Notes under the pieces: model-generated | What the model was told of the DNA's origin: nothing | The model's database searches: none | Seen by the model: only the letters and a program-made list of their open reading frames with translations | Shown here: positions 1-64,000 of the stretch, piece after piece | Layout of the letters: each line of letters opens with the position of its first letter | Position numbering within the stretch: the first letter of the stretch is position 1 | Source of the DNA: Ruminococcus sp. | GTDB taxonomy: Bacteria; Bacillota_I; Bacilli_A; RF39; UBA660 | DNA length: 64,000 nucleotides | Assembly: GCA_023663235.1 (NCBI GenBank) | Contig: JAMPHW010000001.1 | Span: 51,392-115,391 of the forward strand | Reading direction: 5' to 3' | Translations under genes and position numbers: made by a program

Positions 1-1058
1 GTACTGCTAAAACAATGAGCGAATTACTTGCAACACATTATATAGGAAGATATACAAGAACAAGTAAAAACAAAGATTTTAATATATCATTTAATGAAAC
101 AACAATAGGAGTGATATATGAAGGCGAAGATGATAATGGAACAACATATTATTTTGCAGGAAATCCATTAGATAACTGGATAGAATTTGGCGGATATTAT
201 TGGCGAATCATCAGAGTAAATGGAGATGGCTCTATAAGAATAATATATCAAGGAAGAACACAAGATGAAAATGGAAATAAGTTAGAACCACAAACAACTG
301 GAGAAGAAACGCAAATAGGAAAAAGTGCATTTAATGAAAAAGATAATGATAATGCCTATGTAGGTTTTATGTATGGAACTCCTAATTCTACAACTTATGA
401 AGCTACCCATGAAAACAAAAATAGCAGTACTATAAAACAAGAATTAGATAAGTGGTTTAATAATTCCAACATTAAAGAAGGTACTGATTATTTTAATAAA
501 ATTGATTTTAATGCAGGTTTTTGTAGTGATAAAACACCTAGTTCGACATACACATCAACAATAATAGATGGTGTAAATATCGGAAATGGATATAGCGGGA
601 TTGGAACATCTAAAACATATTATGCATCACATATCAAGATGATTCCCAATACTCCTGGTGGAAACGCACCAACTATAAATTCTACATCAGTCACACCAAC
701 ATTCAGCTGTAGCAACATAAATAACGACTTATTTACTTATAAGAAGGCTACCAATGGAAATAAAAAATTAGATAATCCAGTGGGTTTAATAACCGCCGAT
801 GAAATATCATATGCAGGAATGGTATATGCACTAAACTCAAACAAAAATTACCTTGATACAGACCAAAACTACTGGGCTATATCTCCAGGATATTATGAAG
901 CTGACAAGGCTCGCACATTCTGTGTGCTTTTGGATGGTTATCTTTGGTATACTTATACAAGCAACAGTTTAGGCATTCGTCCTGTTATAAATCTCCGCTC
1001 AGATACACTATTTACTGGTGATGGAACAATTTCTAATCCCTTTAAAGTTGTAATTTAA
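1..1058 (+). CDS. Secreted protein, paralog-family member A (5'-partial; real start upstream of window)
   Basis: ORF 15..1058 stays in frame back to nt 1 ('AKTMSELLATHY' matches internal 'DAKTMSELLETHY' of the 22129..23388 paralog). Core GNPLDNWIEFGGYYWRIIRVNGDGSIRIIYQG is about 90% identical to paralog B. C-terminus is GIRPVINLRSDTLFTGDGTISNPFKVVI. Confidence 0.6.
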   Translation, partial: TAKTMSELLATHYIGRYTRTSKNKDFNISFNETTIGVIYEGEDDNGTTYYFAGNPLDNWIEFGGYYWRIIRVNGDGSIRIIYQGRTQDENGNKLEPQTTGEETQIGKSAFNEKDNDNAYVGFMYGTPNSTTYEATHENKNSSTIKQELDKWFNNSNIKEGTDYFNKIDFNAGFCSDKTPSSTYTSTIIDGVNIGNGYSGIGTSKTYYASHIKMIPNTPGGNAPTINSTSVTPTFSCSNINNDLFTYKKATNGNKKLDNPVGLITADEISYAGMVYALNSNKNYLDTDQNYWAISPGYYEADKARTFCVLLDGYLWYTYTSNSLGIRPVINLRSDTLFTGDGTISNPFKVVI

Positions 1059-1126
1059 TATTTACTAAGACTTATAAATTATTTATAATAACTATAGGAT
1101 TAATCTGTTATGTGGAATATATGTAG

Positions 1127-1249
1127 TCTCCGTTTAACTATGGAAACGCTAACGTGTTCATTGTGTGGTCGGATGGCTACCTCACCACCAACAACGTGAA
1201 CAACACGCGAGGTGTGCGTCCAATATCCTTTTATCACTCATTTATTTGA
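1127..1249 (+). pseudogene. Orphan GC-rich C-terminal fragment of the paralog family (SPFNYGNANVFIVWSDGYLTTNNVNNTRGVRPISFYHSFI*)
   Basis: Short frame 70 bp after paralog A, opened by an in-frame TAG. It matches the family C-terminal architecture (..DGYL..x9..G[IV]RP[VI]..) but has GC-rich codon usage unlike its 27%-GC surroundings. Contains the 12-mer ggtgtgcgtcca (1211..1222), also present at the window end. Confidence 0.4.
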
Positions 1250-1403
1250 TTAAGGTTAAATAAAGAAGAATTAGGATACAAGATTAATCCTTAAGTTATA
1301 ATACTTTAAAAAAATAACACTGATGTTTTATGTCCTGTATATAAAACTATTACAGTGTTTTTTATTTTTTATAAAAAATTATAAATTTACACAATAATTC
1401 CAA

Positions 1404-1430
1404 CAAAAAAAGAACTAAATTAATAGTTCT
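1404..1430 (-). terminator. Rho-independent terminator of the rubrerythrin gene
   Basis: Hairpin agaactaaattaatagttct overlapping the stop codon, then a T-run on the minus strand. Confidence 0.55.
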
Positions 1431-1959
1431 CAGCTTTAAGTTCCATAAAACTTTGTGGATGAGCACAAACAGGACATACCATTGGAGCTTTTTCCCCAAC
1501 ATAAACATATCCACAATTACGGCAAATCCAAACAACTTCTTCTCCTTTTTGGAACACTAAATTATCATCAATATTTCCAACAAGTTTTAAATATCTTTCT
1601 TCATGATGTTTTTCTATTTTACCAACTTCTTCAAATAATTTAGCTATACGGTCAAAACCTTCTTCTTTAGCAGTTAGAGCAAACTCTTTATACATTTCAG
1701 TCCACTCATAGTTTTCACCACTAGCTGCATCTTTTAAATTAGTTAAAGTATCTGGAACACTACCTCCATGTAATTCTTTAAACCACATTTTAGCATGTTC
1801 TTTTTCATTATTAGCTGTTTCTTCAAAAATCGCTGCAATTTGTTCATAGCCGTCTTTCTTAGCTTTTGATGCATAGTAAGTATATTTATTTCTAGCTTGA
1901 CTTTCACCAGCAAATGCAGCCATTAAATTAGCTTCTGTTTTTGAACCTTTTAATTCCAT
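1420..1959 (-). CDS. rbr: Rubrerythrin (ferritin-like diiron domain plus C-terminal rubredoxin-like CxxC..CxxC domain)
   Basis: [42 protein letters not shown]...[10 protein letters not shown]...CPVCAHP. Start moved to the 6th codon, which has a GGAGG RBS. Confidence 0.9.
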
Positions 1960-2077
1960 ATATATTACCTCCAATAAATATTATAACTAACTAAAATTTA
2001 AAAGTAAAGAGACGAAATAAATTATTTACAGAAAGAGTTAAATATTATATAATAATTAAGCTTAAAGGAGTGATACT

Positions 2078-2497
2078 GTGAATTTATATCAACTATTAGA
2101 TCTTTCTCCCACTAACAATATTATCGAAATATTAAATAAATTTAAAGATAAATGCCAAGAACATCCTGAAAACACTTTTAAGTATACATATGCTTTGTGT
2201 ATTCTAATTGACAAAACTAGAAAAATATTTTATGATGCCGCATTATTTCACATAGATATTAATACTTTATATGAATGTTATTCTAAAAATGAAACAGAAG
2301 AAATAGATGAAGCTGACGAATATGAAATCATGGATTTTATTGAATGGTTAGATTATTTTAGAGAAATCTTTTTTGATACTAAATTTTCTACCAATAACCA
2401 AAACTATCATAAATTAGTTACAGATTGGTATATTACTATAGTAAAATTACTAGATTACCTAAAAAGCCAATATATTCACAGTTTCTACCTTCCATAA
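2078..2497 (+). CDS. Hypothetical protein
   Basis: 139-aa ORF with no recognisable motifs. Confidence 0.35.
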   Translation: MNLYQLLDLSPTNNIIEILNKFKDKCQEHPENTFKYTYALCILIDKTRKIFYDAALFHIDINTLYECYSKNETEEIDEADEYEIMDFIEWLDYFREIFFDTKFSTNNQNYHKLVTDWYITIVKLLDYLKSQYIHSFYLP

Positions 2498-2522
2498 ATA
2501 CCTTTAAAGGTGTTTTTTTATA

Positions 2523-3581
2523 TTATACTTTAAGTAAATTACTACTATTTACAATAAGTGTACTATAAAGAAGTAAAACATCTTTATTGTTAAAATCAAC
2601 ATAATTGCTTACTAAATCCATTTTAATATATCTTAAATCAATTAAAGTTATCTTTTTATATTCGTCTAACAATAATGGTGTTAAACTACTAGCAAAAGAA
2701 TCTCTAAATATGATTAGCTCTCTATCTGTCGTAGCTAACTTATTTTCTATTTCAATGAAAGCACTTGGCCCACCTAAATAAATGTTATAAGAATCCATAC
2801 TATTTAATTTTTCTAATTCATAAATAGATTTTTCACCATACTCTAAATGTTTAACTAAAGCATTCTCTATCACTTCATTAGATAATATTTTCATTTTATC
2901 AGGCCTAATAAATATAGGTACTTTTCTATAAGAAGAGCCATAAAAAGAGTTATAAACTAAAGTATCATATTCTTCTTTCTTATAATTAAAGTTTAAATAA
3001 TAACCTAGTTCTTCTATAACATTAAAATAACTCTCCTGCTTTATATGAATATCTGTCTTATAATAATCTTCTAAATTTAATACATTTGTTATATCTATAT
3101 AATTAATATTTATTTCCTTTTTTAACTTATTAAAAATATAATTATAATCTAATTTTAAATATTTATTATCATCTAAATAATATCCTTTATCAGGTATCAC
3201 TGCATAATAAACTTTACTATTTTTAAGATATGTATCATTAATATAGTTTAATTTCTTAATAAAATTATTAACACTTGCCTCATTTAAAGGATAATTTTTT
3301 TCAATTATATAATTATTACTAACATAAACATCATTACTATCAATTATGTTTAAAATATACCTGTCATATATAGAGTTTAAACTAATGAAACTATCCCTAA
3401 GTAAAAATTGATCTTTCATATAATCATCTAAATTATCTATAAAATCTTCTTTTAAAACTTCTTTCGTTGCTAATTTTCTTCGCTCATTAAAGGATATTTC
3501 CTTATCTTCTATAAATAAAAAAGCTAAAGAAAAAATAAATAATATTAAAACAAATCCTACACCTATCACTTTATCTTTCAT
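2523..3581 (-). CDS. Membrane-anchored partner of the MBOAT (DltD/AlgJ/DHHW-like)
   Basis: N-terminal TM anchor. Lies immediately downstream of, and probably translationally coupled to, the MBOAT gene, the typical arrangement for MBOAT partners. Confidence 0.45.
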   Translation of the reverse strand: MKDKVIGVGFVLILFIFSLAFLFIEDKEISFNERRKLATKEVLKEDFIDNLDDYMKDQFLLRDSFISLNSIYDRYILNIIDSNDVYVSNNYIIEKNYPLNEASVNNFIKKLNYINDTYLKNSKVYYAVIPDKGYYLDDNKYLKLDYNYIFNKLKKEININYIDITNVLNLEDYYKTDIHIKQESYFNVIEELGYYLNFNYKKEEYDTLVYNSFYGSSYRKVPIFIRPDKMKILSNEVIENALVKHLEYGEKSIYELEKLNSMDSYNIYLGGPSAFIEIENKLATTDRELIIFRDSFASSLTPLLLDEYKKITLIDLRYIKMDLVSNYVDFNNKDVLLLYSTLIVNSSNLLKV

Positions 3582-3583
3582 AT

Positions 3584-4960
3584 TTAAAACCTAAAATAAA
3601 TAAAAGGGTTAAATGAACTTGAAATTATTCTTGCAATACATAATATAAAAATAAAAAACAATCCAAGCACACTCATAAATTCTATCATTTTATTTATTTT
3701 TCCTTTCTTAAGTTTTTCTAACATATTCTTTATAAAAGGTCCTATACCAATAAATGAAAAAATTAAAATAACTAAATTATTCCTCAAAAAGTATATAGCT
3801 TCATTATTAATAAACTCACTACCAACACCAAATAAACCTTTTATAAATATCCAGAGTTTATGTAAATCGGTAACATTAAAAATCACAAAACTTATTAGAA
3901 CAATAATAAACGTATATAAATGTGAGATTATTCCTTTTTTCAAGAATTTTTTTAAAATAAACTTTTCTAAAATTAAAAACATAAAAAAGTATAATCCCCA
4001 TAAAATAAAATTCCAACTAGCTCCATGCCATAAACCAGTTAAAAGCCATACAATAAATATATTTCTTATATTTTTAAATAAAGAACATCTGTTACCGCCT
4101 AAAGGTATATAAATATAATCTCTAAAAAAGCTTGATAAAGATATATGCCATCTTCGCCAAAAATCAGTAATTGAAGATGCTATTAAAGGATAATTAAAAT
4201 TTTCTTTAAACTGAAATCCAAGCATTTTCCCAAGACCTATCGCCATATCTGAATATCCCGAAAAATCATAATATATTTGAAATGTAAAAATAAGTGCTAC
4301 TAACCAGTATGATACAGTTGTTAAATTAGAATTTAATATAGCCCCATAAGCATTATATAAAGTATCCGCAATTAAAACTTTCTTACCTAGTCCTAAAATA
4401 AATCTTGTAACACCATCACTAAAATTACTAAAATTCTCTTCTCTATTTTTTAACTCCTTATTTACATCTTTATATCTAACAATTGGTCCAGCTATTAATT
4501 GAGGAAATAAAGAAATATAAGTGCAATAATTAAGAAAATTTTGCTCACCTTTAACATCTTTTTTATAAACATCAATTATATAACTTAAATTTTGAAATGT
4601 AAAAAAACTTATTCCTAAAGGTAAAATAATGTTTAAATCAAACCTGTTTAAACCCAAAATATTCGTAAAATTATCTAAGAAAAAACCTGTATATTTATAA
4701 TAGAATAAAATTCCTAAATTAAAAATAATACCTAATACTAAAAAGCTTTTCTTTCTCTTTCTATCAATTAAAATACCTAATATATAATTTACTAAACAAG
4801 TAAAAAGTAATAATATAACATAATTCTTTTCACCAAAATAATAGAAAATCAAACTAAATACTAATAATACTTTATTTCGAAACCTTTTAGGAACTAAAAA
4901 ATAAAAAAGTAATAATAAAGGCAAAAAAAAGAAGAGAAAATTAATACTTGAAAATACCAT
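3584..4960 (-). CDS. Membrane-bound O-acyltransferase (MBOAT; AlgI/DltB family)
   Basis: Multi-TM protein with the MBOAT signature region WRRWHISLSSFFRDYIYIPLGGNR and a conserved His. Confidence 0.85.
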   Translation of the reverse strand: MVFSSINFLFFFLPLLLLFYFLVPKRFRNKVLLVFSLIFYYFGEKNYVILLLFTCLVNYILGILIDRKRKKSFLVLGIIFNLGILFYYKYTGFFLDNFTNILGLNRFDLNIILPLGISFFTFQNLSYIIDVYKKDVKGEQNFLNYCTYISLFPQLIAGPIVRYKDVNKELKNREENFSNFSDGVTRFILGLGKKVLIADTLYNAYGAILNSNLTTVSYWLVALIFTFQIYYDFSGYSDMAIGLGKMLGFQFKENFNYPLIASSITDFWRRWHISLSSFFRDYIYIPLGGNRCSLFKNIRNIFIVWLLTGLWHGASWNFILWGLYFFMFLILEKFILKKFLKKGIISHLYTFIIVLISFVIFNVTDLHKLWIFIKGLFGVGSEFINNEAIYFLRNNLVILIFSFIGIGPFIKNMLEKLKKGKINKMIEFMSVLGLFFIFILCIARIISSSFNPFIYFRF

Positions 4961-4975
4961 TGTTCTTCTTCCCTT

Positions 4976-5437
4976 CTATTTTAAATTTTCAAAATTTGCT
5001 TTTATTTTTGGTGCAAGTTCATTAGACATAATTAATACTACTAAATCTCCTTTAGCTAAAACATAAGTGTTTTCAGCTTCAACACATATCCATTTTCTTG
5101 GATCAGCATTATTCTTAATTTCTGTAACAGCACTATCAGCATCTGCACTATTTTCTAAACGGATTAAAACTACAGAATGCGCTATAGAACCAGTCATAGA
5201 TTCACTTGCTATCGCTTCTTTATAATTAATATCAGCAAAAGCATAATACTTAAAGTTTTCTTCATTTAGTTCTGTATTCTCTACCATCATTGGCATTTCA
5301 TCTTCTGATATACCATCATATAACTTTTCCATTATTTCAGGTAATGTTCCAGAAACATTTTCTGATGCCTTTTTTCCACAACCTGTTATAGAAAAACAAA
5401 CTAATAAAGCACAAAATAAGCCTAATACTTTTTTCAT
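4976..5437 (-). CDS. Lipoprotein
   Basis: MKKVLGLFCALLVCFSITGCGKK has a lipobox (ITGC). Start moved to the internal Met. Confidence 0.6.
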   Translation of the reverse strand: MKKVLGLFCALLVCFSITGCGKKASENVSGTLPEIMEKLYDGISEDEMPMMVENTELNEENFKYYAFADINYKEAIASESMTGSIAHSVVLIRLENSADADSAVTEIKNNADPRKWICVEAENTYVLAKGDLVVLIMSNELAPKIKANFENLK

Positions 5438-5508
5438 AAATACTCCTTTCATTCTAAGAATAGTATAACATTTAAATTAAAAAAAAAGAAGATATATTTA
5501 TAAACTTC

Positions 5509-5739
5509 TTATTTTATTAAAGGATCATCAAATTCATCATTAGTATAAACCTCTACTGATGGATGAATCTCAATCTTACCTTCTCTAACTTCACTAATTG
5601 GTTTAAGTCTTTTCTTGCTTGGCTCACTCTTATTAGATGCGATATCTACTAAATAGCCAATTAAAGCAAATACTAGTATTAAAGATATAACTAAAAACCA
5701 TAAATAGTTATCTAGTAAAAAATTAATTAAAACCTCCAT
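5509..5739 (-). CDS. Small membrane protein
   Basis: 76 aa with a single N-terminal TM. Downstream of the DUF3048 gene on the same strand. Confidence 0.4.
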   Translation of the reverse strand: MEVLINFLLDNYLWFLVISLILVFALIGYLVDIASNKSEPSKKRLKPISEVREGKIEIHPSVEVYTNDEFDDPLIK

Positions 5740-5772
5740 TTTATCCTCCTAAGAAACTTTATGATGCTTATT

Positions 5773-6849
5773 CTATGATATACCAATATCTCCACTTGTA
5801 GGTACTATATGTATCCAAGTATTACCATCATTAACTGTTATCTTTGTTCCATCTTTATACTTATATACCGTTTGAGCACTTCTACTACTTTTCTCCCAAG
5901 TTATAGGAACTGCTTTACCTTCTGTAATATAATATCCTTCCCCATTACCAATATTATCTATATCCTGACGTCCTTTATCATCACCACTAATAGATTTATT
6001 ACTTACTTGATAAGTTATAATATTTTTAACTGTATATTGCTCTGTTGTATCATAATCAACATGTTCTTTATCATTTACAAATTGCTTATAAACTTTATTA
6101 GTACTATCATAAACATAGTTAGTAACATAACTATTAGAATATTTTAAATCAATATTGTTAGCATCTATAACATCTTCATTACTACTTAAATCTATAGCTT
6201 TTGCACTATATTTAAGTAACATCGCTTTATTAGTTTCTGTTCTATATCCTTTCTTATCAACTAAATTAGCCATTTCCTTTAAATTAGTATATCCTGTATG
6301 TTCACTACTTATATTAGCATCGTATTTTTTTCTAAAGAAGTATGGTGAACCACTACTAAGACCATTTAAATTATTTACTTTTAAAGTACTTATATCACTT
6401 TGCGCTTGTGGACTCCATCCCCAGTGAACATAATAAGCATCGTTTTCTAAAGCATAGTCTAAATAATAATGTCTAGCACTTCTAACACTACCTACTATTT
6501 CTGGCAAATTATCTTTAAATAAAGCCATATAACGGGTAATTCCACCTTCAACAATTATTTCATAAACTAAATAAGCTTTTTGAAGTCCTATATGATAAGG
6601 TCTAGCTGCCCCAATATTATTAATCATTACAGCATAAGGTCTAGATTTACTATTAACATCCACTATTTTAACTTTAGGTTCTTCTATCTTATTATCTTTT
6701 TTACTCTCTTTATTATCAACTTTATTTTCTAAACTATTATCTTTCTTATCAAATAATTTTGTAACTCCAAAAGCTACACCACCAATTAATAAGACACTAA
6801 TAATCCCTATAATTAACTTCTTCTTTTTCTTGTTTTTTCTCTTAACCAT
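5773..6849 (-). CDS. DUF3048-family putative lipoprotein (YerB-like)
   Basis: Lys-rich N-terminus with TM. Segment SRPYAVMINNIGAARPYHIGLQKAYLVYEIIVEGGITRYMALFKD resembles the DUF3048 core. Confidence 0.55.
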   Translation of the reverse strand: MVKRKNKKKKKLIIGIISVLLIGGVAFGVTKLFDKKDNSLENKVDNKESKKDNKIEEPKVKIVDVNSKSRPYAVMINNIGAARPYHIGLQKAYLVYEIIVEGGITRYMALFKDNLPEIVGSVRSARHYYLDYALENDAYYVHWGWSPQAQSDISTLKVNNLNGLSSGSPYFFRKKYDANISSEHTGYTNLKEMANLVDKKGYRTETNKAMLLKYSAKAIDLSSNEDVIDANNIDLKYSNSYVTNYVYDSTNKVYKQFVNDKEHVDYDTTEQYTVKNIITYQVSNKSISGDDKGRQDIDNIGNGEGYYITEGKAVPITWEKSSRSAQTVYKYKDGTKITVNDGNTWIHIVPTSGDIGIS

Positions 6850-6928
6850 AATACCTCCAACTATAACTAAAGTATAACACTTTTAATAATTAAAGTAAAC
6901 TTTTTAAAAGAAAAAAGAAAGCTACTTT

Positions 6929-9900
6929 TTAAGCCTTCTTAATTTTCTTCGCTCTTACAAAAGCAATACCTAATCCAACGGTTAATACTCCTAGACTTGC
7001 AATATACCATATCATATTATCGCTATCTTTCTCTTGAACACTATCATTAGTATCTTTATACTTAATTATAATATCTCCTAAAGAAGTAGTCCTAAATTCA
7101 ATTGTACCATTATCAATTTTAGTATTAGTAACTTTTATTAAAGCATTATTTTTTATCATATATATACTGTCAAACTCTTTATTTGGATTTAAACTAACTC
7201 TTATTGTTAAACTACTATTTTTTAGTTTTATTTCTTCATTTTTAGCATCAACAACTGCTACTTTAAATACCTCACACTCTTTACCTAACTCGTTCTCTAA
7301 ACTACTATCTAGAATTTTTTCTTGAACAATTAAACTTTCAACTTTTCCTAAACCTGTACCTTTAATTACTATACCATTATTACCAAATTCTCTAACACCA
7401 TCATTTTCATTTGATAAATTATCATTGTTAGTATTTTCGGAGTTATTAACATTGTCTTGATTTGGTGTATTAGATGAAATATTATTATTAGTACTATTAT
7501 CTATATTTGAAACATTATTATTTGTACTTTCATTATTAGTGTTATTGCTATTATTTGGTTTGTTTGCACTTCCATTATTAGTATTATTATTACTAGTATT
7601 TGGTTTATTTGTACTTCCATTATTAGTATTATTATTACTAGTATTTGGTTTATTTGTACTTTCGCTACTTGAATTAGAATTATTATTTGAGTTTTCACTT
7701 ATAGAAGTAATAACTGCTGTTACAATACCCTCATTTCCAGCCTTATCATAAAACTTAATAGGATATGTTCCATTCTTCGTATAAATATATGTTCCATTAC
7801 CAAATTCATAAGTAATTTCTTCACTTGGATTTACTACTTTAACTAATACCATATTAGAACTTGATTTATCATAATAAAGACTAGCACTTGGATTTATTTT
7901 ATCAATATAATCAACTTTAGCTGTCGCTCTTCCTTTGTTTCCTTTAGAATCTTCATATTCAAAAGTAAATTCTCCATTATCCTTGAAAGTATAAGAATTA
8001 CTTCCATTATTATTAGTAATTTTTACATTTTTTCTATCAAATTCAATTACTGCTGTTACATCTTGATTTGTTAAACTAGTTTCACTATAATATATTTTTG
8101 GTATCACTTTATCTTCAATAATCCAATCTACTTTAGCTGTAATACTACCCTTATTTCCTCTAATATCTTCATATTCAAAAGTAAACTCACCATTCTTTAT
8201 AAAGGTATATTTATTGCTACCATTATTATTAGTAACTTTTACTCTACTTCTGTTAAATTCAATAGTTGCTACAACATCATCATAAGTTGAAGTGTTTATA
8301 TCATAAGTTATAGTAGCTATAGCTGGACTTTCGTTAATTACAGATACAATCGCTGTAGTTTCTCCCACATTCCCTGCTGCATCTACATATCTAAATGTAT
8401 ATTCTCCATTTTTAATAAATTCATGTTTAAAAGGATTTATATTCATTACATAGTTATTATTTATGTCTGTAACATTACCTTCACTATCAACTTTATATCC
8501 ATCCACAACGTTTCCATTAGAATCAATTAAATTTCCTGCATCATCAGAAGTATAATCACTATCATTAATTATTGTTACCACCTCATTAGGTCTTAATATT
8601 GCCATTACACTATCAGTTTCTTTACTAATAACAATTTCTATTTCAGCAGTTGGAGCTACTTTATCTATCCAATCTACTTTAGCATCTAATGTCCCTACAT
8701 TTCCAGCTTCATCTACGTATTCAAAAGTAAATTCGCCATTTTCTTTAAATGTATATGTGAGTTTACCCTCATTGTTGGTTACTGTCACATTCTCTTTATT
8801 AAATGTAATTGTTGCTGTTACATCTTGATTTGTTAATTCAGTTTTATCATAAGTTATCTCTGCTACTGGTGCATCTTTATCAATCCATGTAACTTCTACT
8901 AAAGTACTTCCTGTATTTCCAGCTTTATCAACATATTCAAAAGTAAATTCTCCATTCTCTGTAAATGTATATTCATTTTTACCTTCATTGTTAGTTATTG
9001 TTACATTTTCTTTATCAAATGTAATCGTAGCAGTTACGTCTTGATTTGTTAATTCAGTTTTATCATAAGTTATCTCTGCTACTGGTGCATCTTTATCAAT
9101 CCATGTAACTTCTACTAAAGTACTTCCTGTATTCCCGGCTTCATCGACATATTCAAAGGTAAATTCGCCATTTTCTGTAAATGTATATTCATTTTTACCC
9201 TCGTTATTAGTTACTGTTACATTTTCTTTATCAAATGTAATTGTCGCTGTTACATTTTGATTAGTCTTTTCGCTTATATTATAAGTTACTGTTCCTACTG
9301 GAACTACTTTATCTATCCAATCAACTTTAGCGTCTAATGTCCCTACATTTCCAGCTTCATCTACGTATTCAAAAGTAAAGTCTCCATTTTCTGTAAATGT
9401 ATATGTGAGTTTACCTTCATTATTAGTTACTGTTACATTTTCTTTATCAAATGTAATTGTTGCAGTTACGTCTTGATTTGTTAATTCAGTTTTATCATAA
9501 GTTACCTCTGCTACTGGTGCCTCTTTATCAATCCATGTAACTTCTACTAAAGTACTTCCTACATTTCCTGCTTCATCGACATATTCAAAAGCAAACTCGC
9601 CATTTTCTGTAAATGTATATTCATTTTTACCTTCATTGTTAGTTACTGTTACATTCTCTTTATCAAATGTAATTGTCGCTGTTACATCTTGATTAGTCTT
9701 TTCACTTATATCATAAGTTACTGTTCCTACTGGAACTTCTTTATCAATCCATGTAACTTCTACTAAAGTACTTCCTACATTTCCTGCTTCATCTACGTAT
9801 TCAAAAGTAAATTCTCCATTTTCTGTAAATGTATATTCATTTTTACCTTCATTATTAGTTATTGTTACATTTTCTTTATCAAATGTAATTGTTGCTGTGA

Positions 9901-12250
9901 TATCTTGATTAGTTTTTTCAGTTTTATCATAAGTTACAGTTCCTATTGGGGCTATTTTATCTATCCAATCAACTGTTACTTCTTTTATAGCTTTATTTCC
10001 TCTAATATCTACATATTCAAAAGTAAATGAACCATTCTCACTAAAAATATAAGTATTTTTTCCATCATTATTAGTAATTTTTACTCTACTTCTATCAAAA
10101 GTAATCGATACTTCAACATCTTGATTTGTTAATTCTTCTATAGAATAAGTTATTGTAGATTCTACTAAGTTTTCATTAATAGTATTTATTGTAATTGTAG
10201 AAGATCCTATATTTCCAACTTCATCTACAAAATCGAAGGTATATTCACCATTCTTAATATATTCCCTTTTAAGTGGACTTATATTAACAATATAATTGTT
10301 TTCACTATCTGTTAAATAATTACCTTTATCATCAATTATATAACCCTTATCATCTACACTATATCCATCAAGTATATTATTATCTTTATCTAATAAACTA
10401 CCATCTTCATCAAGAGTATAAATGTTACCATTAGTAATTGTTGTGTCTTCACTTGGTGTTAATTCAGTTACAACACTATCAATTATACCATTATCTTCAA
10501 CAACAGGAACAGATGTTACCTCACCTGTAGGAATTGTTTTATCAATCCATGTAACTTCTACTAAAGTACTTCCTATATTTCCAGCTTTATCAACATACTC
10601 AAAAGTAAATTCTCCATTTTCTGTAAATGTATATTCATTTTTACCTTCATTATTAGTTACTGTTACATTTTCTTTATCAAATGTAATTGTCGCTGTTACA
10701 TCTTGATTAGTCTTTTCACTTATATCATAAGTTACTGTTCCTACTGGAACTTCTTTATCAATCCATGTAACTTCTACTAAAGTACTTCCTACATTTCCTG
10801 CTTCATCGACATATTCAAAAGTAAATTCTTCATTTTCTGTAAATGTATATTCGTTTTTACCTTCATTATTAGTTACTGTTGCTCCATTATTATCACTAAG
10901 CAAAATAGTTACAATAACATCTTGATTTGTTAATTCAGTTATATTATATGATATATCTGCAATTGGAGGTATTTTATCTATCCAACCTACTTTTGCTTCC
11001 ATTGTTCCCACATTACCTGCTTCATCAACATATTCAAAAGTAAATTTACCATTCGCTGCAAAAGTATAAGTATCACTACCTTCATTGTTAGTTATTGTTA
11101 CATTTTCTTTATCAAAAGTAATTGTTGCCGTTACATCTTGATTTGTTAGATATTTAGTACTATATGTTATTGTTCCTACTGGTAAAGTTTTATCTATCCA
11201 ACTAACAGTTGCCGTTGCAGATCCTTTATTTCCAGCTTCATCTTCATATTCAAACGTAAATTCTCCATTTTCTTCGAAAACATATGTATTTTTACCACCA
11301 TTATTTGTAATTATAACTCCATTATCATCTTCAAGAGTAATAGTCGCTATAACATCTTTATTTGTTAAACTAGTTCTATCATAAGTTACTGTGGCAACAG
11401 GTGCAGTCTTATCTATCCAATTTACTCTTGCAGTTGCAGTCCCTTTATTTCCATCGCTATCAATAAGATTAAAAGTAAACTCACCATTCTCTGTAAAAGT
11501 ATAAGTATTTCTATTATCGTTATTTTCAACCTCTATATTATCATCAAAAGATATAGTAGCAGTTACATCTTTGTTAGTTACTTCACTTATATCATAAGTT
11601 ATATAACTATTAATATAATTACTAGGAACTAATTTAGCATCAGCAATAGAAGAATGATCTAAAGTAATATCAAAGTAAGGATCAACATATATTTTTAAAT
11701 AATTATACTCTTCTACGTTTACATCTACATCTATTGTTCCTGTCTTTGTTGTAACATTACCAGTTCTTTTTAATACATCCCAAGTTTTACCATCTTTAGA
11801 ACCTGATATTTGGAACCAAACACAAGCAGGACTTTCTAAATCTTGAGATGCATCAATACCTAATTTAGCTATAAATCTTGTATATTTATTAGTATATTTA
11901 GAAATATCATAAACTACTTCTCCTTTAGCATGTATTCCAAGACCTTTAGCATAATATATTCGTTTTCCATTACGATATAAACTAATAGTATCACCATTAA
12001 TATTAGTATCCTTATAAATATAAGGACTACCCCATCCATTATAAGATAATGCATCAATATAATTTAAATCTGATAAATATTTTACTTTACCATATTCTTC
12101 TGCATTAGTCGATAAACTATATGGAGTACCTAAAATACTCTCACTTACATTACCTAAAGTTGGATTATTATATGATATAGTTATATATGATATAATACCA
12201 CATATTAATCCGCCTAAAACAAATACACTTTTACTGTTTTTCATAACCAA
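6929..12250 (-). CDS. Giant surface protein: signal peptide, NPCBM-like carbohydrate-binding domain, about 17 tandem 72-aa Ig-like repeats, Asn-rich linker, C-terminal domain and C-terminal TM anchor
   Basis: NPCBM-like segment GLGIHAKGEVVYDISKYTNKYTRFIAKLGIDASQD. Repeat unit VTWIDKxxPVGTVTYDISEKTNQDVTATITFDKENVTVTNNEGKNEYTFTENGEFTFEYVDEAGNVGSTLVE. C-terminal hydrophobic helix plus KKIKKA; no LPXTG. Confidence 0.8.
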   Translation of the reverse strand: MVMKNSKSVFVLGGLICGIISYITISYNNPTLGNVSESILGTPYSLSTNAEEYGKVKYLSDLNYIDALSYNGWGSPYIYKDTNINGDTISLYRNGKRIYYAKGLGIHAKGEVVYDISKYTNKYTRFIAKLGIDASQDLESPACVWFQISGSKDGKTWDVLKRTGNVTTKTGTIDVDVNVEEYNYLKIYVDPYFDITLDHSSIADAKLVPSNYINSYITYDISEVTNKDVTATISFDDNIEVENNDNRNTYTFTENGEFTFNLIDSDGNKGTATARVNWIDKTAPVATVTYDRTSLTNKDVIATITLEDDNGVIITNNGGKNTYVFEENGEFTFEYEDEAGNKGSATATVSWIDKTLPVGTITYSTKYLTNQDVTATITFDKENVTITNNEGSDTYTFAANGKFTFEYVDEAGNVGTMEAKVGWIDKIPPIADISYNITELTNQDVIVTILLSDNNGATVTNNEGKNEYTFTENEEFTFEYVDEAGNVGSTLVEVTWIDKEVPVGTVTYDISEKTNQDVTATITFDKENVTVTNNEGKNEYTFTENGEFTFEYVDKAGNIGSTLVEVTWIDKTIPTGEVTSVPVVEDNGIIDSVVTELTPSEDTTITNGNIYTLDEDGSLLDKDNNILDGYSVDDKGYIIDDKGNYLTDSENNYIVNISPLKREYIKNGEYTFDFVDEVGNIGSSTITINTINENLVESTITYSIEELTNQDVEVSITFDRSRVKITNNDGKNTYIFSENGSFTFEYVDIRGNKAIKEVTVDWIDKIAPIGTVTYDKTEKTNQDITATITFDKENVTITNNEGKNEYTFTENGEFTFEYVDEAGNVGSTLVEVTWIDKEVPVGTVTYDISEKTNQDVTATITFDKENVTVTNNEGKNEYTFTENGEFAFEYVDEAGNVGSTLVEVTWIDKEAPVAEVTYDKTELTNQDVTATITFDKENVTVTNNEGKLTYTFTENGDFTFEYVDEAGNVGTLDAKVDWIDKVVPVGTVTYNISEKTNQNVTATITFDKENVTVTNNEGKNEYTFTENGEFTFEYVDEAGNTGSTLVEVTWIDKDAPVAEITYDKTELTNQDVTATITFDKENVTITNNEGKNEYTFTENGEFTFEYVDKAGNTGSTLVEVTWIDKDAPVAEITYDKTELTNQDVTATITFNKENVTVTNNEGKLTYTFKENGEFTFEYVDEAGNVGTLDAKVDWIDKVAPTAEIEIVISKETDSVMAILRPNEVVTIINDSDYTSDDAGNLIDSNGNVVDGYKVDSEGNVTDINNNYVMNINPFKHEFIKNGEYTFRYVDAAGNVGETTAIVSVINESPAIATITYDINTSTYDDVVATIEFNRSRVKVTNNNGSNKYTFIKNGEFTFEYEDIRGNKGSITAKVDWIIEDKVIPKIYYSETSLTNQDVTAVIEFDRKNVKITNNNGSNSYTFKDNGEFTFEYEDSKGNKGRATAKVDYIDKINPSASLYYDKSSSNMVLVKVVNPSEEITYEFGNGTYIYTKNGTYPIKFYDKAGNEGIVTAVITSISENSNNNSNSSSESTNKPNTSNNNTNNGSTNKPNTSNNNTNNGSANKPNNSNNTNNESTNNNVSNIDNSTNNNISSNTPNQDNVNNSENTNNDNLSNENDGVREFGNNGIVIKGTGLGKVESLIVQEKILDSSLENELGKECEVFKVAVVDAKNEEIKLKNSSLTIRVSLNPNKEFDSIYMIKNNALIKVTNTKIDNGTIEFRTTSLGDIIIKYKDTNDSVQEKDSDNMIWYIASLGVLTVGLGIAFVRAKKIKKA
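7480..7700. repeat. Asn-rich low-complexity tandem repeat (coding linker)
   Basis: Repeated NKPNTSNNNTNNGST units. They generate spurious shadow ORFs on both strands. Confidence 0.6.
7950..11640. repeat. Array of 216-bp tandem coding repeats (72-aa Ig-like domains), many copies near-identical at nucleotide level
   Basis: The motif ccatgtaacttctactaaagtacttcc recurs every 216 bp (for example 8885 and 9101). Confidence 0.8.
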
Positions 12251-12352
12251 AATCCCCTTTTCTTTTTAATTGGCAACTATTCTAGCACAAAATTACTAAT
12301 TTGTCAAATTTCGTAAAAATCATCAAAAAAGAAAGCCAAAGCTTTCTTAAAA

Positions 12353-15300
12353 TTAATTATTTTTTTTGTATATAACTGCTCCAATACCAACAATTAAAAC
12401 TACACCACTAGCTATAAACCAGAAAATATTATTATTCTTTACTTCATTTTTTTCTAAAGAATCATTATCTTCTTCTGTTGCATCTTTTTCTTTATATTTA
12501 ATAACCACATCACCTAAAGAAGAAGCCTTAAATTGAATAGTATTTTTGTTAACTTTTGTATATTTTATTTTTTCTAAAGCATCGTTTTGAAGCATATAAA
12601 CGCTATCAAATTCTTTTAAAGTATTTAAACTAACTGTTATGGTTAAATCAATATCTTTAATGTCAATAGTTTCTTTATTAGCATTAACAAAACTTAAACC
12701 AAATAATTCACTTTCTTTTCCAAATTCTTTTTCTAAAACTGCATTTAAAGCTTTCTTATTAACTTTAATACTATTAATATTAGCTAAATCTTTCTTTGGA
12801 ACTTTAACTTTAATAGTACCAGAAGTAAATTCTCTATATCCTGAACTATCAACATTATTTGAATTATTATTATTGTTATCTAAATCATTGTTAACTGAAT
12901 CATTATTGTTAGTATCATTTGAATTATTAACATTATTTCCTTGATTATTAGAATTTTGATTGTTATTTACATTATTATTAGTTGTATTGTTAGGGTTATT
13001 GCTACCATGATTAGTATTAGTATTATTATTGTTATTATTGTTACTATTATTTTGATTATTATTAGTATTATCATTCTTATCAGATGTATCATCATTATTA
13101 ACATAGTCCTCAACTAACCAATTAATAAATACTCTTACTGTCCCTATATTACCAGCTTTATCATAGAAATTAATCGTATAAACTCCATTTTTAGTATAAA
13201 TATAAGTTCCACTACCACTCTCAAAAGTAATTTCTTCACTTGGATTAATAACTTTTACTAAAGCAATATTTTTACTTGATTTATCATAAGAAATACTAGC
13301 AGTAGGTGCTTTTTTATCTATCCAATCTACAGTAGCTGTCATTGATCCTTTATTTCCTGAATCATCTATAAATTGGAAAGTAAATGAACCATTTTCTGTA
13401 AATATATACGCATTACTTCCATTATTATTAGTAATTATTACATTCTCTTTATCAAATTCAATAACTGCTGTTACATCTTTATTAGTTAACTCTTTAAAAT
13501 CGTAATAAATCTTAGCAATAGGAAGATCTGAATCTATCCAATCAACCTTAGCAGTTGCAGTTCCTTTATTTCCTGCTCTATCAACAAATTCAAATGTAAA
13601 TTCTCCATTAGCTATAAATTCATATTGGAAAGTATTAATATTTGTAATATAGTTACCGTTAGCATCTGTTACATTACCTTTGTCATCAACTGTATATCCG
13701 TTAAGAATATTGCCATCTTTATCAACTAAATTACCATCAACATCAACACTAAAATCTCCATTATTCGTAACTATGACATCTTCACTAGGTTTTAAAGTTG
13801 CAATTACACTCTTATTAGTTCTATCTGTTGTACTATACTCTATTGTTGCTGTTGGAGCTTCTCTATCAATCCATGTTACTTTAGCTGTTGCTGTTCCAAC
13901 TTGTCCTCTTTTACCATCTATTATTTCTGCAAACTCAAATGTAAATTCTCCATTTTCATAGAAAGTATAAGTATCACTACCATTATTATTAATAATCTCA
14001 ATATCTGTACTAGGATTTATTAATCTTGCTACAACATTTTCTCTAGTTGGCTCTGTTTCACTATAACCTATACTAACTGTTGGAATATATTTTTTAGTAG
14101 TATCTTGATATAAATTAAATTCTCTTGCTGTAAACCAGTTACCATTAGTTCTATCAGCTTTTATTTTAACATATTGAACTAATTTAGAATTTTCTAAATC
14201 AAAGCTCTTTGTATTAGCTATTGCTTGTTCATTTGTATTAACTTGACTTGGACTATAAGTAATTCCTTTTTTCTCTGCTAATAGTTCAAAGTTTTCACCA
14301 TCCATACTTCCATAAATAGTTCCATCAACAATTTTACCATTTCCACCACCAGCAGGAACAAATTCTACCGCTGATAAATATACTGGATTATCTAATTTAA
14401 TTGTAATATAACGTTCTGTATCACTACCATTCCAAGCTGAATGCCATCTTGTATTATAATTACCATCTATTGCATAAGTAGCACTTCCGCCATTATTTAC
14501 AGCTTGTGTTGATACACTATGTATACTTAAATGAGATACTGGAATATATTTTCTTGTATCAGGTTGATTATCTTCTGTAAAAGTAAATGTTCCTGAATCA
14601 CTTGGAATCGCATTACCTGTTGCGCCTACTCTTACATATAACGTTTTATTACCAGTATTATCTGGAGAAGCTACTGCATAAGAAGTCCAAGGATCATTTT
14701 CATTATTTCTCCATTCATAAGTTAAGTTTATCCCTACTACTCTATTTTCTAAATCATTAGCAAATAGAAGGTTTGATAAAGTACCTTTTACAATATCAAT
14801 CGTATAAGCAGGGACATCAAACGCTAAACCATCAATATATATTTGGATATCATCATCAATATTAATCTTTGCTATCTCATCAGGAGTTAACTGTACAGAA
14901 TGTTCAACTGTACCTACAGATTTTGTTTTTCCACCATCTAAACTATAATGCCATTGAATATCTGTAAATGCATCATAAGAACTTGATATAACAATTTTAC
15001 CTGCATTATCACCATCAAAAGAGAATGTAGCTAATTCACCATTAGTTTTTCCTAAAATTATTTGAGCAATTTCACGACATGCTACATCTTGCCAAATATC
15101 ATTTTTTGTTGCTTTATAAGCTCTATTAAGTGCTGCAAATTCTTTTTGATCAATATCTACTCTATGAACACCATTTAAGTATGGTCTTATAACCTTAATT
15201 AAATCATTCATTGCCATTGGATAATAAGTATAACTGTCTATTATGTCTAAAGCTAATTGATACCAATCTGCACTTGTTTTGTTTAAAGCTTTAAACATTT

Positions 15301-17161
15301 GAATTTTATAATCATAACTATCTAAATTAATATCATTTATATTTAAAGATTTATTATATACATCTAGTTTAACTTCATTATCACTATAAGAATTAGCTAT
15401 TAAATTGTAATATAAAGATTTTTTATAAACATCGTAATTATTAAGATTAGCCTGAGCAAGATATGTATATCCTGAACTATTTCCAGCACCTGATGCATTA
15501 ACTGGTTGATTAGTAAAGTATTTATTTGCCCAGTCAAAAATTGTTCTATTTCTATTTCCACCATACCATGTTGTAGAAGTTCTTCCCCAACCAAAGATAT
15601 TACCTGCTATATTCCATGTACCTTTACCTGTACCATCACTATTTTCGGCGATATAATATAACGCACTCTCATGTCCTGGTTGATAAGATCCAATTGATGG
15701 ACGTCCCATATTTAAAAATACACTTTTAATAGTACGCGCTTGATTCCAACAAATTCCACCTTCTTGCATAACCATCCAATATCTCGTTGTATTATCTGCA
15801 AAAGGAACACCATTTTCTGTTAAATGCCACTTTGAGTCATATTTTTCTTTATTTGCTGGATCATAAAGATGTGGTTTTGCACTCATACTATAATTTGGCG
15901 AAACATATTGAACATAAGAATATACGCCTGTAGCATAATTTTTAGCTTTACCAATATAACTTAACCAAACTAATTCATCTGCTCTTGTTCCATCTTGCAT
16001 CATATTACGGAAAAATTCAACATGATACGTTTTCCAACCATTAGCATATAATAACAATCCTTCATCATATTGTTTTTTTATTACTCTAAATCTTTCAATA
16101 TAATCATAACTAGGACTTTTGTGACTAAAAGTGAGTGGTGATGAAACTCTATCAGTTGAATATGCTGCAGCCATACCAATCATCATCTTTTGATATACAT
16201 CACCATTAGTTGTTCTTAAAGAACTTTTATATTCTGTATATAAATCACTTAAAGTATTTATAAATTTAATTGAATCTGCAATTTCTCCAACTTCAATAAT
16301 TTGTTCTAATACTACATTATCACTTAAAATCCAATTAAGAACTTCAACTTTTTTAGGATTAAGATCAACTAAATATTGAATATTTCCAAATCCCATTTTT
16401 CTAACAAATTCTCTTTCAAGAACTAATTTATAATTATTTTTATAATTATAATCTACAGTTTGTTCTTTTAAAATATTATCATAATAAGTTAATTTATTAA
16501 TTTTATCATAAGATCCACCAGTAGCTACATAATTACTTGTAACTAATTTAGCATCAGCAATAACCCCATGATCTGAGGAATTTGCCCCATTTGGATCAAC
16601 ATATATTCTTAAATATTTTTTACCTTGTACATTTAAATCAACATTTATTGCTTCTTGTCCAGGTGTAATTACATCTGTTTTTAATAAAGAAGTCCAATTA
16701 GAACCATCATCTGATACATATATTTGAAACCAAATACTAGCAGTTGATGTTTTTGAAGCATCTATTCCAATTTTAGCATTAAAACGTGTAAAAAGATTAG
16801 AATATTGTGAAAGATCATAAATAACTTGACCTTTAGCATGAAGCCCAATGCCCTTAGCAAAAGGAACTTTTTCACCATCAACTATTAAACGAAGTATACC
16901 TTCATCTTGATTTTTATCTAACTGTATAGGATGCCCAGACCACCCATTATAAGACCAATTATTAGTAGTAATGTATTCTAAATCAGATAAATATATCTTA
17001 TTTGGATCCGATTTAGCTAAAGCTGCTAAATTGTAAACTTCACTACTATAATTACTATTTAAATTTCCATAAGTAATATTAGGATAAAATATAGTTATTA
17101 AAAAAATAATACTACAAATTAATCCTGTTAATATTAAAATTGTTTTATTGTTTTTCTTCAT
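12353..17161 (-). CDS. Giant surface protein: NPCBM domain, central putative catalytic domain (possible Cys/His active site), F5/8-type-C discoidin domain, about 6 Ig-like repeats, Asn-rich linker and C-terminal TM anchor
   Basis: NPCBM-like FAKGIGLHAKGQVIYDLSQYSNLFTRFNAKIGIDAS. Discoidin-like AIDGNYNTRWHSAWNG...YLSAVEFVP. Central segment GGICWNQARTIKSVFLNMGRPSIGSYQPGHESA. Terminal repeats are homologous to those of the neighbouring gene. Confidence 0.8.
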   Translation of the reverse strand: MKKNNKTILILTGLICSIIFLITIFYPNITYGNLNSNYSSEVYNLAALAKSDPNKIYLSDLEYITTNNWSYNGWSGHPIQLDKNQDEGILRLIVDGEKVPFAKGIGLHAKGQVIYDLSQYSNLFTRFNAKIGIDASKTSTASIWFQIYVSDDGSNWTSLLKTDVITPGQEAINVDLNVQGKKYLRIYVDPNGANSSDHGVIADAKLVTSNYVATGGSYDKINKLTYYDNILKEQTVDYNYKNNYKLVLEREFVRKMGFGNIQYLVDLNPKKVEVLNWILSDNVVLEQIIEVGEIADSIKFINTLSDLYTEYKSSLRTTNGDVYQKMMIGMAAAYSTDRVSSPLTFSHKSPSYDYIERFRVIKKQYDEGLLLYANGWKTYHVEFFRNMMQDGTRADELVWLSYIGKAKNYATGVYSYVQYVSPNYSMSAKPHLYDPANKEKYDSKWHLTENGVPFADNTTRYWMVMQEGGICWNQARTIKSVFLNMGRPSIGSYQPGHESALYYIAENSDGTGKGTWNIAGNIFGWGRTSTTWYGGNRNRTIFDWANKYFTNQPVNASGAGNSSGYTYLAQANLNNYDVYKKSLYYNLIANSYSDNEVKLDVYNKSLNINDINLDSYDYKIQMFKALNKTSADWYQLALDIIDSYTYYPMAMNDLIKVIRPYLNGVHRVDIDQKEFAALNRAYKATKNDIWQDVACREIAQIILGKTNGELATFSFDGDNAGKIVISSSYDAFTDIQWHYSLDGGKTKSVGTVEHSVQLTPDEIAKINIDDDIQIYIDGLAFDVPAYTIDIVKGTLSNLLFANDLENRVVGINLTYEWRNNENDPWTSYAVASPDNTGNKTLYVRVGATGNAIPSDSGTFTFTEDNQPDTRKYIPVSHLSIHSVSTQAVNNGGSATYAIDGNYNTRWHSAWNGSDTERYITIKLDNPVYLSAVEFVPAGGGNGKIVDGTIYGSMDGENFELLAEKKGITYSPSQVNTNEQAIANTKSFDLENSKLVQYVKIKADRTNGNWFTAREFNLYQDTTKKYIPTVSIGYSETEPTRENVVARLINPSTDIEIINNNGSDTYTFYENGEFTFEFAEIIDGKRGQVGTATAKVTWIDREAPTATIEYSTTDRTNKSVIATLKPSEDVIVTNNGDFSVDVDGNLVDKDGNILNGYTVDDKGNVTDANGNYITNINTFQYEFIANGEFTFEFVDRAGNKGTATAKVDWIDSDLPIAKIYYDFKELTNKDVTAVIEFDKENVIITNNNGSNAYIFTENGSFTFQFIDDSGNKGSMTATVDWIDKKAPTASISYDKSSKNIALVKVINPSEEITFESGSGTYIYTKNGVYTINFYDKAGNIGTVRVFINWLVEDYVNNDDTSDKNDNTNNNQNNSNNNNNNNTNTNHGSNNPNNTTNNNVNNNQNSNNQGNNVNNSNDTNNNDSVNNDLDNNNNNSNNVDSSGYREFTSGTIKVKVPKKDLANINSIKVNKKALNAVLEKEFGKESELFGLSFVNANKETIDIKDIDLTITVSLNTLKEFDSVYMLQNDALEKIKYTKVNKNTIQFKASSLGDVVIKYKEKDATEEDNDSLEKNEVKNNNIFWFIASGVVLIVGIGAVIYKKNN
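12900..14070. repeat. Tandem Ig-like coding repeats plus Asn-rich linker, homologous to the 7950..11640 array
   Basis: Units VTWIDREAPTATIEYSTTDRTNKSVIATL..., VDWIDSDLPIAKIYYDFKELTNKDVTAVIEFDKENV... Low-complexity N-rich stretch around 12840..13090. Confidence 0.7.
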
Positions 17162-17282
17162 AACAAAATCCCCTTTTCTTTTTTAAATGTTTTCTATTAT
17201 AGCAAATTTTAATTAATTTTGCAAGTTCTAATAAATTTACCCATTTTTCATTAATTAAAAAAACATATTATACCAAAAGACA

Positions 17283-17311
17283 TAAAAAAAGAACCTATTT
17301 CTAGGCTCTTA
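17283..17311 (-). terminator. Terminator downstream of tuf
   Basis: Hairpin agaacctatttctaggctctt (one wobble pair) followed by a T-run on the minus strand. Confidence 0.5.
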
Positions 17312-17318
17312 ATTTTTT

Positions 17319-18485
17319 TTACTCAATAATTTCTGATACTACACCAGCACCAACAGTACGTCCGCCTTCACGAATTGAGAACTTAGTACCATTTTCAAGA
17401 GCAACTGGAGCAATTAATTCAACAGTCATGTCGATATTATCACCAGGCATAACCATTTCTACACCAGCTGGAAGTTCAATAACACCTGTAACATCAGTAG
17501 TTCTAAAGTAGAATTGAGGTCTGTAATTTGAGAAGAATGGAGTATGACGTCCGCCTTCTTCTTTAGAAAGTACATACACACTAGCTTTAAACTTATGATG
17601 AGGAGTAACACTTCCTGGTTTAGCAAGAACTTGTCCACGTTCAACTTCATCACGAGCAACACCACGTAATAATACACCAGCATTATCACCAGCTTGAGCA
17701 AAGTCAAGTGATTTTCTGAACATTTCAATACCAGTAACAACTGTTTTCTTAGTATCTTTAAGTCCAACGATTTCAACTTCATCATTTAGATTTAATGTAC
17801 CACGTTCAACACGTCCTGTAACAACAGTACCACGTCCTGAAATTGTGAATACATCTTCAATACTCATTAAGAATGGTTTATCAGTATCACGAGCTGGAGC
17901 ATCGATATATGAATCAACAGCAGCAATTAAATCACGAATTGATTGAGCAGCAGCCTCATCACCTTCAATAGCTTTTAAAGCTGAACCACGAATTATTGGA
18001 CATTCACTATCAAAATTGTATTCTGATAATAATTCTCTGATTTCCATTTCTACTAAATCTAGTAATTCTGGATCATCAACTTGGTCACACTTATTCATGT
18101 AAACAACAATTTTAGGAACACCAACTTGACGTGATAATAAGATATGCTCTCTTGTTTGTGGCATAGGTCCGTCTGCAGCAGAAACTACAAGGATAGCACC
18201 ATCCATTTGAGCAGCACCAGTAATCATGTTTTTAACATAGTCAGCATGTCCTGGACAGTCAACGTGAGCATAATGACGTTTTTCAGTTTCATACTCAACG
18301 TGAGCTGTATTAATTGTAATACCTCTTTCCCTTTCTTCTGGAGCTTTATCGATATCAGCATAATCAACAAAGTTACCAAAATATTTTGTAATCGCAGCAG
18401 TTAAAGTTGTTTTACCATGGTCAACGTGTCCAATAGTACCAATATTAACATGCTCTTTAGAACGATCAAATTTTTCTCTTGCCAT
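17319..18485 (-). CDS. tuf: Elongation factor Tu
   Basis: [32 protein letters not shown]...; start set at MAREKF with an AAAGGAG RBS. Confidence 0.97.
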
Positions 18486-18603
18486 ATTTTTTTCTCCTTT
18501 CAATATATATATATTTTATCTAATGCTTGAACATTTTTCAAGTATTATTTAACTTTAATTGTGCTAAATTTTAATTAACACATTTTGCTTCAAAATTTTA
18601 CTA

Positions 18604-18795
18604 CTATCTAGTATGACTTATTTCGCTTTGTGATTTTCTAGAAACTTTAAGTATCATTAACTTAAGTAAAGAAATTCCATATTTTTCTCTTAAAATATTT
18701 CTTCTTTGTTGGTCTAATGTCTCACGATATCTAGCAGAAAATTCTTCAGCTTTTTTCTTAGTTTCCTCTGATGAAAGACCAGAAGCTTCTATCAT
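18604..18795 (-). CDS. Small hypothetical protein between fusA and tuf
   Basis: 63-aa ORF with a GGGAGA RBS directly after the fusA stop; no recognisable similarity. Confidence 0.3.
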   Translation of the reverse strand: MIEASGLSSEETKKKAEEFSARYRETLDQQRRNILREKYGISLLKLMILKVSRKSQSEISHTR

Positions 18796-18815
18796 AATAA
18801 AATCTCCCTAAATAA

Positions 18816-20888
18816 TTAATTTACACTATTCTTCTTAATTATCTCTTCAGAGATAGATTTAGGAACTTCTTCATAATGATCAAGTGTCATTGTAAAGTTT
18901 CCTCTACCTTGAGTATTTGAACGTAAGCTTGTTGCATACCCAAACATTTCAGCAAGTGGAACCATTGCTTTAATAGATAAAGCATTTCCACGAGATTCTT
19001 GTCCCATAGGTTTACCACGACGACTTGTTAAATCACCCATAACATTACCCATATATTCATCTGGAACAATAACTTCTACACTCATAATAGGTTCTAAAAG
19101 TACTGGTTGACACTTATTCTTAGCTTCTTTTAAAGCCATAGAAGCCGCAATTTTAAATGCCATTTCTGATGAGTCTACATCATGATAAGAACCGTCAAAT
19201 AATGTTGCTTTAACATCAACCATTGGATAACCTGCAAGGATACCACCAGCCATAGCTTCTTGTAATCCTTTATCAGTTACCGGAATATATTCACGAGGAA
19301 CAACTCCACCAACAATTGCATCAACAAATTCATAACCCTTTTCAGGATTAGGTTCAAATTTAACCCAAACATGACCATATTGTCCACGACCACCTGATTG
19401 TTTAATGTATTTACCTTCACAATCAGCAGCTTTCTTAATAGTTTCACGATATGCAACTTGTGGCTTACCACTATTACATTCTACGTTAAACTCTCTACGC
19501 ATACGATCAATTATAATATCTAAGTGTAATTCTCCCATACCAGAAAGTACAGTTTGACCAGTTTCATGATCAGTTTTAACTCTTAAAGTTGGATCTTCTT
19601 CAACTAGTTTTTGTAAAGCTAAAGCCATCTTATCTTGATCATTTTTACTCTTAGGTTCAATAGCTATATCAATAACTGGTTCTGGGAATTCCATACCTTT
19701 CATAATACATGGATTTTTCTCATCACATAACGTATCAGCAGTTGTTGTATTTTTAAGACCTACAGCCGCAGCTATTTCACCAGCATAAACTTCTGTAATT
19801 TCTTTTCTTTGATTAGCATGCATTTGTAAGATACGACCAATTCTTTCTTTTTCTCCTTTAGTAGAATTTAAAACATAAGAACCACTATGTAAAACTCCAG
19901 AGTATACACGGAAGAAAGATAACCTTCCAACATATGGATCAGTCATAATTTTAAATGCTAAAGCTGTAAATGGCTCAGAATCATTTGGATGACGTTTAAC
20001 ATCATTACCATCTTTATCTGTACAATCAATTGCTTCAACATCTAGTGGACTTGGTAAATACTCAACAATTGCATCAAGTAATGGTTTAATACCTTTATTA
20101 CTTAAAGCATCAGCACATAATACTGGGAAGAAATCAACTGATAAAGTAGCTTTTCTAATAGCACTCTTTAATTCTTCTTCTGTAATTTCAGCTCCATCTA
20201 AGTATTTCATCATTAATTCTTCATCATAATCAGCAACTGATTCAATTAATAATGTTCTGTATTCTTCAACTTTGTCTTTCATATCAGCAGGAATTTCAAC
20301 TTCGATAGCATTCTCATGCTCACTTCCGTCAAATTCAATAGCTTTTCTTGTTACTAAGTCTATTACTCCTCTAAATTCGCTTTCAGCTCCAATAGGAAGT
20401 TCAATAGGCGCAGCTTTAGCTCCTAAACGAGATTTAATAGTCTCTAAACTGTAATAGAAATCAGCTCCCATTTTGCCCATTTTATTAGCACAAATCATTC
20501 TTGGAACTTTATATTCATTAGCTTGACGCCATACAGTTTCAGTTTGAGGTTCAACACCAGCTTGAGCATCAATTAAAGCAACAGCTCCATCAAGTACTCT
20601 AAGAGATCTTTGAACTTCAATTGTAAAGTCTACGTGTCCTGGAGTATCAATAATATTTAAACGATATCCTTTCCAGTGAGCAGTTGTAGCCGCACTAGTA
20701 ATTGTGATACCTCTTTCTTTTTCTTGATCCATCCAGTCCATTTGAGATTCTCCATCATGAGTTTCTCCAATTTTATGAGTTATTCCTGTATGGAATAATA
20801 TTCTTTCAGTTGTAGTGGTCTTACCAGCATCAATATGAGCCATAATACCAATATTTCTGATTTTCTCTAAACTAACATCTCTTGCCAT
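18816..20888 (-). CDS. fusA: Elongation factor G
   Basis: [31 protein letters not shown]...; 690 aa. Confidence 0.97.
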
Positions 20889-20891
20889 AAA

Positions 20892-21359
20892 TTACCATCT
20901 GTAATGAGCAAATGCTTTATTTGCTTCTGCCATTTTATGAGTATCTTCGCGTTTCTTAACTGCACCACCAACATTGTTAGATGCATCAATAAGTTCATTC
21001 GCTAAATTAATGGCCATTCCCTTTCCATTTCTAGTTTTCGCATAATTTACAATCCAACGTAAAGCTAAAGTTTGAGCTCTCTCATCAGTAACTTCCATTG
21101 GTACTTGATAGTTTGATCCACCAACTCTTCTAGATTTAACTTCTAAAGCTGGCTTAACGTTTTCTAAAGCTTGTGTATAAACTTCCATTGGGTCTTTGCC
21201 TGTTTTTTCTTTAATAATATCAAACGCTTCATAAAGAATTTTTTCAGCAGTACCTTTTTTACCATCTAACATTATTCTATTAACTAATTTTGTAACAGTT
21301 TTAGAATTATATATAGGATCTGGTAAAACATCTCTTTTTATCGCACGTCTTTTACGCAT
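20892..21359 (-). CDS. rpsG: 30S ribosomal protein S7
   Basis: [43 protein letters not shown]... Confidence 0.95.
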
Positions 21360-21382
21360 AATATTTAACTCCTTTCTTTAAA

Positions 21383-21796
21383 TTAATTTTTAGGTTTTTT
21401 AGTACCATATTTACTACGGCCTTGTTTACGATTATTAACACCTTGAGTATCAAGAGTTCCACGAACAATATGATAACGAACACCGATTAAGTCTTTAACA
21501 CGACCACCACGAACTAGTACAACACTATGTTCTTGTAAATTGTGTCCTTCTCCTGGGATATAACAATCCACTTCTTTACCATTAGATAGTCTAACACGCG
21601 CATATTTACGTAATGCTGAGTTTGGCTTCTTTGGTGTCTTTGTTCCAACACGAGTACAAACACCACGTTTTTGAGGTCCTTTTGTATCAGTTTGTTTTCT
21701 AGTCATCGCATTATAACCTACATTTAAAACTGGAGATTTACTCTTTTTAGTTTTACTTTTTCTGTTTTTCTTAACAAGTTGATTAATTGTTGGCAT
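21383..21796 (-). CDS. rpsL: 30S ribosomal protein S12
   Basis: ...[59 protein letters not shown]... Confidence 0.95.
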
Positions 21797-21959
21797 TTAT
21801 TTTTCCTCCTTCCGATTAACACACACCCTGGTGTATCCGATATTCCATTAAATTAGGTTCTACCTAGATAGAACCAGAATTTAAAATGCGTATTTAATAT
21901 ACCATTTATATTATATGATTGTCAAGTAATATTTTGTTAAATTTTAAATATTATTTATT

Positions 21960-23388
21960 TTAAGAAAGGACTTTAAAAGGGTTTGATTGTGTACCATCGC
22001 CTGTAAAAGCAACATCAGAACGTAAATTAATTACAGGTCTTATGCCTCTATCTTTTGTTACATCATTATAATCCGTTCCCATGTGCCCTGGCATATGTAC
22101 TATTACTACACCAGCTCCCTTAAGGGAATTACTTAAATGAAATTGAAAGGGGTGACATAGTCCAATATTCTATGTTAGTATATAAATAATATTTCTTATT
22201 ATAAGTTAACTCTTCCACTTTTTGCCAATAAATTCCACCAGCATAGCTAACATCATCTGACGTAATTAAACCTACAGGATTACCTAATATTCTATTTCCT
22301 TTATTTGAGTTCTTATATGTATACAAATCTAGATCACTTTCACAATGATAAGTCGCATTAGTTCCTGTTCCGCAATTTCCACCACTAGGACATAAAAGTA
22401 CACTTCTATAATATGTATTTACTTTGCCTATTCCAATTCCAGCTTTTGTCCCAAAAGTATCTGCATAGGGAGTTCTGTCCCCGCAGAATCCAGCATTTAA
22501 ATCTATTTTGTCAAAATAATTTGTTCCCTCTTTTATATTAGAATTTTTAAACCAATCGTCTAAAAATAAATAAGCTAATGAAGGTTGCTTTAAACCGCGT
22601 AATACATCCTGTTCATACCAATATCCAACATACTTATTGTCATCGCCATTTTCATTAAAGGCAATTTTTCCAATTATTGTTTCTTCTCCTGTTGCTTGTG
22701 GTTCTAATTTATTTCCATTTTCATCTTTTGTTCTTCCTTGATATATTATTCTAATTGAGCCATCTCCATTTATTCTTATTATTCGCCAATAATATCCGCC
22801 AAATTCTACCCAGTTATCTAATGGATTTCCTGCAAAATAATAAGTTGTCCCATCATCATCTTCACCTTCATATATAACACCAATTGTTGTATTCTCTATT
22901 GTCTTATTAAATGTTCCTTCTTCTCTTGTCTTTCTTCCTGTATAATGCGTTTCTAATAACTCGCTCATTGTTTTTGCATCAATTATATCTTTATCTAAAT
23001 AGATGAAACACTTATCTCCTTTAGATATTCCTCTAAAAGTATGTATTCCTCCTATTGTTTCTAATATAGCATTTGTATCTTTATTTTCTTTTTTACAATT
23101 GCTTCCTTTGCAACAATATGTTTCTTCTTTATTTATTGTATAACCAGTAGGTAAGGTCGTATCTTTAGATAATTCTTGATAATTTCCGTCACCTTCATTA
23201 ATATACATTGCCATTACATTTACATCATAAGGACTAGATACTACTTTACCCTCTGTTAATGGAATTGATGCAGTCATTCTATAATTTGCTTTTGATGTTA
23301 TAAATGTGACCGTTATAGTAAGTACTACTACTATTATTAGACCACACCAAAAATGCTTTTTGCTATTTTTATTTCTTTCAAATTTCAT
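21960..23388 (-). pseudogene. Secreted protein paralog B, frameshifted near the C-terminus (ORF 22129..23388 plus a downstream frame)
   Basis: The annotated ORF ends ..YWTMSPLSISFK*. The adjacent frame continues ..HLSNSLKGAGVVIVHMPGHMGTDYNDVTKDRGIRPVINLRSDVAFTGDGTQSNPFKVLS*, matching the C-termini of paralogs A and C. A 1-nt indel in a homopolymer near 22131..22150 is implied. Confidence 0.6.
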
Positions 23389-23553
23389 TTTTAACCCTTT
23401 CTTAGATTAAGTATCACTTAATTCTTTTAATATCATAATTATGATAACATATCTATAAGCTAAAATAGCTTATCTATATTCACTATAAGCCATTTCGGCT
23501 TAAAAGTCAATAACCTATTTTAGATTATGATTAAATTATGATTAGAGGTTAGC

Positions 23554-23793
23554 ATGAATAGATTAAAAGAACTAAGAACTGAAAAAAGAAAACTACAAAA
23601 AGAAATAGCCGAAATATTAAATATATCTCAAACTGGATATTCTAAATATGAAGTTGAAACTAACGACATTCCAACTGAAGTATTAAAAAAACTTGCTATA
23701 TACTACAATACTTCAATTGATTATATTTTATGCTTTACTGATACTAAAGAACCACATACCAAAAGCATTTTAATAGACAAGGACAGTTTATGA
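23554..23793 (+). CDS. XRE-family HTH transcriptional regulator (small, Cro/CI-type)
   Basis: LKELRTEKRKLQKEIAEILNISQTGYSKYEVETNDIPTEVLKKLAIYYNTSIDYIL is a helix-turn-helix (HTH_3) pattern. Divergent from paralog B. Confidence 0.75.
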   Translation: MNRLKELRTEKRKLQKEIAEILNISQTGYSKYEVETNDIPTEVLKKLAIYYNTSIDYILCFTDTKEPHTKSILIDKDSL

Positions 23794-24032
23794 ATAGATT
23801 AAGAGATTTAAGAGAAGATAAAGATTTACTACAACAAGATATTGCCAAATATTTAAAAATATCCCAAACTGGATATTCTAAATATGAAGTTGAAACTAAT
23901 GACATCCCAACTAAAGTTTTAAAAAGTCTAGCTATATATTACAATACAAGTATTGACTATTTATTATGTTTAACTGACAACAGAAAAGCTTATCCCAAAA
24001 GTACAATTAAACAAGGTGAAAAAAATGTATAA
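23790..24032 (+). CDS. XRE-family HTH transcriptional regulator (tandem duplicate of the previous)
   Basis: About 75% identical to the 23554 protein: ...ISQTGYSKYEVETNDIPTKVLKSLAIYYNTSIDYLL. Confidence 0.75.
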   Translation: MNRLRDLREDKDLLQQDIAKYLKISQTGYSKYEVETNDIPTKVLKSLAIYYNTSIDYLLCLTDNRKAYPKSTIKQGEKNV

Positions 24033-24240
24033 TGAAAGACTTAAATGGCTAAGAGGCTGTAAAAATATAACTCAAAAAGAAATGGCTAATGCTTTAGGAA
24101 TTAAACAGCAACAATATGCTCGATATGAAAATGGTATAAATGTAATGCCTATAACCTATTTACCATTAATATGTAAATTTCTAAACGTATCAGCAGATTA
24201 TATATTAGGTTTAACAAACGAAATAAAACCTTTAAAATAA
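24016..24240 (+). CDS. XRE-family HTH transcriptional regulator (third, divergent copy)
   Basis: ...ITQKEMANALGIKQQQYARYENGINVMPITYLPLICKFLNVSADYILG. Confidence 0.7.
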   Translation: MKKMYNERLKWLRGCKNITQKEMANALGIKQQQYARYENGINVMPITYLPLICKFLNVSADYILGLTNEIKPLK

Positions 24241-24268
24241 AAAAGACACCCATGTGTCTTTTATTTTA
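24238..24268. terminator. Bidirectional terminator between the XRE genes and deoD
   Basis: Hairpin aagacacccatgtgtctt flanked by A and T runs. Confidence 0.6.
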
Positions 24269-24986
24269 TAATACTCTCTAAAGCTAAAGTAATCATATCA
24301 TTAAGTTTTGTTTCTCTATCTTCTGAAGATAAAACAACTTTACTATATTTAGAATCTACAACTGTCATAATAGTTGTTGATGGAACATTTAAAGTATTAG
24401 CAACATGTGTTAATCCAAAAGCTTCCATTTCTTCTGTTAATATATCATAAGATTTAGGTATTCTGTCTAATACTCTTTCAAAATCTATATAAGGTCCAAA
24501 AACATCCATTGTTGTTGTCATCCCATAAATAATTTTAAGATTTAATTCATCCGCTTTATCAAGTATTTTTTTATTTAATTTTTTATCAGCATCTACTACA
24601 TTACCAACATAATTATTATAAGTATAAGCAAAATTACTTTCCGAATAAATACTTTTAGTTAAAACTAAATCACCAATCTCACATTTAGGACTAACCGCTC
24701 CACAAGTACCTATTCTAATAATTTTTTTAACTTTATAATAATGAATAAGTTCAAAGGTATAAATACTGGCACTAGGCATACCCATACCATGAGCCATAAC
24801 TGTCACTTTCTTACCCTTATATGTACCTGTATATCCATACATATTTCTAATACTTGTAACAAGTTTTGCACCTTCTAAAAAAGTTTCTGCAATATATCTA
24901 GCCCTTAAAGGATCTCCTGGCATTAATACAAGTGGCGCTATGTCTGCATTACTAGCTATATGAATAGGATTTTCTCCAATAAACAT
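24261..24986 (-). CDS. deoD: Purine nucleoside phosphorylase, DeoD-type
   Basis: ...VLMPGDPLRARYIAETFLEGAKLVTSIRNMYGYTGTYKGKKVTVMAHGMGMPSASIYTFELI...KIIRIGTCGA is close to the DeoD consensus. Confidence 0.85.
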   Translation of the reverse strand: MFIGENPIHIASNADIAPLVLMPGDPLRARYIAETFLEGAKLVTSIRNMYGYTGTYKGKKVTVMAHGMGMPSASIYTFELIHYYKVKKIIRIGTCGAVSPKCEIGDLVLTKSIYSESNFAYTYNNYVGNVVDADKKLNKKILDKADELNLKIIYGMTTTMDVFGPYIDFERVLDRIPKSYDILTEEMEAFGLTHVANTLNVPSTTIMTVVDSKYSKVVLSSEDRETKLNDMITLALESIIK

Positions 24987-24998
24987 TATTATTCACCT

Positions 24999-26240
24999 CT
25001 ATTTTCCTGTTAATTCTTCTTCTATTTTCATTAAACGATTGTATTTTGCTATTCTCTCTCCTCTAGACATTGAACCAGTCTTAATATAAGGCATCGCAAG
25101 TCCTACTGCAAAATCTGCAATAAATGTATCTTCTGTTTCTCCACTTCTATGAGATATAATTAATTTATAATTGTTTTTCTTAGCATATATAATTGTTTTA
25201 ATCATTTCTGTAACTGTTCCCACTTGATTAGCTTTAATCAAAATAGCATTTCCTGCATGATATTTTATACCTTCATTTAAATATTTAACATTTGTAACAA
25301 AATAATCATCACCAACAACCATAACTTTTTCTCCAATTAATTTTGTTAAAACAGCAAGGGATTCAAAATCATTTTCATAAAAAGGATCTTCAATACTAAT
25401 AATCGGATACATATTAACTAAAGTTATATAATACTTTATTAATTCATCACTAGTCATTGGTTTATTATCTATCGTATATTTATTAGTTTTTTTATCATAT
25501 ATTTCATTAGCTGCCACATCAAGTGCTATAAAAACATCTTTACCAGGAGTGTATCCCGCATCATTTATCGCTCTCATAATTAAATCTAAAGCTAGTGTAT
25601 TATATCTAAGATTTGGCGCAAAGCCGCCTTCATCTCCCACTGCTGTATTTAAATTCTGTTTTTTTAAAAGATTTTTTAATGTATGAAATATTTCACTCGC
25701 AACTCTAAGTTTCTCTCTCATAGTCTTAACAACAGGAACTATCATAAATTCTTGAATATCTAAATTATTGTCAGCATGAGCACCACCATTAATAATATTA
25801 ATCATTGGAATTGGAATACTAACCTTATTAGAACTTAAATAACTGTATAATTCTTTATTTTCTAGTTTAGCTGCCGCTTTTATTGTTGCAAGTGACACTG
25901 CCAAAATCGCATTTGCCCCTAACTTGCTTTTGTTATCTGTCCCATCTAAACTAATTAATAATTTATCAATTGTAACTTGCTCCAAATCTTTATTTATCAA
26001 ATTATCTTTAATAACTGTATTAATATTATTAACGGCTTTTAAAACACCTTTCCCTAAATAACGATTATCATTATCTCTTAATTCCAAAGCCTCTTTAGAA
26101 CCCGTCGATGCCCCACTTGGAACCGATGCTTTAGTAGATATCCCATTATCAAGAAATATTTCAGCTTCTACAGTAGGATTTCCTCTGCTATCTAATATTT
26201 CTCTACCAACTATATTAACAATCTTTGTCACTCTAGCCAC
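24999..26240 (-). CDS. eno: Enolase
   Basis: MARVTKIVNIVGREILDSRGNPTVEAEIFLDNGISTKASVPSGASTGSKEALELRD... Confidence 0.9.
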   Translation of the reverse strand: MARVTKIVNIVGREILDSRGNPTVEAEIFLDNGISTKASVPSGASTGSKEALELRDNDNRYLGKGVLKAVNNINTVIKDNLINKDLEQVTIDKLLISLDGTDNKSKLGANAILAVSLATIKAAAKLENKELYSYLSSNKVSIPIPMINIINGGAHADNNLDIQEFMIVPVVKTMREKLRVASEIFHTLKNLLKKQNLNTAVGDEGGFAPNLRYNTLALDLIMRAINDAGYTPGKDVFIALDVAANEIYDKKTNKYTIDNKPMTSDELIKYYITLVNMYPIISIEDPFYENDFESLAVLTKLIGEKVMVVGDDYFVTNVKYLNEGIKYHAGNAILIKANQVGTVTEMIKTIIYAKKNNYKLIISHRSGETEDTFIADFAVGLAMPYIKTGSMSRGERIAKYNRLMKIEEELTGK

Positions 26241-26424
26241 CTACTTCTTCTATTATAGAGTATATCAAAAAATTATGCTAATTATCAAGATTTTTAATTC
26301 TTTATTTAAAAAAATTCCACTAATTGACAGTAAAATCATTAATAAATCCAAGTTAAAGTAAAATTAATAACATTTTAATAGACGAAATTAAAACAATTTG
26401 TTACAATTTATTTAGGAGAAAAAT

Positions 26425-27429
26425 ATGAATCACATTAAAATTAATACTTCAATTTTAAAAAACAACATAAGTTACTTTAAAGAAGAATATAAATATCAAT
26501 ATTATATCTTAGATGTTAGTAATAATGCTTTTAAACACGGCATGTATCTTATAAACTATTTAACTGATTTTGATTATTTATATGTTAACAACTTAAAAGA
26601 TACTAACTTAATAAGAAACTTTAATAAAGAAATACCCGTTATTTTTAATGGTTATTTTACTAACGATAATATTCTAGATTTAATTAATAACAATATAATT
26701 TTAGCTATTAATAGTTTAGAAGAATTAAAAATGCTAAACAATTATAACTTATATGCTAACCTCCAAGTAATTTTAAAAATAGATATTTATGGCTATAAGG
26801 GTTTTAATGAAAAGTATGAAATTAACGATGCTCTAAATCTTATCAATAATACGAAAAACTTAGAACTAATAGGCATTATCTCTTCTAATATAACTGAAAA
26901 TGATTATGAAGACTTCTTATATACTATTAATGAATTATTAAGATTAAATTTAAAACTATATATATTAAATAGTGAATATGATAAGAAAAAAATTAAAAAC
27001 TCTAATAGTATTATTTTAAATAATTCTATTTATGGTATTAATTCCAAAAAGAAATTATTTCAAAAAGATAATAAAAACTTTAAACAAATATTTGGCTTAT
27101 ATACCACTATTGAAAAAATAAAAAAAGAAACTAAAGGAAAAAAAGAAAACTTTTATGGTATTATTCCATTAGGAAATTTAAATGGTCTTAATAAAATAAC
27201 TAAAGTATATATCAATAATAAATTTTACAATATAAATAAAACTTATCACGATTATGCAATCATAACCGTTGATAAAGATATAAAAGTAAATGATGCTGTA
27301 ACCATAACCGATGATACTAACCCCTTAGAAAATTATTTAGATGAAAATACCATATCTTACATAAATATTTTAAGTAATAACATACCAATTACTTATGAAA
27401 ATAATATTCTAGAAAAAATATATAACTAA
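26425..27429 (+). CDS. Alanine-racemase-like protein, probably non-catalytic (PLP-binding Lys replaced)
   Basis: N-terminal ..YILDVSNNAFKHGMY.. aligns to the Alr PLP motif VVKANAYGHG with the Lys position occupied by Ser. Very K/N/I-rich, 334 aa. Confidence 0.35.
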   Translation: MNHIKINTSILKNNISYFKEEYKYQYYILDVSNNAFKHGMYLINYLTDFDYLYVNNLKDTNLIRNFNKEIPVIFNGYFTNDNILDLINNNIILAINSLEELKMLNNYNLYANLQVILKIDIYGYKGFNEKYEINDALNLINNTKNLELIGIISSNITENDYEDFLYTINELLRLNLKLYILNSEYDKKKIKNSNSIILNNSIYGINSKKKLFQKDNKNFKQIFGLYTTIEKIKKETKGKKENFYGIIPLGNLNGLNKITKVYINNKFYNINKTYHDYAIITVDKDIKVNDAVTITDDTNPLENYLDENTISYINILSNNIPITYENNILEKIYN

Positions 27430-27454
27430 AAAATAGGCCCTAAACCTATTTTTT

Positions 27455-28807
27455 CTAAACTAAGTTTACTTTAAATGGATTATTTATTGTTCCATCACCA
27501 GTTAAAGTAACATCAGAACGTAGGTTAATTACAGGATAAATACCCCATGAATGAACTGTATTTCCATAAACAATTTCTCCTGTATTATTAACAATAAACA
27601 CATGAGAAGCAACTGCCGAAAACGGCGTCATCGTCCAATAATGACCACCACTATATAAATAATTATTTTCTATCCTAGTATCATTATTTCCATAAACAAG
27701 TCCAGCATAGCTTGCTTCATCAGCTGTTATTAATCCAACTGGATTTTCTAACACTCTGTTTCCTTTATTTGAATTTTTATATGTATATAAATCATCATTT
27801 ACCTGACACTTTAATGTAGGAGATTTTATTTTGCCATAAGCAAGTCTAACATTAGCAGCATAAACTGTATTTATTATATCAATACCACCTAAGCCATCTA
27901 TATATTCTGTACCAGAACTAGGCTGTCTATCTCCGCAAAATCCAGCATTTACATCTATTTTATCAAAAAATGAAGTACCCTGTCTTATATTTGAACTACT
28001 AAACCAACTATTTAAAGCATTATATAAAAGTGATGGCGTTTCTATACCATGAACTTTATGTTGCTCATAAAAATACCCAACATATTTATTATCATCATTA
28101 TTAGAATTAAATTGACTTATTATTCCAGTTGAGTGCATTAACCCATCATTAACTTCTCCATAATAAATTAATCTAATTGTACCATCACCATTTATTCTAA
28201 TAATACGCCAATAATATCCACCAAATTCTACCCAATTATCTAATGGTTCTCCAGCATAATAATAACTAGTTCCATCATCGTCAGGCGCAACATATACTGT
28301 TTTGTCTATTGGCGAATTATCGCTCGTTACCGCCTTATCAAACGGTAAATAATCATTTCTTCTAATATTAATATTACTAATATTAGAAAGTACATATTGA
28401 CACGCCACTCCACAATTATCATTCAACTTTTCTAAATAGAGAATACATTTAGAAGACTTACTTATCCCACTAAAAGTATGATTACCCATTTCATCAGTAT
28501 ATAATTTAACATCAACATCTTTATTATTTTTATTAGCCCCCTTATAACAATAACTTTTATTTTCATTTATTCTATAACCACTAGGTATTATAGTATTAAC
28601 ATCTTGTTCTACATTATCAAGATACAAAGCTACAATATTTATATCATAAGGACTTGATACAACTTTTCCTTCTGTTAATGGAATTGATGCAGTCATACGA
28701 TAATTTGCCTTACTTCCTATAAAATTTACTGTAACAGTAAGTACTACTACCATTATTAAGCCACACAAAAAATACTTCTTGCTATTAATATTTCTTTTTA
28801 ATTTCAT
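27455..28807 (-). CDS. Secreted protein paralog C
   Basis: The N-terminal 65 aa (signal anchor, ..SKANYRMTASIPLTEGKVVSSPYD) are about 80% identical to paralog B. Core YYYAGEPLDNWVEFGGYYWRIIRINGDGTIRLIYYG. C-terminus WGIYPVINLRSDVTLTGDGTINNPFKVNLV. Confidence 0.65.
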   Translation of the reverse strand: MKLKRNINSKKYFLCGLIMVVVLTVTVNFIGSKANYRMTASIPLTEGKVVSSPYDINIVALYLDNVEQDVNTIIPSGYRINENKSYCYKGANKNNKDVDVKLYTDEMGNHTFSGISKSSKCILYLEKLNDNCGVACQYVLSNISNINIRRNDYLPFDKAVTSDNSPIDKTVYVAPDDDGTSYYYAGEPLDNWVEFGGYYWRIIRINGDGTIRLIYYGEVNDGLMHSTGIISQFNSNNDDNKYVGYFYEQHKVHGIETPSLLYNALNSWFSSSNIRQGTSFFDKIDVNAGFCGDRQPSSGTEYIDGLGGIDIINTVYAANVRLAYGKIKSPTLKCQVNDDLYTYKNSNKGNRVLENPVGLITADEASYAGLVYGNNDTRIENNYLYSGGHYWTMTPFSAVASHVFIVNNTGEIVYGNTVHSWGIYPVINLRSDVTLTGDGTINNPFKVNLV

Positions 28808-28872
28808 TTTAATTATTGCTCCTTAAATTAACAAGCAAATCGCGATTATTTTAGAAATTTCTAGCTTATACA

Positions 28873-28898
28873 TTTATTATAATTGTTCATATAATAAA
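28873..28898. promoter_or_regulatory. Candidate operator: perfect 9-bp inverted repeat TTTATTATA-n8-TATAATAAA in the divergent promoter region
   Basis: Seen directly between paralog C (minus) and the double-HTH regulator (plus). Confidence 0.3.
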
Positions 28899-28968
28899 TG
28901 TCAAGAAAATTCTCGATATTTTCCAGTAAAACAATTTTTTAAGTAGTAAACATGAGAAAATTATGTAG

Positions 28969-29433
28969 GTGAATATTATGCATTATAGCGCAAAACTACA
29001 ATATCTAAGAGAAAAATTCGATTTAACTCAAACAGAAGCTGGAAAAATAATCAACCTAGATAGTGGCACATATAGTAATTACGAACATGAAGTGATATTA
29101 ATTCCTTTAAAACATTTAAATACACTATGTAATTATTACAATGTATCATTAGACTACATTTTTTCCTTTACAGAAGAAGTAAATTACAAAAATAGTGATA
29201 AAAATATAGATAAGAAAAAATCAGGAACAAGATTAAAAGAATTTAGAAAAGATAATAAATTAACACAAATTAAGTTAGCTAAAATTTTAAATATTGGTAA
29301 TGGAACAATTGCAGGATACGAAACTGGTAATTATTTAATAGCAACACCTTTCCTCTACACAATCTGTTCTAAATATCATATTTCTGCTGACTATCTCCTT
29401 GGTAAAACAGATAACCCAAAATACTTTAATTAA
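28969..29433 (+). CDS. Tandem double-HTH XRE-family regulator
   Basis: Two HTH_3-like segments (..LTQTEAGKIINLDSGTYSNYE.. and ..LTQIKLAKILNIGNGTIAGYETG..). Divergent from paralog C. Confidence 0.7.
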   Translation: MNIMHYSAKLQYLREKFDLTQTEAGKIINLDSGTYSNYEHEVILIPLKHLNTLCNYYNVSLDYIFSFTEEVNYKNSDKNIDKKKSGTRLKEFRKDNKLTQIKLAKILNIGNGTIAGYETGNYLIATPFLYTICSKYHISADYLLGKTDNPKYFN

Positions 29434-29439
29434 TTTTAA

Positions 29440-29475
29440 AACCTCATCTCTTTTTAAGAGATGAGGCTTTTATTA
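29440..29475. terminator. Bidirectional terminator between the regulator and leuS
   Basis: Hairpin cctcatctcttt-ttaa-gagatgagg followed by a T-run. Confidence 0.6.
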
Positions 29476-32319
29476 TCTTACTACAATATTAACAATTCTT
29501 CCCTTAATAACAATAACTTTAACAATTTCTTTACCATCAATATGCTTTTTAACATTATCTTCTTGTAAAGCTTTTTCTTTAATTGCATCCTCGTTATCAA
29601 GAGCATTTATTGTTACTTCTCCCCTAAGTTTACCATTTACTTGAACTCCGATAGTAAGTTCATTATCAATTGTTTTAGCTTCCTCATAAGTAGGCCAATC
29701 CATTTCAACAATTCTTTTAGTAAATCCGAGTTCTTCATTTAATTCTTCAGTTATATGAGGTGCTATTGGATTTAATAAGACTAATAAAGTTTGATAATCT
29801 TTCTTTGTAATATTTTCTTTTTCTTCATAAGCATTAGTTAAGATCATTAAACTAGATACTGCTGTATTATATTTCATTGTAGCTAAATCATTAGTAACTT
29901 TCTTAATAGTTTTATGAATTATATTTAAAAGAGAACTTGTATATTCATTACCATCTACTACTTTATTTTTTAATCTTTCAACTTTATCTAAGAAACGTTT
30001 ACACCCCTTTAGCCCATTATCACTCCATGTTGCATCTTTTTCATAATCGCCAATAAATAGTTCATAAGTTCTAAGAGCATCTGCGCCATATAATTTAACC
30101 ATATCATCAGGATTAATAACATTTCCTCTAGACTTACTCATTTTCTCTCCATTAGAACCTAAAATCATTCCATGAGCCACTCTCTTTTTAAATGGTTCTG
30201 GTGTTGGAACTAAACCTTGGTCATAAAGGAATTGATGCCAAAATCTTGCATATAATAAATGTCTTGTCGCATGTTCCATACCACCATTGTAGTAATCAAC
30301 CATACCCCAATATTTTAAAGCATCTTGACCTACAAATTCTTCATTATTATGAGCATCCATATATCTTAACCAATACCAACTTGAACCCGCCCAGTTAGGC
30401 ATAGTATCTGTTTCTCTTTCTGCATGACCACCACATTTAGGACAAGTAGTATTAACCCAATCAGTTATATTAGCTAAAGGCGACTCTCCTGTATCTGTTG
30501 GTTCATAATGTGCAACTGTTGGTAACAATACTGGTAATTCTTCTTCTGGAACTGGCACCCATCCACATTTATCACAATATACCATTGGAATTGGTTCGCC
30601 CCAGAATCTTTGACGTGAAAATATCCAATCTTGTAAACGATAATTAGTTTTTTTAATTCCAATTTTTTTATCTGTTAAATAATCAAGCATCTTATTAATA
30701 GCGTCTTCTTTATTTAAACCATCAAGAAACTCTGAATTAATATGAACGCCTTCATCAGTTAAAGCACCTTCACCGTTTATTACTCTTTCTGCATCGTATT
30801 TATGAGCTTGTGTTGTAAGCGTATCAATTAATTTATCACCATCTACCCAAACTACATCTGCTATATCTTGCTCTTCTTTTGCTATTTCCACTTGCTCTAA
30901 ACTATTTAATCTACCAATAATCGTATGACTTCTAATATGTCTATTTACATCTTTATGAGCAGCATAGAAATTATCATAATAAATAAAATCCATTTCTTTT
31001 ATTGAAGCTATATCTGTATAACCAGTTTCTTCTTTAACTTCTCTAATGCCTGCTTCAACAACACTTTCATTATCTTCAATACCACCCATAACAAAAGTTA
31101 CCCAATCAAATTTCTTATTATGTACACATAAATATTTATCCTCTATTGGATGCTTTAGTATAACATTAACAACTTCTCTATTTGTTGTTGGTTTATCATC
31201 TCTTATTTTAGAAGTACCTGTTCCATTAAAAGATTTAGCAATAACTTGTATAATAGGAATATTAAACTTTTTAGCAAAATCATAATCTCTATCATCATGT
31301 GCTGGTACAGCCATTATAGCTCCTGTTCCATAACTAGCTAAAACATAATCACTAATATAAATTGGAATTTCTGTATTATTAACAGGATTTATTGCAACTA
31401 ATCCTTCTAGTTTAACACCTGTTTTTTCTTTAGTTGCATCTGTTCTTTCAATTTCACTTTTTTCTTTAGCTTCATTTTGATACTTAACAACTTCATCTAA
31501 ATTTTTAATTCTGTCTTTATATTTCTCTAATAATTGATGTTCTGGTGACATAACCATAAAAGTTGCTCCAAATAATGTATCACATCTTGTTGTAAAAACT
31601 TTTAAAGTATCTTCTGTATCTTTTATTCTAAAGTCTACCTCTGCTCCAATACTCTTACCTATCCAATTAACTTGAGCTATTTTAATTTTATCTTCAAATT
31701 CTGTTTCTTTAAGTCCTTCTAATAATCTATCAGCATAACTACTCATTTTAAGTATCCATTGTGATTTTAATTTTTTAGTAACAGGACTTCCACATCTCTC
31801 GCATACTCCACCAGCCGCATCTTCATTAGATAGTCCTGTTTTACAATTAGGACACCAATTAATCTCTTTTTCAGCTTTATAAGCCATATCTTTCTTTACA
31901 AATTGTAAAAATTGCCATTGTGTCCATTTGTAATATTCTGGATCTGTTGTTGAAAATTCTCTCGACCAATCAAAAGACATACCTAAAGATTTTATTTGCC
32001 CTTTAAATGTTCCAATATTTTCTTTAACTGCATCAGCTGGATATATATGATTCTTTATTGCATATTGTTCTGCAGGAGCTCCAAAAGCATCCCATCCCAT
32101 TGGAAATAGAACATTATATCCTTGTAATCTTTTCATTCTAGCCATTGCATCAAGTGCTGAATAACTTCTAACATGACCTACATGTAACCCTGAACCACTT
32201 GGGTAAGGAAATTCTACTAAAATATAATATTTTTCTTTATCACTATTATTTTTAGCTTCAAAATAATGTCCTTTATCCCATATATCTTGCCATTTTTTCT
32301 CTATCTTATTTGTCTCCAT
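29473..32319 (-). CDS. leuS: Leucyl-tRNA synthetase with an inserted Nudix-hydrolase domain
   Basis: HIGH-region ..PYPSGSGLHVGHV.., editing motifs TTRCDT and AHDDRD, KMSKS. A roughly 150-aa insertion (residues 365-515) carries a perfect Nudix box GGIEDNESVVEAGIREVKEETGY. Confidence 0.95.
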   Translation of the reverse strand: METNKIEKKWQDIWDKGHYFEAKNNSDKEKYYILVEFPYPSGSGLHVGHVRSYSALDAMARMKRLQGYNVLFPMGWDAFGAPAEQYAIKNHIYPADAVKENIGTFKGQIKSLGMSFDWSREFSTTDPEYYKWTQWQFLQFVKKDMAYKAEKEINWCPNCKTGLSNEDAAGGVCERCGSPVTKKLKSQWILKMSSYADRLLEGLKETEFEDKIKIAQVNWIGKSIGAEVDFRIKDTEDTLKVFTTRCDTLFGATFMVMSPEHQLLEKYKDRIKNLDEVVKYQNEAKEKSEIERTDATKEKTGVKLEGLVAINPVNNTEIPIYISDYVLASYGTGAIMAVPAHDDRDYDFAKKFNIPIIQVIAKSFNGTGTSKIRDDKPTTNREVVNVILKHPIEDKYLCVHNKKFDWVTFVMGGIEDNESVVEAGIREVKEETGYTDIASIKEMDFIYYDNFYAAHKDVNRHIRSHTIIGRLNSLEQVEIAKEEQDIADVVWVDGDKLIDTLTTQAHKYDAERVINGEGALTDEGVHINSEFLDGLNKEDAINKMLDYLTDKKIGIKKTNYRLQDWIFSRQRFWGEPIPMVYCDKCGWVPVPEEELPVLLPTVAHYEPTDTGESPLANITDWVNTTCPKCGGHAERETDTMPNWAGSSWYWLRYMDAHNNEEFVGQDALKYWGMVDYYNGGMEHATRHLLYARFWHQFLYDQGLVPTPEPFKKRVAHGMILGSNGEKMSKSRGNVINPDDMVKLYGADALRTYELFIGDYEKDATWSDNGLKGCKRFLDKVERLKNKVVDGNEYTSSLLNIIHKTIKKVTNDLATMKYNTAVSSLMILTNAYEEKENITKKDYQTLLVLLNPIAPHITEELNEELGFTKRIVEMDWPTYEEAKTIDNELTIGVQVNGKLRGEVTINALDNEDAIKEKALQEDNVKKHIDGKEIVKVIVIKGRIVNIVVR

Positions 32320-32713
32320 TTTCTCTTTCCTCTTTCCTTTTTAAGTGTCTTCCATATAACTCATATAATGAATAAATTAAACCTAATAATAATACAAAAG
32401 CTATTAACATTTGCCATATTAATTTATAAGGAACAATCATTAAAATACTAGATACTATAGCAATTATAAAACTATTAATTAATGCTATGTCTCTAATTGC
32501 CTTATTCTTATTTATTTTCTTTTCACTTAACTTAAACTTAATCACCATATAATCAATTTCTTCAATACTCTTAACTTTCTTCTTCTTTCCTTTTTTTGTT
32601 TTGCCTTTATTATTAATTAAATTTAATCTTTTTTTAAGTATTAAATAATAATCTACTATAAAAACCACTATAAATAGTACTATAAAAGTAATTATTGCCA
32701 ACTTATAATTCAT
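32306..32713 (-). CDS. Small membrane protein
   Basis: 135 aa with two predicted TM helices; overlaps the leuS start by 14 nt. Confidence 0.4.
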   Translation of the reverse strand: MNYKLAIITFIVLFIVVFIVDYYLILKKRLNLINNKGKTKKGKKKKVKSIEEIDYMVIKFKLSEKKINKNKAIRDIALINSFIIAIVSSILMIVPYKLIWQMLIAFVLLLGLIYSLYELYGRHLKRKEERENGDK

Positions 32714-32716
32714 TTT

Positions 32717-33571
32717 TTATTTCTCCTTCATTAATTGTTTTTTATTTGTAAAATCTAAAGCATTTTCTTTAGTAACAACTTTTCTACCCAATTTTTCTTC
32801 AATGTTTTTTCTAGTAATTGATGCAATTTCTCCACCTTCACTAGCATCATGTCTTAAAGCTTGCATACCATTAGAATTGTTTGTCTTATGTAATTCTGTA
32901 GTTGTAACTTCTGCTAATGTAGTTAACGCTAATTCTAAAGGCGACATGTTATCTCTTAAATTTTGTTTCTCATTTAAACTTTTTAAATCTTTATGTTGAT
33001 TAACTGTTATGCCAAAAGCCTCTTTACTAATATCATTAGTTAAAATAGCAAAATCTTTAGGTGTTACAGCTCCTCTTTTCTCCCATTCTACTGTAAGATC
33101 ATTTCTAACGGAAATTCCTTTTATTCGAGCATTAGTCCACTCTTCCGAATAACCCTTTTTTAAATAAGTCTGTCTCGCTCTTTCAATAGCAAGTTCGGGA
33201 TTAATAACCTCTTGAACTCTTTCTTCTGCTAATCTAGCAAACCATTGTTTAAAAGGCTCCGCATTAGGACTAGGAATACTTTGTATTATTCTAAATATTG
33301 TTTCTCTATTAGCACAATCTGTTTTATAACATTTTCCATCTTTTTTTGATTGAAGTTTCAGTGCGTGACAATTTGTCACACACTCACTTTCCTCAGCTAA
33401 TAAACGCTGTTTTAACTTTCTCCAATAAGCACTCGAATCTTTACTTTCTGTTAAAATTTCTACAATATCAACTATTGAATAATACCACTCTCCATTGTAC
33501 TCTTGCTTTCTAATTCTATTATTTTGAAACAAAACAATATCATTATTTTCCACTTCAATTTTCTTTACCAT
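32717..33571 (-). CDS. Bro-N domain / DinD-like DNA-damage-inducible protein
   Basis: N-terminal Bro-N-like (..NDIVLFQNNRIR..EWYYSIVDIVEIL..). The C-terminal half matches the E. coli DinD pattern (..DFAILTNDISKEAFG..HKDLKSLNEKQNLRDNMSPLELA..). Confidence 0.65.
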   Translation of the reverse strand: MVKKIEVENNDIVLFQNNRIRKQEYNGEWYYSIVDIVEILTESKDSSAYWRKLKQRLLAEESECVTNCHALKLQSKKDGKCYKTDCANRETIFRIIQSIPSPNAEPFKQWFARLAEERVQEVINPELAIERARQTYLKKGYSEEWTNARIKGISVRNDLTVEWEKRGAVTPKDFAILTNDISKEAFGITVNQHKDLKSLNEKQNLRDNMSPLELALTTLAEVTTTELHKTNNSNGMQALRHDASEGGEIASITRKNIEEKLGRKVVTKENALDFTNKKQLMKEK

Positions 33572-33699
33572 AACTAAAACCGCCCTTCACTTAATATAAC
33601 ATTTATTTTCCATTACTAACTATAATCAAATTATATCATGCGAATATATGTATGTCAAACAAAATTATGCAAAGCAACAAATAATCTTCTAATAAAATA

Positions 33700-33860
33700 A
33701 AAAAGCAGTACCTAAAAGGGCGAATCATATCCGCGGTACCACCTTTATTTCTATCTTTAATTTGCCTATAAGGGAGCAATCCCATATACTCCAAAAAGCA
33801 AGTTCATAACCTTCTTTACTTGTTTGCACCACCCACAAGTTCTCTTTAAAAAGAATAAAT
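33700..33860 (-). other. GC-richer intergenic element with an imperfect hairpin plus T-run (possible terminator or small RNA)
   Basis: ggtaccgcggatatgattcgcccttttaggtactgctttttt on the minus strand, about 180 nt downstream of the GH31 stop. The GC content of this stretch stands out locally. Confidence 0.3.
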
Positions 33861-33924
33861 TATTACTACTCTTTTCTTCCACGTATTTACTATATTCTAC
33901 TAAATTTTATAATTATATGCAAGT

Positions 33925-36330
33925 CTAAATTTCTGAAACATATTCTAAAAGTTTAATAAACATTCTTACAAATATATCTTTTAGTCCAAACTTTTTCAAT
34001 TTTCTTATTTCAATACGTTTTTTATTTATATCTAAATTACTAAACATAATCGCTGCAATTTTTTCTTTTAAATTTGTATTTATCTTTGCATCACTAATAA
34101 TTGAATTAATATCTTCATTTATAAGTCTTACCGCATCTATCTCAATATCTTTACCCTTACAGTTAACGGTTAATTGACTAGTCGTTGGCACATTTTTAAC
34201 AACTACTACAAAGTCTGCATCATCACTATAAGATAAAACTGGTATTTCTGTATCATTTATGTTTACAACAACATCTTCTGCTTCTCTTGTATTTCTAAAA
34301 CGAATTGTATAGTCTCTTTTCTTAGGAATAATTCCAGCCTTACCTTCAATAGGTCTAATAATGAGAGTATAGTTGTTAGCAAGATAGTTATAATCAATTG
34401 CTGTCACAATATAGTAACCTTCCTCATTTAAACGGGATACTCCATCATCTTCATATAGTTTATAAATATTAGAACGACCAGGAAAAACATGTATTTCCAT
34501 CGCTTCTGGTGGATTAGTATCATTAATATTCTCAGGTAATATTGCAAGCGGTATTATTGAACCACTTTTTGTAAACACTGGATAATCTTCATCTTTATAA
34601 AAAACTACATAACGTTTGTTACCAGGAAATTTTTTACCCGTTTTAAAATCATACCAAGTCCCTTTAGGTAAAAATATTTGTTCAACACATCTATTCATAA
34701 TATCATCGCGTTTTTTGGTAATTGGCTTAACTAAAAATTCACTACCAAAATAATATTCATTTTTATAAACTGGCTCATCGTATATTTCTGGATAACTGTA
34801 ATATAAAGGCTGAACAATCGGTAAACCTGTCTTATGATATTTATAGCTTTCTGTATATAAATAAGGTATTAATCTATGTCTAAGTCTTGTATAATCTTTA
34901 GTAATTGTATAAGTTTTAATATCCCACTCCCAAGGCTCTCTTTTATAATAATGTCCTCTTTCACTAGCAAACCTAAATATTGGACTAAATGTTCCAAATT
35001 GCACATAACGAATGTATAACTCAGCATCCTCCATGCCACCTCTAAACCCTCCAATATCATGACTCCACCATGAAACCCCAATATTAGAAGCACTTGAATT
35101 AAAAGATGGCAAATAATTTAATGTATCAAACGCTACATTAGTAGGTCCTGAATAATGAACCCCATTTAAATGTGAAGCTACTAAACTATTACGAGAAAAA
35201 ACCATTGGTCGATATCTATTATCTTTATAATAATTAATAAAATGATAATGATTTAAAGCTTTCAAACTATCTAAGTCATACTTATAATCAATCCAATAAA
35301 AATCTACTCCTAAACTATCAAGAGGCTTTATTAAATGATTAAAATATATTGCAATAAAAGTCTTATCAAAAACATTAAAAGGTATTCTTCTGGTATTAAT
35401 TAAACCAAGTTCTGTCGCAATCATTCTAAATTTTTCTTCATGTTCATTTATACCTTCTACTGGGTCAATATTAAGCCCTAATCTAACTCCCCGTTCATGA
35501 AGATAAGTTGTAAATTCAAAAGGATCAGGAAATAATTCTTTCGCAAAAGTAAATCCTGTTTTATATTTATTTAAATCTCTTTTATCTTTTAAATGCCAAA
35601 ATTCATTTAATAATAAAACTGATAAGGGAATATCATGGGAATTAAAAGCTTTTAATAATTTTTTAGTATCATTAAATGAATATATAATATCTCTATTCCA
35701 CCATATACCTAACGCATATCTTGGTATTAAAGGTGGATAACCTGTTAAAGTAAAATAATCTTTTAAACATAAACCAAAATCTCTTCGATAAATAAAAAGA
35801 TAAGTGTCTATTCTTTTACTAGTGGGCTTAACCATAAATCCATCTTCCATAAAGACTAAACTTTTAGCATCATCAAAAGAAGCAAAACCATCAGTTGAAA
35901 ATAATCCTTTATCTAAAGACTTCTTTAACCCACTATCAAAAGATACTCTTGTTCCTCCAAAATTACGGGCTTCTGGATGATTAAAATACCATATTTTGTC
36001 ACTATTCATAAGTCCAACTTTTAAATATTGATCGGGAGCATACTTTGGACCTATAAAAGGTTTTTCTTTCATATATTGTAAAACAAAGTATTTAGTCTGA
36101 ATAACTAAAGTCTTATCATCATCTTGCACTTGAAATTCAGGCACATCAAAATTACGAAACCTAGCAAATTCCGTTGGATGGTCAAAAAAAACGCCATTAT
36201 TATCATATTCAAATCTTATTAATCTTTCACTTAAAATTGTAATACGATATTTAGTACCTTTAAAGATAGCTTTTTCTTTACTTATGGCATTTTTGTAGTC
36301 AAGTTTAAAATGTGCATCCAAATTAGCCAC
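33925..36330 (-). CDS. Glycoside hydrolase family 31 (alpha-glucosidase/alpha-xylosidase-like)
   Basis: GH31 signatures GVDFYWIDYKYD (nucleophile region) and WSHDIGGFRGG; 801 aa. Confidence 0.8.
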   Translation of the reverse strand: MANLDAHFKLDYKNAISKEKAIFKGTKYRITILSERLIRFEYDNNGVFFDHPTEFARFRNFDVPEFQVQDDDKTLVIQTKYFVLQYMKEKPFIGPKYAPDQYLKVGLMNSDKIWYFNHPEARNFGGTRVSFDSGLKKSLDKGLFSTDGFASFDDAKSLVFMEDGFMVKPTSKRIDTYLFIYRRDFGLCLKDYFTLTGYPPLIPRYALGIWWNRDIIYSFNDTKKLLKAFNSHDIPLSVLLLNEFWHLKDKRDLNKYKTGFTFAKELFPDPFEFTTYLHERGVRLGLNIDPVEGINEHEEKFRMIATELGLINTRRIPFNVFDKTFIAIYFNHLIKPLDSLGVDFYWIDYKYDLDSLKALNHYHFINYYKDNRYRPMVFSRNSLVASHLNGVHYSGPTNVAFDTLNYLPSFNSSASNIGVSWWSHDIGGFRGGMEDAELYIRYVQFGTFSPIFRFASERGHYYKREPWEWDIKTYTITKDYTRLRHRLIPYLYTESYKYHKTGLPIVQPLYYSYPEIYDEPVYKNEYYFGSEFLVKPITKKRDDIMNRCVEQIFLPKGTWYDFKTGKKFPGNKRYVVFYKDEDYPVFTKSGSIIPLAILPENINDTNPPEAMEIHVFPGRSNIYKLYEDDGVSRLNEEGYYIVTAIDYNYLANNYTLIIRPIEGKAGIIPKKRDYTIRFRNTREAEDVVVNINDTEIPVLSYSDDADFVVVVKNVPTTSQLTVNCKGKDIEIDAVRLINEDINSIISDAKINTNLKEKIAAIMFSNLDINKKRIEIRKLKKFGLKDIFVRMFIKLLEYVSEI

Positions 36331-36415
36331 ACTACCTACTCCCTTTTACTATTTATATAATAACAGAACTAATAGGTAAATTCAAGAAATTTTATATAAT
36401 TAGCTATAAATATCT

Positions 36416-36595
36416 TTACCAATATCTATCAAACAAATAGATATCTGTATCTAACTCCTTCTTTAAAATACCACATTTATATTCTGTATTTCCATATGTA
36501 TCACTTATAATACAAGTATTTTTAGTTGTGTATAAAAAATCTATTAATAAAAAACAAACTAAACATATTATTAAACCTGTAAATATCTCTTTCAT
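36416..36595 (-). CDS. Small secreted or membrane peptide (59 aa, 4 Cys)
   Basis: MKEIFTGLIICLVCFLLIDFLYTTKNTCIISDTYGNTEYKCGILKKELDTDIYLFDRYW with an AGAGG RBS 8 nt upstream. Below the ORF-track length cut-off. Confidence 0.3.
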   Translation of the reverse strand: MKEIFTGLIICLVCFLLIDFLYTTKNTCIISDTYGNTEYKCGILKKELDTDIYLFDRYW

Positions 36596-36709
36596 AATTA
36601 ACCTCTTTCTTATAATATCACAAATTTTAAAATAATCCTATATTAAATTGGGTTATAGTTTAATCACTAAAAATATAAATACATAAGCTATTCTAGGAGG
36701 TAATTAAAA

Positions 36710-37144
36710 ATGTTATTCGAAGATAACGATTTTGATATTAATGTATCTTTATTTATGCCTGATGTAAATCTTAATAGAAATGAATTTTTATTTGAACCAA
36801 TGGAAGGCTTTTTAAGAGGAAATATGTTTAAAAATGAATATTTACCATACAAAAATTTAACTTATTTTAAATTAGATCCAATAAATGAAAAAGAGAACGA
36901 TTTATATAAAGTAATGGCTTTAAGTTTTGCTATAAATGATTTAAATTTATATTTAGATTTACATCCTGACAATAAAGAAGTTTTCACCTTATTTAAAAAA
37001 TACATCGAAGAAAAAGAAAAACTATGTAAGGAATATGAAAAAAAATATGGACCATTAGAATTAACAAACACTATAGGTTCTAAATATAATTGGCTTAATT
37101 CTCCATGGCCTTGGGATAACTTAGGAGGTAGTTTATATGTTTAA
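36710..37144 (+). CDS. Spore coat protein CotJB-like, with an N-terminal CotJA-like extension (possible cotJA-cotJB fusion)
   Basis: ..LYLDLHPDNKE...KYGPL...SPWPW matches CotJB (LYLDTHPDD..KYGPL..PWPW). The N-terminal 50 aa resemble CotJA. Confidence 0.65.
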   Translation: MLFEDNDFDINVSLFMPDVNLNRNEFLFEPMEGFLRGNMFKNEYLPYKNLTYFKLDPINEKENDLYKVMALSFAINDLNLYLDLHPDNKEVFTLFKKYIEEKEKLCKEYEKKYGPLELTNTIGSKYNWLNSPWPWDNLGGSLYV

Positions 37145-37349
37145 ATATGTAAAGCATACCAATTTTCCTATCAATATTCGTAAAAAAGATTTAAAAATGG
37201 CTAAGTATCTTATTACACAATTTGGTGGTGCTAATGGCGAACTAGCTGCTTCTATGCGCTATTTTTCTCAAAAGTTTAGTATGCCAGACGATTATGGAAA
37301 AGCTCTACTTAATGATATCGCAACTGAAGAATTGGAACAACGATGTTAG
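37137..37349 (+). pseudogene. cotJC: 5' fragment of cotJC (Mn-catalase-like spore coat protein), truncated after about 66 residues
   Basis: ..AKYLITQFGGANGELAASMRYFSQKFSMPDDYGKALLNDIATEEL matches the CotJC N-terminus (AKYLIEQYGGADGELAA..RY..Q.....DIGTEE), then EQRC*. No continuation in any frame; phage-like genes follow. Confidence 0.7.
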
Positions 37350-37371
37350 AAATGTATTCTAATCAATTAAA

Positions 37372-37869
37372 ATGAACTGTAAAAACTTTAAAATAAAACA
37401 AAAAAATTATAAAAGAGTGTTCTTCTGTTCTGCTAAAAGAAAAGAAATAGATTATCATAATTGTAGCAAAGAATGCGAGCATTATGAAGATAAATATAAA
37501 ATGCAGACATGCACCTTAAACAATCCTAAGACGCAAAAAATAAAAAATATACCTATAAAAAACAAAAAATCAAAAGAGATAGCCAAGCTAGAAAGAAATA
37601 GGTTTAGTTTATTCTCTGATAATAAAAATAAGTGCTATCTCTGCCCTGCTACTACTGACTTAACTTGGCACGAAATATTTAGAGGCAGAAATAGAGCTAA
37701 TTCAATGAAATATGGACTATGTTTAAGATTGTGTATTAATTGCCACGAAAAATATCAAGAAGATAAAGAATTTAACGATTACTGGCATAAGAAAGCACAA
37801 ATTATTTTTGTTAAAACTTATTCAGATCTAGACTTTTTAAAAACATTTAAAAAGAATTATTTAAATTAA
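37372..37869 (+). CDS. Cys-rich protein with an HNH-like motif
   Basis: ..CYLCPATTDLTWHEIFRGRNRANSMKYGLCLRLCINCHE.. fits CxxC..HE..N..CxxCH. Confidence 0.35.
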   Translation: MNCKNFKIKQKNYKRVFFCSAKRKEIDYHNCSKECEHYEDKYKMQTCTLNNPKTQKIKNIPIKNKKSKEIAKLERNRFSLFSDNKNKCYLCPATTDLTWHEIFRGRNRANSMKYGLCLRLCINCHEKYQEDKEFNDYWHKKAQIIFVKTYSDLDFLKTFKKNYLN

Positions 37870-37934
37870 AAAAGATTTTTAACTTAAAATTTTAGTTTAA
37901 TGAACAAGTGAAAAAATTATTGGCTCTTGATTCT

Positions 37935-37989
37935 AACGATTTTATTAACGATTTTATTAACGATTTTATTTTTTATTAACGATTCTGTT
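37935..37989. repeat. Tandem 12-bp direct repeats AACGATTTTATT x3 plus a degenerate fourth (AACGATTCTGTT)
   Basis: 37935-37946, 37947-37958, 37959-37970 and 37978-37989, in a non-coding stretch near the prophage boundary. Confidence 0.6.
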
Positions 37990-38138
37990 TTTTACAGCCA
38001 TTTTATTTCTAAAGTTAAAGATAAATTAAATAATGATTGTAATTTTAAATTTAAAATAAAATAGCTATCATTAGTTTTCCTTAATTTTTTCACTTATTCA
38101 CTCCTTTCGGTAGCCTATTTTATCATAAAAATTAAAAA

Positions 38139-38279
38139 TTACAAGTACTCTTGCAAATCTTTTTCTAAAATTGTTTTATTATCATCTATTATGAAGTAAT
38201 GCTTATTTACTAAATAGATTCTTTTATTTTTATCTTTAAAAAGCATTACTTCTTTTACGTCTGACTCCCAATCAGGCAT
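38139..38279 (-). CDS. Small hypothetical protein (start uncertain)
   Basis: The ORF-track frame 38139..38441 has its N-terminus overlapping the plus-strand promoter. Probable start at the internal Met (MPDWESD...). Confidence 0.25.
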   Translation of the reverse strand: MPDWESDVKEVMLFKDKNKRIYLVNKHYFIIDDNKTILEKDLQEYL

Positions 38280-38385
38280 ATACTTTTTAGCAAACTTCTT
38301 AATTTGTCGTTTACTTAATTTCTTCAACAAAACCACCCTACTAAAATTATAATTCAAAAAAATATTTATTTCAATTAAATTTTTC

Positions 38386-38414
38386 TTGACATGTGTGTGT
38401 GAGTGTGTTATAAT
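38386..38414 (+). promoter_or_regulatory. Consensus sigma-A promoter (TTGACA-17-TATAAT with extended -10 TGt)
   Basis: ttgaca tgtgtgtgtgagtgtgt tataat, 30 nt upstream of the ATG at 38444. Confidence 0.6.
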
Positions 38415-38443
38415 ATATTTGTAAATGAAAGAAGGAAACAAAA

Positions 38444-38755
38444 ATGAGAATTGATTATACGTTCTTAATTAATAATTACAATGAAAATGAAAGATTAGTT
38501 ATCGAAAGTTCAATAGAACAAACGGTAAAAGGTGAAACTGAAAAAGCAGCATTGATAGAGTTTGATAGTGATTATGGAAAACTAACAAGATGGTTTCCTA
38601 AGTCAGTCATTAGTGGTATGACATTTACTAAAGGTACTGGTAAAATGATAAGACTTAAAAATGGAGAAATAAGAGAAGTATCTAACATTATGGGAGCTAT
38701 GGTTAGAGCTACTGATGGAAAAAGCTATCTTAAATCAACTGTTGAATTTATTTAG
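38444..38755 (+). CDS. Prophage accessory-operon protein 1 (hypothetical)
   Basis: 103 aa; first gene behind the consensus promoter. Confidence 0.5.
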   Translation: MRIDYTFLINNYNENERLVIESSIEQTVKGETEKAALIEFDSDYGKLTRWFPKSVISGMTFTKGTGKMIRLKNGEIREVSNIMGAMVRATDGKSYLKSTVEFI

Positions 38756-38774
38756 AAAGAAAGAAGGAAAAAAT

Positions 38775-39041
38775 ATGAAAAAAATTAATTATGAAAATTT
38801 AGGAGCTTATTTCAAAAAGAAAGCAGAAAATGAATTTGGTGAATGGTATTCTGATAATACTAACGACTGGGAAGAAGACATATCAAGAGCAGAAAATAAT
38901 GCTTACTATGATGAAATAGAAAACTTATACAATTGTCATTTAGAAGTTACAAAGGTAGCTAAAGCACCATTATTGATTGACTTTTATGTAAAGTATTATG
39001 ATGATAATGATTGTGAATACTTTATAGATGAGGTGAAATAA
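38775..39041 (+). CDS. Prophage accessory-operon protein 2 (acidic, hypothetical)
   Basis: Start moved to MKKINY, which has a GAAGGA RBS; 88 aa, acidic. Confidence 0.45.
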   Translation: MKKINYENLGAYFKKKAENEFGEWYSDNTNDWEEDISRAENNAYYDEIENLYNCHLEVTKVAKAPLLIDFYVKYYDDNDCEYFIDEVK

Positions 39042-39502
39042 TGAGAACTGCGGAGTGGTTAAAAAATAAAAGAGTTCAATACTCTTTAACGCAAGCACAG
39101 CTAGCTAAAGCGATTGGCGTAAGCTCTTATACTATTACAAACATCGAGCAAGGGCAACGTATGGGTTCAGCTGAAACTTGGGAAAAAATAGAAAATTATT
39201 TTAATGGCGAAACACCTACTAAAAAAATTTCTTATGAAAGTACTGAATTAATAGAAGAATTAAAACGAGATATAGAAGAATTTGGCGAAGATCATCCTTG
39301 CATTTTAATTTATAAAGTAGTTGAAGATTATATATTATTTACAAATTATGACTTCGTAATTGAAAAAGATAATCTTTTTCCAGATGAAAATGACCCTGAG
39401 CCATTTAATCCTGACAAAGAACTAGAACAAGGCGAAAGTTACATAGAGACTACTTTTAAATATGCTTTAGAAGTGTTTGAAGCACAAAATAAAATTATAT
39501 AG
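39041..39502 (+). CDS. XRE-type HTH domain protein with an acidic C-terminal domain
   Basis: N-terminal ..YSLTQAQLAKAIGVSSYTITNIEQGQRMGSAETWEKIENYF is HTH_3-like. C-terminal 90 aa acidic and uncharacterised. Confidence 0.6.
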   Translation: MRTAEWLKNKRVQYSLTQAQLAKAIGVSSYTITNIEQGQRMGSAETWEKIENYFNGETPTKKISYESTELIEELKRDIEEFGEDHPCILIYKVVEDYILFTNYDFVIEKDNLFPDENDPEPFNPDKELEQGESYIETTFKYALEVFEAQNKII

Positions 39503-39517
39503 AAAGAAGGAATTAAA

Positions 39518-39862
39518 ATGAAAAAATATTTTGTAATAATTGGTTGTGATAACTATTCACTAAAAAATGTACCATTTGATAAAGAAAAAAGGCTCTATGA
39601 TTTTGCTAAAGTAGAAGAATATAATGCATGTTCTAATATAGAAGAAAACGAATTTGATAGTTATGAAGAAGCTAAAAAGTACTTTGATAGTATAAAAAAA
39701 TTAGATTTAACTTGTAACGGAAACGATGTTTATATGGAATATAAGATGTTATTTGTTCGCGATGAAAATGGCGATGAAGTTCCAGAGTATGACGATATTT
39801 ATGTATACGCTAATGAACTTTACAATGATGAAGAACTGCAAAAAATATTACATATCGATTAA
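39518..39862 (+). CDS. Prophage accessory-operon protein 4 (acidic, hypothetical)
   Basis: 114 aa, GGAAT-type RBS; last gene before a bidirectional terminator-like hairpin at about 39872..39912. Confidence 0.45.
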   Translation: MKKYFVIIGCDNYSLKNVPFDKEKRLYDFAKVEEYNACSNIEENEFDSYEEAKKYFDSIKKLDLTCNGNDVYMEYKMLFVRDENGDEVPEYDDIYVYANELYNDEELQKILHID

Positions 39863-39915
39863 ATTGTTGTATAAAAAAGAGCTGCCTCATATATGAAGTT
39901 AACTCTTTTTTATAA

Positions 39916-40125
39916 TTAAACATAATAAATAGTTGTTTTGCCTAAATTGCATTTAACATAGGTCATTTCTCTTATTTCGCGTGGTGCGTCATCTACAGAG
40001 CCTTTGTATAATGGCTCTACATTTGATAAGCCTTTTAATTCTTTAACTTCATCGTACTTATAAACTTCTATGTTCATAGATCTACATATACCTATTTTTA
40101 AATATTCTTTTACTTCTACTTTCAT
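39916..40125 (-). CDS. Hypothetical protein
   Basis: 69-aa ORF. Confidence 0.35.
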   Translation of the reverse strand: MKVEVKEYLKIGICRSMNIEVYKYDEVKELKGLSNVEPLYKGSVDDAPREIREMTYVKCNLGKTTIYYV

Positions 40126-40218
40126 AATAATACCTCTAACAAGAGTATAAATTATTAAATAAGTATAGTCAATTATTTAATAAAATGTTATTATCTAAGT
40201 ATAAGGAGTATATATACA

Positions 40219-40479
40219 ATGAAAAACAATAAAGAAATTATTGAGCGTTTAAACAAAAGCGATAGCATAATGGCTAGCCTTGATGGAGCTGTTTTTATTC
40301 AAGCCGAAAGTGATGGAGATCTAGATGGTTTATTTGGTTCGATTATTGAAGCTTTAGTTAACATGATTGGGGCAAAAAAAGTAAAAGAACAATTTAATAA
40401 AAATATAGAAATGGCGGAAATATTAAGCAGTATGTCAAAAAAAGATAAGAAGAAACTATTTAATAATCTTCAAAAATAA
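40219..40479 (+). CDS. Hypothetical protein
   Basis: 86-aa ORF with a GGAG RBS, followed by the hairpin aaagagc-n11-gctcttt. Confidence 0.4.
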   Translation: MKNNKEIIERLNKSDSIMASLDGAVFIQAESDGDLDGLFGSIIEALVNMIGAKKVKEQFNKNIEMAEILSSMSKKDKKKLFNNLQK

Positions 40480-40496
40480 GGCATATAAAAAGAGCA

Positions 40497-40721
40497 TTAA
40501 TTAAAAAGCTCTTTCTTTTTGTTTTCAAACTCAAAATATGATTTTGTTTTATCGTAGCTTTCGTTTACTTCATTTTTGAAATTTTCAAAATGAGTTTTAC
40601 ACAAACTAAATGTATGTGTAGTGTTTCCCAAAATTATTTCTGCATTTACAATCGCTTTTTCTTCACAAAAATTGCAACAGTTTGATTTTTCAATCAATTC
40701 AAATTTAAAAATTTTATCCAT
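40497..40721 (-). CDS. Small Cys-containing (zinc-ribbon-like) hypothetical protein
   Basis: ..CCNFCEEK...SLCKTHF.. Confidence 0.35.
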   Translation of the reverse strand: MDKIFKFELIEKSNCCNFCEEKAIVNAEIILGNTTHTFSLCKTHFENFKNEVNESYDKTKSYFEFENKKKELFN

Positions 40722-40778
40722 AGACTAAAACCTCCTAAGGAATATTTTAACATAAATACATTTTATTGCAATAAAAAA

Positions 40779-40806
40779 AGAGCTAACCTCGAAAGAAGTT
40801 AGCTCT
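40779..40806 (-). terminator. Terminator of the lysis cassette
   Basis: Perfect hairpin agagctaac-n11-gttagctct overlapping the endolysin stop, with a T-run on the minus strand. Confidence 0.65.
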
Positions 40807-41614
40807 CTTTTATTTGTACACCATCTATTTCTTTTCCATAAACTCCTGCATATCCATCATTTGTATTGTCTACCTTTTTAACCCAAGGTAGCCAATCTTC
40901 GCCCTTAATGTGAACACGATATTGACAATTATACACTTGTAAGCCGTCTATAGACTTATTTAAAATGCCAGCATATCCATTTGAATTGGTAGCATTATAA
41001 TCTGTTATTTCAGCAAGCCAAGACCCATTTAAGGTATGTGCCTTATAAGTTTTATTTTTAACTTGAATACCATCTATCTCTTTTCCTAAAATACCCGCAA
41101 AGCCTTCGTTTGTGTCATCAACTTTATTAACCCAAGGCAACCATGAGCCATTTTTTAGATGAACTCTGTAGGCTATTCCATCTGTAATTGTTTCTGTAGT
41201 TTCGCTAGGTAAATCAGCATCTATATAAGGTTTAGGGTTTATTCTAACATTATTTGGAGTTCTTACTTCAAAATGTAAGTGCCTTCCTTTCGCATATCCA
41301 GTGTTGCCCATATATCCAATAACTTGTCCTTTAGCTACTGTATCGCCTTTATTAACTTTTACACTATTAAATGCCATATGTGCGTATAAAGTATAATAGC
41401 CATTATTATGCTTTATCTTTACATAATTACCATAGCTATGACCTGATGTATCAGTTCTATTATAGTTTTTAACTACTTCTACTACTACACCATCAGAATG
41501 AGCTATTATATAGTCTAATTGTTTATAATTTTTAACTAAATCAATACCAAAGTGTGTTGTTCCATTAAATTCCCAAGTAATTTGATTTTGTCCTGTTTTT
41601 AATACTCTACTCAT
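40799..41614 (-). CDS. Endolysin: M23 (LytM-type) peptidase domain plus three C-terminal cell-wall-binding repeats
   Basis: ..HFGIDLV...GYMGNTGYAKGRHLHFEV.. is the M23 motif. Three approximately 45-aa repeats follow (..NGSWLPWVNKVDDTNEGFAGILGKEIDGIQV..). Confidence 0.75.
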   Translation of the reverse strand: MSRVLKTGQNQITWEFNGTTHFGIDLVKNYKQLDYIIAHSDGVVVEVVKNYNRTDTSGHSYGNYVKIKHNNGYYTLYAHMAFNSVKVNKGDTVAKGQVIGYMGNTGYAKGRHLHFEVRTPNNVRINPKPYIDADLPSETTETITDGIAYRVHLKNGSWLPWVNKVDDTNEGFAGILGKEIDGIQVKNKTYKAHTLNGSWLAEITDYNATNSNGYAGILNKSIDGLQVYNCQYRVHIKGEDWLPWVKKVDNTNDGYAGVYGKEIDGVQIKES

Positions 41615-41796
41615 TACTTTTCACCATCTTTCTTTGCAAAATAAAAAGTCATCACCATAATGACTATATCTTTATAATCAGCTTCTACTATGCCTTTAAT
41701 ACACATAAATGTATAAGCTCCTACTACTCCTAAAGACAGAATACTTTTTAAATCTATTAGTTTAGCAAGCTTTTCTATTATAGGATGCTTTTCCAT
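41614..41796 (-). CDS. Putative holin
   Basis: 60 aa with two hydrophobic segments, immediately upstream of the endolysin. Confidence 0.45.
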   Translation of the reverse strand: MEKHPIIEKLAKLIDLKSILSLGVVGAYTFMCIKGIVEADYKDIVIMVMTFYFAKKDGEK

Positions 41797-42047
41797 TATT
41801 CATGCTTCCTCTCTAACTTTTCAAGCCTTGCATCAATTCTTTTTATATGTTCTTCTACTACCGGAACTCTATGAGCGAAGTTGTTATGCTCTCTAACCTC
41901 GCGTGTAAGTTCTTCTAACTTAGTATCAAAAACAGCTTGTTGCATTTCTAGTTGATGTTCTATTCTTTTATTGCTAGATATATTAGAAAAGACCACCCCA
42001 ATTAAAGATAGTCCTCCACTTATCAATGCTACTAATATCGCTTGCAT
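41796..42047 (-). CDS. XhlA-family phage hemolysin-like protein
   Basis: N-terminal TM (MQAILVALISGGLSLIGVVF) plus coiled-coil, matching the XhlA architecture. Confidence 0.55.
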   Translation of the reverse strand: MQAILVALISGGLSLIGVVFSNISSNKRIEHQLEMQQAVFDTKLEELTREVREHNNFAHRVPVVEEHIKRIDARLEKLERKHE

Positions 42048-42168
42048 AATTAATCACCTTCTGTTTTATTATCATTTAAAAGAGCCTCCACATTGGCTCT
42101 TAATTTTTCTGGAACATCATCAATGTTTTTTAATCCTTTTTGAATTAATCTATACCATATTTTTACCA

Positions 42169-42486
42169 TTATTCTGCACCTGCCAATTCTATCATTGCTA
42201 ATTGTAACTCAGTTATTTGTTCTTGAAGTTCTTGATTGATTATTTCTGGTACTGGCTCAACATAATCCTCATTTTTGTAGAAGCCTTTATCTTTTGTATA
42301 GCAATATTTACTTTCGCAAACGCCATCTGGAATTTCTATATTTTCATAAGTATGAGCTACTAAATATTTAGCTATTGCTAAAGTTCCGTTATCTACTAAT
42401 GGATTTCCATTTTTTTGATAGTCTAAAGTTTCACTTATATGAACTATCATATCTTCATTATTTGTTAACACGTACACTTTAATCAC
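42169..42486 (-). CDS. Phage hypothetical protein
   Basis: 105-aa ORF in the tail-fibre region. Confidence 0.4.
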   Translation of the reverse strand: MIKVYVLTNNEDMIVHISETLDYQKNGNPLVDNGTLAIAKYLVAHTYENIEIPDGVCESKYCYTKDKGFYKNEDYVEPVPEIINQELQEQITELQLAMIELAGAE

Positions 42487-43808
42487 TCTCCTTCTTCTAT
42501 TCTTGGTACGTATACCTTTATATTTTTACCACTTGTTCCCTTTTCTTTTGCCACTCCAAAAATAACATCACTAGAAGATGTTATTTGTTTTACACCATTG
42601 TTAAATTCTCCTAAAACTGTTATAAAAAGATTATCGCCTGTTGGTCTATCACTAACTACAATTTTATTATTTAGGTTTAAAGCAAAAGTATTATCATACT
42701 TTATTCCAGTATCTAACAATAGCCTTTCTACCACTGTTATGTTATCATTATCAAACGAATAAATTACTTTATAGGGTTTACTACTCACAACTTCATAAAT
42801 TTCAAATTCTGTTTCTGATAATATTTTTAATGTTGTAACGCTAGTTGGACTTCCCTCTACTTGAGTTGGTGTACATGGTATTAAAGTTTCATCATTTATT
42901 ACGCAAATCTGTGCTTGTTTTTTTCCATCACTATTGGTCCAGAACAATGCCACTCTAGTTTCATTTAATCTTATTACTTGTATTGCTTGGTATTTATTAA
43001 CATACCCACCAACATTTAAATCATTACTTTTATGATTTATACCATTGTCTACACCTTCTATTACTGAATACTTTAAAGGAAGATATGACGAACCACCCTC
43101 ACTATAAATTAATATCCCTTTATTTTCACTTAACATTATGGGCACATCTGCAAATTTATCTTCATAACCATTATAAACTGCAATACTAGCTACTGTACCA
43201 CTATTAACAGTTGTTCCATCAACAGTACATATTCTGTAAGATGGTTGGTATTTAGTACTTTGAGGGTAATTTTCATAAAATATAACTATTTTATTATCTT
43301 TCAATTTGAATATTGGTCCAATCCATTTGATGTCAGGATAACTAGATGTAGAATTATATATAATAGAATTATTGCATTCCTTTATTTCTAATCTATCTAT
43401 CACACAAATCGAGCATGTAATCTTTTTACCATTATTGGTTGGAGTTACAATAAGAACTTTGTTTTCATCTAATAATGTTATTCCTTGACTCCCATAAATT
43501 GTTTCGCCAAGTAGCAATATATCTGTTCCAAAAACAACTCCGCTATCGCTTATTTCACAAACAAAACCTCGGAGCTGTTTCATATTAGAATCGGAGCAAT
43601 GGCTTATAAAAATCCTATCATCTGATAACTCTACTGCTTTAACATATCCAAAATAATATGTTTCTTTAGTAACCTTATTAGCTTCAAAATCATTTATATA
43701 AGTAACGAAGTCTCCTGCGTTTATATTTCCACCTGACGCGACCATATAATCATTAATTATGCCATTTATCTTACTTCCTCCACCAACACCGTTTATTCTA
43801 CCCCTCAT
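42483..43808 (-). CDS. Putative tail fibre / receptor-binding protein
   Basis: 441 aa, by position between the tail module and the lysis cassette. Confidence 0.45.
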   Translation of the reverse strand: MRGRINGVGGGSKINGIINDYMVASGGNINAGDFVTYINDFEANKVTKETYYFGYVKAVELSDDRIFISHCSDSNMKQLRGFVCEISDSGVVFGTDILLLGETIYGSQGITLLDENKVLIVTPTNNGKKITCSICVIDRLEIKECNNSIIYNSTSSYPDIKWIGPIFKLKDNKIVIFYENYPQSTKYQPSYRICTVDGTTVNSGTVASIAVYNGYEDKFADVPIMLSENKGILIYSEGGSSYLPLKYSVIEGVDNGINHKSNDLNVGGYVNKYQAIQVIRLNETRVALFWTNSDGKKQAQICVINDETLIPCTPTQVEGSPTSVTTLKILSETEFEIYEVVSSKPYKVIYSFDNDNITVVERLLLDTGIKYDNTFALNLNNKIVVSDRPTGDNLFITVLGEFNNGVKQITSSSDVIFGVAKEKGTSGKNIKVYVPRIEEGE

Positions 43809-44742
43809 TATTACTCACCTCTTCTGGAATACTTAACTGATACAAAACTGATATCATGATATCACTTTCTGGTAACTCGCTTGCTTCTATTATAAAACCA
43901 CCATCGTATGAGTTTACAGAGCAAGCTCCTAATGTTTCTGCATCTTCTTGATTTATAAAGTCCACCATTATATAATGACTTGTTGTTATGTTAGCATTGC
44001 TTACATTGTACTCATACTTCTCTGTTTCTTCATTTAGAATCCAGTTTGATAATTTTAATGTTGTTGTATATGTCTTTAATTCTATAGAATCAACTTTATT
44101 TTTTACTAAAGTTATTTGATTAGCCAAATTTCCAGCAACATCTCCATCAAGTGTATTTTTTATAGTGTTAAACCAATCTTCAAAATTCTTTTGCGAATCT
44201 TTAATCAGCTTCTCAGCCTTTGCATATAGTTGAGCATATAATTCTTCAGTATTAGGAGTTTCAACAGAACAAATAACATTTCCACAATCACTATTAATAA
44301 ATCTTGTATCTTCTATTAAATCTTGAGTAATAGTTGTTGTACCTGCTGGAATATTAATTTTTGCTATTCTTAAATCATAAATAGTAGCTGACCTTACTAA
44401 ATCAGGAGCAACTGGTTCAGTAGCAAATTCTCCTTTTATTACTTTTGAAATAATTTCTCTACTCGTTAAATCTAGCCTTAATACTACATTATCTATACGA
44501 TTTAATACACCATCAGCATTGTCTATCAATAATAATCTTTTTGAATCATTATGATAACTATATCCATTAATATTTGCTGAGCCTATATCAACATTTACTG
44601 ACATATCATCATTTTCACCTAAAACCATACAGCCATTGTTAAAAATACCATTTGTAAAGTAATCTCTTAGTTTTCTTGCTACATCTTCTGCAAAATATAC
44701 TCTATCTCCATTAATATCATTAAAAAAGCCTGATTTCTCCAT
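43798..44742 (-). CDS. Phage tail protein (putative upper baseplate / fibre)
   Basis: 314 aa, by position. Confidence 0.4.
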   Translation of the reverse strand: MEKSGFFNDINGDRVYFAEDVARKLRDYFTNGIFNNGCMVLGENDDMSVNVDIGSANINGYSYHNDSKRLLLIDNADGVLNRIDNVVLRLDLTSREIISKVIKGEFATEPVAPDLVRSATIYDLRIAKINIPAGTTTITQDLIEDTRFINSDCGNVICSVETPNTEELYAQLYAKAEKLIKDSQKNFEDWFNTIKNTLDGDVAGNLANQITLVKNKVDSIELKTYTTTLKLSNWILNEETEKYEYNVSNANITTSHYIMVDFINQEDAETLGACSVNSYDGGFIIEASELPESDIMISVLYQLSIPEEVSNNEG

Positions 44743-44744
44743 GT

Positions 44745-45791
44745 TTATTCCTCCACTTCTAGACTTTCAGCTAAAGGTGTGCCAAAAGTCGCATAAATCT
44801 TTTGATTTTTATCTTCAATAATCTCTTCCACTTCAATTATTCTCTGTTTCATTGAAACATTCCAACTTTCTTTTTTTACATTAACTATATCTCCCAAATC
44901 CCAATATTTTTTATAATCATCAAAATAAACAGAGACTTCTACAGTTTCTGATACTTCTAATAATTCATTATTTCCAATTGTAAACAAAGTCTTTTTATAG
45001 TCACTTAATGTTGTATCTTCATCTAATGCTTCAGAAGAAGCATCTATAAATATTTCTTTTAATTCTAAATCTTTAAAATTTCCTCTTTTTACCTCAACAA
45101 TAATTCTATTACTACCTTCTCCACTACCACCAATCAAAGCATAATTCTTTTCATCTACTGAAGATAAAACATACTTAGATTCCTCTATATTCTCTCTATC
45201 TTCGCTAAATTCATAACGTGGATTAATATCCTGAGCATCTGTTCTATCTAACCCTTGATAATTATCATATATAAATTTTTTTCTATTAACATCAGCTGTT
45301 ATTCTATGAGCTATTGTCGAATTTTTAGATAATTTGTTTAAATACTCATAAACATTTTTGTAAGTACATTGAAAAACAATATTATTAGATTCTAAAATTG
45401 TATCTCTTATTTCTAACATTGAAAAAGGAGTCATTTCATTTAAAATTCTCCTTTCGCCATCTAAAATTTTTCCACTAAAATTAATTCTATTCTTAACTAT
45501 CCTTCGGTCTAAGATGCTAGATAAGAATCTACCAAAAATGGTAACTTCGACATATTCCCCTCTATCATCTATTTGCCAGCTTTCAACAATTCCATTTTCT
45601 ACTGCATCATCACGAATAATAATATTATCTTTGATTAAATATTTCATTGTTTCACTATTAAAAGGCATATGTAATTCAAATTCTCCCGCCTCAAAATATT
45701 TTCTGCGCCATCTAAGAGAGCTAAAATGATCTATAACTCCAATAAAAACTAAATCTTTAGTATAAACATAAATATCAAACTTTTCTATCAT
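44745..45791 (-). CDS. Tail-associated protein (Tal-like, ReqiPepy6 gp37-like N-terminus)
   Basis: MIEKFDIYVYTKDLVFIGVIDHFSSLRWRRKYFEAGEFELHMP..; lies after the Dit-like gene. Confidence 0.5.
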   Translation of the reverse strand: MIEKFDIYVYTKDLVFIGVIDHFSSLRWRRKYFEAGEFELHMPFNSETMKYLIKDNIIIRDDAVENGIVESWQIDDRGEYVEVTIFGRFLSSILDRRIVKNRINFSGKILDGERRILNEMTPFSMLEIRDTILESNNIVFQCTYKNVYEYLNKLSKNSTIAHRITADVNRKKFIYDNYQGLDRTDAQDINPRYEFSEDRENIEESKYVLSSVDEKNYALIGGSGEGSNRIIVEVKRGNFKDLELKEIFIDASSEALDEDTTLSDYKKTLFTIGNNELLEVSETVEVSVYFDDYKKYWDLGDIVNVKKESWNVSMKQRIIEVEEIIEDKNQKIYATFGTPLAESLEVEE

Positions 45792-46654
45792 TATATAGCC
45801 TCGTATTCTTGATAGAATTCAATTATAGCTTCTAAATTATCAGCACCCTCATCAGCATTATATCTAAAAGTATTTATTCCTCTATGAACTTGTAAAAATT
45901 TACTACCATAAACCATTAAGTTATTAATATTTTCTTCTTTACCAGTAGCCGAAGGAATATATATTATATTTTTATTTTCTCTGTAAGTACTCACTATTAC
46001 TTTATCTCCAGCATTCATTGATATATTAACTTTCATTTCTTCTCTACTATCTACATTGAATAAAGAAGGATTAATTACTATATCATTTGCTTTAAAAATA
46101 ATAGTCATACCATATTCTATATTACTATCATTTTTAATTACTGCCATTAAATTAGTATTTTTTTTACCAAACTTAATACCTTCTACTTCAGGAATTTGTA
46201 AAGGAAATTTAAAAGCAGGTAACCAAGTAGCCATTTGTAAAGTGGTTTTATCTACATCTGTAAAATATGGATTTTGACAAATCAATGAAATTTGAAATGC
46301 TTTATAAATACCTTTAAAATCAATTTTTATGCTTTCAACTCTATATTTAATTTTTCGTGCCAAATCATCTTCATAATAATATAAAGTACCAATAGTTCTT
46401 TGAGGAAAAATTCTATAAAGTAATTGTCGATTATTAATTATATTATCGGTTATAGTTCCTTTGATTACAATATTTCTTTTATTAATACTAGTTCCTGCAT
46501 ATATTTCTCCCACACCATATGCGCTTGTCATACCTGACACAGTACTTAGCATTTCATGTAAGCCAGACACATCATCAAGATGGAAAGGAAATCTATAGTT
46601 AAATTCTAACTTCTCTCCTAAATAAGATTCACAAATTATTTTTTTATTTGCCAT
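45791..46654 (-). CDS. Distal tail protein (Dit-like)
   Basis: 287 aa, immediately downstream of the tape measure gene. Confidence 0.55.
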   Translation of the reverse strand: MANKKIICESYLGEKLEFNYRFPFHLDDVSGLHEMLSTVSGMTSAYGVGEIYAGTSINKRNIVIKGTITDNIINNRQLLYRIFPQRTIGTLYYYEDDLARKIKYRVESIKIDFKGIYKAFQISLICQNPYFTDVDKTTLQMATWLPAFKFPLQIPEVEGIKFGKKNTNLMAVIKNDSNIEYGMTIIFKANDIVINPSLFNVDSREEMKVNISMNAGDKVIVSTYRENKNIIYIPSATGKEENINNLMVYGSKFLQVHRGINTFRYNADEGADNLEAIIEFYQEYEAI

Positions 46655-46664
46655 AGTTTTCCTC

Positions 46665-48833
46665 CTATCTATTTGCTAATTTCATATATTGTAATTCATT
46701 TCTAACTTGTCTAGCATATTCTGCTGGACTATCTTTTGGAGAATAAATATTAAAGTTATTAGTTTCATAATTATTAACATTGCTAACTCCTGTGCCTCTT
46801 GATACTAAATTTTCGCCAGCATTAAATGACACTTTTGATGATAATGTAGGTAAAGCATTTTCTATTGTATCATTAACGCCTTTCATTCCTTTTTCAAAGC
46901 CTACACCTATACCTTCTGCTAGATAAACTCCTACTTGGTCGCGCATTACCTTAGATGGACTGTTTATTCCGAATAGTTTCTTGATAAAATCCATAACATT
47001 ACCTACCCATCCTTTAATTTTGTCTTTAATCCAATCTAAGCTGCTAGAAATACCATTCCATAATCCTTTAACTAAATTTTTACCAACATCAGCCATACTA
47101 GACAATCCCTTTTTCAATGCTCCGGTAATAGAAGTTATAACTTGGGGTATTTTAGAAACCAAATCTGGAATACCTCTAATAATGCCTAAACCAATTTCTG
47201 CAATTATTCTTAATCCAGCCGATAAAATTTGAGGTAATAAGTTTATTAAAACGGAGTATATTCCAATAATTATTTCTGGAACTTTGGCAAGTAAGTCAGG
47301 CAAAGCATTCATAATACCAACAGTTAAAGCAACTATTATTTGAATAGCAGCTTCAATTAGTAAATCTAAGTTATCAAGTAGTATTGTAACTATTTGTAAT
47401 ATCACATCTACAATTGTTGGGATTAATTCAGGCAAGTTATTAGCTATTCCAGTTGCTAAAGCTGTTATTAACTGTAATCCTATTTGTATAATCATAGGTA
47501 AGTTCTGTAAGATAAAATTTACAAAACTAGTTAACAAATTAACAACTAAATTAGCAATAGGCTGAATATTAGTAGATATCATTGTAAACAATGAATTAAG
47601 CATATTTTGAACTGCTGTAAATAATTGAGGCAATAAATTCATCAACATGTCGCCAAGCTGAGGAAGTAAAGTTTCTATTAATTCCGTGATACCAGTTAAT
47701 ATATTAGGTGCTAAATCAGTTATAGCATTTGTAACATTTGTTACAAAATTTTTAATAGTTTTAGCTAATTGTTTTGAACTCCCAGAACCATTTAAGAAAT
47801 TATTGAAAGCTGCTTTCATTGATGTTGCACTACCACTTATTGTAGTTGCTGCTTCTTTTGCTGTTGTTCCCGTAACATCTAATTCTTCTTGAATTACATG
47901 AATTGCATTATAAACATCACTTAAATTATTAATATCATATTTAACTCCACTAAACTTTTCAGCATCGACAAGCAGTCTTTCCATCTCTGTTTTTGTACCA
48001 CCATAACCTAATTTTAAGTTATCTAGCATGGTATAATTTTGTTTTGCAAATCCTTGATAAGCGTTTTGGATAGAACTCATATCTGTGCCAAATTTATTAG
48101 CATTATCTGACATATCTTGAAAAGCCATATCCGCAACATCAGCTGCCTTAGATGTATCTCCACCTAAAGATTGTAATAAACTAGCTGTAAAAGATGTTAT
48201 GCCTTCCATATATTCATTAGCAGATACTCCAGCTGTTTCATAAGCTTTATTGGCATTATCAATTACTTTTTGAGCTGAATCCCCAAATAAAGTTTCTACA
48301 CCACCAATATTTTGTTCTAAATCAGCATAAGATTTAACCCCAGCTGCAACAACTCCAGCTAATGCTGTAGAAACAGCAACAACTACTTGAGCTACTTTTT
48401 TTATTACTTCTGTAGCTATATCTCCTACTTTTTTTAAAACATCTCCTACCTTGGATAAATCAATTGAATTAGTTTTTTTAAGTTCAGAGTTCATTTTTTG
48501 AATAGCATTTTCTGATTTAGTTATTTCAACAGACAAAGCTCTATAATTTTCTTTTTGCTCATCTGTTAAAGAATTGTAAGAGCCCATTTGTCTTTGAGCC
48601 TCTTTTAAAGCGTTTAATCTATCAGTTGATTCACTAATATTTTTCTTTAGTAATTCTTGCTTTTGAGCCAAAAGTTCTGTATTTTTTGGATCTAACTTTA
48701 ATGCTTGATTTAAAGATTTTAATTCACTATTAGTCGAATATATAACTTTATTAGTATTTTTTAAAGCATCATTTAGTTTTGTCGTACTTCCATCTATTTC
48801 GATAGTTATCCCTTGTAATTTTTTACTAGCCAT
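46665..48833 (-). CDS. Tail tape measure protein
   Basis: 722 aa with N-terminal coiled-coil (..KSLNQALKLDPKNTELLAQKQELLKK..) and a long hydrophobic/Gly-rich middle region, typical of TMP. Confidence 0.8.
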   Translation of the reverse strand: MASKKLQGITIEIDGSTTKLNDALKNTNKVIYSTNSELKSLNQALKLDPKNTELLAQKQELLKKNISESTDRLNALKEAQRQMGSYNSLTDEQKENYRALSVEITKSENAIQKMNSELKKTNSIDLSKVGDVLKKVGDIATEVIKKVAQVVVAVSTALAGVVAAGVKSYADLEQNIGGVETLFGDSAQKVIDNANKAYETAGVSANEYMEGITSFTASLLQSLGGDTSKAADVADMAFQDMSDNANKFGTDMSSIQNAYQGFAKQNYTMLDNLKLGYGGTKTEMERLLVDAEKFSGVKYDINNLSDVYNAIHVIQEELDVTGTTAKEAATTISGSATSMKAAFNNFLNGSGSSKQLAKTIKNFVTNVTNAITDLAPNILTGITELIETLLPQLGDMLMNLLPQLFTAVQNMLNSLFTMISTNIQPIANLVVNLLTSFVNFILQNLPMIIQIGLQLITALATGIANNLPELIPTIVDVILQIVTILLDNLDLLIEAAIQIIVALTVGIMNALPDLLAKVPEIIIGIYSVLINLLPQILSAGLRIIAEIGLGIIRGIPDLVSKIPQVITSITGALKKGLSSMADVGKNLVKGLWNGISSSLDWIKDKIKGWVGNVMDFIKKLFGINSPSKVMRDQVGVYLAEGIGVGFEKGMKGVNDTIENALPTLSSKVSFNAGENLVSRGTGVSNVNNYETNNFNIYSPKDSPAEYARQVRNELQYMKLANR

Positions 48834-48926
48834 TTCCTGTTATGATATTCACTTCCTTTCATAAGCACTAAAAAAACTACTTTTTCAATGAGTAGCCTTT
48901 TTACTACTCATAAAGAGTAGTTATTA

Positions 48927-49502
48927 TTAATCGGTTGGAGTTTCTTCTAATACTGCTTCATATACTTCATCAAAGAATTTTTTATAAGCTTCTGTATTAG
49001 TTGTATTTTCTGGCAATAATGCTCTAACTCTACCATCTGTATCACGAGGCATTGATTTAATAGTTAAACTATCAGTTGATGGCTCTTTAGAATTTTCTGT
49101 TGTTTTAGCATCATTCTTTGGACGAGAACAAGAGCAATTGTAATACCAAAATCTTCTTCCTTTTTCATCGCCTTCAATTTGGAAGCCTAAAGCAAATGGC
49201 TTGAATTTATCATTAGTGCTCTCAATAAGCGCACCATTAGCATCTTTAGTTTCTCCAAATATTTTTTCACGAATCTCATCCGTTATCATAGCTATTTCTA
49301 AATCACCTTCATAACCTTGATTAGCAGATTCTGAAAAAAATTTAATATTATCAGCATAGAAATCTGATGAATCGCCTTGCGGTTCTAAAGAAATGCTAAC
49401 TGCTCCATTAACTTTAATGATTTCACCATATATATAACTATTTTCTCCAATAGTCAATGGTGCAATATGTACATTACTTAATCCAAATTTTACTTTACTC
49501 AT
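48927..49502 (-). CDS. Major tail protein
   Basis: 191 aa, directly upstream of TMP. Confidence 0.6.
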   Translation of the reverse strand: MSKVKFGLSNVHIAPLTIGENSYIYGEIIKVNGAVSISLEPQGDSSDFYADNIKFFSESANQGYEGDLEIAMITDEIREKIFGETKDANGALIESTNDKFKPFALGFQIEGDEKGRRFWYYNCSCSRPKNDAKTTENSKEPSTDSLTIKSMPRDTDGRVRALLPENTTNTEAYKKFFDEVYEAVLEETPTD

Positions 49503-49516
49503 ATTTTTACCTCCTT

Positions 49517-49831
49517 CTATATTTCATAAAAAATATGATAAATTTTTTCAGTGCTATCCCATATTTCTTGTGTTTTTTCATATGGAATATTGTTATCAGT
49601 TAATAAATCAGATATTTTAGTTTCAAGTTCTACATCTTTTTTACTTGTAACAAGTTCAATCTCAAAATTAGAAAAAGCAGAATAAACTTTGTTATCTGCT
49701 CTAAAATTATTAGGAGATTGTTCTCTATAAGCCATAAATGGTGGTTCTATAATTTTATTATCAGAAAAATGATCGTATGCAACTGGTATTTTCACTTGTT
49801 TTAACAACTTTAATAATTCTTTATGTTTCAT
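49517..49831 (-). CDS. Phage tail-completion / neck protein
   Basis: By position in the connector cluster. Confidence 0.4.
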   Translation of the reverse strand: MKHKELLKLLKQVKIPVAYDHFSDNKIIEPPFMAYREQSPNNFRADNKVYSAFSNFEIELVTSKKDVELETKISDLLTDNNIPYEKTQEIWDSTEKIYHIFYEI

Positions 49832-49833
49832 AT

Positions 49834-50247
49834 TTAACCTCTGTTTTTAATAATTTCTTCAACATTTTTTTCAAATTCACTGCAACATTCATCATGTACT
49901 GGTGCAATATGCTTTTGTTTTGGAGTATATTTGCCACCATTACGTGTTAAATGTTCGTTTTCTAGCAAATGTGTTAATTGCCAATCGGTAGCATTATGAA
50001 TAGTGCAATTAACATAGCCTTCGCCTTTTTCTGTCTTTACTCTCCAACCTTTAGCATATCTGCCTTTGTGAGAAGTATTCTTTTTATTTTTTGGAGATGT
50101 TGATTTTAATTTTGATTGACCTTCTTTTGCTATTCTTTCTGCTTCTTCTGTAATAGCTTCTTGAATATCATGTGAATAATCACTTAAAATCTCATTAATA
50201 TCTAAAATAGAATTATATTTGCTCATATACCTATTTTCTTTTGGCAC
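49834..50247 (-). CDS. HK97 gp10-like head-tail joining protein
   Basis: By position and size (137 aa). Confidence 0.4.
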   Translation of the reverse strand: MPKENRYMSKYNSILDINEILSDYSHDIQEAITEEAERIAKEGQSKLKSTSPKNKKNTSHKGRYAKGWRVKTEKGEGYVNCTIHNATDWQLTHLLENEHLTRNGGKYTPKQKHIAPVHDECCSEFEKNVEEIIKNRG

Positions 50248-50531
50248 ACTAAAACAATATCAAATTTATTTTTAGGTTCAACAGTACGGATTATTGAGTA
50301 TTTTTCGTTATTCCATTCAAGCTCTTCTTCGCCATTATAGTTAAGTTTTTTTATAACAAATTCTATTGAAGGAGTAAGACCTACTTGAATAGCATTATAA
50401 AACTCGTTCATTCTTACACTTTGCTTTTTAGCATATATTTTTTTAGATGTTTCAGAAGAAGTGATACTGTTTCCAATATCATCTTCCTCTTTAATTTGTG
50501 AAATAAGATAAATAATTTCTGTATATTCCAT
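50223..50531 (-). CDS. Head closure / head-tail adaptor protein
   Basis: By position (102 aa). Confidence 0.4.
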   Translation of the reverse strand: MEYTEIIYLISQIKEEDDIGNSITSSETSKKIYAKKQSVRMNEFYNAIQVGLTPSIEFVIKKLNYNGEEELEWNNEKYSIIRTVEPKNKFDIVLVCQKKIGI

Positions 50532-50806
50532 TATTTATTTCCTTTTTCTTGGTACTCATCTAAGTGTCTTAATACATCTTTTTGGAGCACATAAGAATTA
50601 GAATACATTTCACTATTATTAACATCTAAAAAACTTAAAGCATAAGTAAGAATTGCAGTCTTGATTAAACTATCTTCTTTATCAACTGTACCTTTGGCTA
50701 TACCGATAGCCTTTAAATCCAACTTAGCAGAATCAATATAATTTTGAATTATATTATCAAAATCATTATGATTAATGCCTTGCATTTTCTTTATTTCTTC
50801 TAGCAT
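50531..50806 (-). CDS. Head-tail connector protein (gp6-like)
   Basis: 91 aa immediately after the major capsid gene. Confidence 0.45.
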   Translation of the reverse strand: MLEEIKKMQGINHNDFDNIIQNYIDSAKLDLKAIGIAKGTVDKEDSLIKTAILTYALSFLDVNNSEMYSNSYVLQKDVLRHLDEYQEKGNK

Positions 50807-50824
50807 AGCCTATCACTCACTTTC

Positions 50825-52021
50825 TTATTTTGAAGTAGCTTTAGCTTGAGCTGCAGTAGCTTTTCTGCCTAAAGTGAAATAATCTGGTCTTGCTTTACCA
50901 TCATAAATAGCATAACCACCATAAGTAGTTTTTCTACCTTTTACAGTTCTTTCTTTTTCAACTCTAGGTGCAACCACTTCATTTAAGATATAGTTTCTCA
51001 TGTTACCAGAAACAATATCATCGCCTTTTAGGTAAGGGTCTACTGCAATGGAGAACCCACTAACACTAGGAATACCTGCTAAGAATGGATAATTACCATT
51101 ATTATCTTTGTAAGATACAATATCCAAGTTAGTTTCTGTAGAAATATAAACTTTAGCTCCAATTCTAGCATCCTCTGATAAACCTCTATATGTGTTTAAA
51201 ACACGTTCAATAGCATTATCACCAGTAGTAATAGCAGATAAACCAGTTGTAATACCAGTTGGCTTATTCTCACCATCACCATAAATAACTGCATTAACTA
51301 AAGCCTTACCCATCTTATTTGCTAATTCATCAAGAATAAACGCAATAAATGAATCAACTGCCATTTCTTCTAATTTCCAAGTAATAACAATGTCTTTTGC
51401 AAGTTCCCAACCAGTAAGTTGCATATTTCTAAATTCTGCGCTACCATTTTTAGTGTCATCTAACTCAACATACCATTCTGCATCATCAGAACTAAATAAA
51501 TATGGTAAATCGATATTACCAGCAACTTGTAATTTTCTAACATCATTAAAAATTGGTGATTGTTTAGAAATTAACTCCATTAAGTCACTTCTTACACTTG
51601 TAGGAATAAATAAACCACCATTATTAATACCTTGCGTATTTTCAGCAGATGCTACAAAATCAGTAGCAGTAGTTGTAATTGCGTCTCCTAACGCACGTTT
51701 TTCGTCTTCAGTAAATCTTTCATCAGATAAACCCATTAATTTTTTTGCCCATGCACTTCTATATTCTGGACTAGATAAATCGAATTTTTTTTCTTCCATT
51801 TTTCTTTCCTCCTTAACTTCGATTTTTTTTGCTTCTAAACTTCCTTCTTCAAGTTTTTTAGCAACATTTTTTCTTTCTTCAACTTCTCTTAGTTCTTTTT
51901 CTTCTATGTTTAAAGCATCAACTTCTTCATTAAGTTTTCTTACTTCTTCTACATCTTCTAAAGTTCCCAAAGAAGCTTTAATTTCACTCTTTCGAGCTTC
52001 AATTTCTTGTAATCTATTCAT
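50825..52021 (-). CDS. Major capsid protein, HK97 family
   Basis: 398 aa with an N-terminal coiled-coil delta region followed by the capsid core (..GGLFIPTSVRSDLMELISKQSPIFNDVRKLQV..). Confidence 0.8.
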   Translation of the reverse strand: MNRLQEIEARKSEIKASLGTLEDVEEVRKLNEEVDALNIEEKELREVEERKNVAKKLEEGSLEAKKIEVKEERKMEEKKFDLSSPEYRSAWAKKLMGLSDERFTEDEKRALGDAITTTATDFVASAENTQGINNGGLFIPTSVRSDLMELISKQSPIFNDVRKLQVAGNIDLPYLFSSDDAEWYVELDDTKNGSAEFRNMQLTGWELAKDIVITWKLEEMAVDSFIAFILDELANKMGKALVNAVIYGDGENKPTGITTGLSAITTGDNAIERVLNTYRGLSEDARIGAKVYISTETNLDIVSYKDNNGNYPFLAGIPSVSGFSIAVDPYLKGDDIVSGNMRNYILNEVVAPRVEKERTVKGRKTTYGGYAIYDGKARPDYFTLGRKATAAQAKATSK

Positions 52022-52157
52022 TTGATTACCTCCTTCTTATTTGATAATCTTTAATGGCTTTAATCATTCCAATTATGGCTATCCAGCCTTTATCAATCGA
52101 CTTAGTCAGTATCCACCAACAAAAAAAGAACCATCCAGCTCTTTTCTCATAATCGCA

Positions 52158-52742
52158 TTAACCTAATTTTTCTAATAATTCTTTTTTTACTTGTTCTAAC
52201 TTTTTAGATTCCCTAAATCTTTTTTCAGTTTCAACTAAAGAACGAGCATAAATTGAAGTACTATCATAGAATGGTTGATCCACTACCGCCACATCATATA
52301 GCTTATCTATATCAATAATTGTACGTGTATCTGTATTATAATCCCACTCTTCACTACGAGTAGTAAATGCAAAACTCATTTTATCTAGCAAACCACTTTT
52401 AATACCTTCATAAATGGATTTATGTTCTGGTATATTAGGATTTAATGTTGCCTTCATTTTTAAACCTTTTTCATCTTTAGCGAGTTCTAGCGATTTGTTT
52501 CTAGTTCTGGCTAAACATATAAAAGAATCATTATGATTATATCTAAGAACTACATCTGTCATGTCTGTATTATCAAAAGCAGTTGATGCTATAATTTCTG
52601 TATATCCATGAGTAGCAGGGCTATTAAAAACCACAGGATAACCTTCTATAATCATTTCTGTTTCATTATCAATCGCTCGCATTTCTAAATCTAAATTTAA
52701 GCATCTAATTTCTTTACTCTTCATTTTCTTCATCTCCTTCAT
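52158..52742 (-). CDS. Prohead protease (HK97 / S78 family)
   Basis: ..EGYPVVFNSPATHGYTEIIASTAFDNTD...VLRYNHNDS.. Confidence 0.7.
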   Translation of the reverse strand: MKEMKKMKSKEIRCLNLDLEMRAIDNETEMIIEGYPVVFNSPATHGYTEIIASTAFDNTDMTDVVLRYNHNDSFICLARTRNKSLELAKDEKGLKMKATLNPNIPEHKSIYEGIKSGLLDKMSFAFTTRSEEWDYNTDTRTIIDIDKLYDVAVVDQPFYDSTSIYARSLVETEKRFRESKKLEQVKKELLEKLG

Positions 52743-53943
52743 TATTTAAATCATCACCTGTCTGATATTTATCAGCAATATTACTATTAATATGGTTTAA
52801 ATCTTGCATAACTTTTTGTCCTTGCCCATCTGGTAAAGGTTCAAGATTTAATACCTCTCTTAATTCATCTATCATCATTAAATTATTTGCATATCTTATC
52901 AAATTTATTTTTGTATTATTACTAGCATATTGAAGTCTATTACTTGTAAATACAATTTCATTACCATGAAATTGTTCTGTTGTAGTAAATAATTTATTAC
53001 TGAACTCTAAACTCATTTGTAAGCCAATAGGTTCAAGAATACTTTCATAAAAAGCATTCCATTCATCTTCACTATATTTTGATTGAACTATTGCTTCACT
53101 TACTCCATAATAAGATAATAACTTATTATCAATGTGTTTTATTTGATTATCATCTGCTGTCTTAGGTTCAATCTTAACTGGAGTAAAATCTGTCGTGGCA
53201 TCTAACCCACCAATTCCGCTCTCATCTGCATTTTCTATAAAATCTGCTACGAATTGGTCTCTCATTTTTTTTACATCTTCTGGCTTTAACATTGCCTTAG
53301 TAGATTTAATAACACCTTTTATTGATTGAGTAGTCTTAATAGCGTTTGATATTCCTTCATCTAAGACATGCTTAAATGATAAAGTTTTGATTATAGGTTG
53401 ATTATTGCCTCCCATCACACCGTCTTCACCAACAAATCTTGTTAAATGAATACAGTCCTTCAAAGCAACAAATCTTTTTTGTCCACCACCAAAACTAAAC
53501 TCTAAATAGATATCATTTTTATACTCATAAAATTTAACAGTTTGATAATGAATGGGATACAAGCCTAAAATTTTAAGATTTTCATCTTTAAGAATGTAAA
53601 TTATTGAATTATTATATAATTCTAGTTCACTAATAATTTGATAATAGAATTTATAAGCGTTTTGAAGTTCATTAGGACGTTTACTTAATAATCTTTGTAA
53701 ATTACCATAAACACTTTCAAATCCTTTATCATTTTTGCGAATATGCTTAGGATTTAACTTTGCTCCATTTCTAGCAATGGCATCAACACAAGCTCTTATA
53801 TCAGTATCATCATAAAATTTACCATCATAATTAGTGAATTGGCTCCTATATCCATTTAAGAAATACATTTGAGTTGCAGTTGGTGGAGCAGTTGTATTTT
53901 GCTTACTGCCAAATACTCTACTAAAAAGGCTTCTTTTTTCCAT
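52714..53943 (-). CDS. Portal protein
   Basis: 409 aa between terminase and protease. Confidence 0.7.
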   Translation of the reverse strand: MEKRSLFSRVFGSKQNTTAPPTATQMYFLNGYRSQFTNYDGKFYDDTDIRACVDAIARNGAKLNPKHIRKNDKGFESVYGNLQRLLSKRPNELQNAYKFYYQIISELELYNNSIIYILKDENLKILGLYPIHYQTVKFYEYKNDIYLEFSFGGGQKRFVALKDCIHLTRFVGEDGVMGGNNQPIIKTLSFKHVLDEGISNAIKTTQSIKGVIKSTKAMLKPEDVKKMRDQFVADFIENADESGIGGLDATTDFTPVKIEPKTADDNQIKHIDNKLLSYYGVSEAIVQSKYSEDEWNAFYESILEPIGLQMSLEFSNKLFTTTEQFHGNEIVFTSNRLQYASNNTKINLIRYANNLMMIDELREVLNLEPLPDGQGQKVMQDLNHINSNIADKYQTGDDLNNEGDEENEE

Positions 53944-55631
53944 TATTCATTACCTCCTATATAATCTAAATATTCTTGTTGTTTTTCAATAAAAATACAG
54001 TAAGCATCTATTAAACTTACTGCACCATCTATTCTTTGACGTGATTTTTCTTTTACAGGTCTTATATTTTCGTTTTCGTCTTGCTTTATAAAAACATTTG
54101 ATAAACACCATTTTAAAATCGGATTATTATTATAATTAATTTTTTTATCTATTAAATCAGCTTTCATTTGCTTCATTGGACTAGACATTGTTTTGGCTCC
54201 CTGTCTAACTTCTACCATATCAAATCCTTGTTCTTTCATGTCATCACACCAATATTGAGCATTCCAAGAATCATATCCCACCCAAAGTGGTCTTAAATCA
54301 AATTCTTGCACTTGTTCTACAAACCATTTTGTTACATCATGATAGTCTACTTTAGACCCTTCACTTAGTCTTAACCAACCATTTTTTAGCCAAATATCAT
54401 ATGGTATTTTATCATCCCTAATTTTATACTCTAAGTTGTTACTAGGAATAAAATACATTTGCTTAACTTTTATTTCTCCACTTTGATATGCCAATAATGT
54501 AGCACAAGTTAAATCAGTAGTAGAACTTAAATCACAACCACCAATACAATAGCAATCTTTAAACTCATTATATTTCTTTTCATTATTAAGTTCTTCAAAC
54601 ATTAACCATGCTTGAATATCATTTTGCCTTACATTAAAATCTTTACAGAGTAGATTTACTAATTCATTAGGATTATTTTTTGCACGTTTGACTTTATCTC
54701 TTAAATCTTTAATAGATTTAATTGTTCCAAGTGCTGGATTAGGTTTATACCATGCTTCTTCGTTTTCTATCTCTTTAGGATTATCGAGTTCATAAATAAC
54801 TGCTAATAAAGTTTCATCTTCAATTTTGCCATCTATTACTTGACTAGAATATTCATATTCATTGTCAAATACATTTTCGCGAACTGTTCCCATAGTAGAA
54901 GTTTCTAAAAGTAAAGCTTGGTCTCTAGCACTCATAGAATCATACATCACATCTAGTAGATTTTTATCTCGCCATGCATGAACTTCATCAGCTATTACAC
55001 AATGTGAATTTAAGCCATCAAGTGAGTTGCTATCACTAGCTAAAGCTTTAAAAAACGAATCAGTAGCATCATAATACATGCCACCGACTAAACAGCGAAT
55101 CCTTTTAGCTAAGCTGGGCGATTTCTTAATCATTTTCTTTGATTCTTCCCATACAATTTTTGCTTGTTCTCTTTTAGTAGCTACTGAATATATTTCTGCC
55201 CCACTTTCACCATCTTTAGTAAGCATATAATTGGCGATTCCACTATCCATAGTCGATTTGCCATTTTTACGTGCTACAAAGAATAAACCTTTTTTGTATT
55301 TCCTAAAGCCTGTATCTTTATCAATAAAACCAAATAGTGCTTGAATAAACGCTTTCTGAAATAGTTCTAATTTTAGTGGTTGTCCTCCCCATTTTCCTTT
55401 TGATTGTTTGCAATACCTTTCTATAAAGTTAATTGGTCTTAATGACTTTTTCTCGTCAAATATATATGTATGTTTTTCGTATTCGCCAGTTAATTTATTA
55501 AAAAAAGAAATCTCTTTAGGCTTCTGTAAATCTTCAACTAACTTTTGATAAATTTTTTTTACTTTATTACATACTTTATTTGGATTTTGTTTTATCCACT
55601 CATAATACTCTTCGATATATGTCATTGTCAT
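53943..55631 (-). CDS. Terminase large subunit
   Basis: 562 aa with Walker A (..FFVARKNGKST..) and a C-terminal nuclease region. Confidence 0.85.
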   Translation of the reverse strand: MTMTYIEEYYEWIKQNPNKVCNKVKKIYQKLVEDLQKPKEISFFNKLTGEYEKHTYIFDEKKSLRPINFIERYCKQSKGKWGGQPLKLELFQKAFIQALFGFIDKDTGFRKYKKGLFFVARKNGKSTMDSGIANYMLTKDGESGAEIYSVATKREQAKIVWEESKKMIKKSPSLAKRIRCLVGGMYYDATDSFFKALASDSNSLDGLNSHCVIADEVHAWRDKNLLDVMYDSMSARDQALLLETSTMGTVRENVFDNEYEYSSQVIDGKIEDETLLAVIYELDNPKEIENEEAWYKPNPALGTIKSIKDLRDKVKRAKNNPNELVNLLCKDFNVRQNDIQAWLMFEELNNEKKYNEFKDCYCIGGCDLSSTTDLTCATLLAYQSGEIKVKQMYFIPSNNLEYKIRDDKIPYDIWLKNGWLRLSEGSKVDYHDVTKWFVEQVQEFDLRPLWVGYDSWNAQYWCDDMKEQGFDMVEVRQGAKTMSSPMKQMKADLIDKKINYNNNPILKWCLSNVFIKQDENENIRPVKEKSRQRIDGAVSLIDAYCIFIEKQQEYLDYIGGNE

Positions 55632-55954
55632 AAATCATCATCGTCAAAGCCATCTTCATTAGAATTATCTCCTTTAGGAAGCATATCATATATCTGCTTT
55701 ATTGTAGAATTGTAATTTTTAATAAGTGAATTATATTGATTTAAAGCGGGATTAGCTCTTTCAATATCATATGATCCTTGGCACATAGAAGTAACAACAC
55801 CATTTTCTTTAATTTTCTTTTTTAATTCATCTAAAGTTATTTTCATAAACTCTGCTTCTTCTAATAAACTTAAGCCTAAATTGCTCTTATCAGAATCCAT
55901 ATTTTTTAGTGTTTCTTTTACAGATTTTAAATCGATTTTTTTCTGTTTTACCAT
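55628..55954 (-). CDS. Terminase small subunit (P27 family)
   Basis: 108 aa with a P27-like pattern, immediately upstream of TerL. Confidence 0.65.
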   Translation of the reverse strand: MVKQKKIDLKSVKETLKNMDSDKSNLGLSLLEEAEFMKITLDELKKKIKENGVVTSMCQGSYDIERANPALNQYNSLIKNYNSTIKQIYDMLPKGDNSNEDGFDDDDL

Positions 55955-56053
55955 AATATTACTTCCTTTCTTAAATTATAGGGGGTTATGTACATATCTT
56001 GCATATTTTTTGAAGGTTCAGGCGCCGTTGTCTCATAAGCACTCAATTTATTG

Positions 56054-56398
56054 CTATGTGGGGGGATTCTCTTTTAGGATAATATTTCCTTCAACATCGA
56101 ATGTTAAATCATTTCTAGTTACTGATGCGGTAAAATGTTCTACGTTATGGCAATCAATACACACACCTTCTAAGTTATTTTCATTAAGGCTTATATTTAT
56201 GTCATTAAAGTTAACATCAGTTAAGTATTCTTTATGATGTACTATTCCTTTTAATCTTTTATCTTTAGAAACATAATCACTAATACCATTAACATATACT
56301 GGTCTATGACACCTAGCACATAAGCACGATTGTTTTAACCATATGTTTTTTCTAACTTGTTTCCACGCTTTAGTTTGATAAAACTCTTGTCTTGTCAT
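56054..56398 (-). CDS. HNH endonuclease (terminase-associated)
   Basis: ..CLCARCHRP...IVHHKEYL...GVCIDCHNVEH is an HNH motif. Confidence 0.8.
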   Translation of the reverse strand: MTRQEFYQTKAWKQVRKNIWLKQSCLCARCHRPVYVNGISDYVSKDKRLKGIVHHKEYLTDVNFNDINISLNENNLEGVCIDCHNVEHFTASVTRNDLTFDVEGNIILKENPPT

Positions 56399-56912
56399 TT
56401 TTTTGATTTAATAATCTTCTGCTCTCTATGAATCTCTTTATCATCACTATTTAATTCCTTCCATTTCTTCAATCTATAATTCCAATAACATTTAGAACTG
56501 CAATATTTGTAGTTTCTTCTCGTTTTTTTATTGCTTACTATAAATTCTTTTCTACAATTCAAACATCTTTTCAAGGCTAAAATAAAAGCATAATTACAAT
56601 TGTATATATAACTATGCTTATAATATAGCTTTCTATTGGATATTTTATCTTATTATCTTTTATTAATTTAATTGTAGCTATAATCAATATAGTAAGAAAT
56701 ATCTGTATTAATATTTTTAACATAACTCCTCCTAGCCAAACATTTTATCAATGTCTTCTTGGGTTGGTTTCTTATCTTCTTTACTCACACTTGATAACAT
56801 AATGTTTATTAGTGATACAAAAGTCATATGAGCCATATCATCAAACGTTATATTTAACTTCTTAGCAATGGCAATTACTTCATATTCATCAATTAGTTCT
56901 TCATTATTTGAA

Positions 56913-57281
56913 CTATTTTTTATTGATTTGTAATTGCCTTGATATGGGTGTACAGGCTAACTCTAAAACATCATAAATCCACTTTTCATCATCGTAAAGA
57001 TTGTCAATACTTCCTAAAAGAGCTTCATAGTCAACTGCTTGATTTGTGTTATGTTCCTTATCAGCTTCTTTGATTAAAATGTAAGCTATTTTTAAAAGTA
57101 ATTCACTTACTTCATCTAAATCATCAATACTAAATGAATCATTCTTTTTATCTTTTAATTTGATTAAGTCTTGTAAATCTTTTAAAAAGCTTCTACCAGC
57201 AAAATCCTTATAACTAAATTGTGTTAAAGCGCTTGCTTTCATTTGATAGTTTTTACCAGAGATATTAATTATTTTCTCCAT
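56913..57281 (-). CDS. Phage hypothetical protein
   Basis: 122-aa ORF. Confidence 0.4.
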   Translation of the reverse strand: MEKIINISGKNYQMKASALTQFSYKDFAGRSFLKDLQDLIKLKDKKNDSFSIDDLDEVSELLLKIAYILIKEADKEHNTNQAVDYEALLGSIDNLYDDEKWIYDVLELACTPISRQLQINKK

Positions 57282-57355
57282 TTTTTCAAATTCCTTTCTT
57301 AATTAAAACTTTCAATTAAAAAAATGTAATTTCTTACACTTTTTCACAAAAAACA

Positions 57356-57384
57356 TTGACATGGTACGTACTATGTGATATAAT
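57356..57384 (+). promoter_or_regulatory. Consensus sigma-A promoter (TTGACA-17-TATAAT, extended -10 TGa)
   Basis: ttgaca tggtacgtactatgtga tataat, 25 nt upstream of a GGTGA RBS and the ATG at 57409. Confidence 0.55.
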
Positions 57385-57408
57385 TAATACAGAAAGTGAG
57401 GTGAGACA

Positions 57409-57507
57409 ATGACAATTTCATTAAAGGTTATCAACATTAAGATAACAAAAAAAGGAATATCAATTAAAATCGAACTCGACATTCCTCTAGTAGAGAGTGG
57501 TAAATAA
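57409..57507 (+). CDS. 32-aa peptide MTISLKVINIKITKKGISIKIELDIPLVESGK
   Basis: Strong promoter and RBS; followed by a short hairpin (gagtgg-n8-ccactc). Confidence 0.3.
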   Translation: MTISLKVINIKITKKGISIKIELDIPLVESGK

Positions 57508-57561
57508 ACCACTCCTCTACCTACAATTTTAACACATTAAACTGAAATTGTCAAAATTATC

Positions 57562-57741
57562 ATGAAAGAATTCAATCAAACAAAATATGTAAATAATTAC
57601 ACCAAAGAACATTATGCAAGAATTTCAACAAAATTACCACCAGAATTAGTTGCTAAATTTAAAGATAAATGTAACAAAAATAACATTTCAATGAATAATT
57701 GCATAAAAATTCTCATAGAACAATATGTCAAAAATAAATAG
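57562..57741 (+). CDS. 59-aa basic protein, possible ribbon-helix-helix DNA-binding protein
   Basis: MKEFNQTKYVNNYTKEHYARISTKLPPELVAKFKDKCNKNNISMNNCIKILIEQYVKNK; beta-strand-like ARISTKL then helices. Followed by the terminator agtct-aaaca-agact plus a T-run. Confidence 0.35.
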   Translation: MKEFNQTKYVNNYTKEHYARISTKLPPELVAKFKDKCNKNNISMNNCIKILIEQYVKNK

Positions 57742-58078
57742 TCTAAACAAGACTATTTTTTTATTAAAACAAAAAGATACAAATTAATGTATCAATTCAA
57801 ATTTTAAAAAGACATAGTATCTTAACAGATACTGTACCAATAGTATAAAGGCTTCTGAAACTATCAGCTTCATAGTCTCGATTGCTTGTGAGGTATTCTT
57901 AATAGCGACTTGCATTGTCCTATTCTTTAGCCTTTAACCTCTCTTCTATTTATATACTATCAGTACACTACCTATTAAAGTAGTGCTTTTAGAATAAGGG
58001 GTTATTTTATGAAAACTGCTTCTTAAAACACTTTCACAATATTATTGTATCAAAAAAAACGTGACATTCGTGACAAAT

Positions 58079-58501
58079 TTAAATTTCTTTTAAAAATCTT
58101 GAATATTCTTGTTTAATACTGTCTATAGAACCGCCAATCATATATGATATTCTTGCCCATGTGTACCCTTTGATATGTTTATATTTAAATATTAATTGCA
58201 TTCTTGGTTCGGGAATTGTATTTATAAAAGTTTCAAGCTCAATTTTTAATTTTAATAAATCTTTTTCTCTTTGTGATAATATTTCTTTATACTCACTCAT
58301 TAACTCTTTAGTTTCTTTTGACTGTGCTTCAATAATAATGTCATGTTTGCCAAATGGCGGATGTTTCCGTGACTCTTGAACTGCTGCTCGCTTTAAACCA
58401 TCTTTTTCCAAATTCCTTATATCATCTTCGACTTCTGCTATTGACTGCTCAAGATTTTTATATTGCTTTAATTTATCTTTAATACTTAACTTATCTAACA
58501 T
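58079..58501 (-). CDS. Putative phage late-gene transcriptional regulator (ArpU/RinA-like, sigma-70 region-4-like C-terminus)
   Basis: 140 aa upstream of the packaging module. C-terminal ..TWARISYMIGGSIDSIKQEYSRFLK is HTH-like. Confidence 0.45.
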   Translation of the reverse strand: MLDKLSIKDKLKQYKNLEQSIAEVEDDIRNLEKDGLKRAAVQESRKHPPFGKHDIIIEAQSKETKELMSEYKEILSQREKDLLKLKIELETFINTIPEPRMQLIFKYKHIKGYTWARISYMIGGSIDSIKQEYSRFLKEI

Positions 58502-58706
58502 ATTCTTTTCCTTTCTTTGATATACTTATTCTATTAATTCTAAACTCATTTTTTAATGGCTCATTTTCTTTAATTCATAAATTTCATAATTTTTAAAACT
58601 CCTTAATTCTTTATATTGATATAAAAGATTAATATCTTCAAAATAATAACCTTCAAGTTTATTATTTTTTAGTTTTACTAACAACATATATTTATAATTC
58701 ATATAA

Positions 58707-58964
58707 TCACCCCTTAATCTCTTCAAATATCATGCCTTTTTCTATAAGCTTTTTTATAATTGGTATACCAGAGCATTGCACACCGTTTATTTTAGGATAA
58801 TAAGCAAGCAATCCTTGATTATCGCCACTTCTAGCATGAGTTAATTCAAGTGTAATTTCTACAACATCACCATCTTTTAAGTCTTTAAATATTCTAGCAC
58901 TTGTTTTTGGTACATTTTTTACTATATATCTATTTTTTAATACAATGCCTTTCAAACTAATCAC
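58707..58964 (-). CDS. Phage early hypothetical protein
   Basis: 85-aa ORF. Confidence 0.4.
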   Translation of the reverse strand: MISLKGIVLKNRYIVKNVPKTSARIFKDLKDGDVVEITLELTHARSGDNQGLLAYYPKINGVQCSGIPIIKKLIEKGMIFEEIKG

Positions 58965-58972
58965 TCTCCTAT

Positions 58973-59164
58973 CTAACTAATACTTTTATATCTAACTAAT
59001 ACTTTTATATCTAAATTATTAATCTCTATAAATCTTTTTAATAACATAAATTCTGTTACTTTAACTGGTCCATATAGAACTATTACATCAGTATAGATAT
59101 TAGCTTTATATTTATTTAATATCTTCTCAACATAGATATTTCTTCCACTATTTAATATGTTCAT
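58973..59164 (-). CDS. Phage early hypothetical protein
   Basis: 63-aa ORF. Confidence 0.35.
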   Translation of the reverse strand: MNILNSGRNIYVEKILNKYKANIYTDVIVLYGPVKVTEFMLLKRFIEINNLDIKVLVRYKSIS

Positions 59165-59550
59165 GATTCGATTAACTCCTTTAGTTCTTCATTTGTATAA
59201 ACATTATAACCATCTTCTGTAACTTGCTCTTTATGGCATTTACATACTGCACTTAGCATTATTTGTCTATTATCGTGGTTCAATAATTTTTGCTTTTGCA
59301 TATCAAATGATTTTAAAACTGCCAAATTTATTTTTATTTCTCTGCGTTCCTCTAATACTTGCTTTAATTCTTTAATCATACGATAACAGCCTTTTGTGTC
59401 TAACTTATTAATTTCTATAAAATGGTATAAATCTGACAATTTCAAGTCTTGATGTGATAGATCATCGCTTAATCTTTTCCCATAATTTTCAATTTTATTT
59501 AAAGATGCTACTACATTTTTTACTTCTTCTAATACATCAATTTTAATCAT
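59161..59550 (-). CDS. Phage early hypothetical protein
   Basis: 129-aa ORF. Confidence 0.4.
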   Translation of the reverse strand: MIKIDVLEEVKNVVASLNKIENYGKRLSDDLSHQDLKLSDLYHFIEINKLDTKGCYRMIKELKQVLEERREIKINLAVLKSFDMQKQKLLNHDNRQIMLSAVCKCHKEQVTEDGYNVYTNEELKELIES

Positions 59551-59869
59551 CTTCTTTCTTTAATAGATAATCTAATGCCTTTGCAAATTCTATATCCATT
59601 TTTCTAGCTTTCCAAGAGCCACTATTAGTATGAATATATCCGTTATTATCTATTTTAAAATCAAGTTTATCTTCTATTATTTCTAGTTCATCGTTTAAAG
59701 TTATCAAATAATCTTTAAAAAGGTAGTTTCCATCTTCATCTTCATATAAATCATAAAATGCAGCATATTCATTTAATGTTAAAATGTGTTTGCCTATTTT
59801 TAACTTTCTTGGCAACTGTTCTTTATTTGCTTTTTTTACTAATAAATCAATTAATTTTATTTTTTCCAT
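59543..59869 (-). CDS. Phage early hypothetical protein
   Basis: 108-aa ORF, overlapping/coupled. Confidence 0.4.
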   Translation of the reverse strand: MEKIKLIDLLVKKANKEQLPRKLKIGKHILTLNEYAAFYDLYEDEDGNYLFKDYLITLNDELEIIEDKLDFKIDNNGYIHTNSGSWKARKMDIEFAKALDYLLKKEDD

Positions 59870-59887
59870 ATATAAATCTCCTCTACT

Positions 59888-60244
59888 TCAATTTTGATCA
59901 TCTTCTCTTTTTAATAAATAATTTACTGCTATTCTTATTTCTTCGCTTTGTTTTAAAAGTTTTACTAAGGCTACATCATAGTAACTATCAGTAAAGCTGT
60001 CCAACTTTAAATCGATTTCCGATATTTCTTCTGGTCTGCTTTCTATTATTTCAAAACTATAAAAGCTATTCCATAACATTGATGCCTTAAACTCGCCATT
60101 TTTCCATATTAACTCTTCGTTGATATAAGTTATTATTGTTCTAGTAAATAAACTTAAACCATCATCATAAATAACTTTTATTTTTGTATTATCTTTAATT
60201 TCATTATTTTTAATTTTTTCTAATAATGTTATTCCATCTATCAT
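59888..60244 (-). CDS. Phage early hypothetical protein
   Basis: 118-aa ORF. Confidence 0.4.
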   Translation of the reverse strand: MIDGITLLEKIKNNEIKDNTKIKVIYDDGLSLFTRTIITYINEELIWKNGEFKASMLWNSFYSFEIIESRPEEISEIDLKLDSFTDSYYDVALVKLLKQSEEIRIAVNYLLKREDDQN

Positions 60245-60423
60245 AACTTATTGTCCTCCAATTCTATAATTTTATCTAATATTTTAATTGCTTCAAGAAA
60301 TGAATTTTTTATTTTTTTTGCATCATAATCCTTCATTTTTTCTAATGCAACTAATTTTTTAGCTAATTCTATCCAATACCCTTGAATAAGTATATCTTTA
60401 TCTTCTATTATCACTACTTCCAC
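60241..60423 (-). CDS. Phage early hypothetical protein
   Basis: 60-aa ORF. Confidence 0.3.
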   Translation of the reverse strand: MEVVIIEDKDILIQGYWIELAKKLVALEKMKDYDAKKIKNSFLEAIKILDKIIELEDNKL

Positions 60424-60626
60424 CCCAATTCTTCTACTTGTTTATTTATTGCTTGTAACAATTGCATTGACATTCCACAACAATTTGGTCCTATACTAAC
60501 AACTTCACCAGCTTTTATAAATGATACAGTTTTACCAGTTACTTTGTTTTCATACTTAATTCTACAGAAATTATCTTTAATTAAAGCGAATCCTAACTCT
60601 TTAAATAGTTCTTCGGCTGTTTTCAT
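60414..60626 (-). CDS. Phage early hypothetical protein
   Basis: 70-aa ORF. Confidence 0.35.
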   Translation of the reverse strand: MKTAEELFKELGFALIKDNFCRIKYENKVTGKTVSFIKAGEVVSIGPNCCGMSMQLLQAINKQVEELGWK

Positions 60627-60921
60627 TTTTCACTTCCTCTACACTTAATATTTTTAAGACATAATAGAATCCATTAGGCTCTGCTCCCCACTCTTTCTTA
60701 CCTTCTCCAATTTGAACTGTAACTTCGCATTTTAATGATGGACTATTTTTTGAATAACCATTTCTAAAAATTACATAAAATTCTTCTGGTGGCAAATCAC
60801 CAACAGGAGTATATTTTTCAAATCGGCTTTGATAATAAACATTTATTTTTCGATATTCTTCTTTTTTCTCTCCTGATTTAATCATATCAAACCATCTCTT
60901 TTTAATTGGCAAAACTAACAT
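60601..60921 (-). CDS. ASCH-domain-like protein
   Basis: MLVLPIKKRWFDMIKSGEKKEEYRK.. resembles the ASCH N-terminus. Confidence 0.45.
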   Translation of the reverse strand: MLVLPIKKRWFDMIKSGEKKEEYRKINVYYQSRFEKYTPVGDLPPEEFYVIFRNGYSKNSPSLKCEVTVQIGEGKKEWGAEPNGFYYVLKILSVEEVKNENSRRTI

Positions 60922-61169
60922 TTTGTTACCTCATCTGTGTTTATTAATACATCTCTTCTCACTAATATTCTATCTGTCATATCAAATATATAGTTAATAG
61001 ATCTGACGTGGTCATTTTCTAAAATTTTGATTAAATCATATTTTAAATAGACTCGTTCATATTTTCCATCATCAAACAAAACCATGAAATCTTCGCCTTT
61101 AATATCTTTACAATCATTTATTTCTGATTCGAACTTTTTTAAGGTTATTGTTCTACATATTTTCTTCAT
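60915..61169 (-). CDS. Phage early hypothetical protein
   Basis: 84-aa ORF. Confidence 0.35.
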   Translation of the reverse strand: MKKICRTITLKKFESEINDCKDIKGEDFMVLFDDGKYERVYLKYDLIKILENDHVRSINYIFDMTDRILVRRDVLINTDEVTKC

Positions 61170-61404
61170 CAGACACCTTCTCTACTAAATTGGCTTTTAT
61201 TATGTCGTATAATAAGTGAATTATTTTAAATATTTCATCTTCTTCACAAAAATCCATATCATTTAAGTTAATAAATATTTCTCTGTTATCTCCTAGAGAT
61301 ATACTAGTATTATCGAAATAAATATGCCAATCTTCTCCCAATGTGTATGAAAATCCAAACTTTTCTAATTCTTTTAAATCTACATTATCTTTTATCTTTA
61401 ACAT
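61153..61404 (-). CDS. Phage early hypothetical protein
   Basis: 83-aa ORF. Confidence 0.35.
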   Translation of the reverse strand: MLKIKDNVDLKELEKFGFSYTLGEDWHIYFDNTSISLGDNREIFINLNDMDFCEEDEIFKIIHLLYDIIKANLVEKVSDEENM

Positions 61405-61688
61405 TATTTATCACCTTTAGTTAATTCTTTCTTAATGCCAGTTATATGGTCTAATAAATCTTCATTAGGGTTATTTTGCATAGGTTCATTTTCAAGAACA
61501 ATATTACATAAGTTAATAGTTTCATCTATTGCCTTTTCTAAAAAATTAAGTCTATCAATAAGTCTATTATAGACTGAGTCTCTTTTATAAGAGTAATCTA
61601 CAATAAAGTCTAGTCCATGTATTTCAGCTAGTTTTTTAAGTTGCTTTTTAGTAAGCAATTTTAATTTTGGATATTTTCCTTTAGTCAT
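61404..61688 (-). CDS. Phage early hypothetical protein
   Basis: 94-aa ORF. Confidence 0.35.
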   Translation of the reverse strand: MTKGKYPKLKLLTKKQLKKLAEIHGLDFIVDYSYKRDSVYNRLIDRLNFLEKAIDETINLCNIVLENEPMQNNPNEDLLDHITGIKKELTKGDK

Positions 61689-62071
61689 TATTCCACCTCA
61701 TATTTCATGCTTTCAAATTGTTCTTTTGTTGCTACCGATTTAATTTCCTTATCTGTAAAGCAATTATGGCACTCTTCACATTTTCTCTCATTATAATATG
61801 TTAAATCTGTAAATACCCATCCATGCTCTTTAGATACTTGAATCACAAATTCTCCATTAACATAATCTCCAACTTTTAATAAATCGACTATGTTATAACT
61901 AGCAACTACTTCTTGATTAGGTATTGCGTGTGTAGAATGCTTAAATTTTACATCTATTAAATCACCTTGAAAATCTTGTCCAAATTCAGTAATATTAATT
62001 ATCTTGCCTATTCCATAATCTCTATCTTTTTTTGAATAAGCATACATCCCAACTTCTAGTTTATTCAACAT
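61688..62071 (-). CDS. Phage early protein with a C-terminal Cys cluster
   Basis: ..ERKCEECHNCF.. Confidence 0.4.
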   Translation of the reverse strand: MLNKLEVGMYAYSKKDRDYGIGKIINITEFGQDFQGDLIDVKFKHSTHAIPNQEVVASYNIVDLLKVGDYVNGEFVIQVSKEHGWVFTDLTYYNERKCEECHNCFTDKEIKSVATKEQFESMKYEVE

Positions 62072-62291
62072 CGTTCACTCCTAAATAGTCTAATAAATCA
62101 CTATAACAAGCCTTACATAAACAACATATCTTTTTGTTTGTAATATCTATATTTCTACTTAAAGTTACTCTGTTATCTTTATAGACTATAGAGCCACACT
62201 TACAGCATACTCTACCATTATTATTTGAAATATTATTTATAAAAGAATTTAATTCTTTATCGTTCATGTTTCTTACATCGCTTAATTTCAT
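62061..62291 (-). CDS. Zinc-ribbon protein
   Basis: ..RVCCKCGSIVY...KKICCLCKACY is a Cys4 pattern. Confidence 0.4.
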   Translation of the reverse strand: MKLSDVRNMNDKELNSFINNISNNNGRVCCKCGSIVYKDNRVTLSRNIDITNKKICCLCKACYSDLLDYLGVNDVE

Positions 62292-62524
62292 ACATTGCCC
62301 TCAAAAATATCTATCTGCTTGCTTTCATAAGCTGATACTTTCTCTTCTAATTCTTTAATATAATTGTTTTTTTCGCTGATTATTTTAAGATACTTTTTAT
62401 CGTTCTCTTTAGATTTAGTTCTAAGAATGCGATTGTCTGCTCTTAATGTATCTCTTTCAGCTAATAACTTATCATAATTAGCTAGTTTATTAGCATCTTC
62501 TATTCTTAAATATTCACTATTCAT
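62288..62524 (-). CDS. Coiled-coil early protein
   Basis: 78-aa ORF. Confidence 0.35.
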   Translation of the reverse strand: MNSEYLRIEDANKLANYDKLLAERDTLRADNRILRTKSKENDKKYLKIISEKNNYIKELEEKVSAYESKQIDIFEGNV

Positions 62525-62644
62525 ATTAATTTCCTTTCTAAAATATAATTATTAAGTCCAAACTCGCCACTACAAACTCGACATAATAAAAATGGTGTAT
62601 ATTAAGAAGTATTGAAAACAATTTATGGAATTGTGGCTTTTAAA

Positions 62645-62673
62645 TATTTTTATTTTATAATTTTTGCTATAAT
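62645..62673 (+). promoter_or_regulatory. Candidate promoter with extended -10 (TGcTATAAT) for the DUF4145-like gene
   Basis: tttgctataat 25 nt upstream of a GAGGTG RBS; weak -35. Confidence 0.35.
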
Positions 62674-62698
62674 ATAGTGGAAAGCGAGGTGAAGCACT

Positions 62699-63370
62699 AT
62701 GAGAAAAAGTATACATCCTAAAAACCAAAGCGGTTATTATTACTATTTTGATAATGTTAATACTTGTCCAATTTGTAAGCGTAATATAAGTCCGAATTAC
62801 CTCGAAGCATATTATCACGAAGATATAAAACAATTATCGGTTTATTGTGAATGCACTTTTTGCAATAAACCTTTTGTTGCACTCTTTAGTAAGACAACTG
62901 GCGAAGATAGATATTATAATAAGTTAGAATATCTTGCTCCAGAAATACCGGAAATAGTTGAATTTGATAGTCATATCAGCAATCTATCAGTGAACTTTGT
63001 AAAAATCTACAACGAGGCTCTATCAGCTGAAATTTACAACTTAAACAATATTGCTGGCATAGGTTACAGAAAAGCTCTTGAATTTCTCATAAAAGATTAT
63101 TGTATATTTAAAAATCCTAATAAAGAAAGTGAAATAAAATCACAATTGCTAGGTCAAGTAATAGATAATTATATTGACAGTGTCAAGATTAAAAATCTTT
63201 CGAAAGCCTCTATTTGGATTGGCAATGACGAAACACATTATATTCGAAAATTTGAAGATAAAGATATAAATGATTTGAAAATGTTTATTGATGCTACTGT
63301 TAATTTTATCAACTACGAATTAATATCTGATGAAGCTACATCATTAGTATCAAATAAATCATCATCATAA
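62699..63370 (+). CDS. Zinc-ribbon plus DUF4145-like C-terminal domain protein (candidate abortive-infection / defence gene)
   Basis: N-terminal CPICKRN..YCECTFC. C-terminal ..GYRKALEFLIKDY..ASIWIGNDETHY..FIDATVNFINY is DUF4145-like. Lone plus-strand gene among minus-strand early genes, with its own promoter. Confidence 0.5.
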   Translation: MRKSIHPKNQSGYYYYFDNVNTCPICKRNISPNYLEAYYHEDIKQLSVYCECTFCNKPFVALFSKTTGEDRYYNKLEYLAPEIPEIVEFDSHISNLSVNFVKIYNEALSAEIYNLNNIAGIGYRKALEFLIKDYCIFKNPNKESEIKSQLLGQVIDNYIDSVKIKNLSKASIWIGNDETHYIRKFEDKDINDLKMFIDATVNFINYELISDEATSLVSNKSSS

Positions 63371-63507
63371 ATTAAATTACCATTAAAATCCCAGTACTGG
63401 TTAACCTGCCTAACTGGGTCTTTTTCTGTTAACCCGCTACCTCTAGTTAATTCTACTTTTATAACTTCAACTATCTTTACATTTCTTATTTTTTCATCTA
63501 TTTCCAT
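63313..63507 (-). CDS. Small acidic phage protein
   Basis: 64 aa with an AAGGAG RBS; convergent with and overlapping the DUF4145-like gene's 3' end. Confidence 0.4.
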   Translation of the reverse strand: MEIDEKIRNVKIVEVIKVELTRGSGLTEKDPVRQVNQYWDFNGNLIYDDDLFDTNDVASSDINS

Positions 63508-63527
63508 AAAGTTATCTCCTTTTTTAT

Positions 63528-63899
63528 TTAAAATGGTAAATCCTCTTCATTAATTATTACTTCTTCGCCAAAAGAAGCAAAAGGATCTTCTTGTGTTTGT
63601 TGCTCACTATCTGTTATTTGTTGTGTGTTTTGTTGTCCAGTAGTATTCACAATTTCAAAGTCTGCTATAAATACATAAGGTATAGTCTCTTTATCTTTAT
63701 TGTAAAATGATAGCCATGATCTTTTTAATTTTATTTTAGTTTTATTTTCTACTGATACACCATTTTTAAATTGACATCTTATATATCCATTTATCCATTC
63801 CCCTGTTTGTGATTTTTTGGATATACCCATTTTGTAAAAGGTATACCCATTGAAGTCGTTTCTAAATACTGTATAGACTTGTTCTGATGTTATGTTCAT
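63528..63899 (-). CDS. Phage protein with an SSB-like acidic C-terminal tail (..EEDLPF)
   Basis: 123 aa. The C-terminus mimics the SSB interaction tip (DDDIPF), but the N-terminus is not a canonical SSB OB-fold. Confidence 0.4.
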   Translation of the reverse strand: MNITSEQVYTVFRNDFNGYTFYKMGISKKSQTGEWINGYIRCQFKNGVSVENKTKIKLKRSWLSFYNKDKETIPYVFIADFEIVNTTGQQNTQQITDSEQQTQEDPFASFGEEVIINEEDLPF

Positions 63900-63944
63900 A
63901 AATTATTCGTTCTCCTAATTAAAATCAGTATAGATTTTAAAGCC

Positions 63945-64000
63945 TTACAGTTCATCAGTTGACAGTGTAATTACTGGACGCACACCAAACGCGTTGTCCA
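63945..64000 (-). CDS. 3' end of a gene continuing beyond the window (C-terminus ..NAFGVRPVITLSTDEL*), GC-rich
   Basis: Open frame on the minus strand to the window edge. Carries the 12-mer ggtgtgcgtcca and G-V-R-P-V-I-x-L like the secreted paralog family C-termini. Confidence 0.35.
   Translation of the reverse strand, partial: DNAFGVRPVITLSTDEL

Follow-up and report, generated by a model that had tools for sequence, protein, structure and literature searches.

A multi-copy exported lectin-like protein family, often paired with divergent XRE genes, as a probable repertoire of binding proteins in a gut bacterium

We identified three members of a large family of predicted exported proteins in a 64,000-nucleotide stretch of Ruminococcus sp. 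DNA (hereafter the window), and we consider that this family is probably a repertoire of binding proteins that is encoded as paralogues and controlled by repressors. The family is large, its members are usually accompanied by small putative repressors of their own, and its fastest change is located in one surface hairpin, which together argue for a diversified binding-protein repertoire and not for a toxin or for programmed antigen switching.

Three paralogues are present in the window

With each copy as the query, tblastn located three members of the family in the window, without any further fragment. This confirmed the three paralogues located earlier within the first 29 kb:

1..1058, + strand: copy A, the 3′ 351 codons and stop codon of the intact 488-aa gene NC483_00265 (tblastn match 3-1055)
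21960..23388, − strand: copy B, with a called ORF at 22129-23388 (419 aa, NC483_00340) and a tail in another frame down to 21960
22149..22152, − strand: frameshift site of copy B, a C4 homopolymer (GGGG on the + strand) with one base too many
27455..28807, − strand: copy C, intact, 450 aa, NC483_00375, 100% identical to P0001 (tblastn match 28807-27458)

The translation of copy A was 100% identical to residues 138-488 of P0056 (NC483_00265, 488 aa); its 5′ end is outside the window, and the upstream side is out of view. For copy B, the tblastn matches on the − strand ran from 23388 to 22132 and then, in another frame, from 22115 to 21966, and deletion of one base from the C4 run restored an ORF of 475 aa at 21960-23388. 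The extra base could be an assembly error in this metagenome-assembled genome (MAG). What the first-pass annotation had described as decayed copies are thus an intact gene cut by the window edge (A) and a gene with only a single-base frameshift (B), while its orphan cassette, the 21960-22137 piece, is by tblastn the frame-shifted tail of copy B, and the window holds none. Pairwise identity was 57% between A and B, 51% between B and C, and 44% between A and C. The core motif, the tail motif and the three differing segments were all found as quoted, except that copy C carries GIYPVINL instead of G[IV]RPVINL.

The family is large and dispersed in the chromosome

A genome-wide census, which had been proposed as a check, confirmed a multi-copy family, with at least 57 paralogues (NC483-tagged) in the source genome among the best 120 matches, corresponding to ~4% of its ~1,530 genes. 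These genes are dispersed among housekeeping genes. Moreover, hundreds of further copies occur in related uncultured gut Bacilli; at least 580 copies were confirmed in species-representative genomes, and 4,943 clusters (50% identity) matched the family. A tblastn search against 50,697 phage genomes gave no match. The domain was found on just 5 of 2.9 million viral contigs, none of which carried the N-terminal part; one viral-contig protein of 687 aa has the family domain (38% identity) and is located between tail-fibre genes. A prophage occupies ~40-64 kb of the same window, and giant NPCBM/F5-8-type-C glycan-binding proteins and a GH31 glycosidase are encoded in the same chromosome region.

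The proteins carry a C-type-lectin-like domain

The family proteins are predicted to be exported and comprise 450-490 residues in four parts, given here in copy C numbering:

residues 9-34: N-terminal signal/anchor helix
residues 35-55: unusually conserved juxtamembrane stretch of ~20 residues
residues 57-127: small beta domain containing a pair of conserved cysteines
residues ~170-450: decorated C-type-lectin-like domain of the DUF6273 superfamily, ~280 residues

The N-terminal helix may be cleaved, at an S-K-A motif, or may anchor the protein. The AlphaFold2 model of copy C had a pLDDT of 89.1 and a pTM of 0.79, and the Foldseek search suggested in the first-pass annotation agreed with its lectin-like fold, which also matches TvpA and Mtd. 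Pfam DUF6273 was matched in 43 of 97 relatives, and those individually inspected aligned to the C-terminal third of DUF6273. The closest solved relative was the N-terminal domain of the Thomasclavelia ramosa IgA peptidase (PDB 9qa6; 16% identity). The domain is therefore a member of the DUF6273 / C-type-lectin-like superfamily, so that a family previously without recognisable function is now placed, though not wholly assigned.

A C-terminal hairpin is the fastest-evolving segment

The variable segment forms a beta-hairpin in front of the conserved tail:

897..974, + strand: variable beta-hairpin of copy A, EADKARTFCVLLDGYLWYTYTSNSLG, immediately 5′ of GIRPVINL (computed from the frame starting at base 3)
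22047..22148, − strand: variable hairpin region of copy B, FQFHLSNSLKGAGVVIVHMPGHMGTDYNDVTKDR, in the shifted frame, preceding GIRPVINL
27539..27613, − strand: variable beta-hairpin of copy C, VASHVFIVNNTGEIVYGNTVHSWG + I, residues 399-423, preceding YPVINL

In the AlphaFold2 model of copy C, the hairpin strands span residues 401-406 and 412-416. Hypervariability had been assigned to this segment alone, but ten low-identity or indel segments were found across 49 full-length paralogues; among them, the C-terminal hairpin is the largest block and the fastest-evolving. All 49 hairpin sequences were distinct, with lengths of 24-33 aa and no excess of asparagine (10.6% versus 10.0%). In the 12 closest pairs the hairpin differed at 60% of positions, compared with 13-36% elsewhere. 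The pooled dN/dS was 1.11 in the hairpin, where the alignment is uncertain, and 0.12-0.32 elsewhere (Nd:Sd odds ratio 2.9, Fisher p = 2e-10); a value of ~1 over ~25 codons could reflect either relaxed constraint or diversifying selection. The scaffold positions A..VF.V...G are kept in the hairpin, so the earlier statement that the segment differs completely between copies was too strong, and few parts of the proteins are as conserved as the extreme C-terminus.

Copies differ between paralogues and species

At syntenic loci, the flanking proteins were 82-96% and the XRE proteins 96% identical, while the family gene was only 35-64% identical, and DNA homology ended ~150 nt into the family gene. 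Paralogues within a genome were 61-80% identical and thus closer than positional orthologues, indicating concerted evolution. The copies turn over fast and evolve in concert within each genome. One paralogue pair shared a ~360-nt tract at 90-98% identity, followed by ~50%, and gene conversion between paralogues may be the cause of the concerted evolution. A comparison across strains, as had been proposed, revealed no such variation in the two members examined: each had an identical protein sequence in 44 and 55 independent assembly blocks, respectively, covering many metagenomes. This indicates that sequences vary from paralogue to paralogue and from species to species, but not among cells or strains.

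Divergent XRE genes accompany the family

The small divergent XRE regulators reported beside two copies, three in tandem (74-80 aa) and one with a double HTH, were all recovered, and all four exceeded the Pfam HTH_3 threshold:

23554..23793, + strand: X1, 79 aa, one HTH (E 5.6e-12), divergent from copy B
23790..24032, + strand: X2, 80 aa (E 7.7e-11), a tandem duplicate of X1
24016..24240, + strand: X3, 74 aa, of a different subtype (E 5.5e-12)
24241-24262: bidirectional terminator after X3
28969..29433, + strand: X4, 154 aa, one chain with two HTH domains (HTH_3 in two stretches, E 1.6e-18), divergent from copy C
29442-29466: terminator after X4

X1 and X2 share 78% nucleotide identity. X1 was 72% identical to the XRE protein of module L020 in another genome, and X4 was 56-59% identical to double-HTH partners beside family genes of other genomes. 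The gap between the family gene and the XRE gene was 161-165 bp for copies B and C. Across 80 loci of other genomes, a divergent XRE-like ORF was located 36-252 bp upstream in 36 of 53 testable full-length copies and a same-strand XRE gene in none, indicating that the pairing is no coincidence of the window; in the other 17 the XRE gene was absent within 1.2 kb. XRE similarity and family-gene similarity were uncorrelated across modules, which fits poorly with a simple one-repressor-one-gene co-evolution. No ligand-sensing domain was found in the XRE partners (74-182 aa).

Strong predicted promoters and candidate operators

The intergenic regions of copies B and C contained the following elements:

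23482..23510, − strand: promoter-like site of copy B, TTGACT-17-TATAGT (10/12)
23449..23502, no strand assigned: inverted repeats located between the promoter and the start codon of copy B, including the ATAAGCTA box (ATAAGCTA-TTT-TAGCTTAT); candidate operator/leader elements
28876..28904, − strand: promoter of copy C, TTGACA-17-TATAAT (perfect consensus, 12/12)
28870..28901, no strand assigned: perfect 12-nt inverted repeat ACATTTATTATA / TATAATAAATGT overlapping the −35 and −10 of the copy C promoter; candidate operator

A separate ATCATAATTATGAT palindrome is located 57 nt upstream of the copy B start codon. The arm length of the copy C repeat was matched in 0 of 100 shuffles, while intergenic palindromes in general were barely longer than in shuffled sequence (average 7.3 nt versus 6.4 nt). 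Most of 43 modules had a promoter score of at least 10/12 (35 among those listed), and 16 of 44 modules carried the ATAAGCTA box 9-10 nt past the −10 (enriched 32-fold). Reading of the two promoter regions in the window revealed no long homopolymer or repeat tract of the slippage type.

Proposed role and alternative explanations

We propose that the family proteins are exposed at the cell surface or shed from it, and that they may bind glycans or surface structures of the host, food or other microbes. Specificity would be set by the hairpin and neighbouring loops, which would make the family a hard-wired repertoire of binding specificities. The hairpin is presumably the same one that is mutated by diversity-generating retroelements in phage DUF6273 proteins, with the diversity held here as paralogues. 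Every gene would have its own near-consensus sigma-70 promoter, and its usual partner would be a divergent XRE-type repressor with one HTH or two fused and no sensor domain. Such a repressor would bind palindromes that overlap the promoter or closely follow it, and would keep the neighbouring family gene silent or bistable, so that only part of the repertoire would be expressed at once.

Programmed antigenic or phase variation, in which one or few copies are expressed and are switched or rebuilt from silent cassettes to evade immunity or phage, seems unlikely. It would be consistent with an exported multi-copy family with a fast-evolving hairpin, with the mosaic tracts, which show that recombination happens between paralogues, with sensor-less repressors at strong promoters that could yield on/off bistability, and with a promoter-proximal box common to several modules. 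However, tblastn found no silent or truncated cassettes in the window, and all copies seen are full genes with their own strong promoter and start codon. Housekeeping genes flank the copies, a recombinase adjoins none of the loci examined, no invertible promoters were found, the promoter regions read have no long homopolymer or repeat tract, and the recurrence of the same proteins in 44 and 55 assembly blocks indicates sequences that are stable on population timescales. The first-pass proposal of receptor variation or a polymorphic surface system nevertheless pointed in the right direction, since the C-type-lectin-like fold is a receptor-binding fold; the exported multi-copy family, the fast surface hairpin and the XRE partnership agree with it.

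We also doubt that the repertoire serves foraging, that is, the capture of dietary or mucin glycans under gene-by-gene substrate regulation, and not adhesion or recognition. The lectin-like fold, the glycan-binding giants and GH31 glycosidase nearby, and a gut-dwelling lineage with a small genome would suit this role, but the XRE partners offer no obvious sensor for substrate induction, the modules lack a linked transporter or glycosidase, and the canonical calcium/carbohydrate long loop is missing from the closest solved relative (PMC12237041). It is very improbable that a diversity-generating retroelement at another site in the genome acts on these proteins, or that they are phage receptor-binding proteins that were domesticated and continue to serve a prophage. 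DUF6273 is a documented retroelement target, in which the C-terminal hairpin is the variable region (PMC10743442; bioRxiv 10.1101/2024.10.15.618418), the fold is shared with TvpA and Mtd, and the window contains a prophage. Against this, the window has no template/variable repeat pair, ten larger ORFs scanned at 38-64 kb (mostly prophage genes) encode no reverse transcriptase, hairpin lengths vary and asparagine is not enriched; the copies are located between housekeeping genes, and the searches of phage genomes and viral contigs likewise weigh against this reading. Polymorphic toxins or bacteriocin-like effectors, with XRE genes controlling toxin or immunity expression, are extremely unlikely, although the family is multi-copy, exported and variable near the C-terminus, and XRE genes are frequent companions of toxin-antitoxin and defence loci (PADLOC gave generic HTH matches). 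The earlier idea of a polymorphic toxin system failed in that searches of Pfam, NCBIfam, PADLOC and PHROGs gave no domain of a toxin, peptidase or nuclease, the genes are not followed by a small immunity gene, the highly conserved extreme C-terminus leaves no swappable toxin module, and the lectin-like domain is non-catalytic.

Comparison of the binding-protein repertoire with known systems

The Vsp, Vlp and Vsa proteins of Mycoplasma, reduced-genome relatives of Bacilli, form large exported paralogous families in which the 5′/signal region is highly conserved, the bodies diverge and copies recombine with one another. The family described here shares the conserved signal region, divergent bodies, recombination and a reduced genome. 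Unlike them, it has no lipobox, internal tandem repeats, invertase or invertible promoter, and the two promoter regions read in the window show no slippage tract; its body is a globular lectin-like fold, and each copy has its own promoter and, usually but not universally, its own XRE gene.

Mtd, TvpA and the DUF6273 'tentaclins' of gut phages belong to the same fold superfamily, although the family here is not phage-encoded. As in retroelement variable proteins, variability is concentrated in a C-terminal beta-hairpin before the final conserved strand, which is the variable region of DUF6273 targets (PMC10743442; bioRxiv 10.1101/2024.10.15.618418), and ligand or receptor binding is presumed. 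In contrast to these systems, the ten larger ORFs scanned at 38-64 kb contain no reverse transcriptase, the window has no template repeat and the hairpins show no adenine-directed pattern; the diversity consists of dozens of chromosomal paralogues reshuffled by recombination, and the proteins are extended by a signal helix and by an additional beta domain at the N-terminus. The C-terminal domain of Legionella Lcl (PDB 8q4e; Pfam Lcl_C / DUF1566) is much smaller (~130 residues), and Lcl differs in being a single-copy trimer on a collagen-like stalk without an XRE partner. In the T. ramosa IgA peptidase, a sortase-anchored metallopeptidase of 140 kDa, the DUF6273 domain (residues 31-321) is an accessory that is not needed for activity (PMC12237041, PMC12402451), and this N-terminal domain (PDB 9qa6) is itself without known function. 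Here, the domain instead makes up most of a 450-aa protein that lacks a peptidase domain, and the family is multi-copy with XRE partners.

Three copies of the family in a housekeeping neighbourhood

A multi-copy exported family had been proposed from the sequence of the window, and tblastn recovered exactly three copies, with no additional fragment. Their pairwise identity is 44-57%.

Copies of the family in the window (residue numbers throughout follow copy C)
Copy A: 3-1058, the 3'-terminal 351 codons of a 488-aa gene that is itself intact but extends beyond the window edge
Copy B: full length but for one surplus base in the C4 run at 22149-22152, whose deletion restores 475 codons
Copy C: intact, 450 aa

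Decay of the copies, which had also been proposed, therefore holds for the one-base frameshift in copy B and not for copy A, an intact gene at the window edge. Copies at two loci from other genomes (L047, 3941-5297; L016, 3893-5203) are likewise split into two ORFs, and frameshifted family copies, or assembly errors within them, recur across genomes. The XRE regulators assigned to the copies are real: four window genes matched HTH_3 in Pfam at 42-67 bits against a cut-off of 23. They are divergent from copy B at a distance of 165 bp (the tandem duplicates X1 and X2, and X3 of a different subtype) and from copy C at 161 bp (X4, with two HTH domains).

The window is chromosomal and AT-rich (G+C 21-33%), and the neighbours of the family genes are PNP, enolase, an alanine-racemase-like gene, LeuRS and rpsL. 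The rpsL-rpsG-fusA-tuf cluster lies directly downstream of copy B, while copy C is flanked by the alanine-racemase-like gene and leuS. Copy C is 100% identical to an NC483_-tagged protein of a MAG labelled 'Ruminococcus sp.'. This label is probably a mis-assignment, because every close relative belongs to an uncultured gut member of the Bacilli, under the labels 'Mycoplasma sp. CAG:776', 'Tenericutes UMGS1172' or Candidatus Caccenecus. The genomes carrying the family probably belong to the RFN20 order. An altered genetic code is known in RFN20 (PMC8629427); here it was rejected, since AGG occupies a conserved Arg position in EF-Tu and the codons CGG and CGA are almost unused, so that the standard table applies.

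The family is predicted to carry a divergent DUF6273, C-type-lectin-like domain

Direct assignment of the family by sequence was rejected: copies A, B and C gave no Pfam match at E <= 0.01 and none in NCBIfam, and a PDB sequence search with a 97-sequence profile returned noise only. Weak matches to DUF6273 (Pfam PF19789) were obtained for 43 of the 97 relatives (best E 9.1e-08), and in six long relatives inspected singly they fell mostly at profile positions 126-172 of 172, the C-terminal third. Structure prediction, which had been suggested as a check, gave a confident model. The AlphaFold2 model of copy C from 97 sequences (pLDDT 89.1, pTM 0.79) comprises a helix at 9-34, an unstructured conserved stretch at 35-55, a beta domain at 57-127 and a mixed domain at about 170-450, and is predicted to adopt a C-type-lectin-like fold resembling the solved DUF6273 domain. 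The matched region is the N-terminal domain, annotated DUF6273, of the T. ramosa IgA peptidase, which is described as having a double-size C-type-lectin-like core, being of unknown function and being dispensable for catalysis (PMC12237041, PMC12402451). In M64 IgA peptidases (igalysins) an HExxHxxxGxxD catalytic domain follows DUF6273, whereas the family proteins lack any peptidase match and terminate 20-25 residues past the lectin-like domain. We take the signature strands of DUF6273 to be a W-R-[IV]-[IL] hairpin near its start and a [VI]-R-P-[VA] strand at its end. The best-conserved blocks of the family, YYWRIIRINGDGSIRLIY and G[IV]RPVINL (85% and 78% pairwise identity), fit these strands, and in copy C Tyr replaces the Arg of the latter. 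Because of fold and motifs, we place the domain as a putative divergent subfamily of the DUF6273/C-type-lectin-like superfamily, barely reached by the Pfam model. It is a predicted non-catalytic binding fold.

The proteins have a helix of signal or anchor type, and neither an LPXTG motif nor a lipobox or toxin domain was found in them. Their sole N-terminal Cys stands where the hydrophobic helix begins (KKYFLCGLI); the helix ends in T-S-K-A. In Mycoplasma-type surface lipoproteins, by contrast, a lipobox Cys lies at the cleavage site. Since sortases are reported to be missing from RFN20-type Bacilli (PMC10868615), an N-terminal anchor would be a plausible display route. The juxtamembrane stretch ANYRMTASIPLTEGKVVSSPYD (residues 35-55; copy C: 28643-28705, minus strand), within the 75%-identity block 11-57, is conserved beyond most of the folded protein, yet is predicted to be disordered (pLDDT <50) and may serve for docking, sorting or strand donation. 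The conserved A-N-Y-R-x-T-A-S-I-P-L-x-E-G-K-V, together with a TasA-like motif of P0034, a distant relative, prompted the idea of a SipW/TasA-type N-terminal sorting signal, for which NCBIfam gave no support and which is at most a tentative lead. A search with an HMM covering the 66 N-terminal columns of the alignment hit family members only.

A beta-hairpin is the fastest-evolving of several variable segments

Conservation was measured as mean pairwise identity across 49 full-length paralogues from the genome tagged NC483, to which the window belongs.

Conserved blocks of the family (copy C residues; mean pairwise identity)
11-57: signal helix and juxtamembrane segment; 75%
178-218: YYFAGNPLDNWVEFGGYYWRIIRINGDGSIRLIYQG core; 85%
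283-293: Cys-containing KIDxNAGFCGD motif; 76%
355-367: NPVGLITADE motif; 72%
424-446: PVINLRSD...NP[FY]K tail; 78%

Ten segments are variable or bear indels among these paralogues, so the hypervariable C-terminal loop of the first-pass annotation is not unique, but it is real. The largest variable block, 399-419, is a beta-hairpin (strands 401-406 and 412-416) that keeps the scaffold A..VF.V...G, and the fastest-evolving segment, residues 399-423, lies just ahead of the last conserved strand. The hairpins are distinct in 49 of 49 paralogues. When the 12 closest pairs from other genomes were compared, 60% of hairpin positions differed, against 13-36% elsewhere. Pooled Nei-Gojobori estimates over seven independent pairs put dN/dS at 1.11 for the hairpin and at 0.12-0.32 for all other regions (odds ratio 2.9, p = 2e-10).

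A large paralogous family with mosaic evolution

A protein search returned 3,508 relatives, and 57 of the best 120 were NC483-tagged (00155 to 07660); the NC483 genome of about 1,530 genes thus holds at least 57 paralogues (about 4% of genes). Many of these are 'partial' at contig ends, which suggests that the family disrupts genome assembly. With each species represented by a single genome, at least 580 copies were confirmed, several in each genome. Searching 1.84 billion cluster representatives exhaustively gave 4,943 matching clusters, 482 of them with E <= 1e-30. Proteins carry one domain copy (430-490 aa), two (700-900 aa) or, in giant proteins, up to 7-19; P0121 (3,528 aa) and P0122 (4,905 aa) contain 7 and 19 tandem lectin-like domains of about 280 residues, respectively. 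Our literature search found no published description of this XRE-paired lectin-fold multigene family, which falls within known kinds, namely multigene surface families and lectin-fold variable binding proteins.

In other genomes, at loci syntenic between related species, the family gene is far less conserved than its flanking genes.

Identity at pairs of syntenic loci
L020/L044: flanking 92% and 91% (two largest); XRE 96%; family gene 35%
L010/L047: flanking 89-94%; family gene 45%
L011/L033: flanking 81-94% (best-conserved); family gene 47%
L008/L054: flanking 85-93%; family gene 46%

In the pair L003/L030, DNA identity is 72-95% (mostly 77-92%) from the XRE gene across the intergenic region and ~150 nt into the family gene, past which it falls to ~50%. 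Family genes are 61-80% identical to their best own-genome paralogues and 35-64% identical to their positional counterparts. Moreover, the paralogues L081 and L082, at different loci, are 90-98% identical in DNA sequence for most of their initial ~360 nt, then ~50%. Taken together, the syntenic divergence, the own-genome best matches and the L081/L082 tract point to concerted evolution with mosaic tracts, the expression end being constant and the ectodomain replaced or fast-diverging.

The L081 and L082 proteins were found again without change in 44 and 55 assembly blocks. This indicates within-species stability and argues against rapid programmed switching; a resemblance to antigenic variation had been named in the first-pass annotation. 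An apparent strain-level allelic series (P0087-P0116) was likewise rejected, being two paralogues at separate loci, each nearly invariant.

Divergent XRE genes, promoters and candidate operators

Outside the window's genome, 53 copies could be tested; 36 of them are preceded, at 36-252 bp, by an XRE-like gene in divergent orientation, and in no case does such a gene lie on the same strand. Among 40 XRE/family pairs, 25 regulators are double-HTH proteins (149-182 aa) and 15 single-HTH, none with room for a sensor domain. A promoter of the form TTGAC[TA]-16/17/18-TATAAT, matching at 10 or more of 12 positions, faces the family gene in most of 43 modules (35 by row count), a module being the family gene, its divergent XRE gene and the region between them. 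The copy C promoter matches at 12 of 12 positions and is overlapped by a perfect 12-nt inverted repeat.

Three further elements recur. The box ATAAGCTA/TATAAGCTAG(G), 9-10 nt past the -10 hexamer, is found in 16 of 44 modules from many genomes, 32-fold over background, including both window modules (23449-23502; 28848-28858) and those at L003, L007, L011, L030, L038 and L082, among others. AAATGAAG is present in 19 of the 44 intergenic regions, close to the ribosome-binding site in aligned leaders, and an ATCATA-N-TATGAT repeat in a subset of modules that includes copy B. The first two may be operators or leader elements common to modules with different XRE partners. Judged by sequence, the copy C 12-nt repeat, the ATAAGCTA-type repeats of copy B and ATCATA-N-TATGAT are candidate operators to which the XRE proteins might bind. 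A general palindrome excess in the intergenic regions was weak (7.3 against 6.4 nt) and was set aside. A structured leader RNA was also rejected, as RNAalifold on 13 leaders gave no consensus structure, and Rfam had no match near the family.

Co-divergence of regulator and gene was rejected in 25 double-HTH modules (Spearman -0.05 for local and -0.02 for global alignment), and a permutation test of XRE against family-protein identity by local alignment was non-significant. The identity comparison thus does not support strict one-to-one co-evolution, and the lack of correlation would fit exchange of coding bodies behind a constant regulatory end.

A putative repertoire of surface binding proteins

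In phage DUF6273 proteins, which are regarded as receptor-binding proteins, the variable region of diversity-generating retroelements is the C-terminal hairpin of the lectin fold (PMC10743442; bioRxiv 10.1101/2024.10.15.618418), and the family hairpin occupies the same position. However, retroelement targets have fixed length and Asn-rich template codons, whereas the family hairpins range over 24-33 residues and show no Asn excess (10.6% against 10.0% in the remaining domain). No template/variable repeat pair covers any hairpin in the window, and no reverse transcriptase was found among the window ORFs scanned, the prophage's larger ORFs included. A phage origin of the family was rejected, since tblastn against phage genomes was empty and the domain was present on only five viral contigs; one of these encodes a 687-aa protein with the family's domain (38% identity) among tail-fibre genes. 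Phase variation as in Mycoplasma-type families depends on an invertible promoter with a recombinase or on a slippage tract, whereas the window copies sit among housekeeping-type neighbours, and reading of the two window intergenic sequences revealed no long homopolymer or repeat tract. The suggestion of a polymorphic toxin fails on a conserved C-terminus, no toxin-domain matches and no conserved downstream (immunity) gene.

What was first noticed in the window thus stands with corrections, and its interpretation in part. We somewhat favour a paralogue-encoded repertoire of putative surface binding proteins under XRE repression. A more elaborate scheme, a choice among repertoire genes that needs no DNA rearrangement, is speculative and in our estimate improbable. 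Here some sixty lectin-fold surface genes would each be locked by a private, sensor-less XRE repressor, encoded back-to-back with the near-consensus promoter of its family gene; boxes common to modules (ATAAGCTA, ATCATA-N-TATGAT) would allow cross-talk between repressors, and single cells would stochastically express a subset of binding specificities. Gene conversion would renew the repertoire, swapping the ectodomain while XRE gene, promoter and signal peptide stay constant, as a chromosomal, paralogue-based counterpart of retroelement mutagenesis of the same hairpin.

Small-genome uncultured Bacilli are common in animal and human guts, and their contact with their surroundings is almost unstudied. 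The reported absence of sortases in RFN20 has been read as reduced surface display (PMC10868615). A family of about 4% of genes, exported, with a receptor-binding fold and a diversifying hairpin, argues against this reading, and surface recognition appears to be a major investment of these Bacilli. The putative repertoire also offers a natural comparison within DUF6273, one hairpin being diversified by retroelements in phages and by paralogy and recombination here. Its regular pairing with sensor-less XRE repressors makes it a tractable model for the control of a large surface repertoire, and it provides a functional lead for DUF6273, including the N-terminal domain of the T. ramosa IgA peptidase.

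Other features of the window

Further genes and elements in the window
2523-4960: MBOAT (DltB-like) and DHHW genes
6929-12250, minus strand: giant protein, 1,773 aa, directly downstream of tuf
12353-17161, minus strand: giant protein, 1,602 aa, directly downstream of tuf
29473-32319, minus strand: leuS, 948 aa
32306-32713, minus strand: 135-aa ORF
32717-33571, minus strand: Bro-N-domain gene, 284 aa
33713-33890, minus strand: T-box leader, 97 bits
36710-37144, plus strand: CotJB spore-coat gene
about 40500-64000: siphovirus-type prophage encoding a terminase, portal and capsid proteins, tail proteins of Dit-like and Gp37-like type, and an M23 peptidase

Given the CotJB, MBOAT and DHHW genes, the organism probably forms spores and has a cell wall, even though its relatives are labelled 'Mycoplasma' or 'Tenericutes'. 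LeuRS contains a NUDIX match (PF00293, E 2.9e-10, residues 404-500) as an insertion following the editing domain, an architecture unusual for this enzyme, and the Bro-N-domain gene and the 135-aa ORF lie between leuS and its upstream T-box leader. An NPCBM domain stands at the N-terminus of both giant proteins and an F5/8-type-C domain occurs in one of them, while about 19 tandem repeats of 216 nt (72 aa) are distributed across the two genes. They look like glycan-binding surface proteins, and similar NPCBM/F5-8 genes also occur near family members in L082-L084.

Follow-up and report, generated by a model that had tools for sequence, protein, structure and literature searches.

A probable free-standing template RNA gene of diversity-generating retroelement type beside a secreted-family gene in a gut Firmicutes genome

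Diversity-generating retroelements (DGRs) are pictured as compact cassettes in which a single template repeat (TR) lies beside a single reverse transcriptase (RT), and detection pipelines rely on that linkage. In the Bordetella phage element BPP-1, ordered mtd-avd-TR-brt, an adenine-rich template is copied into the 3′ variable region (VR) of a gene with a C-type-lectin fold, the changes fall at template adenines only, a GC-rich block closes both TR and VR, and a structured RNA lies directly 3′ of the single TR, which is co-transcribed between avd and the RT gene. Surveyed DGRs keep the TR beside the RT, about a quarter of known DGRs are without Avd, and targets may be remote, as in Treponema denticola and other cellular DGRs in which the retroelement acts in trans on several remote genes; phage-borne genes are not expected as remote targets of cellular DGRs (PMC5758913). 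DUF6273, which is C-type-lectin-like (PMC10743442), is a recurrent target in published DGRs with its VR at the C-terminus, and in Faecalibacterium prophages Lelie, CP11, and Toutatis and in the "tentaclin" phages the DUF6273 target is a small single-domain protein (PMC11792537, PMC10743442, bioRxiv 10.1101/2024.10.15.618418). The phage DGRs that target DUF6273 hold their TR between Avd and RT (bioRxiv 10.1101/2024.10.15.618418). DGR targets can also outlast the loss of the core DGR (PMC4891356, bioRxiv 10.1101/2024.10.15.618418). The silent cassettes of Borrelia vlsE/vls, Neisseria pilE/pilS, and T. pallidum tprK are arrayed partial copies of exactly the variable segment; they serve an expanded surface-protein family as DNA donors for faithful recombination, and mosaics are possible. 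In retron msr-msd, a dedicated structured noncoding RNA templates a specialised RT, and terminal inverted repeats close the template in a helix; this RNA lies beside its RT and yields msDNA, with no homing into genes and no adenine mutation.

Within the 64,000-nt stretch of DNA analyzed here (the window), which comes from the Ruminococcus sp. metagenome-assembled genome (MAG) NC483, one short element probably is a DGR-type template RNA gene belonging to a wider unit family. Gene A (NC483_00265, 488 aa; 3-1058 on the plus strand, cut at the left end of the window; a 100% match to P0001; on a contig of 278 kb) adjoins the unit immediately upstream. The preliminary description had singled out an orphan frame after gene A that is rich in GC and in AAC codons and mirrors the C-terminal architecture of gene A's family, and these features held up. 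The open frame at 1127-1249 begins 68 nt past the gene A stop (1056-1058), has a TAG directly upstream (1124-1126), and runs for 41 codons to a stop at 1247-1249 with no start codon; its translation, SPFNYGNANVFIVWSDGYLTTNNVNNTRGVRPISFYHSFI, resembles the C-terminal variable module of DUF6273-type proteins. The GC content is 0.50 over 1125-1224, as against 0.19-0.24 in both flanks and about 0.28 in the whole window, and over 1127-1225 AAC accounts for 7 of the 33 codons and A for 26 of the 99 bases. The extent first assigned, 1127-1249, covers the template part, while the whole unit reaches from about 1061 to 1366. The same description had reported a 12-mer, GGTGTGCGTCCA, that recurs with flanking similarity, in inverted orientation, inside the GC-rich 3′ end of another gene. 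This sequence has exactly two copies in the window, at 1211-1222 (plus strand) and 63975-63986 (minus strand), and 23 of 29 positions around it are identical between the fragment and the window-end gene. The last 54 nt of the window, which encode ..DNAFGVRPVITLSTDEL*, have a GC content of 0.46 versus 0.28 in the adjoining sequence. None of 100 dinucleotide-preserving shuffles matched the 12-mer at ≤1 mismatch, so that by chance no recurrence would be expected, and the 12-mer proved to be the conserved GC-rich 3′ end that is common to templates and VRs.

Taken as a whole, the region of about 1061-1366 most likely is a stand-alone gene for a structured RNA of about 270 nt with its own predicted promoter and terminator, all on the plus strand. 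The sigma-70-like promoter (1061-1089) comprises a −35 box TTTACT at 1061-1066, a 17-nt spacer, and a −10 box TATAAT at 1084-1089; it has 10/12 consensus matches, is the sole promoter-like site in 900-1500, and places the predicted transcription start near 1096-1097. A profile built from 19 units matches the window end to end at 1093-1390 (nhmmer E 1e-65, 221 bits), and this is the one full unit copy in the window. The predicted noncoding template RNA (1097-1366), as judged by profile match, fold, and covariation, carries at its extreme 5′ end the 5′ arm of helix P1, GATTAATCT (1098-1106), which pairs with the 3′ arm AGATTAATC at 1281-1289, and the P1 loop holds the TR and the scaffold. The TR is the start-less, AAC-rich open frame of 1127-1225, which takes up the 5′ third of the unit; its core matching the phage-target VRs spans 1148-1225, and its GC-rich 3′ end is the 12-mer at 1211-1222. 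The scaffold lies directly 3′ of the TR (1224-1278) and consists of helix P2 (TATCCT at 1224-1229 with AGGATA at 1273-1278), which begins at the TR 3′ end, around hairpin P3 (1237-1268). An intrinsic-terminator-like hairpin followed by a T run (1316-1366; AACACTG at 1316-1322 with CAGTGTT at 1353-1359) closes the unit. The same order recurs over the 19 aligned units, which start at the 5′ side with a TATAAT box, also found at the equivalent place in many array units, and continue with GG(T/A)(T/A)AATCT at the predicted RNA 5′ end, GTCTCCG at the start of the protein module's Ser-Pro, an Asn-rich cassette that terminates in GGT(G/T)TGCG(C/T)CCAATA, an AT-rich conserved stretch of about 60 nt, and a long hairpin with a T run behind it. 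The GC-rich block that closes the template and the structured RNA directly 3′ of it are features shared with BPP-1. In contrast to the co-transcribed TR of BPP-1, each TR here has its own predicted promoter and terminator, and a long-range helix surrounds it.

The scaffold structure (P1, P2, and P3) is conserved in the unit family, as shown by RNAalifold and explicit pair counting over 19 unit copies. Helix cells are paired in 97.5% of cases, and 19 of 32 pairs have changes on both sides, a level that 0 of 500 shuffles reached; slid partners pair in 38-46% of cells. For P1, all nine pairs form in 19/19 units, and four of them have changed on both sides, with GGTTAATCT/AGATTAATC in some units and GGAATATCT/AGATATTTC in others; the window copy retains every P1 pair. 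Changes on both sides affect 4/6 pairs of P2 and 5/8 pairs of P3. The terminator hairpin shows compensatory changes in 6 of its 7 outer pairs across units, with stem variants CATTG/CAATG, CACTG/CAGTG, AGCTG/CAGCT, AGTTG/CAACT, and ACCG/CGGT. A simple terminator scan passed over this hairpin, its loop being long and its G-C pairs too few. Folded as a single sequence, the window copy reaches −66 kcal/mol (z −3.8) and takes the same shape as the family fold. Covarying noncoding flanks together with a promoter and a terminator therefore point to a structured-RNA transcription unit and not to a gene remnant. A dedicated structured RNA that serves as a template and has its ends closed in a helix recalls retron msr-msd; the location of retron RNA beside its RT, its msDNA product, and its lack of homing and of adenine mutation set it apart from the units, and no sequence or Rfam similarity to retron RNA was found for related units. 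More generally, related units in three loci (L085, L088, and L089) had no Rfam match at E≤1.

The unit is a member of a multicopy family that occurs solo or in tandem, in arrays of up to 16, in related gut Firmicutes. The largest array (L085) was found by scanning one genome per species with the adenine-masked positions common to the fragment and the VR of a phage contig from IMG/VR (L001). The two other genome matches of that scan were in GC-rich Proteobacteria and were treated as chance. L085 belongs to an uncultured Bacilli MAG from mouse gut. Its 15-16 units follow one another head to tail about every 300 bp and are 70-78% identical to window positions 1148-1400; the array is bordered on one side by the GC-rich 3′ end of a family gene of the gene A type and on the other by the S10 ribosomal operon. 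Further arrays contain 9, 6, and 6 units (L101-L103), one more array is divergent, and in the array-carrying genome MGBC164908 (contig CARJCM010000016.1) 8 kb were covered. Solo units sit between housekeeping genes (L087, L088, and L098-L100), one of them is flanked by an HTH gene and recG, and in metagenome contigs solo units were seen upstream of rpsJ as well as in the interval from a prepilin-like gene to rpmA. A second flavor, in which the unit carries a mini-ORF, occurs between spoVT and mfd and is represented by L104. A profile of in-frame translations revealed 81 short ORFs annotated on units in ENA, JGI, and NCBI assemblies. In IMG/VR the shared TR/VR pattern was found in L001 only, and exact and A-to-N patterns of the window TR and the window-end sequence had no match there; the initial metagenome scan gave no match to the shared pattern, and public phage and plasmid records gave none to the unit. 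The multitude of different TRs, which stand alone or in arrays of 6-16, departs from the arrangement of BPP-1, and in T. denticola-type DGRs it is the targets that are remote, whereas here the templates themselves are dispersed and multiplied. In the one full-text literature collection searched there is no report of stand-alone, multiplied, or arrayed DGR templates, absence elsewhere being unproven, and the unit family, which lies far from any RT at the loci examined, most likely is previously undescribed.

Differences between TRs and VRs at TR adenines alone, the signature of DGRs and of BPP-1 in particular, are what this unit family bears. Comparing the 81-nt core of the VR in the L001 phage gene with unit u2132 of the L085 array gave 9/9 differences at TR adenines. 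The VR of a prophage gene in L090 differs from unit u1819 of the same array at 8 positions, all of them TR adenines, and the VR of the host family gene in L085 differs from a TR in L089 at 7/7 TR adenines. Summed over these three pairs, which stem from other genomes or samples than the window's MAG, 24 of 24 mismatches lie at TR adenines, with a combined chance of about 3e-14 given that adenine makes up 23-31% of these templates. The L085 host family gene also resembles u2725 of its own array, with eight adenine and two other differences. Adenosine deamination is excluded as a source of the pattern because the substitutions at TR adenines run from A to G, T, and C. At the protein level, P0204 and P0205 have nine residue differences, all within the 22-residue VR and none outside it, and 94 phage orthologues share the identical framework A.VF.V...G.L....V...G[LV]RP with hypervariable Asn positions. 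Different array TRs match the VRs of different phage orthologues, namely, NNNPVHNTYGL (u4266/u1819), NNGNVNSTTRGL (u4545), and VNVNGHL (u2725), and identical VRs are present on diverged backbones. In one host gene, the 5′ 42 nt of the VR fit one cassette type and the 3′ 77 nt another, and the mismatches to either are confined to adenines. Such a pattern suggests that different templates replaced parts of this VR one after another, and one unsampled cassette carrying both halves may serve as an alternative explanation. The homology ends at a sharp boundary that reads CCA-ATA in every TR and CCA-GTA in every VR seen, and the GC-rich block together with this ATA/GTA difference is consistent with a candidate IMH/IMH*-like boundary. 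The 12-mer within that block has the form GGTGTGCGTCCA in both the TR and the phage VR of the window genome, and the other genomes examined have GGTTTGCGCCCA, GGTGTGCGCCCA, or GGTGTGCGACCA. Between the window TR and the 29 visible nt of the window-end VR there are four differences at A and two at non-A positions, the latter two falling in one codon, CGA versus TTT. Some other cassettes have TTT at the position of this CGA.

Two kinds of target can be recognized from sequence: the secreted host family to which gene A belongs, and an early prophage gene whose copy here is truncated by the right end of the window. Members of the gene A family are proteins of about 450-480 aa with an N-terminal signal anchor and a C-terminus of the pattern YWT[MI]SP, about 30 hypervariable residues, and G[IV]RPVINLRSD...NPYKV; more than 60 paralogs occur in the NC483 MAG, and there are 6352 matches overall. 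Gene A itself has a weak DUF6273 match. On the minus strand, the window also holds paralog B (21966-23388), a pseudogene whose ORF stops at 22129 and whose C-terminal module lies in another frame, and the 450-aa paralog C (27455-28807), with an AT-rich, noncognate variable module. The region from about 40.8 to 64 kb is a minus-strand prophage with no near relative in public phage or plasmid records. At its end, positions 63947-64000 (minus strand) contain the 3′ end of an early gene for a DUF6273 protein of about 200-220 aa, recognized by synteny with L001, and the 12-mer at 63975-63986 falls within the last ~29 nt of its VR. The right end of the window is syntenic with L001, in which a 221-aa gene (4107-4772) lies immediately upstream of the homologue of ORF 63528-63899; that gene ends ...YGLRPVITLRTETL, and the window counterpart ends ...FGVRPVITLSTDEL. 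Over its last ~110 nt, the otherwise AT-rich L001 gene turns into a sharp GC island, and five more prophage or viral copies have such an island, at 0.44-0.54 GC as against 0.26-0.29 for the loci.

The phage target protein had no match in public phage and plasmid records, and it is a DUF6273 protein by Pfam. Its C-terminal 52 columns align with the gene A family in hhalign at 98.6% probability, and the VR maps to positions ~126-171 of the 172-position DUF6273 profile. An AlphaFold (AF2) model with a pLDDT of 84 has a DUF6273-bearing IgA peptidase as its best PDB match, and C-type lectins match more weakly. The VR thus lies at the C-terminal end of a C-type-lectin-like domain, the target fold of DGRs, and the small single-domain phage protein with a C-terminal VR resembles the DUF6273 targets of the Faecalibacterium prophages and tentaclin phages. 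Those DUF6273-targeting gut phages carry their own Avd-TR-RT, whereas the prophages here carry the target only. It is present in prophages without a template unit or an RT (from integrase to terminase in L090-L092, from target to lysis in the window), and the TRs that match prophage targets sit in host chromosomes.

The preliminary description saw neither a cognate VR nor an RT, and this is borne out in the window. No RT-like ORF of ≥150 aa containing Y[AVILCMST]DD occurs in the 64 kb, and none of the 28 window ORFs scanned with Pfam matched RVT_1 or Avd. Gene A was rejected as the cognate target, its VR being about 63% identical, with all four bases among the mismatched positions, and so were paralogs B and C, which differ from every TR at all four bases. 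Likewise, the invariant codons of the window TR are matched by 0 of 295 retrieved proteins. The template that last wrote the window-end gene was most likely a sister TR in this genome, a reading supported by the shared genome-specific form of the 12-mer. Beyond the window, no RT came to light in the 10 kb around the units, arrays, prophage targets, or viral contigs that were inspected (L085 and L087-L113), and the precomputed Pfam tables of related loci contain no Avd or HRDC domain. In contrast to BPP-1, no RT or Avd was found within 10-60 kb here. Since no RT lies in the window or within 10 kb of the examined loci, the RT would have to act in trans; we infer an enzyme encoded at an unlinked locus, and we do so solely from the mutation pattern. 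Of the traits that characterize DGRs, the unit family thus has adenine mutagenesis and the target fold and is without an adjacent DGR-clade RT.

These observations can be brought together in a mechanism. As motifs and conservation suggest, the unit RNA would start at a promoter of its own and stop at its own terminator. The 9-bp helix that joins the RNA 5′ end to a site about 55 nt past the TR, together with the two helices abutting the TR 3′ end, makes up the conserved scaffold, which would recruit a DGR-type RT and prime it, much as the spacer region does in the DGR RNA of the Bordetella phage. This putative RT, supplied from elsewhere in the genome, would copy the TR into cDNA with misincorporation opposite adenines, and the cDNA would replace the 3′ VR of genes that share the end block GGT(G/T)TGCG(T/C)CCA. 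For the window TR core (1148-1225), the codon table gives a coding potential of about 3x10^9 peptide variants (15^5 x 4^6). Because the units of related genomes stand in tandem, with 6-16 different TRs per array, a single target could be rewritten from alternative templates, possibly as mosaics, in addition to being mutagenised. The fullest version of this proposal is a distributed multitemplate DGR in which arrayed or solo self-scaffolded template RNAs are served by one unlinked RT in trans, targets are both retemplated and adenine-mutagenised, and either a host system rewrites a prophage gene or a phage exploits the host system. We put this version forward tentatively, as a reading with somewhat less than an even chance of being right in full.

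The DGR-type template that the preliminary description had offered as a tentative option is the reading we favor, sister TRs differing from VRs at adenines alone, and its most serious competitor is that the window copy is a relic. In that case it would be a genuine member of the TR RNA family that is unused here, its RT lost or no target left. Such a state would fit the lack of an RT in 64 kb, the three in-window paralogs with AT-rich, noncognate variable modules, the lack of a compatible protein among those retrieved, and the precedent of targets that outlast the core DGR (PMC4891356, bioRxiv 10.1101/2024.10.15.618418). However, the copy retains its promoter, its four helices, and its terminator intact, it scores 221 bits over the full profile, and a prophage on the same contig has a GC-rich VR with this genome's own form of the 12-mer. 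We consider a relic unlikely.

Far less probable is the suggestion that the fragment is a silent donor cassette, which would switch the C-terminal module of expressed paralogs through gene conversion of the RecA type. Promoter-distal partial gene copies do adjoin family genes, the arrays hold many different cassettes, one VR resembles a mosaic of two cassettes, and identical VRs occur on diverged backbones; in their arrayed partial copies of exactly the variable segment, their possible mosaics, and the expanded surface-protein family served, the units resemble the cassettes of Borrelia, Neisseria, and T. pallidum. Gene conversion copies faithfully, yet 24 of 24 differences lie at template adenines, and it is because the copies differ from their recipients at adenines only that this reading, put forward in the preliminary description, is disfavored. 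A DNA donor would also have no need for the promoter, covarying RNA scaffold, and terminator that the cassettes carry, and the codon usage of the cassette (50% GC) is unlike that of the in-window paralogs. Silent cassettes are faithfully copied from untranscribed donors, and the unit family, with its predicted transcription units, RNA fold, and adenine-only divergence, does not behave in this way. A shufflon-like inversion was likewise rejected, the cassettes being without the conserved C-terminal tail and the window cassette standing in direct orientation.

We give hardly any credence to a regulatory small RNA or leader whose sequence similarity to family mRNAs would let it act on them, with no reverse transcription involved. 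A structured RNA of about 270 nt, predicted to be independently transcribed beside family genes, would suit that role, but it cannot pair with the family mRNAs because the shared stretch is in the same sense, and the adenine-only divergence from gene ends would be left unexplained. A functionless, decayed 3′ remnant of a horizontally acquired paralog, the other option of the preliminary description, can practically be dismissed despite the missing start codon, the absence of the rest of the gene, and the foreign base composition, for the copy has its own promoter and terminator, about 170 nt of noncoding flank are conserved, with compensatory pair changes, in 19+ copies that come from several genomes, the unit turns up again at unrelated loci and in arrays, and a unit identity of 70-78% speaks against recent duplicates of a single remnant.

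A DGR-type template RNA organized in this way, if the reading is true, would escape the DGR finders now in use, which start from an RT and expect its TR close by, and free-standing templates would mean that DGR activity is under-counted in gut Firmicutes. The covarying scaffold of about 170 nt would offer a test bed for how an RT recognizes its template in trans, which is relevant to DGR-based directed-evolution tools. The diversity attainable by a target would be the product of template choice as well as adenine mutagenesis, and templates would be shared between a chromosome and its prophages. Finally, such a system would explain part of the hypervariability of a very large secreted family, which has over 60 paralogs in a genome whose size is put at about 1.5 Mb.

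Recombination may have shaped the proteins of the phage DUF6273 family, the products of a prophage early gene with a C-terminal variable region. Identical and already diversified variable regions were found in three pairs of these proteins (P0135/P0143, P0123/P0142, and P0124/P0198), and the backbones within the pairs diverge at 29-55 residues. Identical variable regions on diverged backbones suggest that recombination moves variable regions or gene ends between phages, or that N-terminal modules are swapped. Template units are the predicted RNA genes proposed to carry a template repeat and a scaffold. On a 1.4 kb ENA contig, the 3′ end of the family gene encoding P0225 continues directly into a template-unit tail (…GLRPILFYNSKY), and a variable region may have recombined here with such a unit.

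Paralog B of the gene A family (21966-23388, minus strand) is a pseudogene: its ORF ends at 22129, and the conserved C-terminal module (…GIRPVINLRSDVAFTGDGTQSNPFKVLS*) resumes in a different frame at 22115-21966. Just left of the window and three genes upstream of gene A, NC483_00250 encodes a 402-aa protein (P0023), a fusion of a lone C-terminal module with a complete paralog. No other paralog retrieved resembles a template as closely as P0023 does in its second variable module (…INANVFRVNSDGCLQGNNVNNERGIRPV).

A second flavour of template unit was identified in related loci (L094, 9990-10192; L095-L097; L104, 3865-4069). These units share the promoter, the GGTTAATCT motif, and an Asn-rich template-like stretch with the scaffold-type units, and a complete coding tail (RPVINL…NPYVV*) replaces the RNA scaffold after the template-like stretch. 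They encode 'MSP…' mini-ORFs of 59-63 aa located between spoVT and mfd, and they may represent either an ancestral form or another type of template. One metagenome contig with two units (L089, OFFG01011542.1, 1-2400) is chimeric with mouse DNA; in Rfam it matches, among others, mir-1954, a Metazoa_SRP/B1-like element, and mir-3473.

Several other genes in the window deserve mention. The 948-aa leucyl-tRNA synthetase (29473-32319, minus strand) is an unusual fusion with a NUDIX domain inserted at residues 404-500 (Pfam E 2.9e-10). Two giant ORFs of 1773 and 1602 aa lie side by side on the minus strand (6929-12250 and 12353-17161). A 223-aa ORF (62699-63370, plus strand), opposite in strand to the prophage early region in which it lies, has 260 relatives in IMG/VR and looks like a widespread moron gene.

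The order of template unit or array, small prepilin-type (N_methyl) gene, and thymidine kinase is a conserved neighbourhood, in which the prepilin-type gene repeatedly lies directly downstream of a unit or array and thymidine kinase comes next (L088, 832-1173; L101, 11479-11820; L103, 2176-2517). Adjoining paralog C is a double helix-turn-helix gene of about 155 aa (28969-29433, plus strand), with equivalents in L098 (3547-4014), L099 (227-694), and L101 (132-611). The equivalent gene stands immediately upstream of a template unit in L098 and L099, and in L098 a 450-aa gene adjoins it. The double helix-turn-helix protein may be a regulator of the DUF6273-type family to which gene A belongs.

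Follow-up and report, generated by a model that had tools for sequence, protein, structure and literature searches.

A Nudix hydrolase domain nested in the CP1 editing domain of a bacterial leucyl-tRNA synthetase

The leuS locus and the position of the insert

The window analyzed here is a stretch of 64,000 nucleotides from a contig deposited under the name Ruminococcus sp. The features under study all lie on its reverse strand, at a leuS gene whose product, a leucyl-tRNA synthetase (LeuRS), carries an inserted Nudix module. Listed in the direction of transcription, they are as follows.

33713..33890, reverse strand: T-box leader (RF00230) preceding the leuS transcription unit; its specifier is Leu (CUU)
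32306..32713, reverse strand: small predicted membrane ORF, 135 aa, overlapping the leuS start and conserved upstream of leuS in relatives
29473..32319, reverse strand: leuS, a 948-aa bacterial-type LeuRS that hosts the insert (ORF, TIGR00396, and match to 1H3N)
31237..31668, reverse strand: CP1 editing domain before the insert, aa 218 to 361, with TTRCDT and AHDDRD (PF13603 positions 2 to 144 of 185 correspond to aa 218 to 364)
30766..31236, reverse strand: inserted Nudix module, LeuRS aa 362 to 518, 157 residues (PF00293, AF2, and relatives without the insert)
31180..31236, reverse strand: conserved N-terminal extension of the module, KSFNGTGTSKIRDDKPTTN, with R381 directly after it (alignment A2)
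31018..31086, reverse strand: Nudix box GGIEDNESVVEAGIREVKEETGY, aa 412 to 434, the catalytic metal-binding motif (translation)
30937..30969, reverse strand: family-specific motif FYAAHKDVNRH, aa 451 to 461, occupying the place of the Nudix "X-loop" 17 to 27 residues past the box
30652..30765, reverse strand: CP1 editing domain after the insert, about aa 519 to 556 (aligned with Thermus thermophilus LeuRS from residue 375 on and with insert-free relatives)

The host protein scored 952.3 bits against the bacterial LeuRS model TIGR00396 (leuS_bact; cut-off, 548.4) in two stretches parted by the insert, and its homology to the LeuRS structure 1H3N is full length and collinear (E value, 1.7e-203). 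Both class I signatures are present, HIGH (as HVGH, aa 46 to 49) and KMSKS (aa 726 to 730), as are the editing motifs TTRCDT (aa 243 to 248) and AHDDRD (aa 340 to 345), of which T243, T244, R245, D247, T248, A340, H341, D342, R344, and D345 are invariant in alignment A1. The T-box scored 97.4 bits (gathering score, 93); this type of control is typical of Firmicutes. The small ORF, which had no match in a Pfam search, has syntenic counterparts of 137, 131, and 114 aa in relatives L013, L014, and L010, respectively. The order T-box, small ORF, and leuS is repeated in the insert-bearing relatives L013, L010, L008, and L011; insert-free L014 keeps the small ORF and leuS in this order, and a search for a T-box there detected none. 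Given the TIGR00396 score, the invariant motifs, the Leu T-box, and a synteny common to insert-bearing and insert-free relatives, this leuS encodes a housekeeping LeuRS that is under T-box control and whose synthetic and editing sites are intact.

The original prediction placed about 150 extra residues at LeuRS positions 365 to 515, and the translation of this segment reads exactly as quoted there. The extra segment stands, and comparison with insert-free relatives refined its limits to aa 362 to 518. It had been placed just past the end of CP1, before the next segment, which proved incorrect: the insert lies inside CP1, because it breaks the PF13603 editing-domain profile at position 144 of 185 and the T. 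thermophilus LeuRS alignment, covering residues 7 to 364 and then 375 to 582, resumes at 375. The insert takes the place of a CP1 surface loop of 6 to 10 residues (T. thermophilus 365 to 374; GDISNQ in a close insert-free relative), and the alignment shows that the module is absent from 49 close LeuRS proteins of about 798 aa. A self-contained 157-residue Nudix domain is spliced at the gene level into this loop, such that a hydrolase domain lies within a proofreading domain that, in turn, interrupts the catalytic domain.

An artefact or a self-removing element (e.g., a chimera made in assembly, a separate gene with a frameshift, or a sequence of the intein type) is effectively refuted, and no point in support of it was found. 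The module is in frame within a single ORF, recurs in independent NCBI, ENA, JGI, and Logan assemblies, and matches the host gene in GC content and codon usage, which dismisses a chimera or frameshift. An intein or Hint element was also rejected: the junctions (VIAK/SFNG and VING/EGAL) lack the Cys/Ser/Thr and His-Asn-Cys/Ser/Thr signatures, and the fold is that of Nudix rather than Hint proteins.

The Nudix module and its catalytic residues

The Nudix profile PF00293 matched with 40.7 bits within the whole protein (E value, 2.9e-10) and with 43.6 bits when the excised segment alone was searched, above the cut-off of 21.1; the box is therefore not a chance motif. GGIEDNESVVEAGIREVKEETGY had been described as a textbook Nudix box, and it fits GX5EX7REUXEEXGU at every position. 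An AF2 model of the module (pLDDT, 92; pTM, 0.85) adopts an independent Nudix fold. Foldseek returned 481 PDB matches at E values of ≤1e-3, the best 50 of which were all Nudix enzymes, led by 2AZW from Enterococcus faecalis (TMt, 0.82). LeuRS proteins without the insert exist among the relatives, and the full box with its catalytic glutamates is kept in 69 of the 71 insert-bearing long ones. Across 62 diverse family representatives (<45% identity), E427, E430, and E431 are conserved at 97 to 100% (E430, 100%; E431, 98%). The central claim, a Nudix domain inserted in a bona fide LeuRS, is thus borne out by the PF00293 score, the fold found with AF2 and Foldseek, and the retained glutamates. Two outcomes had been named as speaking against it, namely failure to model as a Nudix fold and a lack of conserved glutamates; both were checked, and neither was observed.

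Outside the box, the N-terminal extension is conserved in embedded and stand-alone forms alike (F10, G12, and G14 at ≥90% and R27 invariant in alignment A2). The X-loop that follows a Nudix box is a specificity region, according to a review of the Nudix clan (PMC5389931). At this position, K456 (97%), N459 (94%), and R460 (81%) are conserved family-wide, which suggests residues suited to a polyphosphate chain. The dN/dS ratio is 0.096 in the module, and the LeuRS body gives 0.034 and 0.067; judging from these substitution patterns, the module is kept by purifying selection.

The option of a degenerate regulatory module, raised in the original prediction, is disfavored because the catalytic residues are conserved. 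A noncatalytic Nudix fold acting only as a spacer, a sensor of a ligand, or a surface for protein interactions would fit the degenerate boxes in some second copies of multicopy LeuRS proteins (e.g., R to A and E to Q in P0241_2 and P0242_2), and Nudix-fold proteins with nonenzymatic roles are described in the same review (PMC5389931). However, the strict box is retained in 295 of 346 modules, including the window copy, and together with the near-complete conservation of E430 and E431 and the dN/dS ratio of the module this makes such a role extremely improbable. We are confident that the module is a genuine and selected Nudix domain in a functional LeuRS and, as predicted from its residues and modeled fold, that it is catalytically competent.

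Distribution of the Nudix subfamily and its cassette-like behavior

Few enzymes are as conserved as aminoacyl-tRNA synthetases, and bacterial ones rarely gain whole extra catalytic domains. Among the 148 cluster representatives nearest to the module, 107 are LeuRS proteins, which carry one to three copies at at least six insertion sites, and 6 are ProRS linked. Stand-alone homologues (56 to 64% identical; four protein clusters) lie 70 to 130 bp upstream of thrS and miaA, including copies directly upstream of thrS in Saccharibacteria-like contigs. The module thus belongs to a distinct Nudix subfamily that is found mostly inside aminoacyl-tRNA synthetases and is almost dedicated to them. The fusion, for which the original prediction knew of no other example, is not a sole case: more than 180 modules at the equivalent site, along with many other arrangements, lie unannotated in public sequence data. 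The relatives had been expected among the Clostridia; they are metagenome-assembled genomes deposited as uncultured Bacilli, Mollicutes, or Clostridia bacterium, with one "Ruminococcus sp.," and are not clearly Clostridia. The NCBI pipeline does not name several of the host proteins LeuRS but "class I tRNA ligase family protein" or even "RdgB/HAM1 family ... pyrophosphatase." In the accessible part of the literature on LeuRS, synthetase, editing-domain, and CPR fusions with Nudix domains, no synthetase-Nudix fusion is described, and neither "tRNA" nor "synthetase" occurs in the accessible text of the Nudix-clan review (PMC5389931). A Nudix domain nested in the LeuRS editing domain is apparently an undescribed arrangement, and it recurs in many uncultured bacteria.

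Within the window's clade, a tree built from the LeuRS body only implies at least eight presence/absence changes of the module, and module similarity is decoupled from body similarity; the module therefore behaves like a cassette. One module subtype occurs at two insertion sites, and a comparison of insert-bearing and insert-free proteins for a coadapted interface found no LeuRS-body column fixed differently between them. On these comparisons, the module is an autonomous, loosely tethered cassette that is gained, lost, and swapped between closely related leuS alleles. Its dispensability on short evolutionary timescales counts against the explanation preferred below. Searches for a phage origin gave no hit with tblastn against 50,697 phage genomes and only generic Nudix-box matches in an IMG/VR scan. 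Both editing motifs are retained in 42 of 46 Nudix-bearing LeuRS proteins, and the idea that the Nudix domain makes up for a dead editing site was rejected because these motifs are intact.

Other catalytic domains are inserted in the same LeuRS family, i.e., a Ham1/RdgB ITPase alongside a Nudix domain in P0264 (Candidatus Paceibacterota, a CPR lineage) and alpha/beta-hydrolases (serine hydrolases) in P0244 and P0341. The serine hydrolases would be in line with self-protection, in which the module would hydrolyze a nucleotide-type toxin or antibiotic directed against the synthetase, such as a mimic of the aminoacyl-adenylate, by analogy with what might be supposed for IleRS with an embedded GNAT acetyltransferase. 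The database model NF040702, which represents IleRS with an inserted N-acetyltransferase, provides a precedent for catalytic inserts in class I synthetases, and presence/absence polymorphism with subtype replacement among close relatives in dense gut communities would also be in keeping with such a role. The idea is entirely inferential, however; to our knowledge, the known adenylate-mimic inhibitors offer no pyrophosphate bond that Nudix enzymes cleave, and no biosynthetic or immunity genes are nearby in the window. We consider self-protection very improbable.

A broader possibility, which we regard as distinctly unlikely, is that synthetases receive the subfamily as a "plug-in" cassette that is exchanged horizontally and is repeatedly inserted at different loops, swapped, and lost in service of a conflict or stress function centered on the synthetase or its tRNA. 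Its hosts would be host-associated, reduced-genome bacteria, with most copies in LeuRS, others in ProRS, and some linked in operons to ThrRS. Candidate roles would include removal of a nucleotide adduct or pyrophosphate that a toxin has placed on the tRNA acceptor end and destruction of a nucleotide-type synthetase poison or of an Np4N alarmone or RNA cap that the synthetase itself has made. If true, such a cassette would add a previously unknown kind of cis-acting accessory function to translation quality control.

Possible substrates and comparison with known systems

Among the structural neighbors listed are three Ap4A hydrolases (CT771, Rv2985, and Aquifex aq_158), RppH bound to Ap4A, and RppH-RNA complexes, as well as the NTP pyrophosphohydrolases YfaO/NudI, NudB, and MutT1, which are equally good neighbors. 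The PDB structural matches listed are all <20% identical to the module, with no solved or characterized close homologue among them. In sequence, lupin Ap4A hydrolase matches the module; PDB searches with the module alone and with the family profile yielded only weak matches limited to the Nudix box, and the profile matches to NUDT5 likewise cover the box only. The best NCBIfam Nudix match is the RppH model NF001936, at a weak 29.2 bits that falls below the cut-off of 118, with weak similarity to YtkD as well. The NCBIfam MutT (8-oxo-dGTPase) model is not listed for the module at E values of ≤0.01, and the module comes near to no equivalog in NCBIfam, MutT and NudI among them. Where ADP-ribose pyrophosphatases have Pro at about +15/16 after the box, the module has D and N, and the SQPWPFPxS array of NADH pyrophosphatases is absent from its sequence. 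The box is followed by an invariant Phe, rather than Tyr, at +17 and by a near-invariant Tyr at +18. Ap(n)A hydrolases have a Tyr roughly 17 residues past the box (motif of Dunn et al., as given in PMC5389931), to which one of these residues may correspond.

In the explanation that we prefer, the module would be a Mg2+-dependent pyrophosphohydrolase working beside the synthetase on a nucleoside polyphosphate linked to aminoacylation chemistry. The likeliest substrates would be dinucleoside polyphosphates (Ap4A or Ap3A) or a related adenine-nucleotide polyphosphate: the synthetase would generate Ap4A or Ap3A from aminoacyl-adenylate and ATP, and the module would convert them to mononucleotides where they are produced. 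Taken as a whole, a selected Nudix domain in a housekeeping LeuRS that acts on an aminoacylation-linked nucleoside polyphosphate stands, on sequence and model evidence, at about an even chance; an Ap4A-type or nucleoside-polyphosphate substrate as such is a tentative assignment. The overall pattern points to an unrecognized partnership of Nudix chemistry with aminoacylation, which might concern nucleotide by-products such as Ap4A, the chemistry of RNA ends, or the sanitation of nucleotides.

Given the Ham1/ITPase and alpha/beta-hydrolase inserts, a general house-cleaning theme fits as well as Ap4A. The module would then be a hitchhiker that removes damaged or noncanonical NTPs in the manner of MutT, NudI, or ITPase, with no mechanistic link to LeuRS, and its place within a gene that is essential and well expressed, in a streamlined genome, would merely ensure that it is made. 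This reading agrees with the NTP pyrophosphohydrolases and MutT1 among the top structural neighbors and with hosts that appear to be reduced-genome lineages (CPR and Mollicutes-like Bacilli), and the many insertion sites without a coadapted interface argue against a precise geometric need. However, in an exhaustive search the subfamily occurs almost only in LeuRS, in ProRS, or by thrS and not across other essential proteins, and it is the absence of any approach to the MutT, NudI, or other equivalogs that further weakens house-cleaning, which we judge unlikely but worth serious consideration.

Another alternative is an RNA-directed Nudix enzyme for which LeuRS or ProRS serves as a tRNA/RNA-binding platform. 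It would act on an RNA end, either removing 5' triphosphate, NAD, or Np4A caps, as RppH or NudC does, or removing a toxin-placed pyrophosphate or ADP-ribose-type adduct from the tRNA acceptor end. CP1 is the LeuRS domain that receives the tRNA 3' end, and most insertions are in or beside it. The best, though weak, NCBIfam similarities (RppH and YtkD) and the RppH-RNA complexes among the structural neighbors are compatible with such a role, and rapid gain, loss, and swapping resemble the behavior of accessory or conflict-type genes. The chemistry counts against it: mature tRNA has a 5' monophosphate, and Nudix cleavage of a 3' pyrophosphate still leaves a blocked 3' phosphate. In addition, the scores are far under the family cut-offs (29 versus 118 bits), the stand-alone homologues come without any RNA-binding partner domain, and toxin or defense genes are not consistently nearby, all of which makes an RNA-directed function quite improbable.

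Compared with the LeuRS structures of T. thermophilus (1H3N) and Escherichia coli (4AQ7/4ARC), the window protein shares HIGH/KMSKS, the T-rich region, and the Asp editing motifs. It differs from the T. thermophilus enzyme in having a 157-aa enzyme domain in place of the CP1 loop and in lacking the leucine-specific domain (about residues 583 to 636). Mollicute LeuRS proteins with a reduced or missing CP1 have lost editing, and CP1 is plastic in low-GC, host-associated lineages. In contrast to LeuRS of Mycoplasma mobile (PDB 3ZIU, among the sequence matches), where CP1 is reduced or missing, the window protein keeps its editing motifs, as do most Nudix-bearing LeuRS proteins. The IleRS of NF040702 ("ileS_w_GNAT"), compared here via its database model only, resembles the window protein in being an Ile/Leu/Val-group class I synthetase into which an unrelated catalytic domain has been inserted; it differs in the identity of the synthetase, the fold of the insert, and the chemistry.

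The module shares its fold, with target-normalized TM scores of 0.7 to 0.8, and a complete box with CT771 (4MPO), aq_158 (3I7U), Rv2985 (9CXX), E. coli RppH (4S2Y/7SP3), YfaO/NudI (3OGA/6DT3), and 2AZW, at <20% identity. An aromatic X-loop residue about 17 to 18 positions after the box may also be common to the module and to enzymes of the Ap(n)A hydrolase, RppH, and NTPase types (X-loop as defined in PMC5389931). Unlike small free Nudix enzymes, the module has its own N-terminal extension (F-G-G...R) and HK..NRH motif and is mostly embedded. Insert-bearing and insert-free orthologues with bodies about 85% identical exist, and they therefore offer a natural, genetically tractable test of local Ap(n)A disposal. 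In the animal LysRS-Ap4A-NUDT2 axis and with bacterial ApaH, YqeK, and RppH, dinucleoside polyphosphates made by synthetases are removed by a Nudix or other hydrolase, and the function proposed for LeuRS-Nudix would be the same pairing. In those systems, the hydrolase is a protein of its own and the best-studied synthetase is the class II LysRS, whereas in the window the candidate hydrolase is nested in LeuRS itself.

Position and identity of the Nudix module in LeuRS

The leucyl-tRNA synthetase (LeuRS) encoded in the window combines a class I synthetase core, a LeuRS editing domain, an anticodon-binding domain, and a NUDIX domain according to Pfam. The relevant features are as follows.

29473-32319, minus strand: leuS, called as a single long ORF with a 948-aa product
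30766-31236, minus strand: Nudix module, LeuRS residues 362 to 518, the extra segment in an alignment with 120 close LeuRS sequences
31018-31086, minus strand: Nudix box GGIEDNESVVEAGIREVKEETGY, which fits the Nudix box at every defined position

The insert sequence quoted in the original prediction exactly matches the minus-strand translation of its coordinates (30775-31227), and both states of the gene occur among the 120 close LeuRS sequences used to set the boundaries: 49 are approximately 798 aa long, and 71 span 937 to 1103 aa. At the module site, an insert-free close relative reads 'VIQ-GDISNQ-AFVLDGIHINS'. The LeuRS of Thermus thermophilus aligns with the window's protein in blocks covering residues 7 to 364 and then 375 to 582, and the match to the profile of the CP1 editing domain (PF13603) is interrupted at profile position 144 of 185. 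Taken together, these three sequence comparisons indicate that the module is nested within CP1, where it takes the place of a 6- to 10-residue loop, and not after the end of CP1, where it had originally been placed.

The identification of the insert as a Nudix domain with a textbook box was borne out by profile searches and structure prediction. PF00293 matched the whole protein with 40.7 bits (E value, 2.9e-10) and the excised segment alone with 43.6 bits (cutoff, 21.1). With a homologue alignment as input, AlphaFold2 gave a confident model of the segment (pLDDT, 92; pTM, 0.85) that adopted a Nudix fold, with TM scores of up to 0.82 against solved Nudix enzymes; the full-length model was also confident (pLDDT, 87). 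Of the 71 long relatives, 69 keep the strict Nudix box, whose free positions vary. To assess conservation across the family, 346 modules were clustered into 62 representatives sharing <45% identity with one another; E427, E430, and E431 (window LeuRS numbering) are 97 to 100% conserved among them, and R381, G412, G413, K456, N459, R460, E483, and W491 are conserved as well. Between the window and the 94%-identical relative at locus L013 (dS, 0.49 to 0.73), dN/dS was 0.096 for the module; the two parts of LeuRS gave 0.034 and 0.067. The GC and GC3 contents of the module are those of its host gene. The module is a catalytically equipped Nudix domain maintained under purifying selection within a functional LeuRS. 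A decaying or purely structural insert is at odds with the fold model, the dN/dS values, and the conservation of the Nudix box and its glutamates.

The host gene and its surroundings

The LeuRS hosting the module scores 952 bits against the NCBIfam bacterial LeuRS equivalog (cutoff, 548) and keeps the HVGH, KMSKS, T-rich TTRCDT, and AHDDRD motifs. Three features lie upstream of leuS.

32306-32713, minus strand: small ORF of 135 aa, lysine-rich and predicted to be a membrane protein, overlapping the leuS start by 14 nt
32717-33571, minus strand: ORF with a Bro-N domain (PF02498), between the T-box leader and the small ORF
33713-33890, minus strand: T-box leader (97.4 bits)

The specifier region of the T-box reads GAA-CUU-G, and CUU is a leucine codon. 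The order of T-box, small membrane ORF, and leuS recurs in four insert-bearing relatives, and the arrangement of small ORF and leuS is also found in the insert-free relative L014. Given the equivalog score, the motifs, the T-box, and this common gene order, leuS is therefore the orthologous housekeeping gene, in which the insert was gained or lost in place. Both editing motifs are kept in 42 of the 46 Nudix-bearing LeuRS proteins of at least 900 aa in the wider family, which led us to reject the idea that the Nudix domain substitutes for a dead editing site.

Several other properties of the gene and its surroundings were observed. The leucine-specific domain is missing from the window's LeuRS at residues 724 to 726, leaving T. 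thermophilus residues ~583 to 636 without a counterpart. Counterparts of the small ORF upstream of leuS measure 137 aa (L013), 131 aa (L014), and 114 aa (L010), and a Pfam search of the 135-aa product returned no family. A TTGACA-17-TATAAT-like promoter of its own lies ahead of the Bro-N ORF; in relatives, the leucine T-box leader directly precedes the small membrane ORF and leuS, with no Bro-N ORF between them, and the Bro-N ORF looks like a recent insertion in the leuS leader region. Downstream of leuS, an ORF of 450 aa (27455-28807, minus strand) has a hydrophobic segment at its N terminus and matches no Pfam family; the adjoining gene (28969-29433, plus strand) encodes two XRE-type HTH domains. 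A run of ORFs on the minus strand at ~40000-62000 (e.g., 562, 409, 722, and 441 aa) has, by ORF sizes and order only, the look of a prophage morphogenesis block.

The window has a GC content of 28%, and its stop codons are mostly TAA. The near-identical LeuRS MCM1052425.1, which shares every residue of the module (100% identity), comes from a metagenome-assembled genome (MAG) labelled 'Ruminococcus sp.' The related loci all belong to MAGs labelled by their depositors as uncultured Bacilli, Mollicutes, or Clostridia bacterium, and the 'Ruminococcus sp.' label is doubtful.

Turnover and distribution of the module

In a neighbor-joining tree built from the LeuRS body only (i.e., LeuRS without the module), insert-free proteins are nested among insert-bearing ones. 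Parsimony requires at least 8 changes between presence and absence, a count that is approximate because the tree carries no support values. The identities of body and module to the window are decoupled among protein representatives from the homologue search.

Identity to the window's LeuRS body and Nudix module
P0124: body, 84%; module, 26%
P0122: body, 86%; module, 56%
P0193: body, 65%; module, 75%
P0200: body, 64%; module, 74%

P0124 carries a second module subtype, told apart by a box that opens with 'GT[IR]K'. This subtype is found at the window's site in P0124, P0150, P0158, and P0214 and ~12 residues further on (after 'HINS') in the 1100-aa P0196, P0200, and P0208, which have the first subtype at the window's site as well. 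No column of the LeuRS body was found to have one fixed state in insert-bearing proteins and another in insert-free ones. A tblastn search of 50,697 phage genomes found no relatives of the module, and a scan of IMG/VR returned generic Nudix-box matches only. We read the module as an autonomous, loosely tethered domain that moves between leuS alleles, with recombination via the conserved flanks as the probable route, and that is dispensable over short evolutionary times.

An exhaustive search of 1.84 billion cluster representatives with the module yielded 372 matches (E value ≤1e-3), of which the best 148 were classified.

Classification of the best 148 of 372 matches
LeuRS or LeuRS fragments: 107 representatives
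Stand-alone size: 30 representatives
ProRS-linked group: 6 representatives
Other: 5 representatives

When module flanks were mapped onto the window's LeuRS, insertion sites fell at residues ~203-207, 232-238, 362/518, ~531, ~582, and 623-635, with 182 modules at the window's own site (362/518) and one, two, or three copies per protein. P0323 typifies the ProRS-linked group: its module follows the anticodon-binding domain. Here the same Nudix subfamily is hosted by a ProRS of the archaeal/eukaryote type (P0323, 643 aa; fragments P0267, P0257, and P0331), with the anticodon-binding domain before the insertion point and the C-terminal ProRS-C_1 domain after it. Stand-alone proteins of ~158 aa are 56 to 64% identical to the module with end-to-end coverage and have in common with it a conserved N-terminal stretch (F-G-G...R...DKP.T.R). 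In four stand-alone protein clusters, a gap of 70 to 130 bp separates the Nudix gene from thrS, which lies downstream in the same orientation, and miaA comes next; the short gap suggests an operon with the ThrRS gene, and the clusters amount to few independent observations because they have this gene order in common. The order at loci L001-L004 and L015-L023 is a YgjV-like gene, a variable gene, Nudix, thrS, and miaA. A fifth stand-alone gene, under the label Candidatus Saccharibacteria, lies in other surroundings: its neighbors include HIT, PAP2, CdiA_C, and QueH genes.

Several sequences (P0291, P0361, P0310, P0381, P0362, and similar) have Trp at family-invariant Gly positions ('EETW', 'VVWWVEE'). 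This pattern suggests organisms in which UGA would encode Gly (code 25), translated with a UGA=Trp table; the wrong genetic code may also lie behind many 200- to 300-aa 'PF13603+PF00293' proteins, as pieces of recoded leuS genes.

Candidate function and comparison with known systems

Structural neighbors of the module include the Ap4A hydrolases CT771, Rv2985, and Aquifex aq_158, as well as RppH, of which one entry is bound to Ap4A; the NTP pyrophosphohydrolases YfaO/NudI, NudB, and MutT1 match equally well. The best NCBIfam similarity is also to RppH (29 bits), far under the cutoff of 118. According to one paper, the specificity-determining 'X-loop' of Nudix enzymes lies ~17 residues past the box, and Ap(n)A hydrolases have Tyr at this position (PMC5389931). 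In the family studied here, Phe is invariant at +17 and Tyr near-invariant at +18, ahead of a conserved K..NR that would suit a polyphosphate chain. ADP-ribose and NADH pyrophosphatase motifs are absent from the module sequence. These leads suggest that the substrate may be an Ap(n)A or a polyphosphate, and the association of the module with synthetases is strong and recurrent. Synthetases make Ap4A from aminoacyl-adenylate and ATP; on that basis, we tentatively favor, as the likeliest of the functions considered, a tethered hydrolase that would act on Ap4A-type or other nucleoside polyphosphates.

The main rival is a nucleotide pool house-cleaning enzyme merely riding on LeuRS. Insertion of the module follows no fixed geometry, and a Ham1/RdgB ITPase domain is co-inserted in P0264, a cluster of six members under the label Candidatus Pace(i)bacterota, both of which favor house-cleaning; the near-exclusive association of this Nudix subfamily with synthetases argues against it. 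Lesser alternatives are that the module acts on RNA ends, serves in self-protection, or has no catalytic role. In P0264 and P0389-P0393 (1330 aa), the Ham1/RdgB domain spans residues 984 to 1167, besides the Nudix domain in CP1, and the NCBI name for the whole protein is 'RdgB/HAM1 family ... pyrophosphatase'. One or two alpha/beta-hydrolase (Ser_hydrolase) domains are also present in the LeuRS proteins P0244 and P0341.

No synthetase-Nudix fusion is described in the passages of papers that full-text searches returned, and NCBIfam has no model for such a fusion. Nudix-bearing LeuRS sequences are already public under generic or misleading names. The protein belongs to kinds already known, since synthetases that carry an accessory domain and members of the Nudix superfamily are both familiar, and another synthetase with an embedded domain, IleRS with an embedded GNAT domain, does have an NCBIfam model. 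What is unusual here is the triple nesting, the recurrence at multiple sites and in multiple copies, and the cassette-like turnover.

Follow-up and report, generated by a model that had tools for sequence, protein, structure and literature searches.

Probable insertion of a temperate siphovirus prophage by a large serine recombinase into cotJC, a spore-coat gene, in an uncultured lineage of gut Bacilli

A classic case of mobile DNA that serves as a genetic switch is the prophage that splits a sporulation gene and leaves it again in the mother cell. Few such target genes have been studied, and nearly all of these in cultured Bacillus and Clostridium. Precedents for regulated excision have been described (PMC4191935, PMC5499854, PMC5025042, PMC5595907, PMC10747680). 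In B. subtilis, the 134-kb phage SPbeta occupies spsM and uses the integrase SprA, a large serine recombinase (LSR), and the directionality factor SprB (PMC4191935, PMC5499854). The skin elements lie in sigK (SpoIVCA in B. subtilis, CD1231/CD1234 in C. difficile, phiS63 in C. perfringens), and occur in Bacilli as well as in Clostridia (PMC5025042, PMC3442830). Other gene-intervening elements are vfbin (in spoVFB), gin (in gerE) and yin (in yabG). cotJC itself is named as a used target in a passage of a preprint on SPbeta relatives (10.1101/2021.11.22.469490), which cites Abe 2013 and attributes the insertions in cotJC, yaaH and yhbH to Abe et al. 2013. A CotJC homolog of C. difficile neighbours phi027 (PMC11222575). 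The open literature that we searched contained, for cotJC, no description of an att site, of recombinase clades, of two hot spots or of occurrence in gut metagenomes.

We analysed a stretch of DNA of 64,000 nucleotides (the window) with a GC content of ~28%, in which the cotJB-cotJC operon runs into a temperate siphovirus prophage (Table 1). We consider it very likely that a phage LSR integrated this prophage into the coding sequence of cotJC, and that the window holds the left junction, attL. The skin- or SPbeta-style arrangement suggested by the original prediction, in which a prophage splits a sporulation gene, was supported, and it is probably of the LSR type. Like SPbeta, the element is a complete-looking temperate phage, in all likelihood integrated by an LSR, and its target is a spore-surface gene presumed to be expressed in the mother cell; the recombinase gene would likewise lie at one prophage end beside an att site, and excision would restore the reading frame. 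The two differ in their targets (spsM and cotJC) and the phages are unrelated, SPbeta being far larger than the siphovirus of ~35 kb found here. The host in the present case belongs to an uncultured low-GC lineage of gut Bacilli, and neither an SprB-like directionality factor nor a sporulation promoter was identified. With skin, the locus shares a prophage or prophage-like element that splits a sporulation gene and, very probably, the use of a serine recombinase. However, sigK encodes a regulator whose restoration controls passage through the sporulation programme, whereas cotJC encodes a structural or enzymatic coat protein, so that the consequence of splitting it would be for coat composition and not for developmental timing. 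The skin element of B. subtilis is also defective, whereas the element in the window has the appearance of an intact phage. Splitting of sporulation genes by prophages is well known, and the case described here is a further example, with no new mechanism.

Table 1. Features of the window around and beyond the cotJC junction, with positions counted from the first nucleotide of the window.
Feature	Position	Strand	Basis and remarks
cotJB, 144 aa	36710..37144	+	Pfam CotJB at residues 65-136, E=1e-24; NCBI MCM1052430.1 'spore coat protein CotJB'
cotJC 5' fragment ORF, 70 aa	37137..37349	+	Pfam Mn_catalase, positions 1-67 of 284; NCBI MCM1052431.1
Predicted attL (B-P')	37303..37356	+	cotJC B arm; crossover in GAAT 37329-37332; P' half-site ATTGGAACAACGATGTTAGAAATGTA at 37331-37356
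Temperate siphovirus prophage, lysis/accessory end first	37331..64000, runs off window	-	PHROG/Pfam
First phage gene, 165 aa, Cys-rich, phrog_7566	37372..37869	+	PHROG; NCBI MCM1052432
Accessory/regulatory block, small ORFs	38139..40721		PHROG/Pfam
Divergent ORF pair	38139-38441 / 38444-38755	- / +	12/12 sigma-70 consensus promoter at 38386-38414
HTH_3 regulator	39041-39502		Within accessory/regulatory block
Lysin (M23 peptidase)	40799..41614	-	Pfam Peptidase_M23, E=1.6e-25; NCBI MCM1052441.1
Tail module	42483..49502	-	PHROG; 46-52% identity to tail proteins of the cotJC-inserted phage L384; virion proteins of 441 aa and 314 aa, minor tail 348, Dit 287, tape measure 722, major tail 191
Dit, minor tail, tape measure	43798-48833	-	PHROG
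Major tail	48927-49502	-	PHROG
Head and packaging module	50825..56398	-	PHROG
Major head	50825-52021	-	PHROG
Protease	52158-52742	-	PHROG
Portal	52714-53943	-	PHROG
Large terminase (TerL)	53943-55631	-	PHROG; NCBI MCM1052458
108-aa ORF in small-terminase position	within 50825..56398	-	
HNH endonuclease	56054-56398	-	PHROG
Early/replication region, small ORFs	56913..63899	-	Continues past window
DUF4145/phrog_1305 'DNA binding protein'	62699..63370	+	Opposite to early genes; NCBI MCM1052479.1 (NC483_00655), 100% identical

The first ORF of the locus follows a strong ribosome-binding site and encodes the CotJB-like protein that had been predicted; the next ORF overlaps it by 8 bases. CotJB carries an N-terminal extension of 64 residues in the place where cotJA would be, and there is no separate cotJA upstream of cotJB in the window. 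A CotJB protein scan of one genome per species gave 55 loci, nearly all from metagenome-assembled genomes (MAGs) of uncultured gut 'Bacilli' (rabbit, chicken, mouse and human). The extension was kept in 38 of 38 full-length related MAG loci, where CotJB measures 141-159 aa, with GFLRGNMFKNEYxPYKN as its invariant core. No match was obtained between Pfam CotJA (PF11007) and three such N-terminal extensions even at E<=10; a real 64-aa CotJA from locus L054, taken as a control, scored 2.8e-13 against the same model. Alignment of the extension to bona fide CotJA using hhalign gave E=0.12 and a probability of 0.5%, with the expected motif aligned (CotJA core QGTEAGTLFQELDKPF). More distant Clostridia have the classical three cotJ genes, including a separate 64-aa CotJA. 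The extension may be a degenerate CotJA module, the resemblance being one of position and motif. The cotJA-cotJB fusion suggested by the original prediction is therefore upheld in that the extension is real and conserved, but its homology to CotJA is not significant and it is no anomaly: it is the normal form of the gene in this lineage and is unrelated to the prophage.

The second ORF matches the Mn_catalase model with E=8.9e-17, at the beginning of the model. A tblastn search of the whole window with the 190-aa CotJC of a relative placed residues 2-71 at 37125-37334 (91% identical), and gave no match to residues 72-190 anywhere in the 64 kb. This agrees with the earlier reading that only about the first 66 residues of CotJC are encoded here and that the remainder of the gene is missing from the window. 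DNA alignment with the intact cotJC of loci L005 and L002 showed identity through ...GCAACTGAAGAATTGG, which was lost after 37335, with phage DNA beyond, placing the prophage boundary inside cotJC as had been proposed. The insertion falls after codon 64-65 of ~185. The stump, whose C-terminus reads ...DIATEELEQRC before the stop, is host-derived to ~37330-37332, and its final codons, (L)EQRC, together with the stop are phage DNA. It ends inside the ExxH motif and does not have the full set of di-Mn ligands (Glu, ExxH, Glu, His; PF05067). Judged from its sequence, the 70-aa ORF is a gene fragment and not a functional CotJC or member of the manganese catalases.

Full-length cotJC (185-190 aa) was found directly behind the same 144-aa form of cotJB in 46 of the 55 related loci, and at one further locus (L030) cotJC is cut by the contig end only. 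Since the intact gene follows the same cotJB in most relatives, the window carries an insertion and no short paralog; a naturally short CotJC-like paralog, which the original prediction had named as grounds for its refutation, fails on this comparison. Most genomes of the host lineage also retain an intact cotJB-cotJC, which points to selection on the gene. In some Clostridia, two Mn-catalase/CotJC paralogs are neighbours.

We determined the nature of the junction by building a position weight matrix from the phage-side P arms that precede cotJC 3' parts at 22 independent loci, aligned at the second Glu codon of TEEL. These arms share (G/C)A(T/C)AACATC, ending 11 bases before that codon. Of all 127,948 26-mers that the two strands of the window offer, the matrix gave its highest score, 17.6 bits, to the reverse complement of 37331-37356. 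In both arms the TAACATC motif is equally far from the junction, and the register is mirrored, as expected of an attP half-site. The P' arm of the window (ATTGGAACAACGATGTTAGAAAT) is nearly identical to half-sites beside related LSR genes, namely the P' arm of locus L382 (ATTAGACCATTGAAGTTAGAAAT) and, in mirror image, the P arm of locus L377 (ATTAGAACAATGATGTTTGATAT). The symmetry centre is the GA at 37329-37330, in the second Glu codon of TEELGH (37329-37331). At attR junctions, identity to cotJC never has to begin before this GA; the preceding base is T or C in most phages, and cotJC itself has A or G there. In the attL of locus L370, identity to cotJC is already lost three bases past GA. 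Taken together, the points at which attR identity starts and attL identity ends in different phages place the crossover within the GAAT given in Table 1. A junction had been predicted near 37335-37350; the break inside cotJC was correctly recognised, but the actual crossover lies slightly upstream and is not at the stop codon. On this sequence evidence, the junction in the window is a serine-integrase attL, composed of a B arm, a 2-bp crossover and a P' arm. The restored attB would read …ACTGAAGAAYTNGGNCAT…, and the far junction would read ...AAT-GA-ACTTGGNCATTG..., followed by the in-frame cotJC 3' part (residues ~66-185).

Independent interruptions at the same codon were seen at loci L013, L026, L293, L370, L382, L383 and L384-L387, and contigs L004 and L008 end at it. 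At L013 and L026, the LSR gene converges on the cotJC 5' fragment. At L025 and L027, cotJC is cut at a second place, around residue 31-37; at L027 both cotJC halves flank a 3.7-kb element that consists of an LSR only, inserted at this other hot spot and similar to gin (PMC5595907). A search of IMG/VR with the C-terminal part of cotJC returned 80 viral contigs. The site used in the window (site B) accounted for 31 of them, with the cotJC 3' fragment starting at residues 56-70 (a few slightly early), and about 47 were at site A, with fragments starting at residues 16-47. At 17 of the 31 site-B loci, an LSR gene related in type to L136/L293/L013 stops 33-92 bp short of the fragment on its upstream side, and at 37 site-A loci an L059-type LSR ends 8-109 bp upstream; the domain set of these LSRs is Resolvase plus Recombinase (plus Zn ribbon). 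The different LSR types beside sites A and B indicate that each hot spot has its own recombinase clade.

At least three different prophages were found at site B in hosts with an identical 115-aa cotJC 3' fragment and identical downstream genes. Their LSRs are 721, 602 and 545 aa long, and the genes are arranged in the order repressor, LSR, cotJC 3' part. The cotJC 3' halves in related hosts all begin at this codon of the gene and are in frame. The 70-aa stump belongs to a cluster at 90% identity that has 25 members on dozens of contigs. Phages carrying a diversity-generating retroelement (DGR) and oriented like the phage in the window are present at cotJC in L370 and L384-L387, with spoVA genes near cotJ in L384. 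This comparative picture adds modestly to what is known: it comprises two hot spots, two LSR clades, insertion in both orientations and heavy use of cotJC in gut metagenomes, including uncultured Bacilli.

The prophage genes for terminase, portal, protease, major head, tail tube, tape measure and lysin follow the canonical order of a temperate siphovirus with an HK97-type head. Prophage ORFs of at least 250 aa all have structural or lysis annotations, except for a 441-aa ORF of the tail region without a PHROG match, and locus tags and accessions revealed no pseudogenes between 37372 and 63370. The prophage looks complete, and its lysogeny module (repressor and integrase) presumably lies beyond 64000. 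No recombinase of any LSR type and no tRNA genes were found within the window. A tyrosine integrase was also considered, and rejected, as the prophage part of the window contains no integrase-like ORF.

Relatives of TerL in IMG/VR were 60-90% identical, and neither an LSR nor cotJC was seen within the flanks examined. The early regions of these relatives are mosaic. A phage collection yielded no close relative and a single 272-bp match to a Streptococcus phage. No metagenome contig matched in an exact 52-mer scan, and a scan of metagenome contigs with the DUF4145 protein gave a best identity of 59%. Many other phages have the DUF4145/phrog_1305 gene 3-5 kb upstream of an LSR, and that LSR in turn adjoins a cotJC fragment.

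At the cotJC end in the window, the first phage gene begins 22 bp beyond the stop codon of the stump. It shares its strand with the cotJ operon, and there is no terminator-like site between this stop and 37372. Given the shared strand and the absence of a terminator, transcription from the cotJ promoter could run into the phage. The 165-aa product had no Pfam match and no meaningful sequence match in the PDB. That this gene is specific to cotJC was considered and rejected, as its homolog at L289 is the first gene in a prophage end beside tRNA genes.

The recombinase was sought beyond the window. NCBI accessions run in gene order along the window, as seen from the DUF4145 match and exact look-ups of nine further proteins: MCM1052428 (GH31), 430 (CotJB), 431 (CotJC stump), 432 (165-aa ORF), MCM1052441 (lysin), MCM1052458 (TerL) and MCM1052479-481 (the last three genes of the window). 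The contig that carries these proteins (278,426 bp, tags NC483) also encodes a 542-aa LSR, MCM1052498.1 (P0242), which comes 17 proteins after the last window gene. At prophage gene density, 17 genes correspond to ~8-10 kb, giving a total of ~35-37 kb for the prophage. Among 5.8 billion proteins, MCM1052498.1 was the second-best match to the LSR of L377, which lies directly upstream of a cotJC 3' part (65% identity). It was 64.6% and 57.7% identical to the LSRs of L013 and L026, both of which adjoin a cotJC 5' part, and 79.5% and 73% identical to those of L382 (P0241) and L383 (P0247), which adjoin cotJB-cotJC'. These identities show, at the level of sequence, that the LSR on the NC483 contig belongs to the clade that uses site B. 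Among the best 120 CotJC matches, there was no 115-aa cotJC 3' protein from the NC483 contig; the cotJC 3' part of this contig is either annotated as a pseudogene or absent.

By analogy with L377 and L374-L381, the LSR probably abuts the missing 3' half of cotJC, ~8-10 kb past position 64000. This orientation is proposed from the arrangement at L377 and from the fact that no LSR lies at the window junction, which would make the prophage one of the type that has its LSR beside the 3' fragment. The two closest relatives of MCM1052498.1, those of L382 and L383, adjoin the 5' fragment, however, and this counts against the proposed orientation. A single LSR clade occurs in both placements, beside the 3' fragment (L377, L136 and others) and beside the 5' fragment (L013, L026, L382 and L383), and in both the LSR gene ends ~20 bases from the crossover. 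The most economical interpretation is that polarity would be set only by the asymmetric dinucleotide GA, through its direction relative to the integrase gene, as suggested by the near-palindromic arms and the known behaviour of serine integrases.

The sequence of events that we propose is as follows. The cotJB-cotJC operon is interrupted within the metal-binding TEELGH motif, in its second Glu codon, and in the integrated state the cell would make only the 70-aa CotJC stump, without a Mn-binding site. Together with a recombination directionality factor, the LSR would then excise the prophage precisely, leaving GAA-GAA-YTN-GGN-CAT and an intact cotJC. Were this to occur in the terminally differentiating mother cell, CotJC would become available for the spore coat, and the forespore chromosome would keep the prophage. 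Mother-cell (sigmaE) expression of cotJ is established for B. subtilis only, and it is by analogy that we assume it for the present host. We regard the chances that excision is regulated in this way during sporulation, as it is for skin, SPbeta, vfbin, gin and yin, as about evenly balanced. The reading is favoured by the precedent of these elements and by the fact that cotJC is otherwise intact in the lineage. B. subtilis cotJ mutants have mild phenotypes, and regulated excision is therefore not required to explain why an insertion in the gene is tolerated.

A plausible alternative, which we hold to be somewhat short of an even chance, is that cotJC serves the phage only as a safe harbour. It would then be a conserved landing pad that is dispensable vegetatively, excision would take place just on lytic induction without any developmental switch, and the spores of lysogens would either lack this CotJC or depend on a paralog. 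No part of the gene is more conserved than the target (ExxH), a feature that would by itself open a broad host range to an integrase and could account for the popularity of this landing pad; each of the two LSR clades uses a conserved motif of its own. The site is occupied by many different phages that look complete, and the gene is probably dispensable for growth. The paired paralogs of some Clostridia are in keeping with such a role, as is the judgement that loss of the CotJC homolog beside phi027 in C. difficile is unlikely to matter (PMC11222575). Against this, all experimentally tested LSR elements in mother-cell sporulation genes excise in a manner that depends on sporulation or growth phase (PMC4191935, PMC5595907, PMC5025042, PMC10747680), and selection appears to have kept cotJB-cotJC intact in most host-lineage genomes.

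It is improbable that the prophage is a defective or rearranged dead end, with cotJC permanently inactivated and its 3' half lost. The absence of the 3' half from the window, and of a 3' protein of this contig among the best 120 CotJC matches, would fit such a history. However, nothing is missing from the structural, lysis and early modules, whose ORFs are long and intact, no pseudogenes were seen between 37372 and 63370, attL retains a high-scoring half-site, and a full-length LSR is present at the expected distance. A naturally short paralog or an assembly chimera, with no real insertion, is highly improbable, for although the genome is metagenome-assembled and contigs of relatives often break at this position (as in L004 and L008), relatives have full-length cotJC behind an identical form of cotJB, the break matches the recombinase half-site to the base, and the same type of host-phage junction recurs in independent assemblies from different samples.

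Returning to regulated excision in the mother cell, a broader form of it can be put forward tentatively, though we think it rather unlikely to hold in full. cotJC could be a developmental landing pad across the Firmicutes, with CotJC made only after excision in the mother cell in gut spore-formers, among them uncultured Bacilli with reduced genomes, and with phage genes that a host sporulation promoter could drive. Two unrelated-looking LSR clades may then specialise on the QFGG and ExxH regions of the gene, and the elements may range from 3.7-kb recombinase-only cassettes to DGR phages, inserted in either orientation. If this were true, the first phage genes (37372 onward) could couple phage expression or excision to sporulation. 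For cotJC there is now an attachment site defined at the level of the base, together with the recombinase clades that use it. Together with the heavy use of this site in gut metagenomes, this makes the cotJC case directly testable, and the loci supply natural attB/attP pairs for the serine-integrase family.

Besides the position at which the window's prophage interrupts cotJC (the second Glu codon of the TEELGH motif), a second insertion hot spot lies earlier in the gene, at the QFGG/QYGG codons. It is used by a distinct clade of large serine recombinases (LSRs), represented by that of locus L059, whose members are 37-47% identical to one another and which are found there in many prophages of higher-GC Clostridia. 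As at the window's site, the LSR adjoins the 3' fragment of cotJC in some cases and the 5' fragment in others. In the related MAG locus L027, an element of 3.7 kb splits cotJC at this hot spot, at residues ~31-37, and a single contig holds both halves of the gene; L025 is interrupted likewise. The L027 element comprises a 480-aa LSR, converging on the cotJC 5' fragment, and four small ORFs, and no phage structural genes were present in it. It resembles gin, the known element in gerE, as a recombinase-only intervening element.

Coordinates of the features described, in the window unless a locus is named
Feature	Location	Strand	Remark
cotJC split by 3.7-kb element	L027:10458-14742
QFGG/QYGG hot-spot loci	L059:13996-15973; L140-L210 (many); L305, L310, L319, L343, L347, L348; L371-L373
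Reverse transcriptase beside tail-fibre genes	L370:616-5413; L384:10300-13534; L385
cotJB-cotJC unit and neighbours	L002:6657-12691; L005:8185-14359
Neighbouring giant proteins of 1773 and 1602 aa	6929-17161	-	NPCBM/NEW2 carbohydrate-binding domain N-terminal in each
Leucyl-tRNA synthetase (leuS), 948 aa	29473-32319	-	NUDIX domain match at residues 404-500
Bro-N domain protein, 284 aa, and overlapping 135-aa ORF	32306-33571	-	Between leuS and GH31 gene
12-bp tandem repeat TAACGATTTTAT, perfect, 3.1 copies, overlapped by a 19-bp repeat	37934-37994		Just downstream of 165-aa junction gene
Divergent promoter region	38324-38481		Between ORFs 38139-38441 (-) and 38444-38755 (+)

At the prophage end beside the cotJC stump, the 165-aa junction gene is followed by a repeat array, and short arrays also flank its homologs in loci L288 and L289; these repeats may be protein-binding sites. 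The divergent promoter region beyond them includes a site that matches TTGACA-17-TATAAT at 12/12 positions, with an extended TG, so this end of the prophage carries a small regulatory switch or moron cassette.

NCBI lists the source MAG as 'Ruminococcus sp.'. The GC content of the window is ~28%, and nearly all relatives of its cotJB-cotJC genes come from uncultured Bacilli, 'Mycoplasmatota' or Candidatus Coprovivens MAGs; this taxonomic label looks wrong. Comparison of two related species (L002 and L005) showed the cotJB-cotJC two-gene unit at the same location but in opposite orientations: in both it is bordered at one end by an LtaS-like gene with two small genes, and at the other by cdaA and the gene of a 540-aa coiled-coil protein. 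The window differs in having a GH31 gene as left neighbour. Among other host genes, the NUDIX match of leucyl-tRNA synthetase is placed between the editing domain and the remainder of the catalytic core. The giant proteins, encoded downstream of tuf/fusA/rpsG/rpsL-sized genes, probably act at the cell surface, as glycan-binding proteins or glycosidases. The Bro-N gene lies outside the prophage and, with its overlapping ORF, may be what is left of a different mobile element.

Other phages of close host relatives occupy the window's cotJC site (L370, L384 and L385), with Dit and tail proteins showing 46-52% identity to those of the window; they carry a reverse transcriptase adjoining tail-fibre genes, which looks like a diversity-generating retroelement. 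In two further related MAGs (L004 and L008), contigs terminate at CotJC residues 69-71, which is the att site, suggesting that occupied and empty sites were mixed in these samples and broke the assembly.
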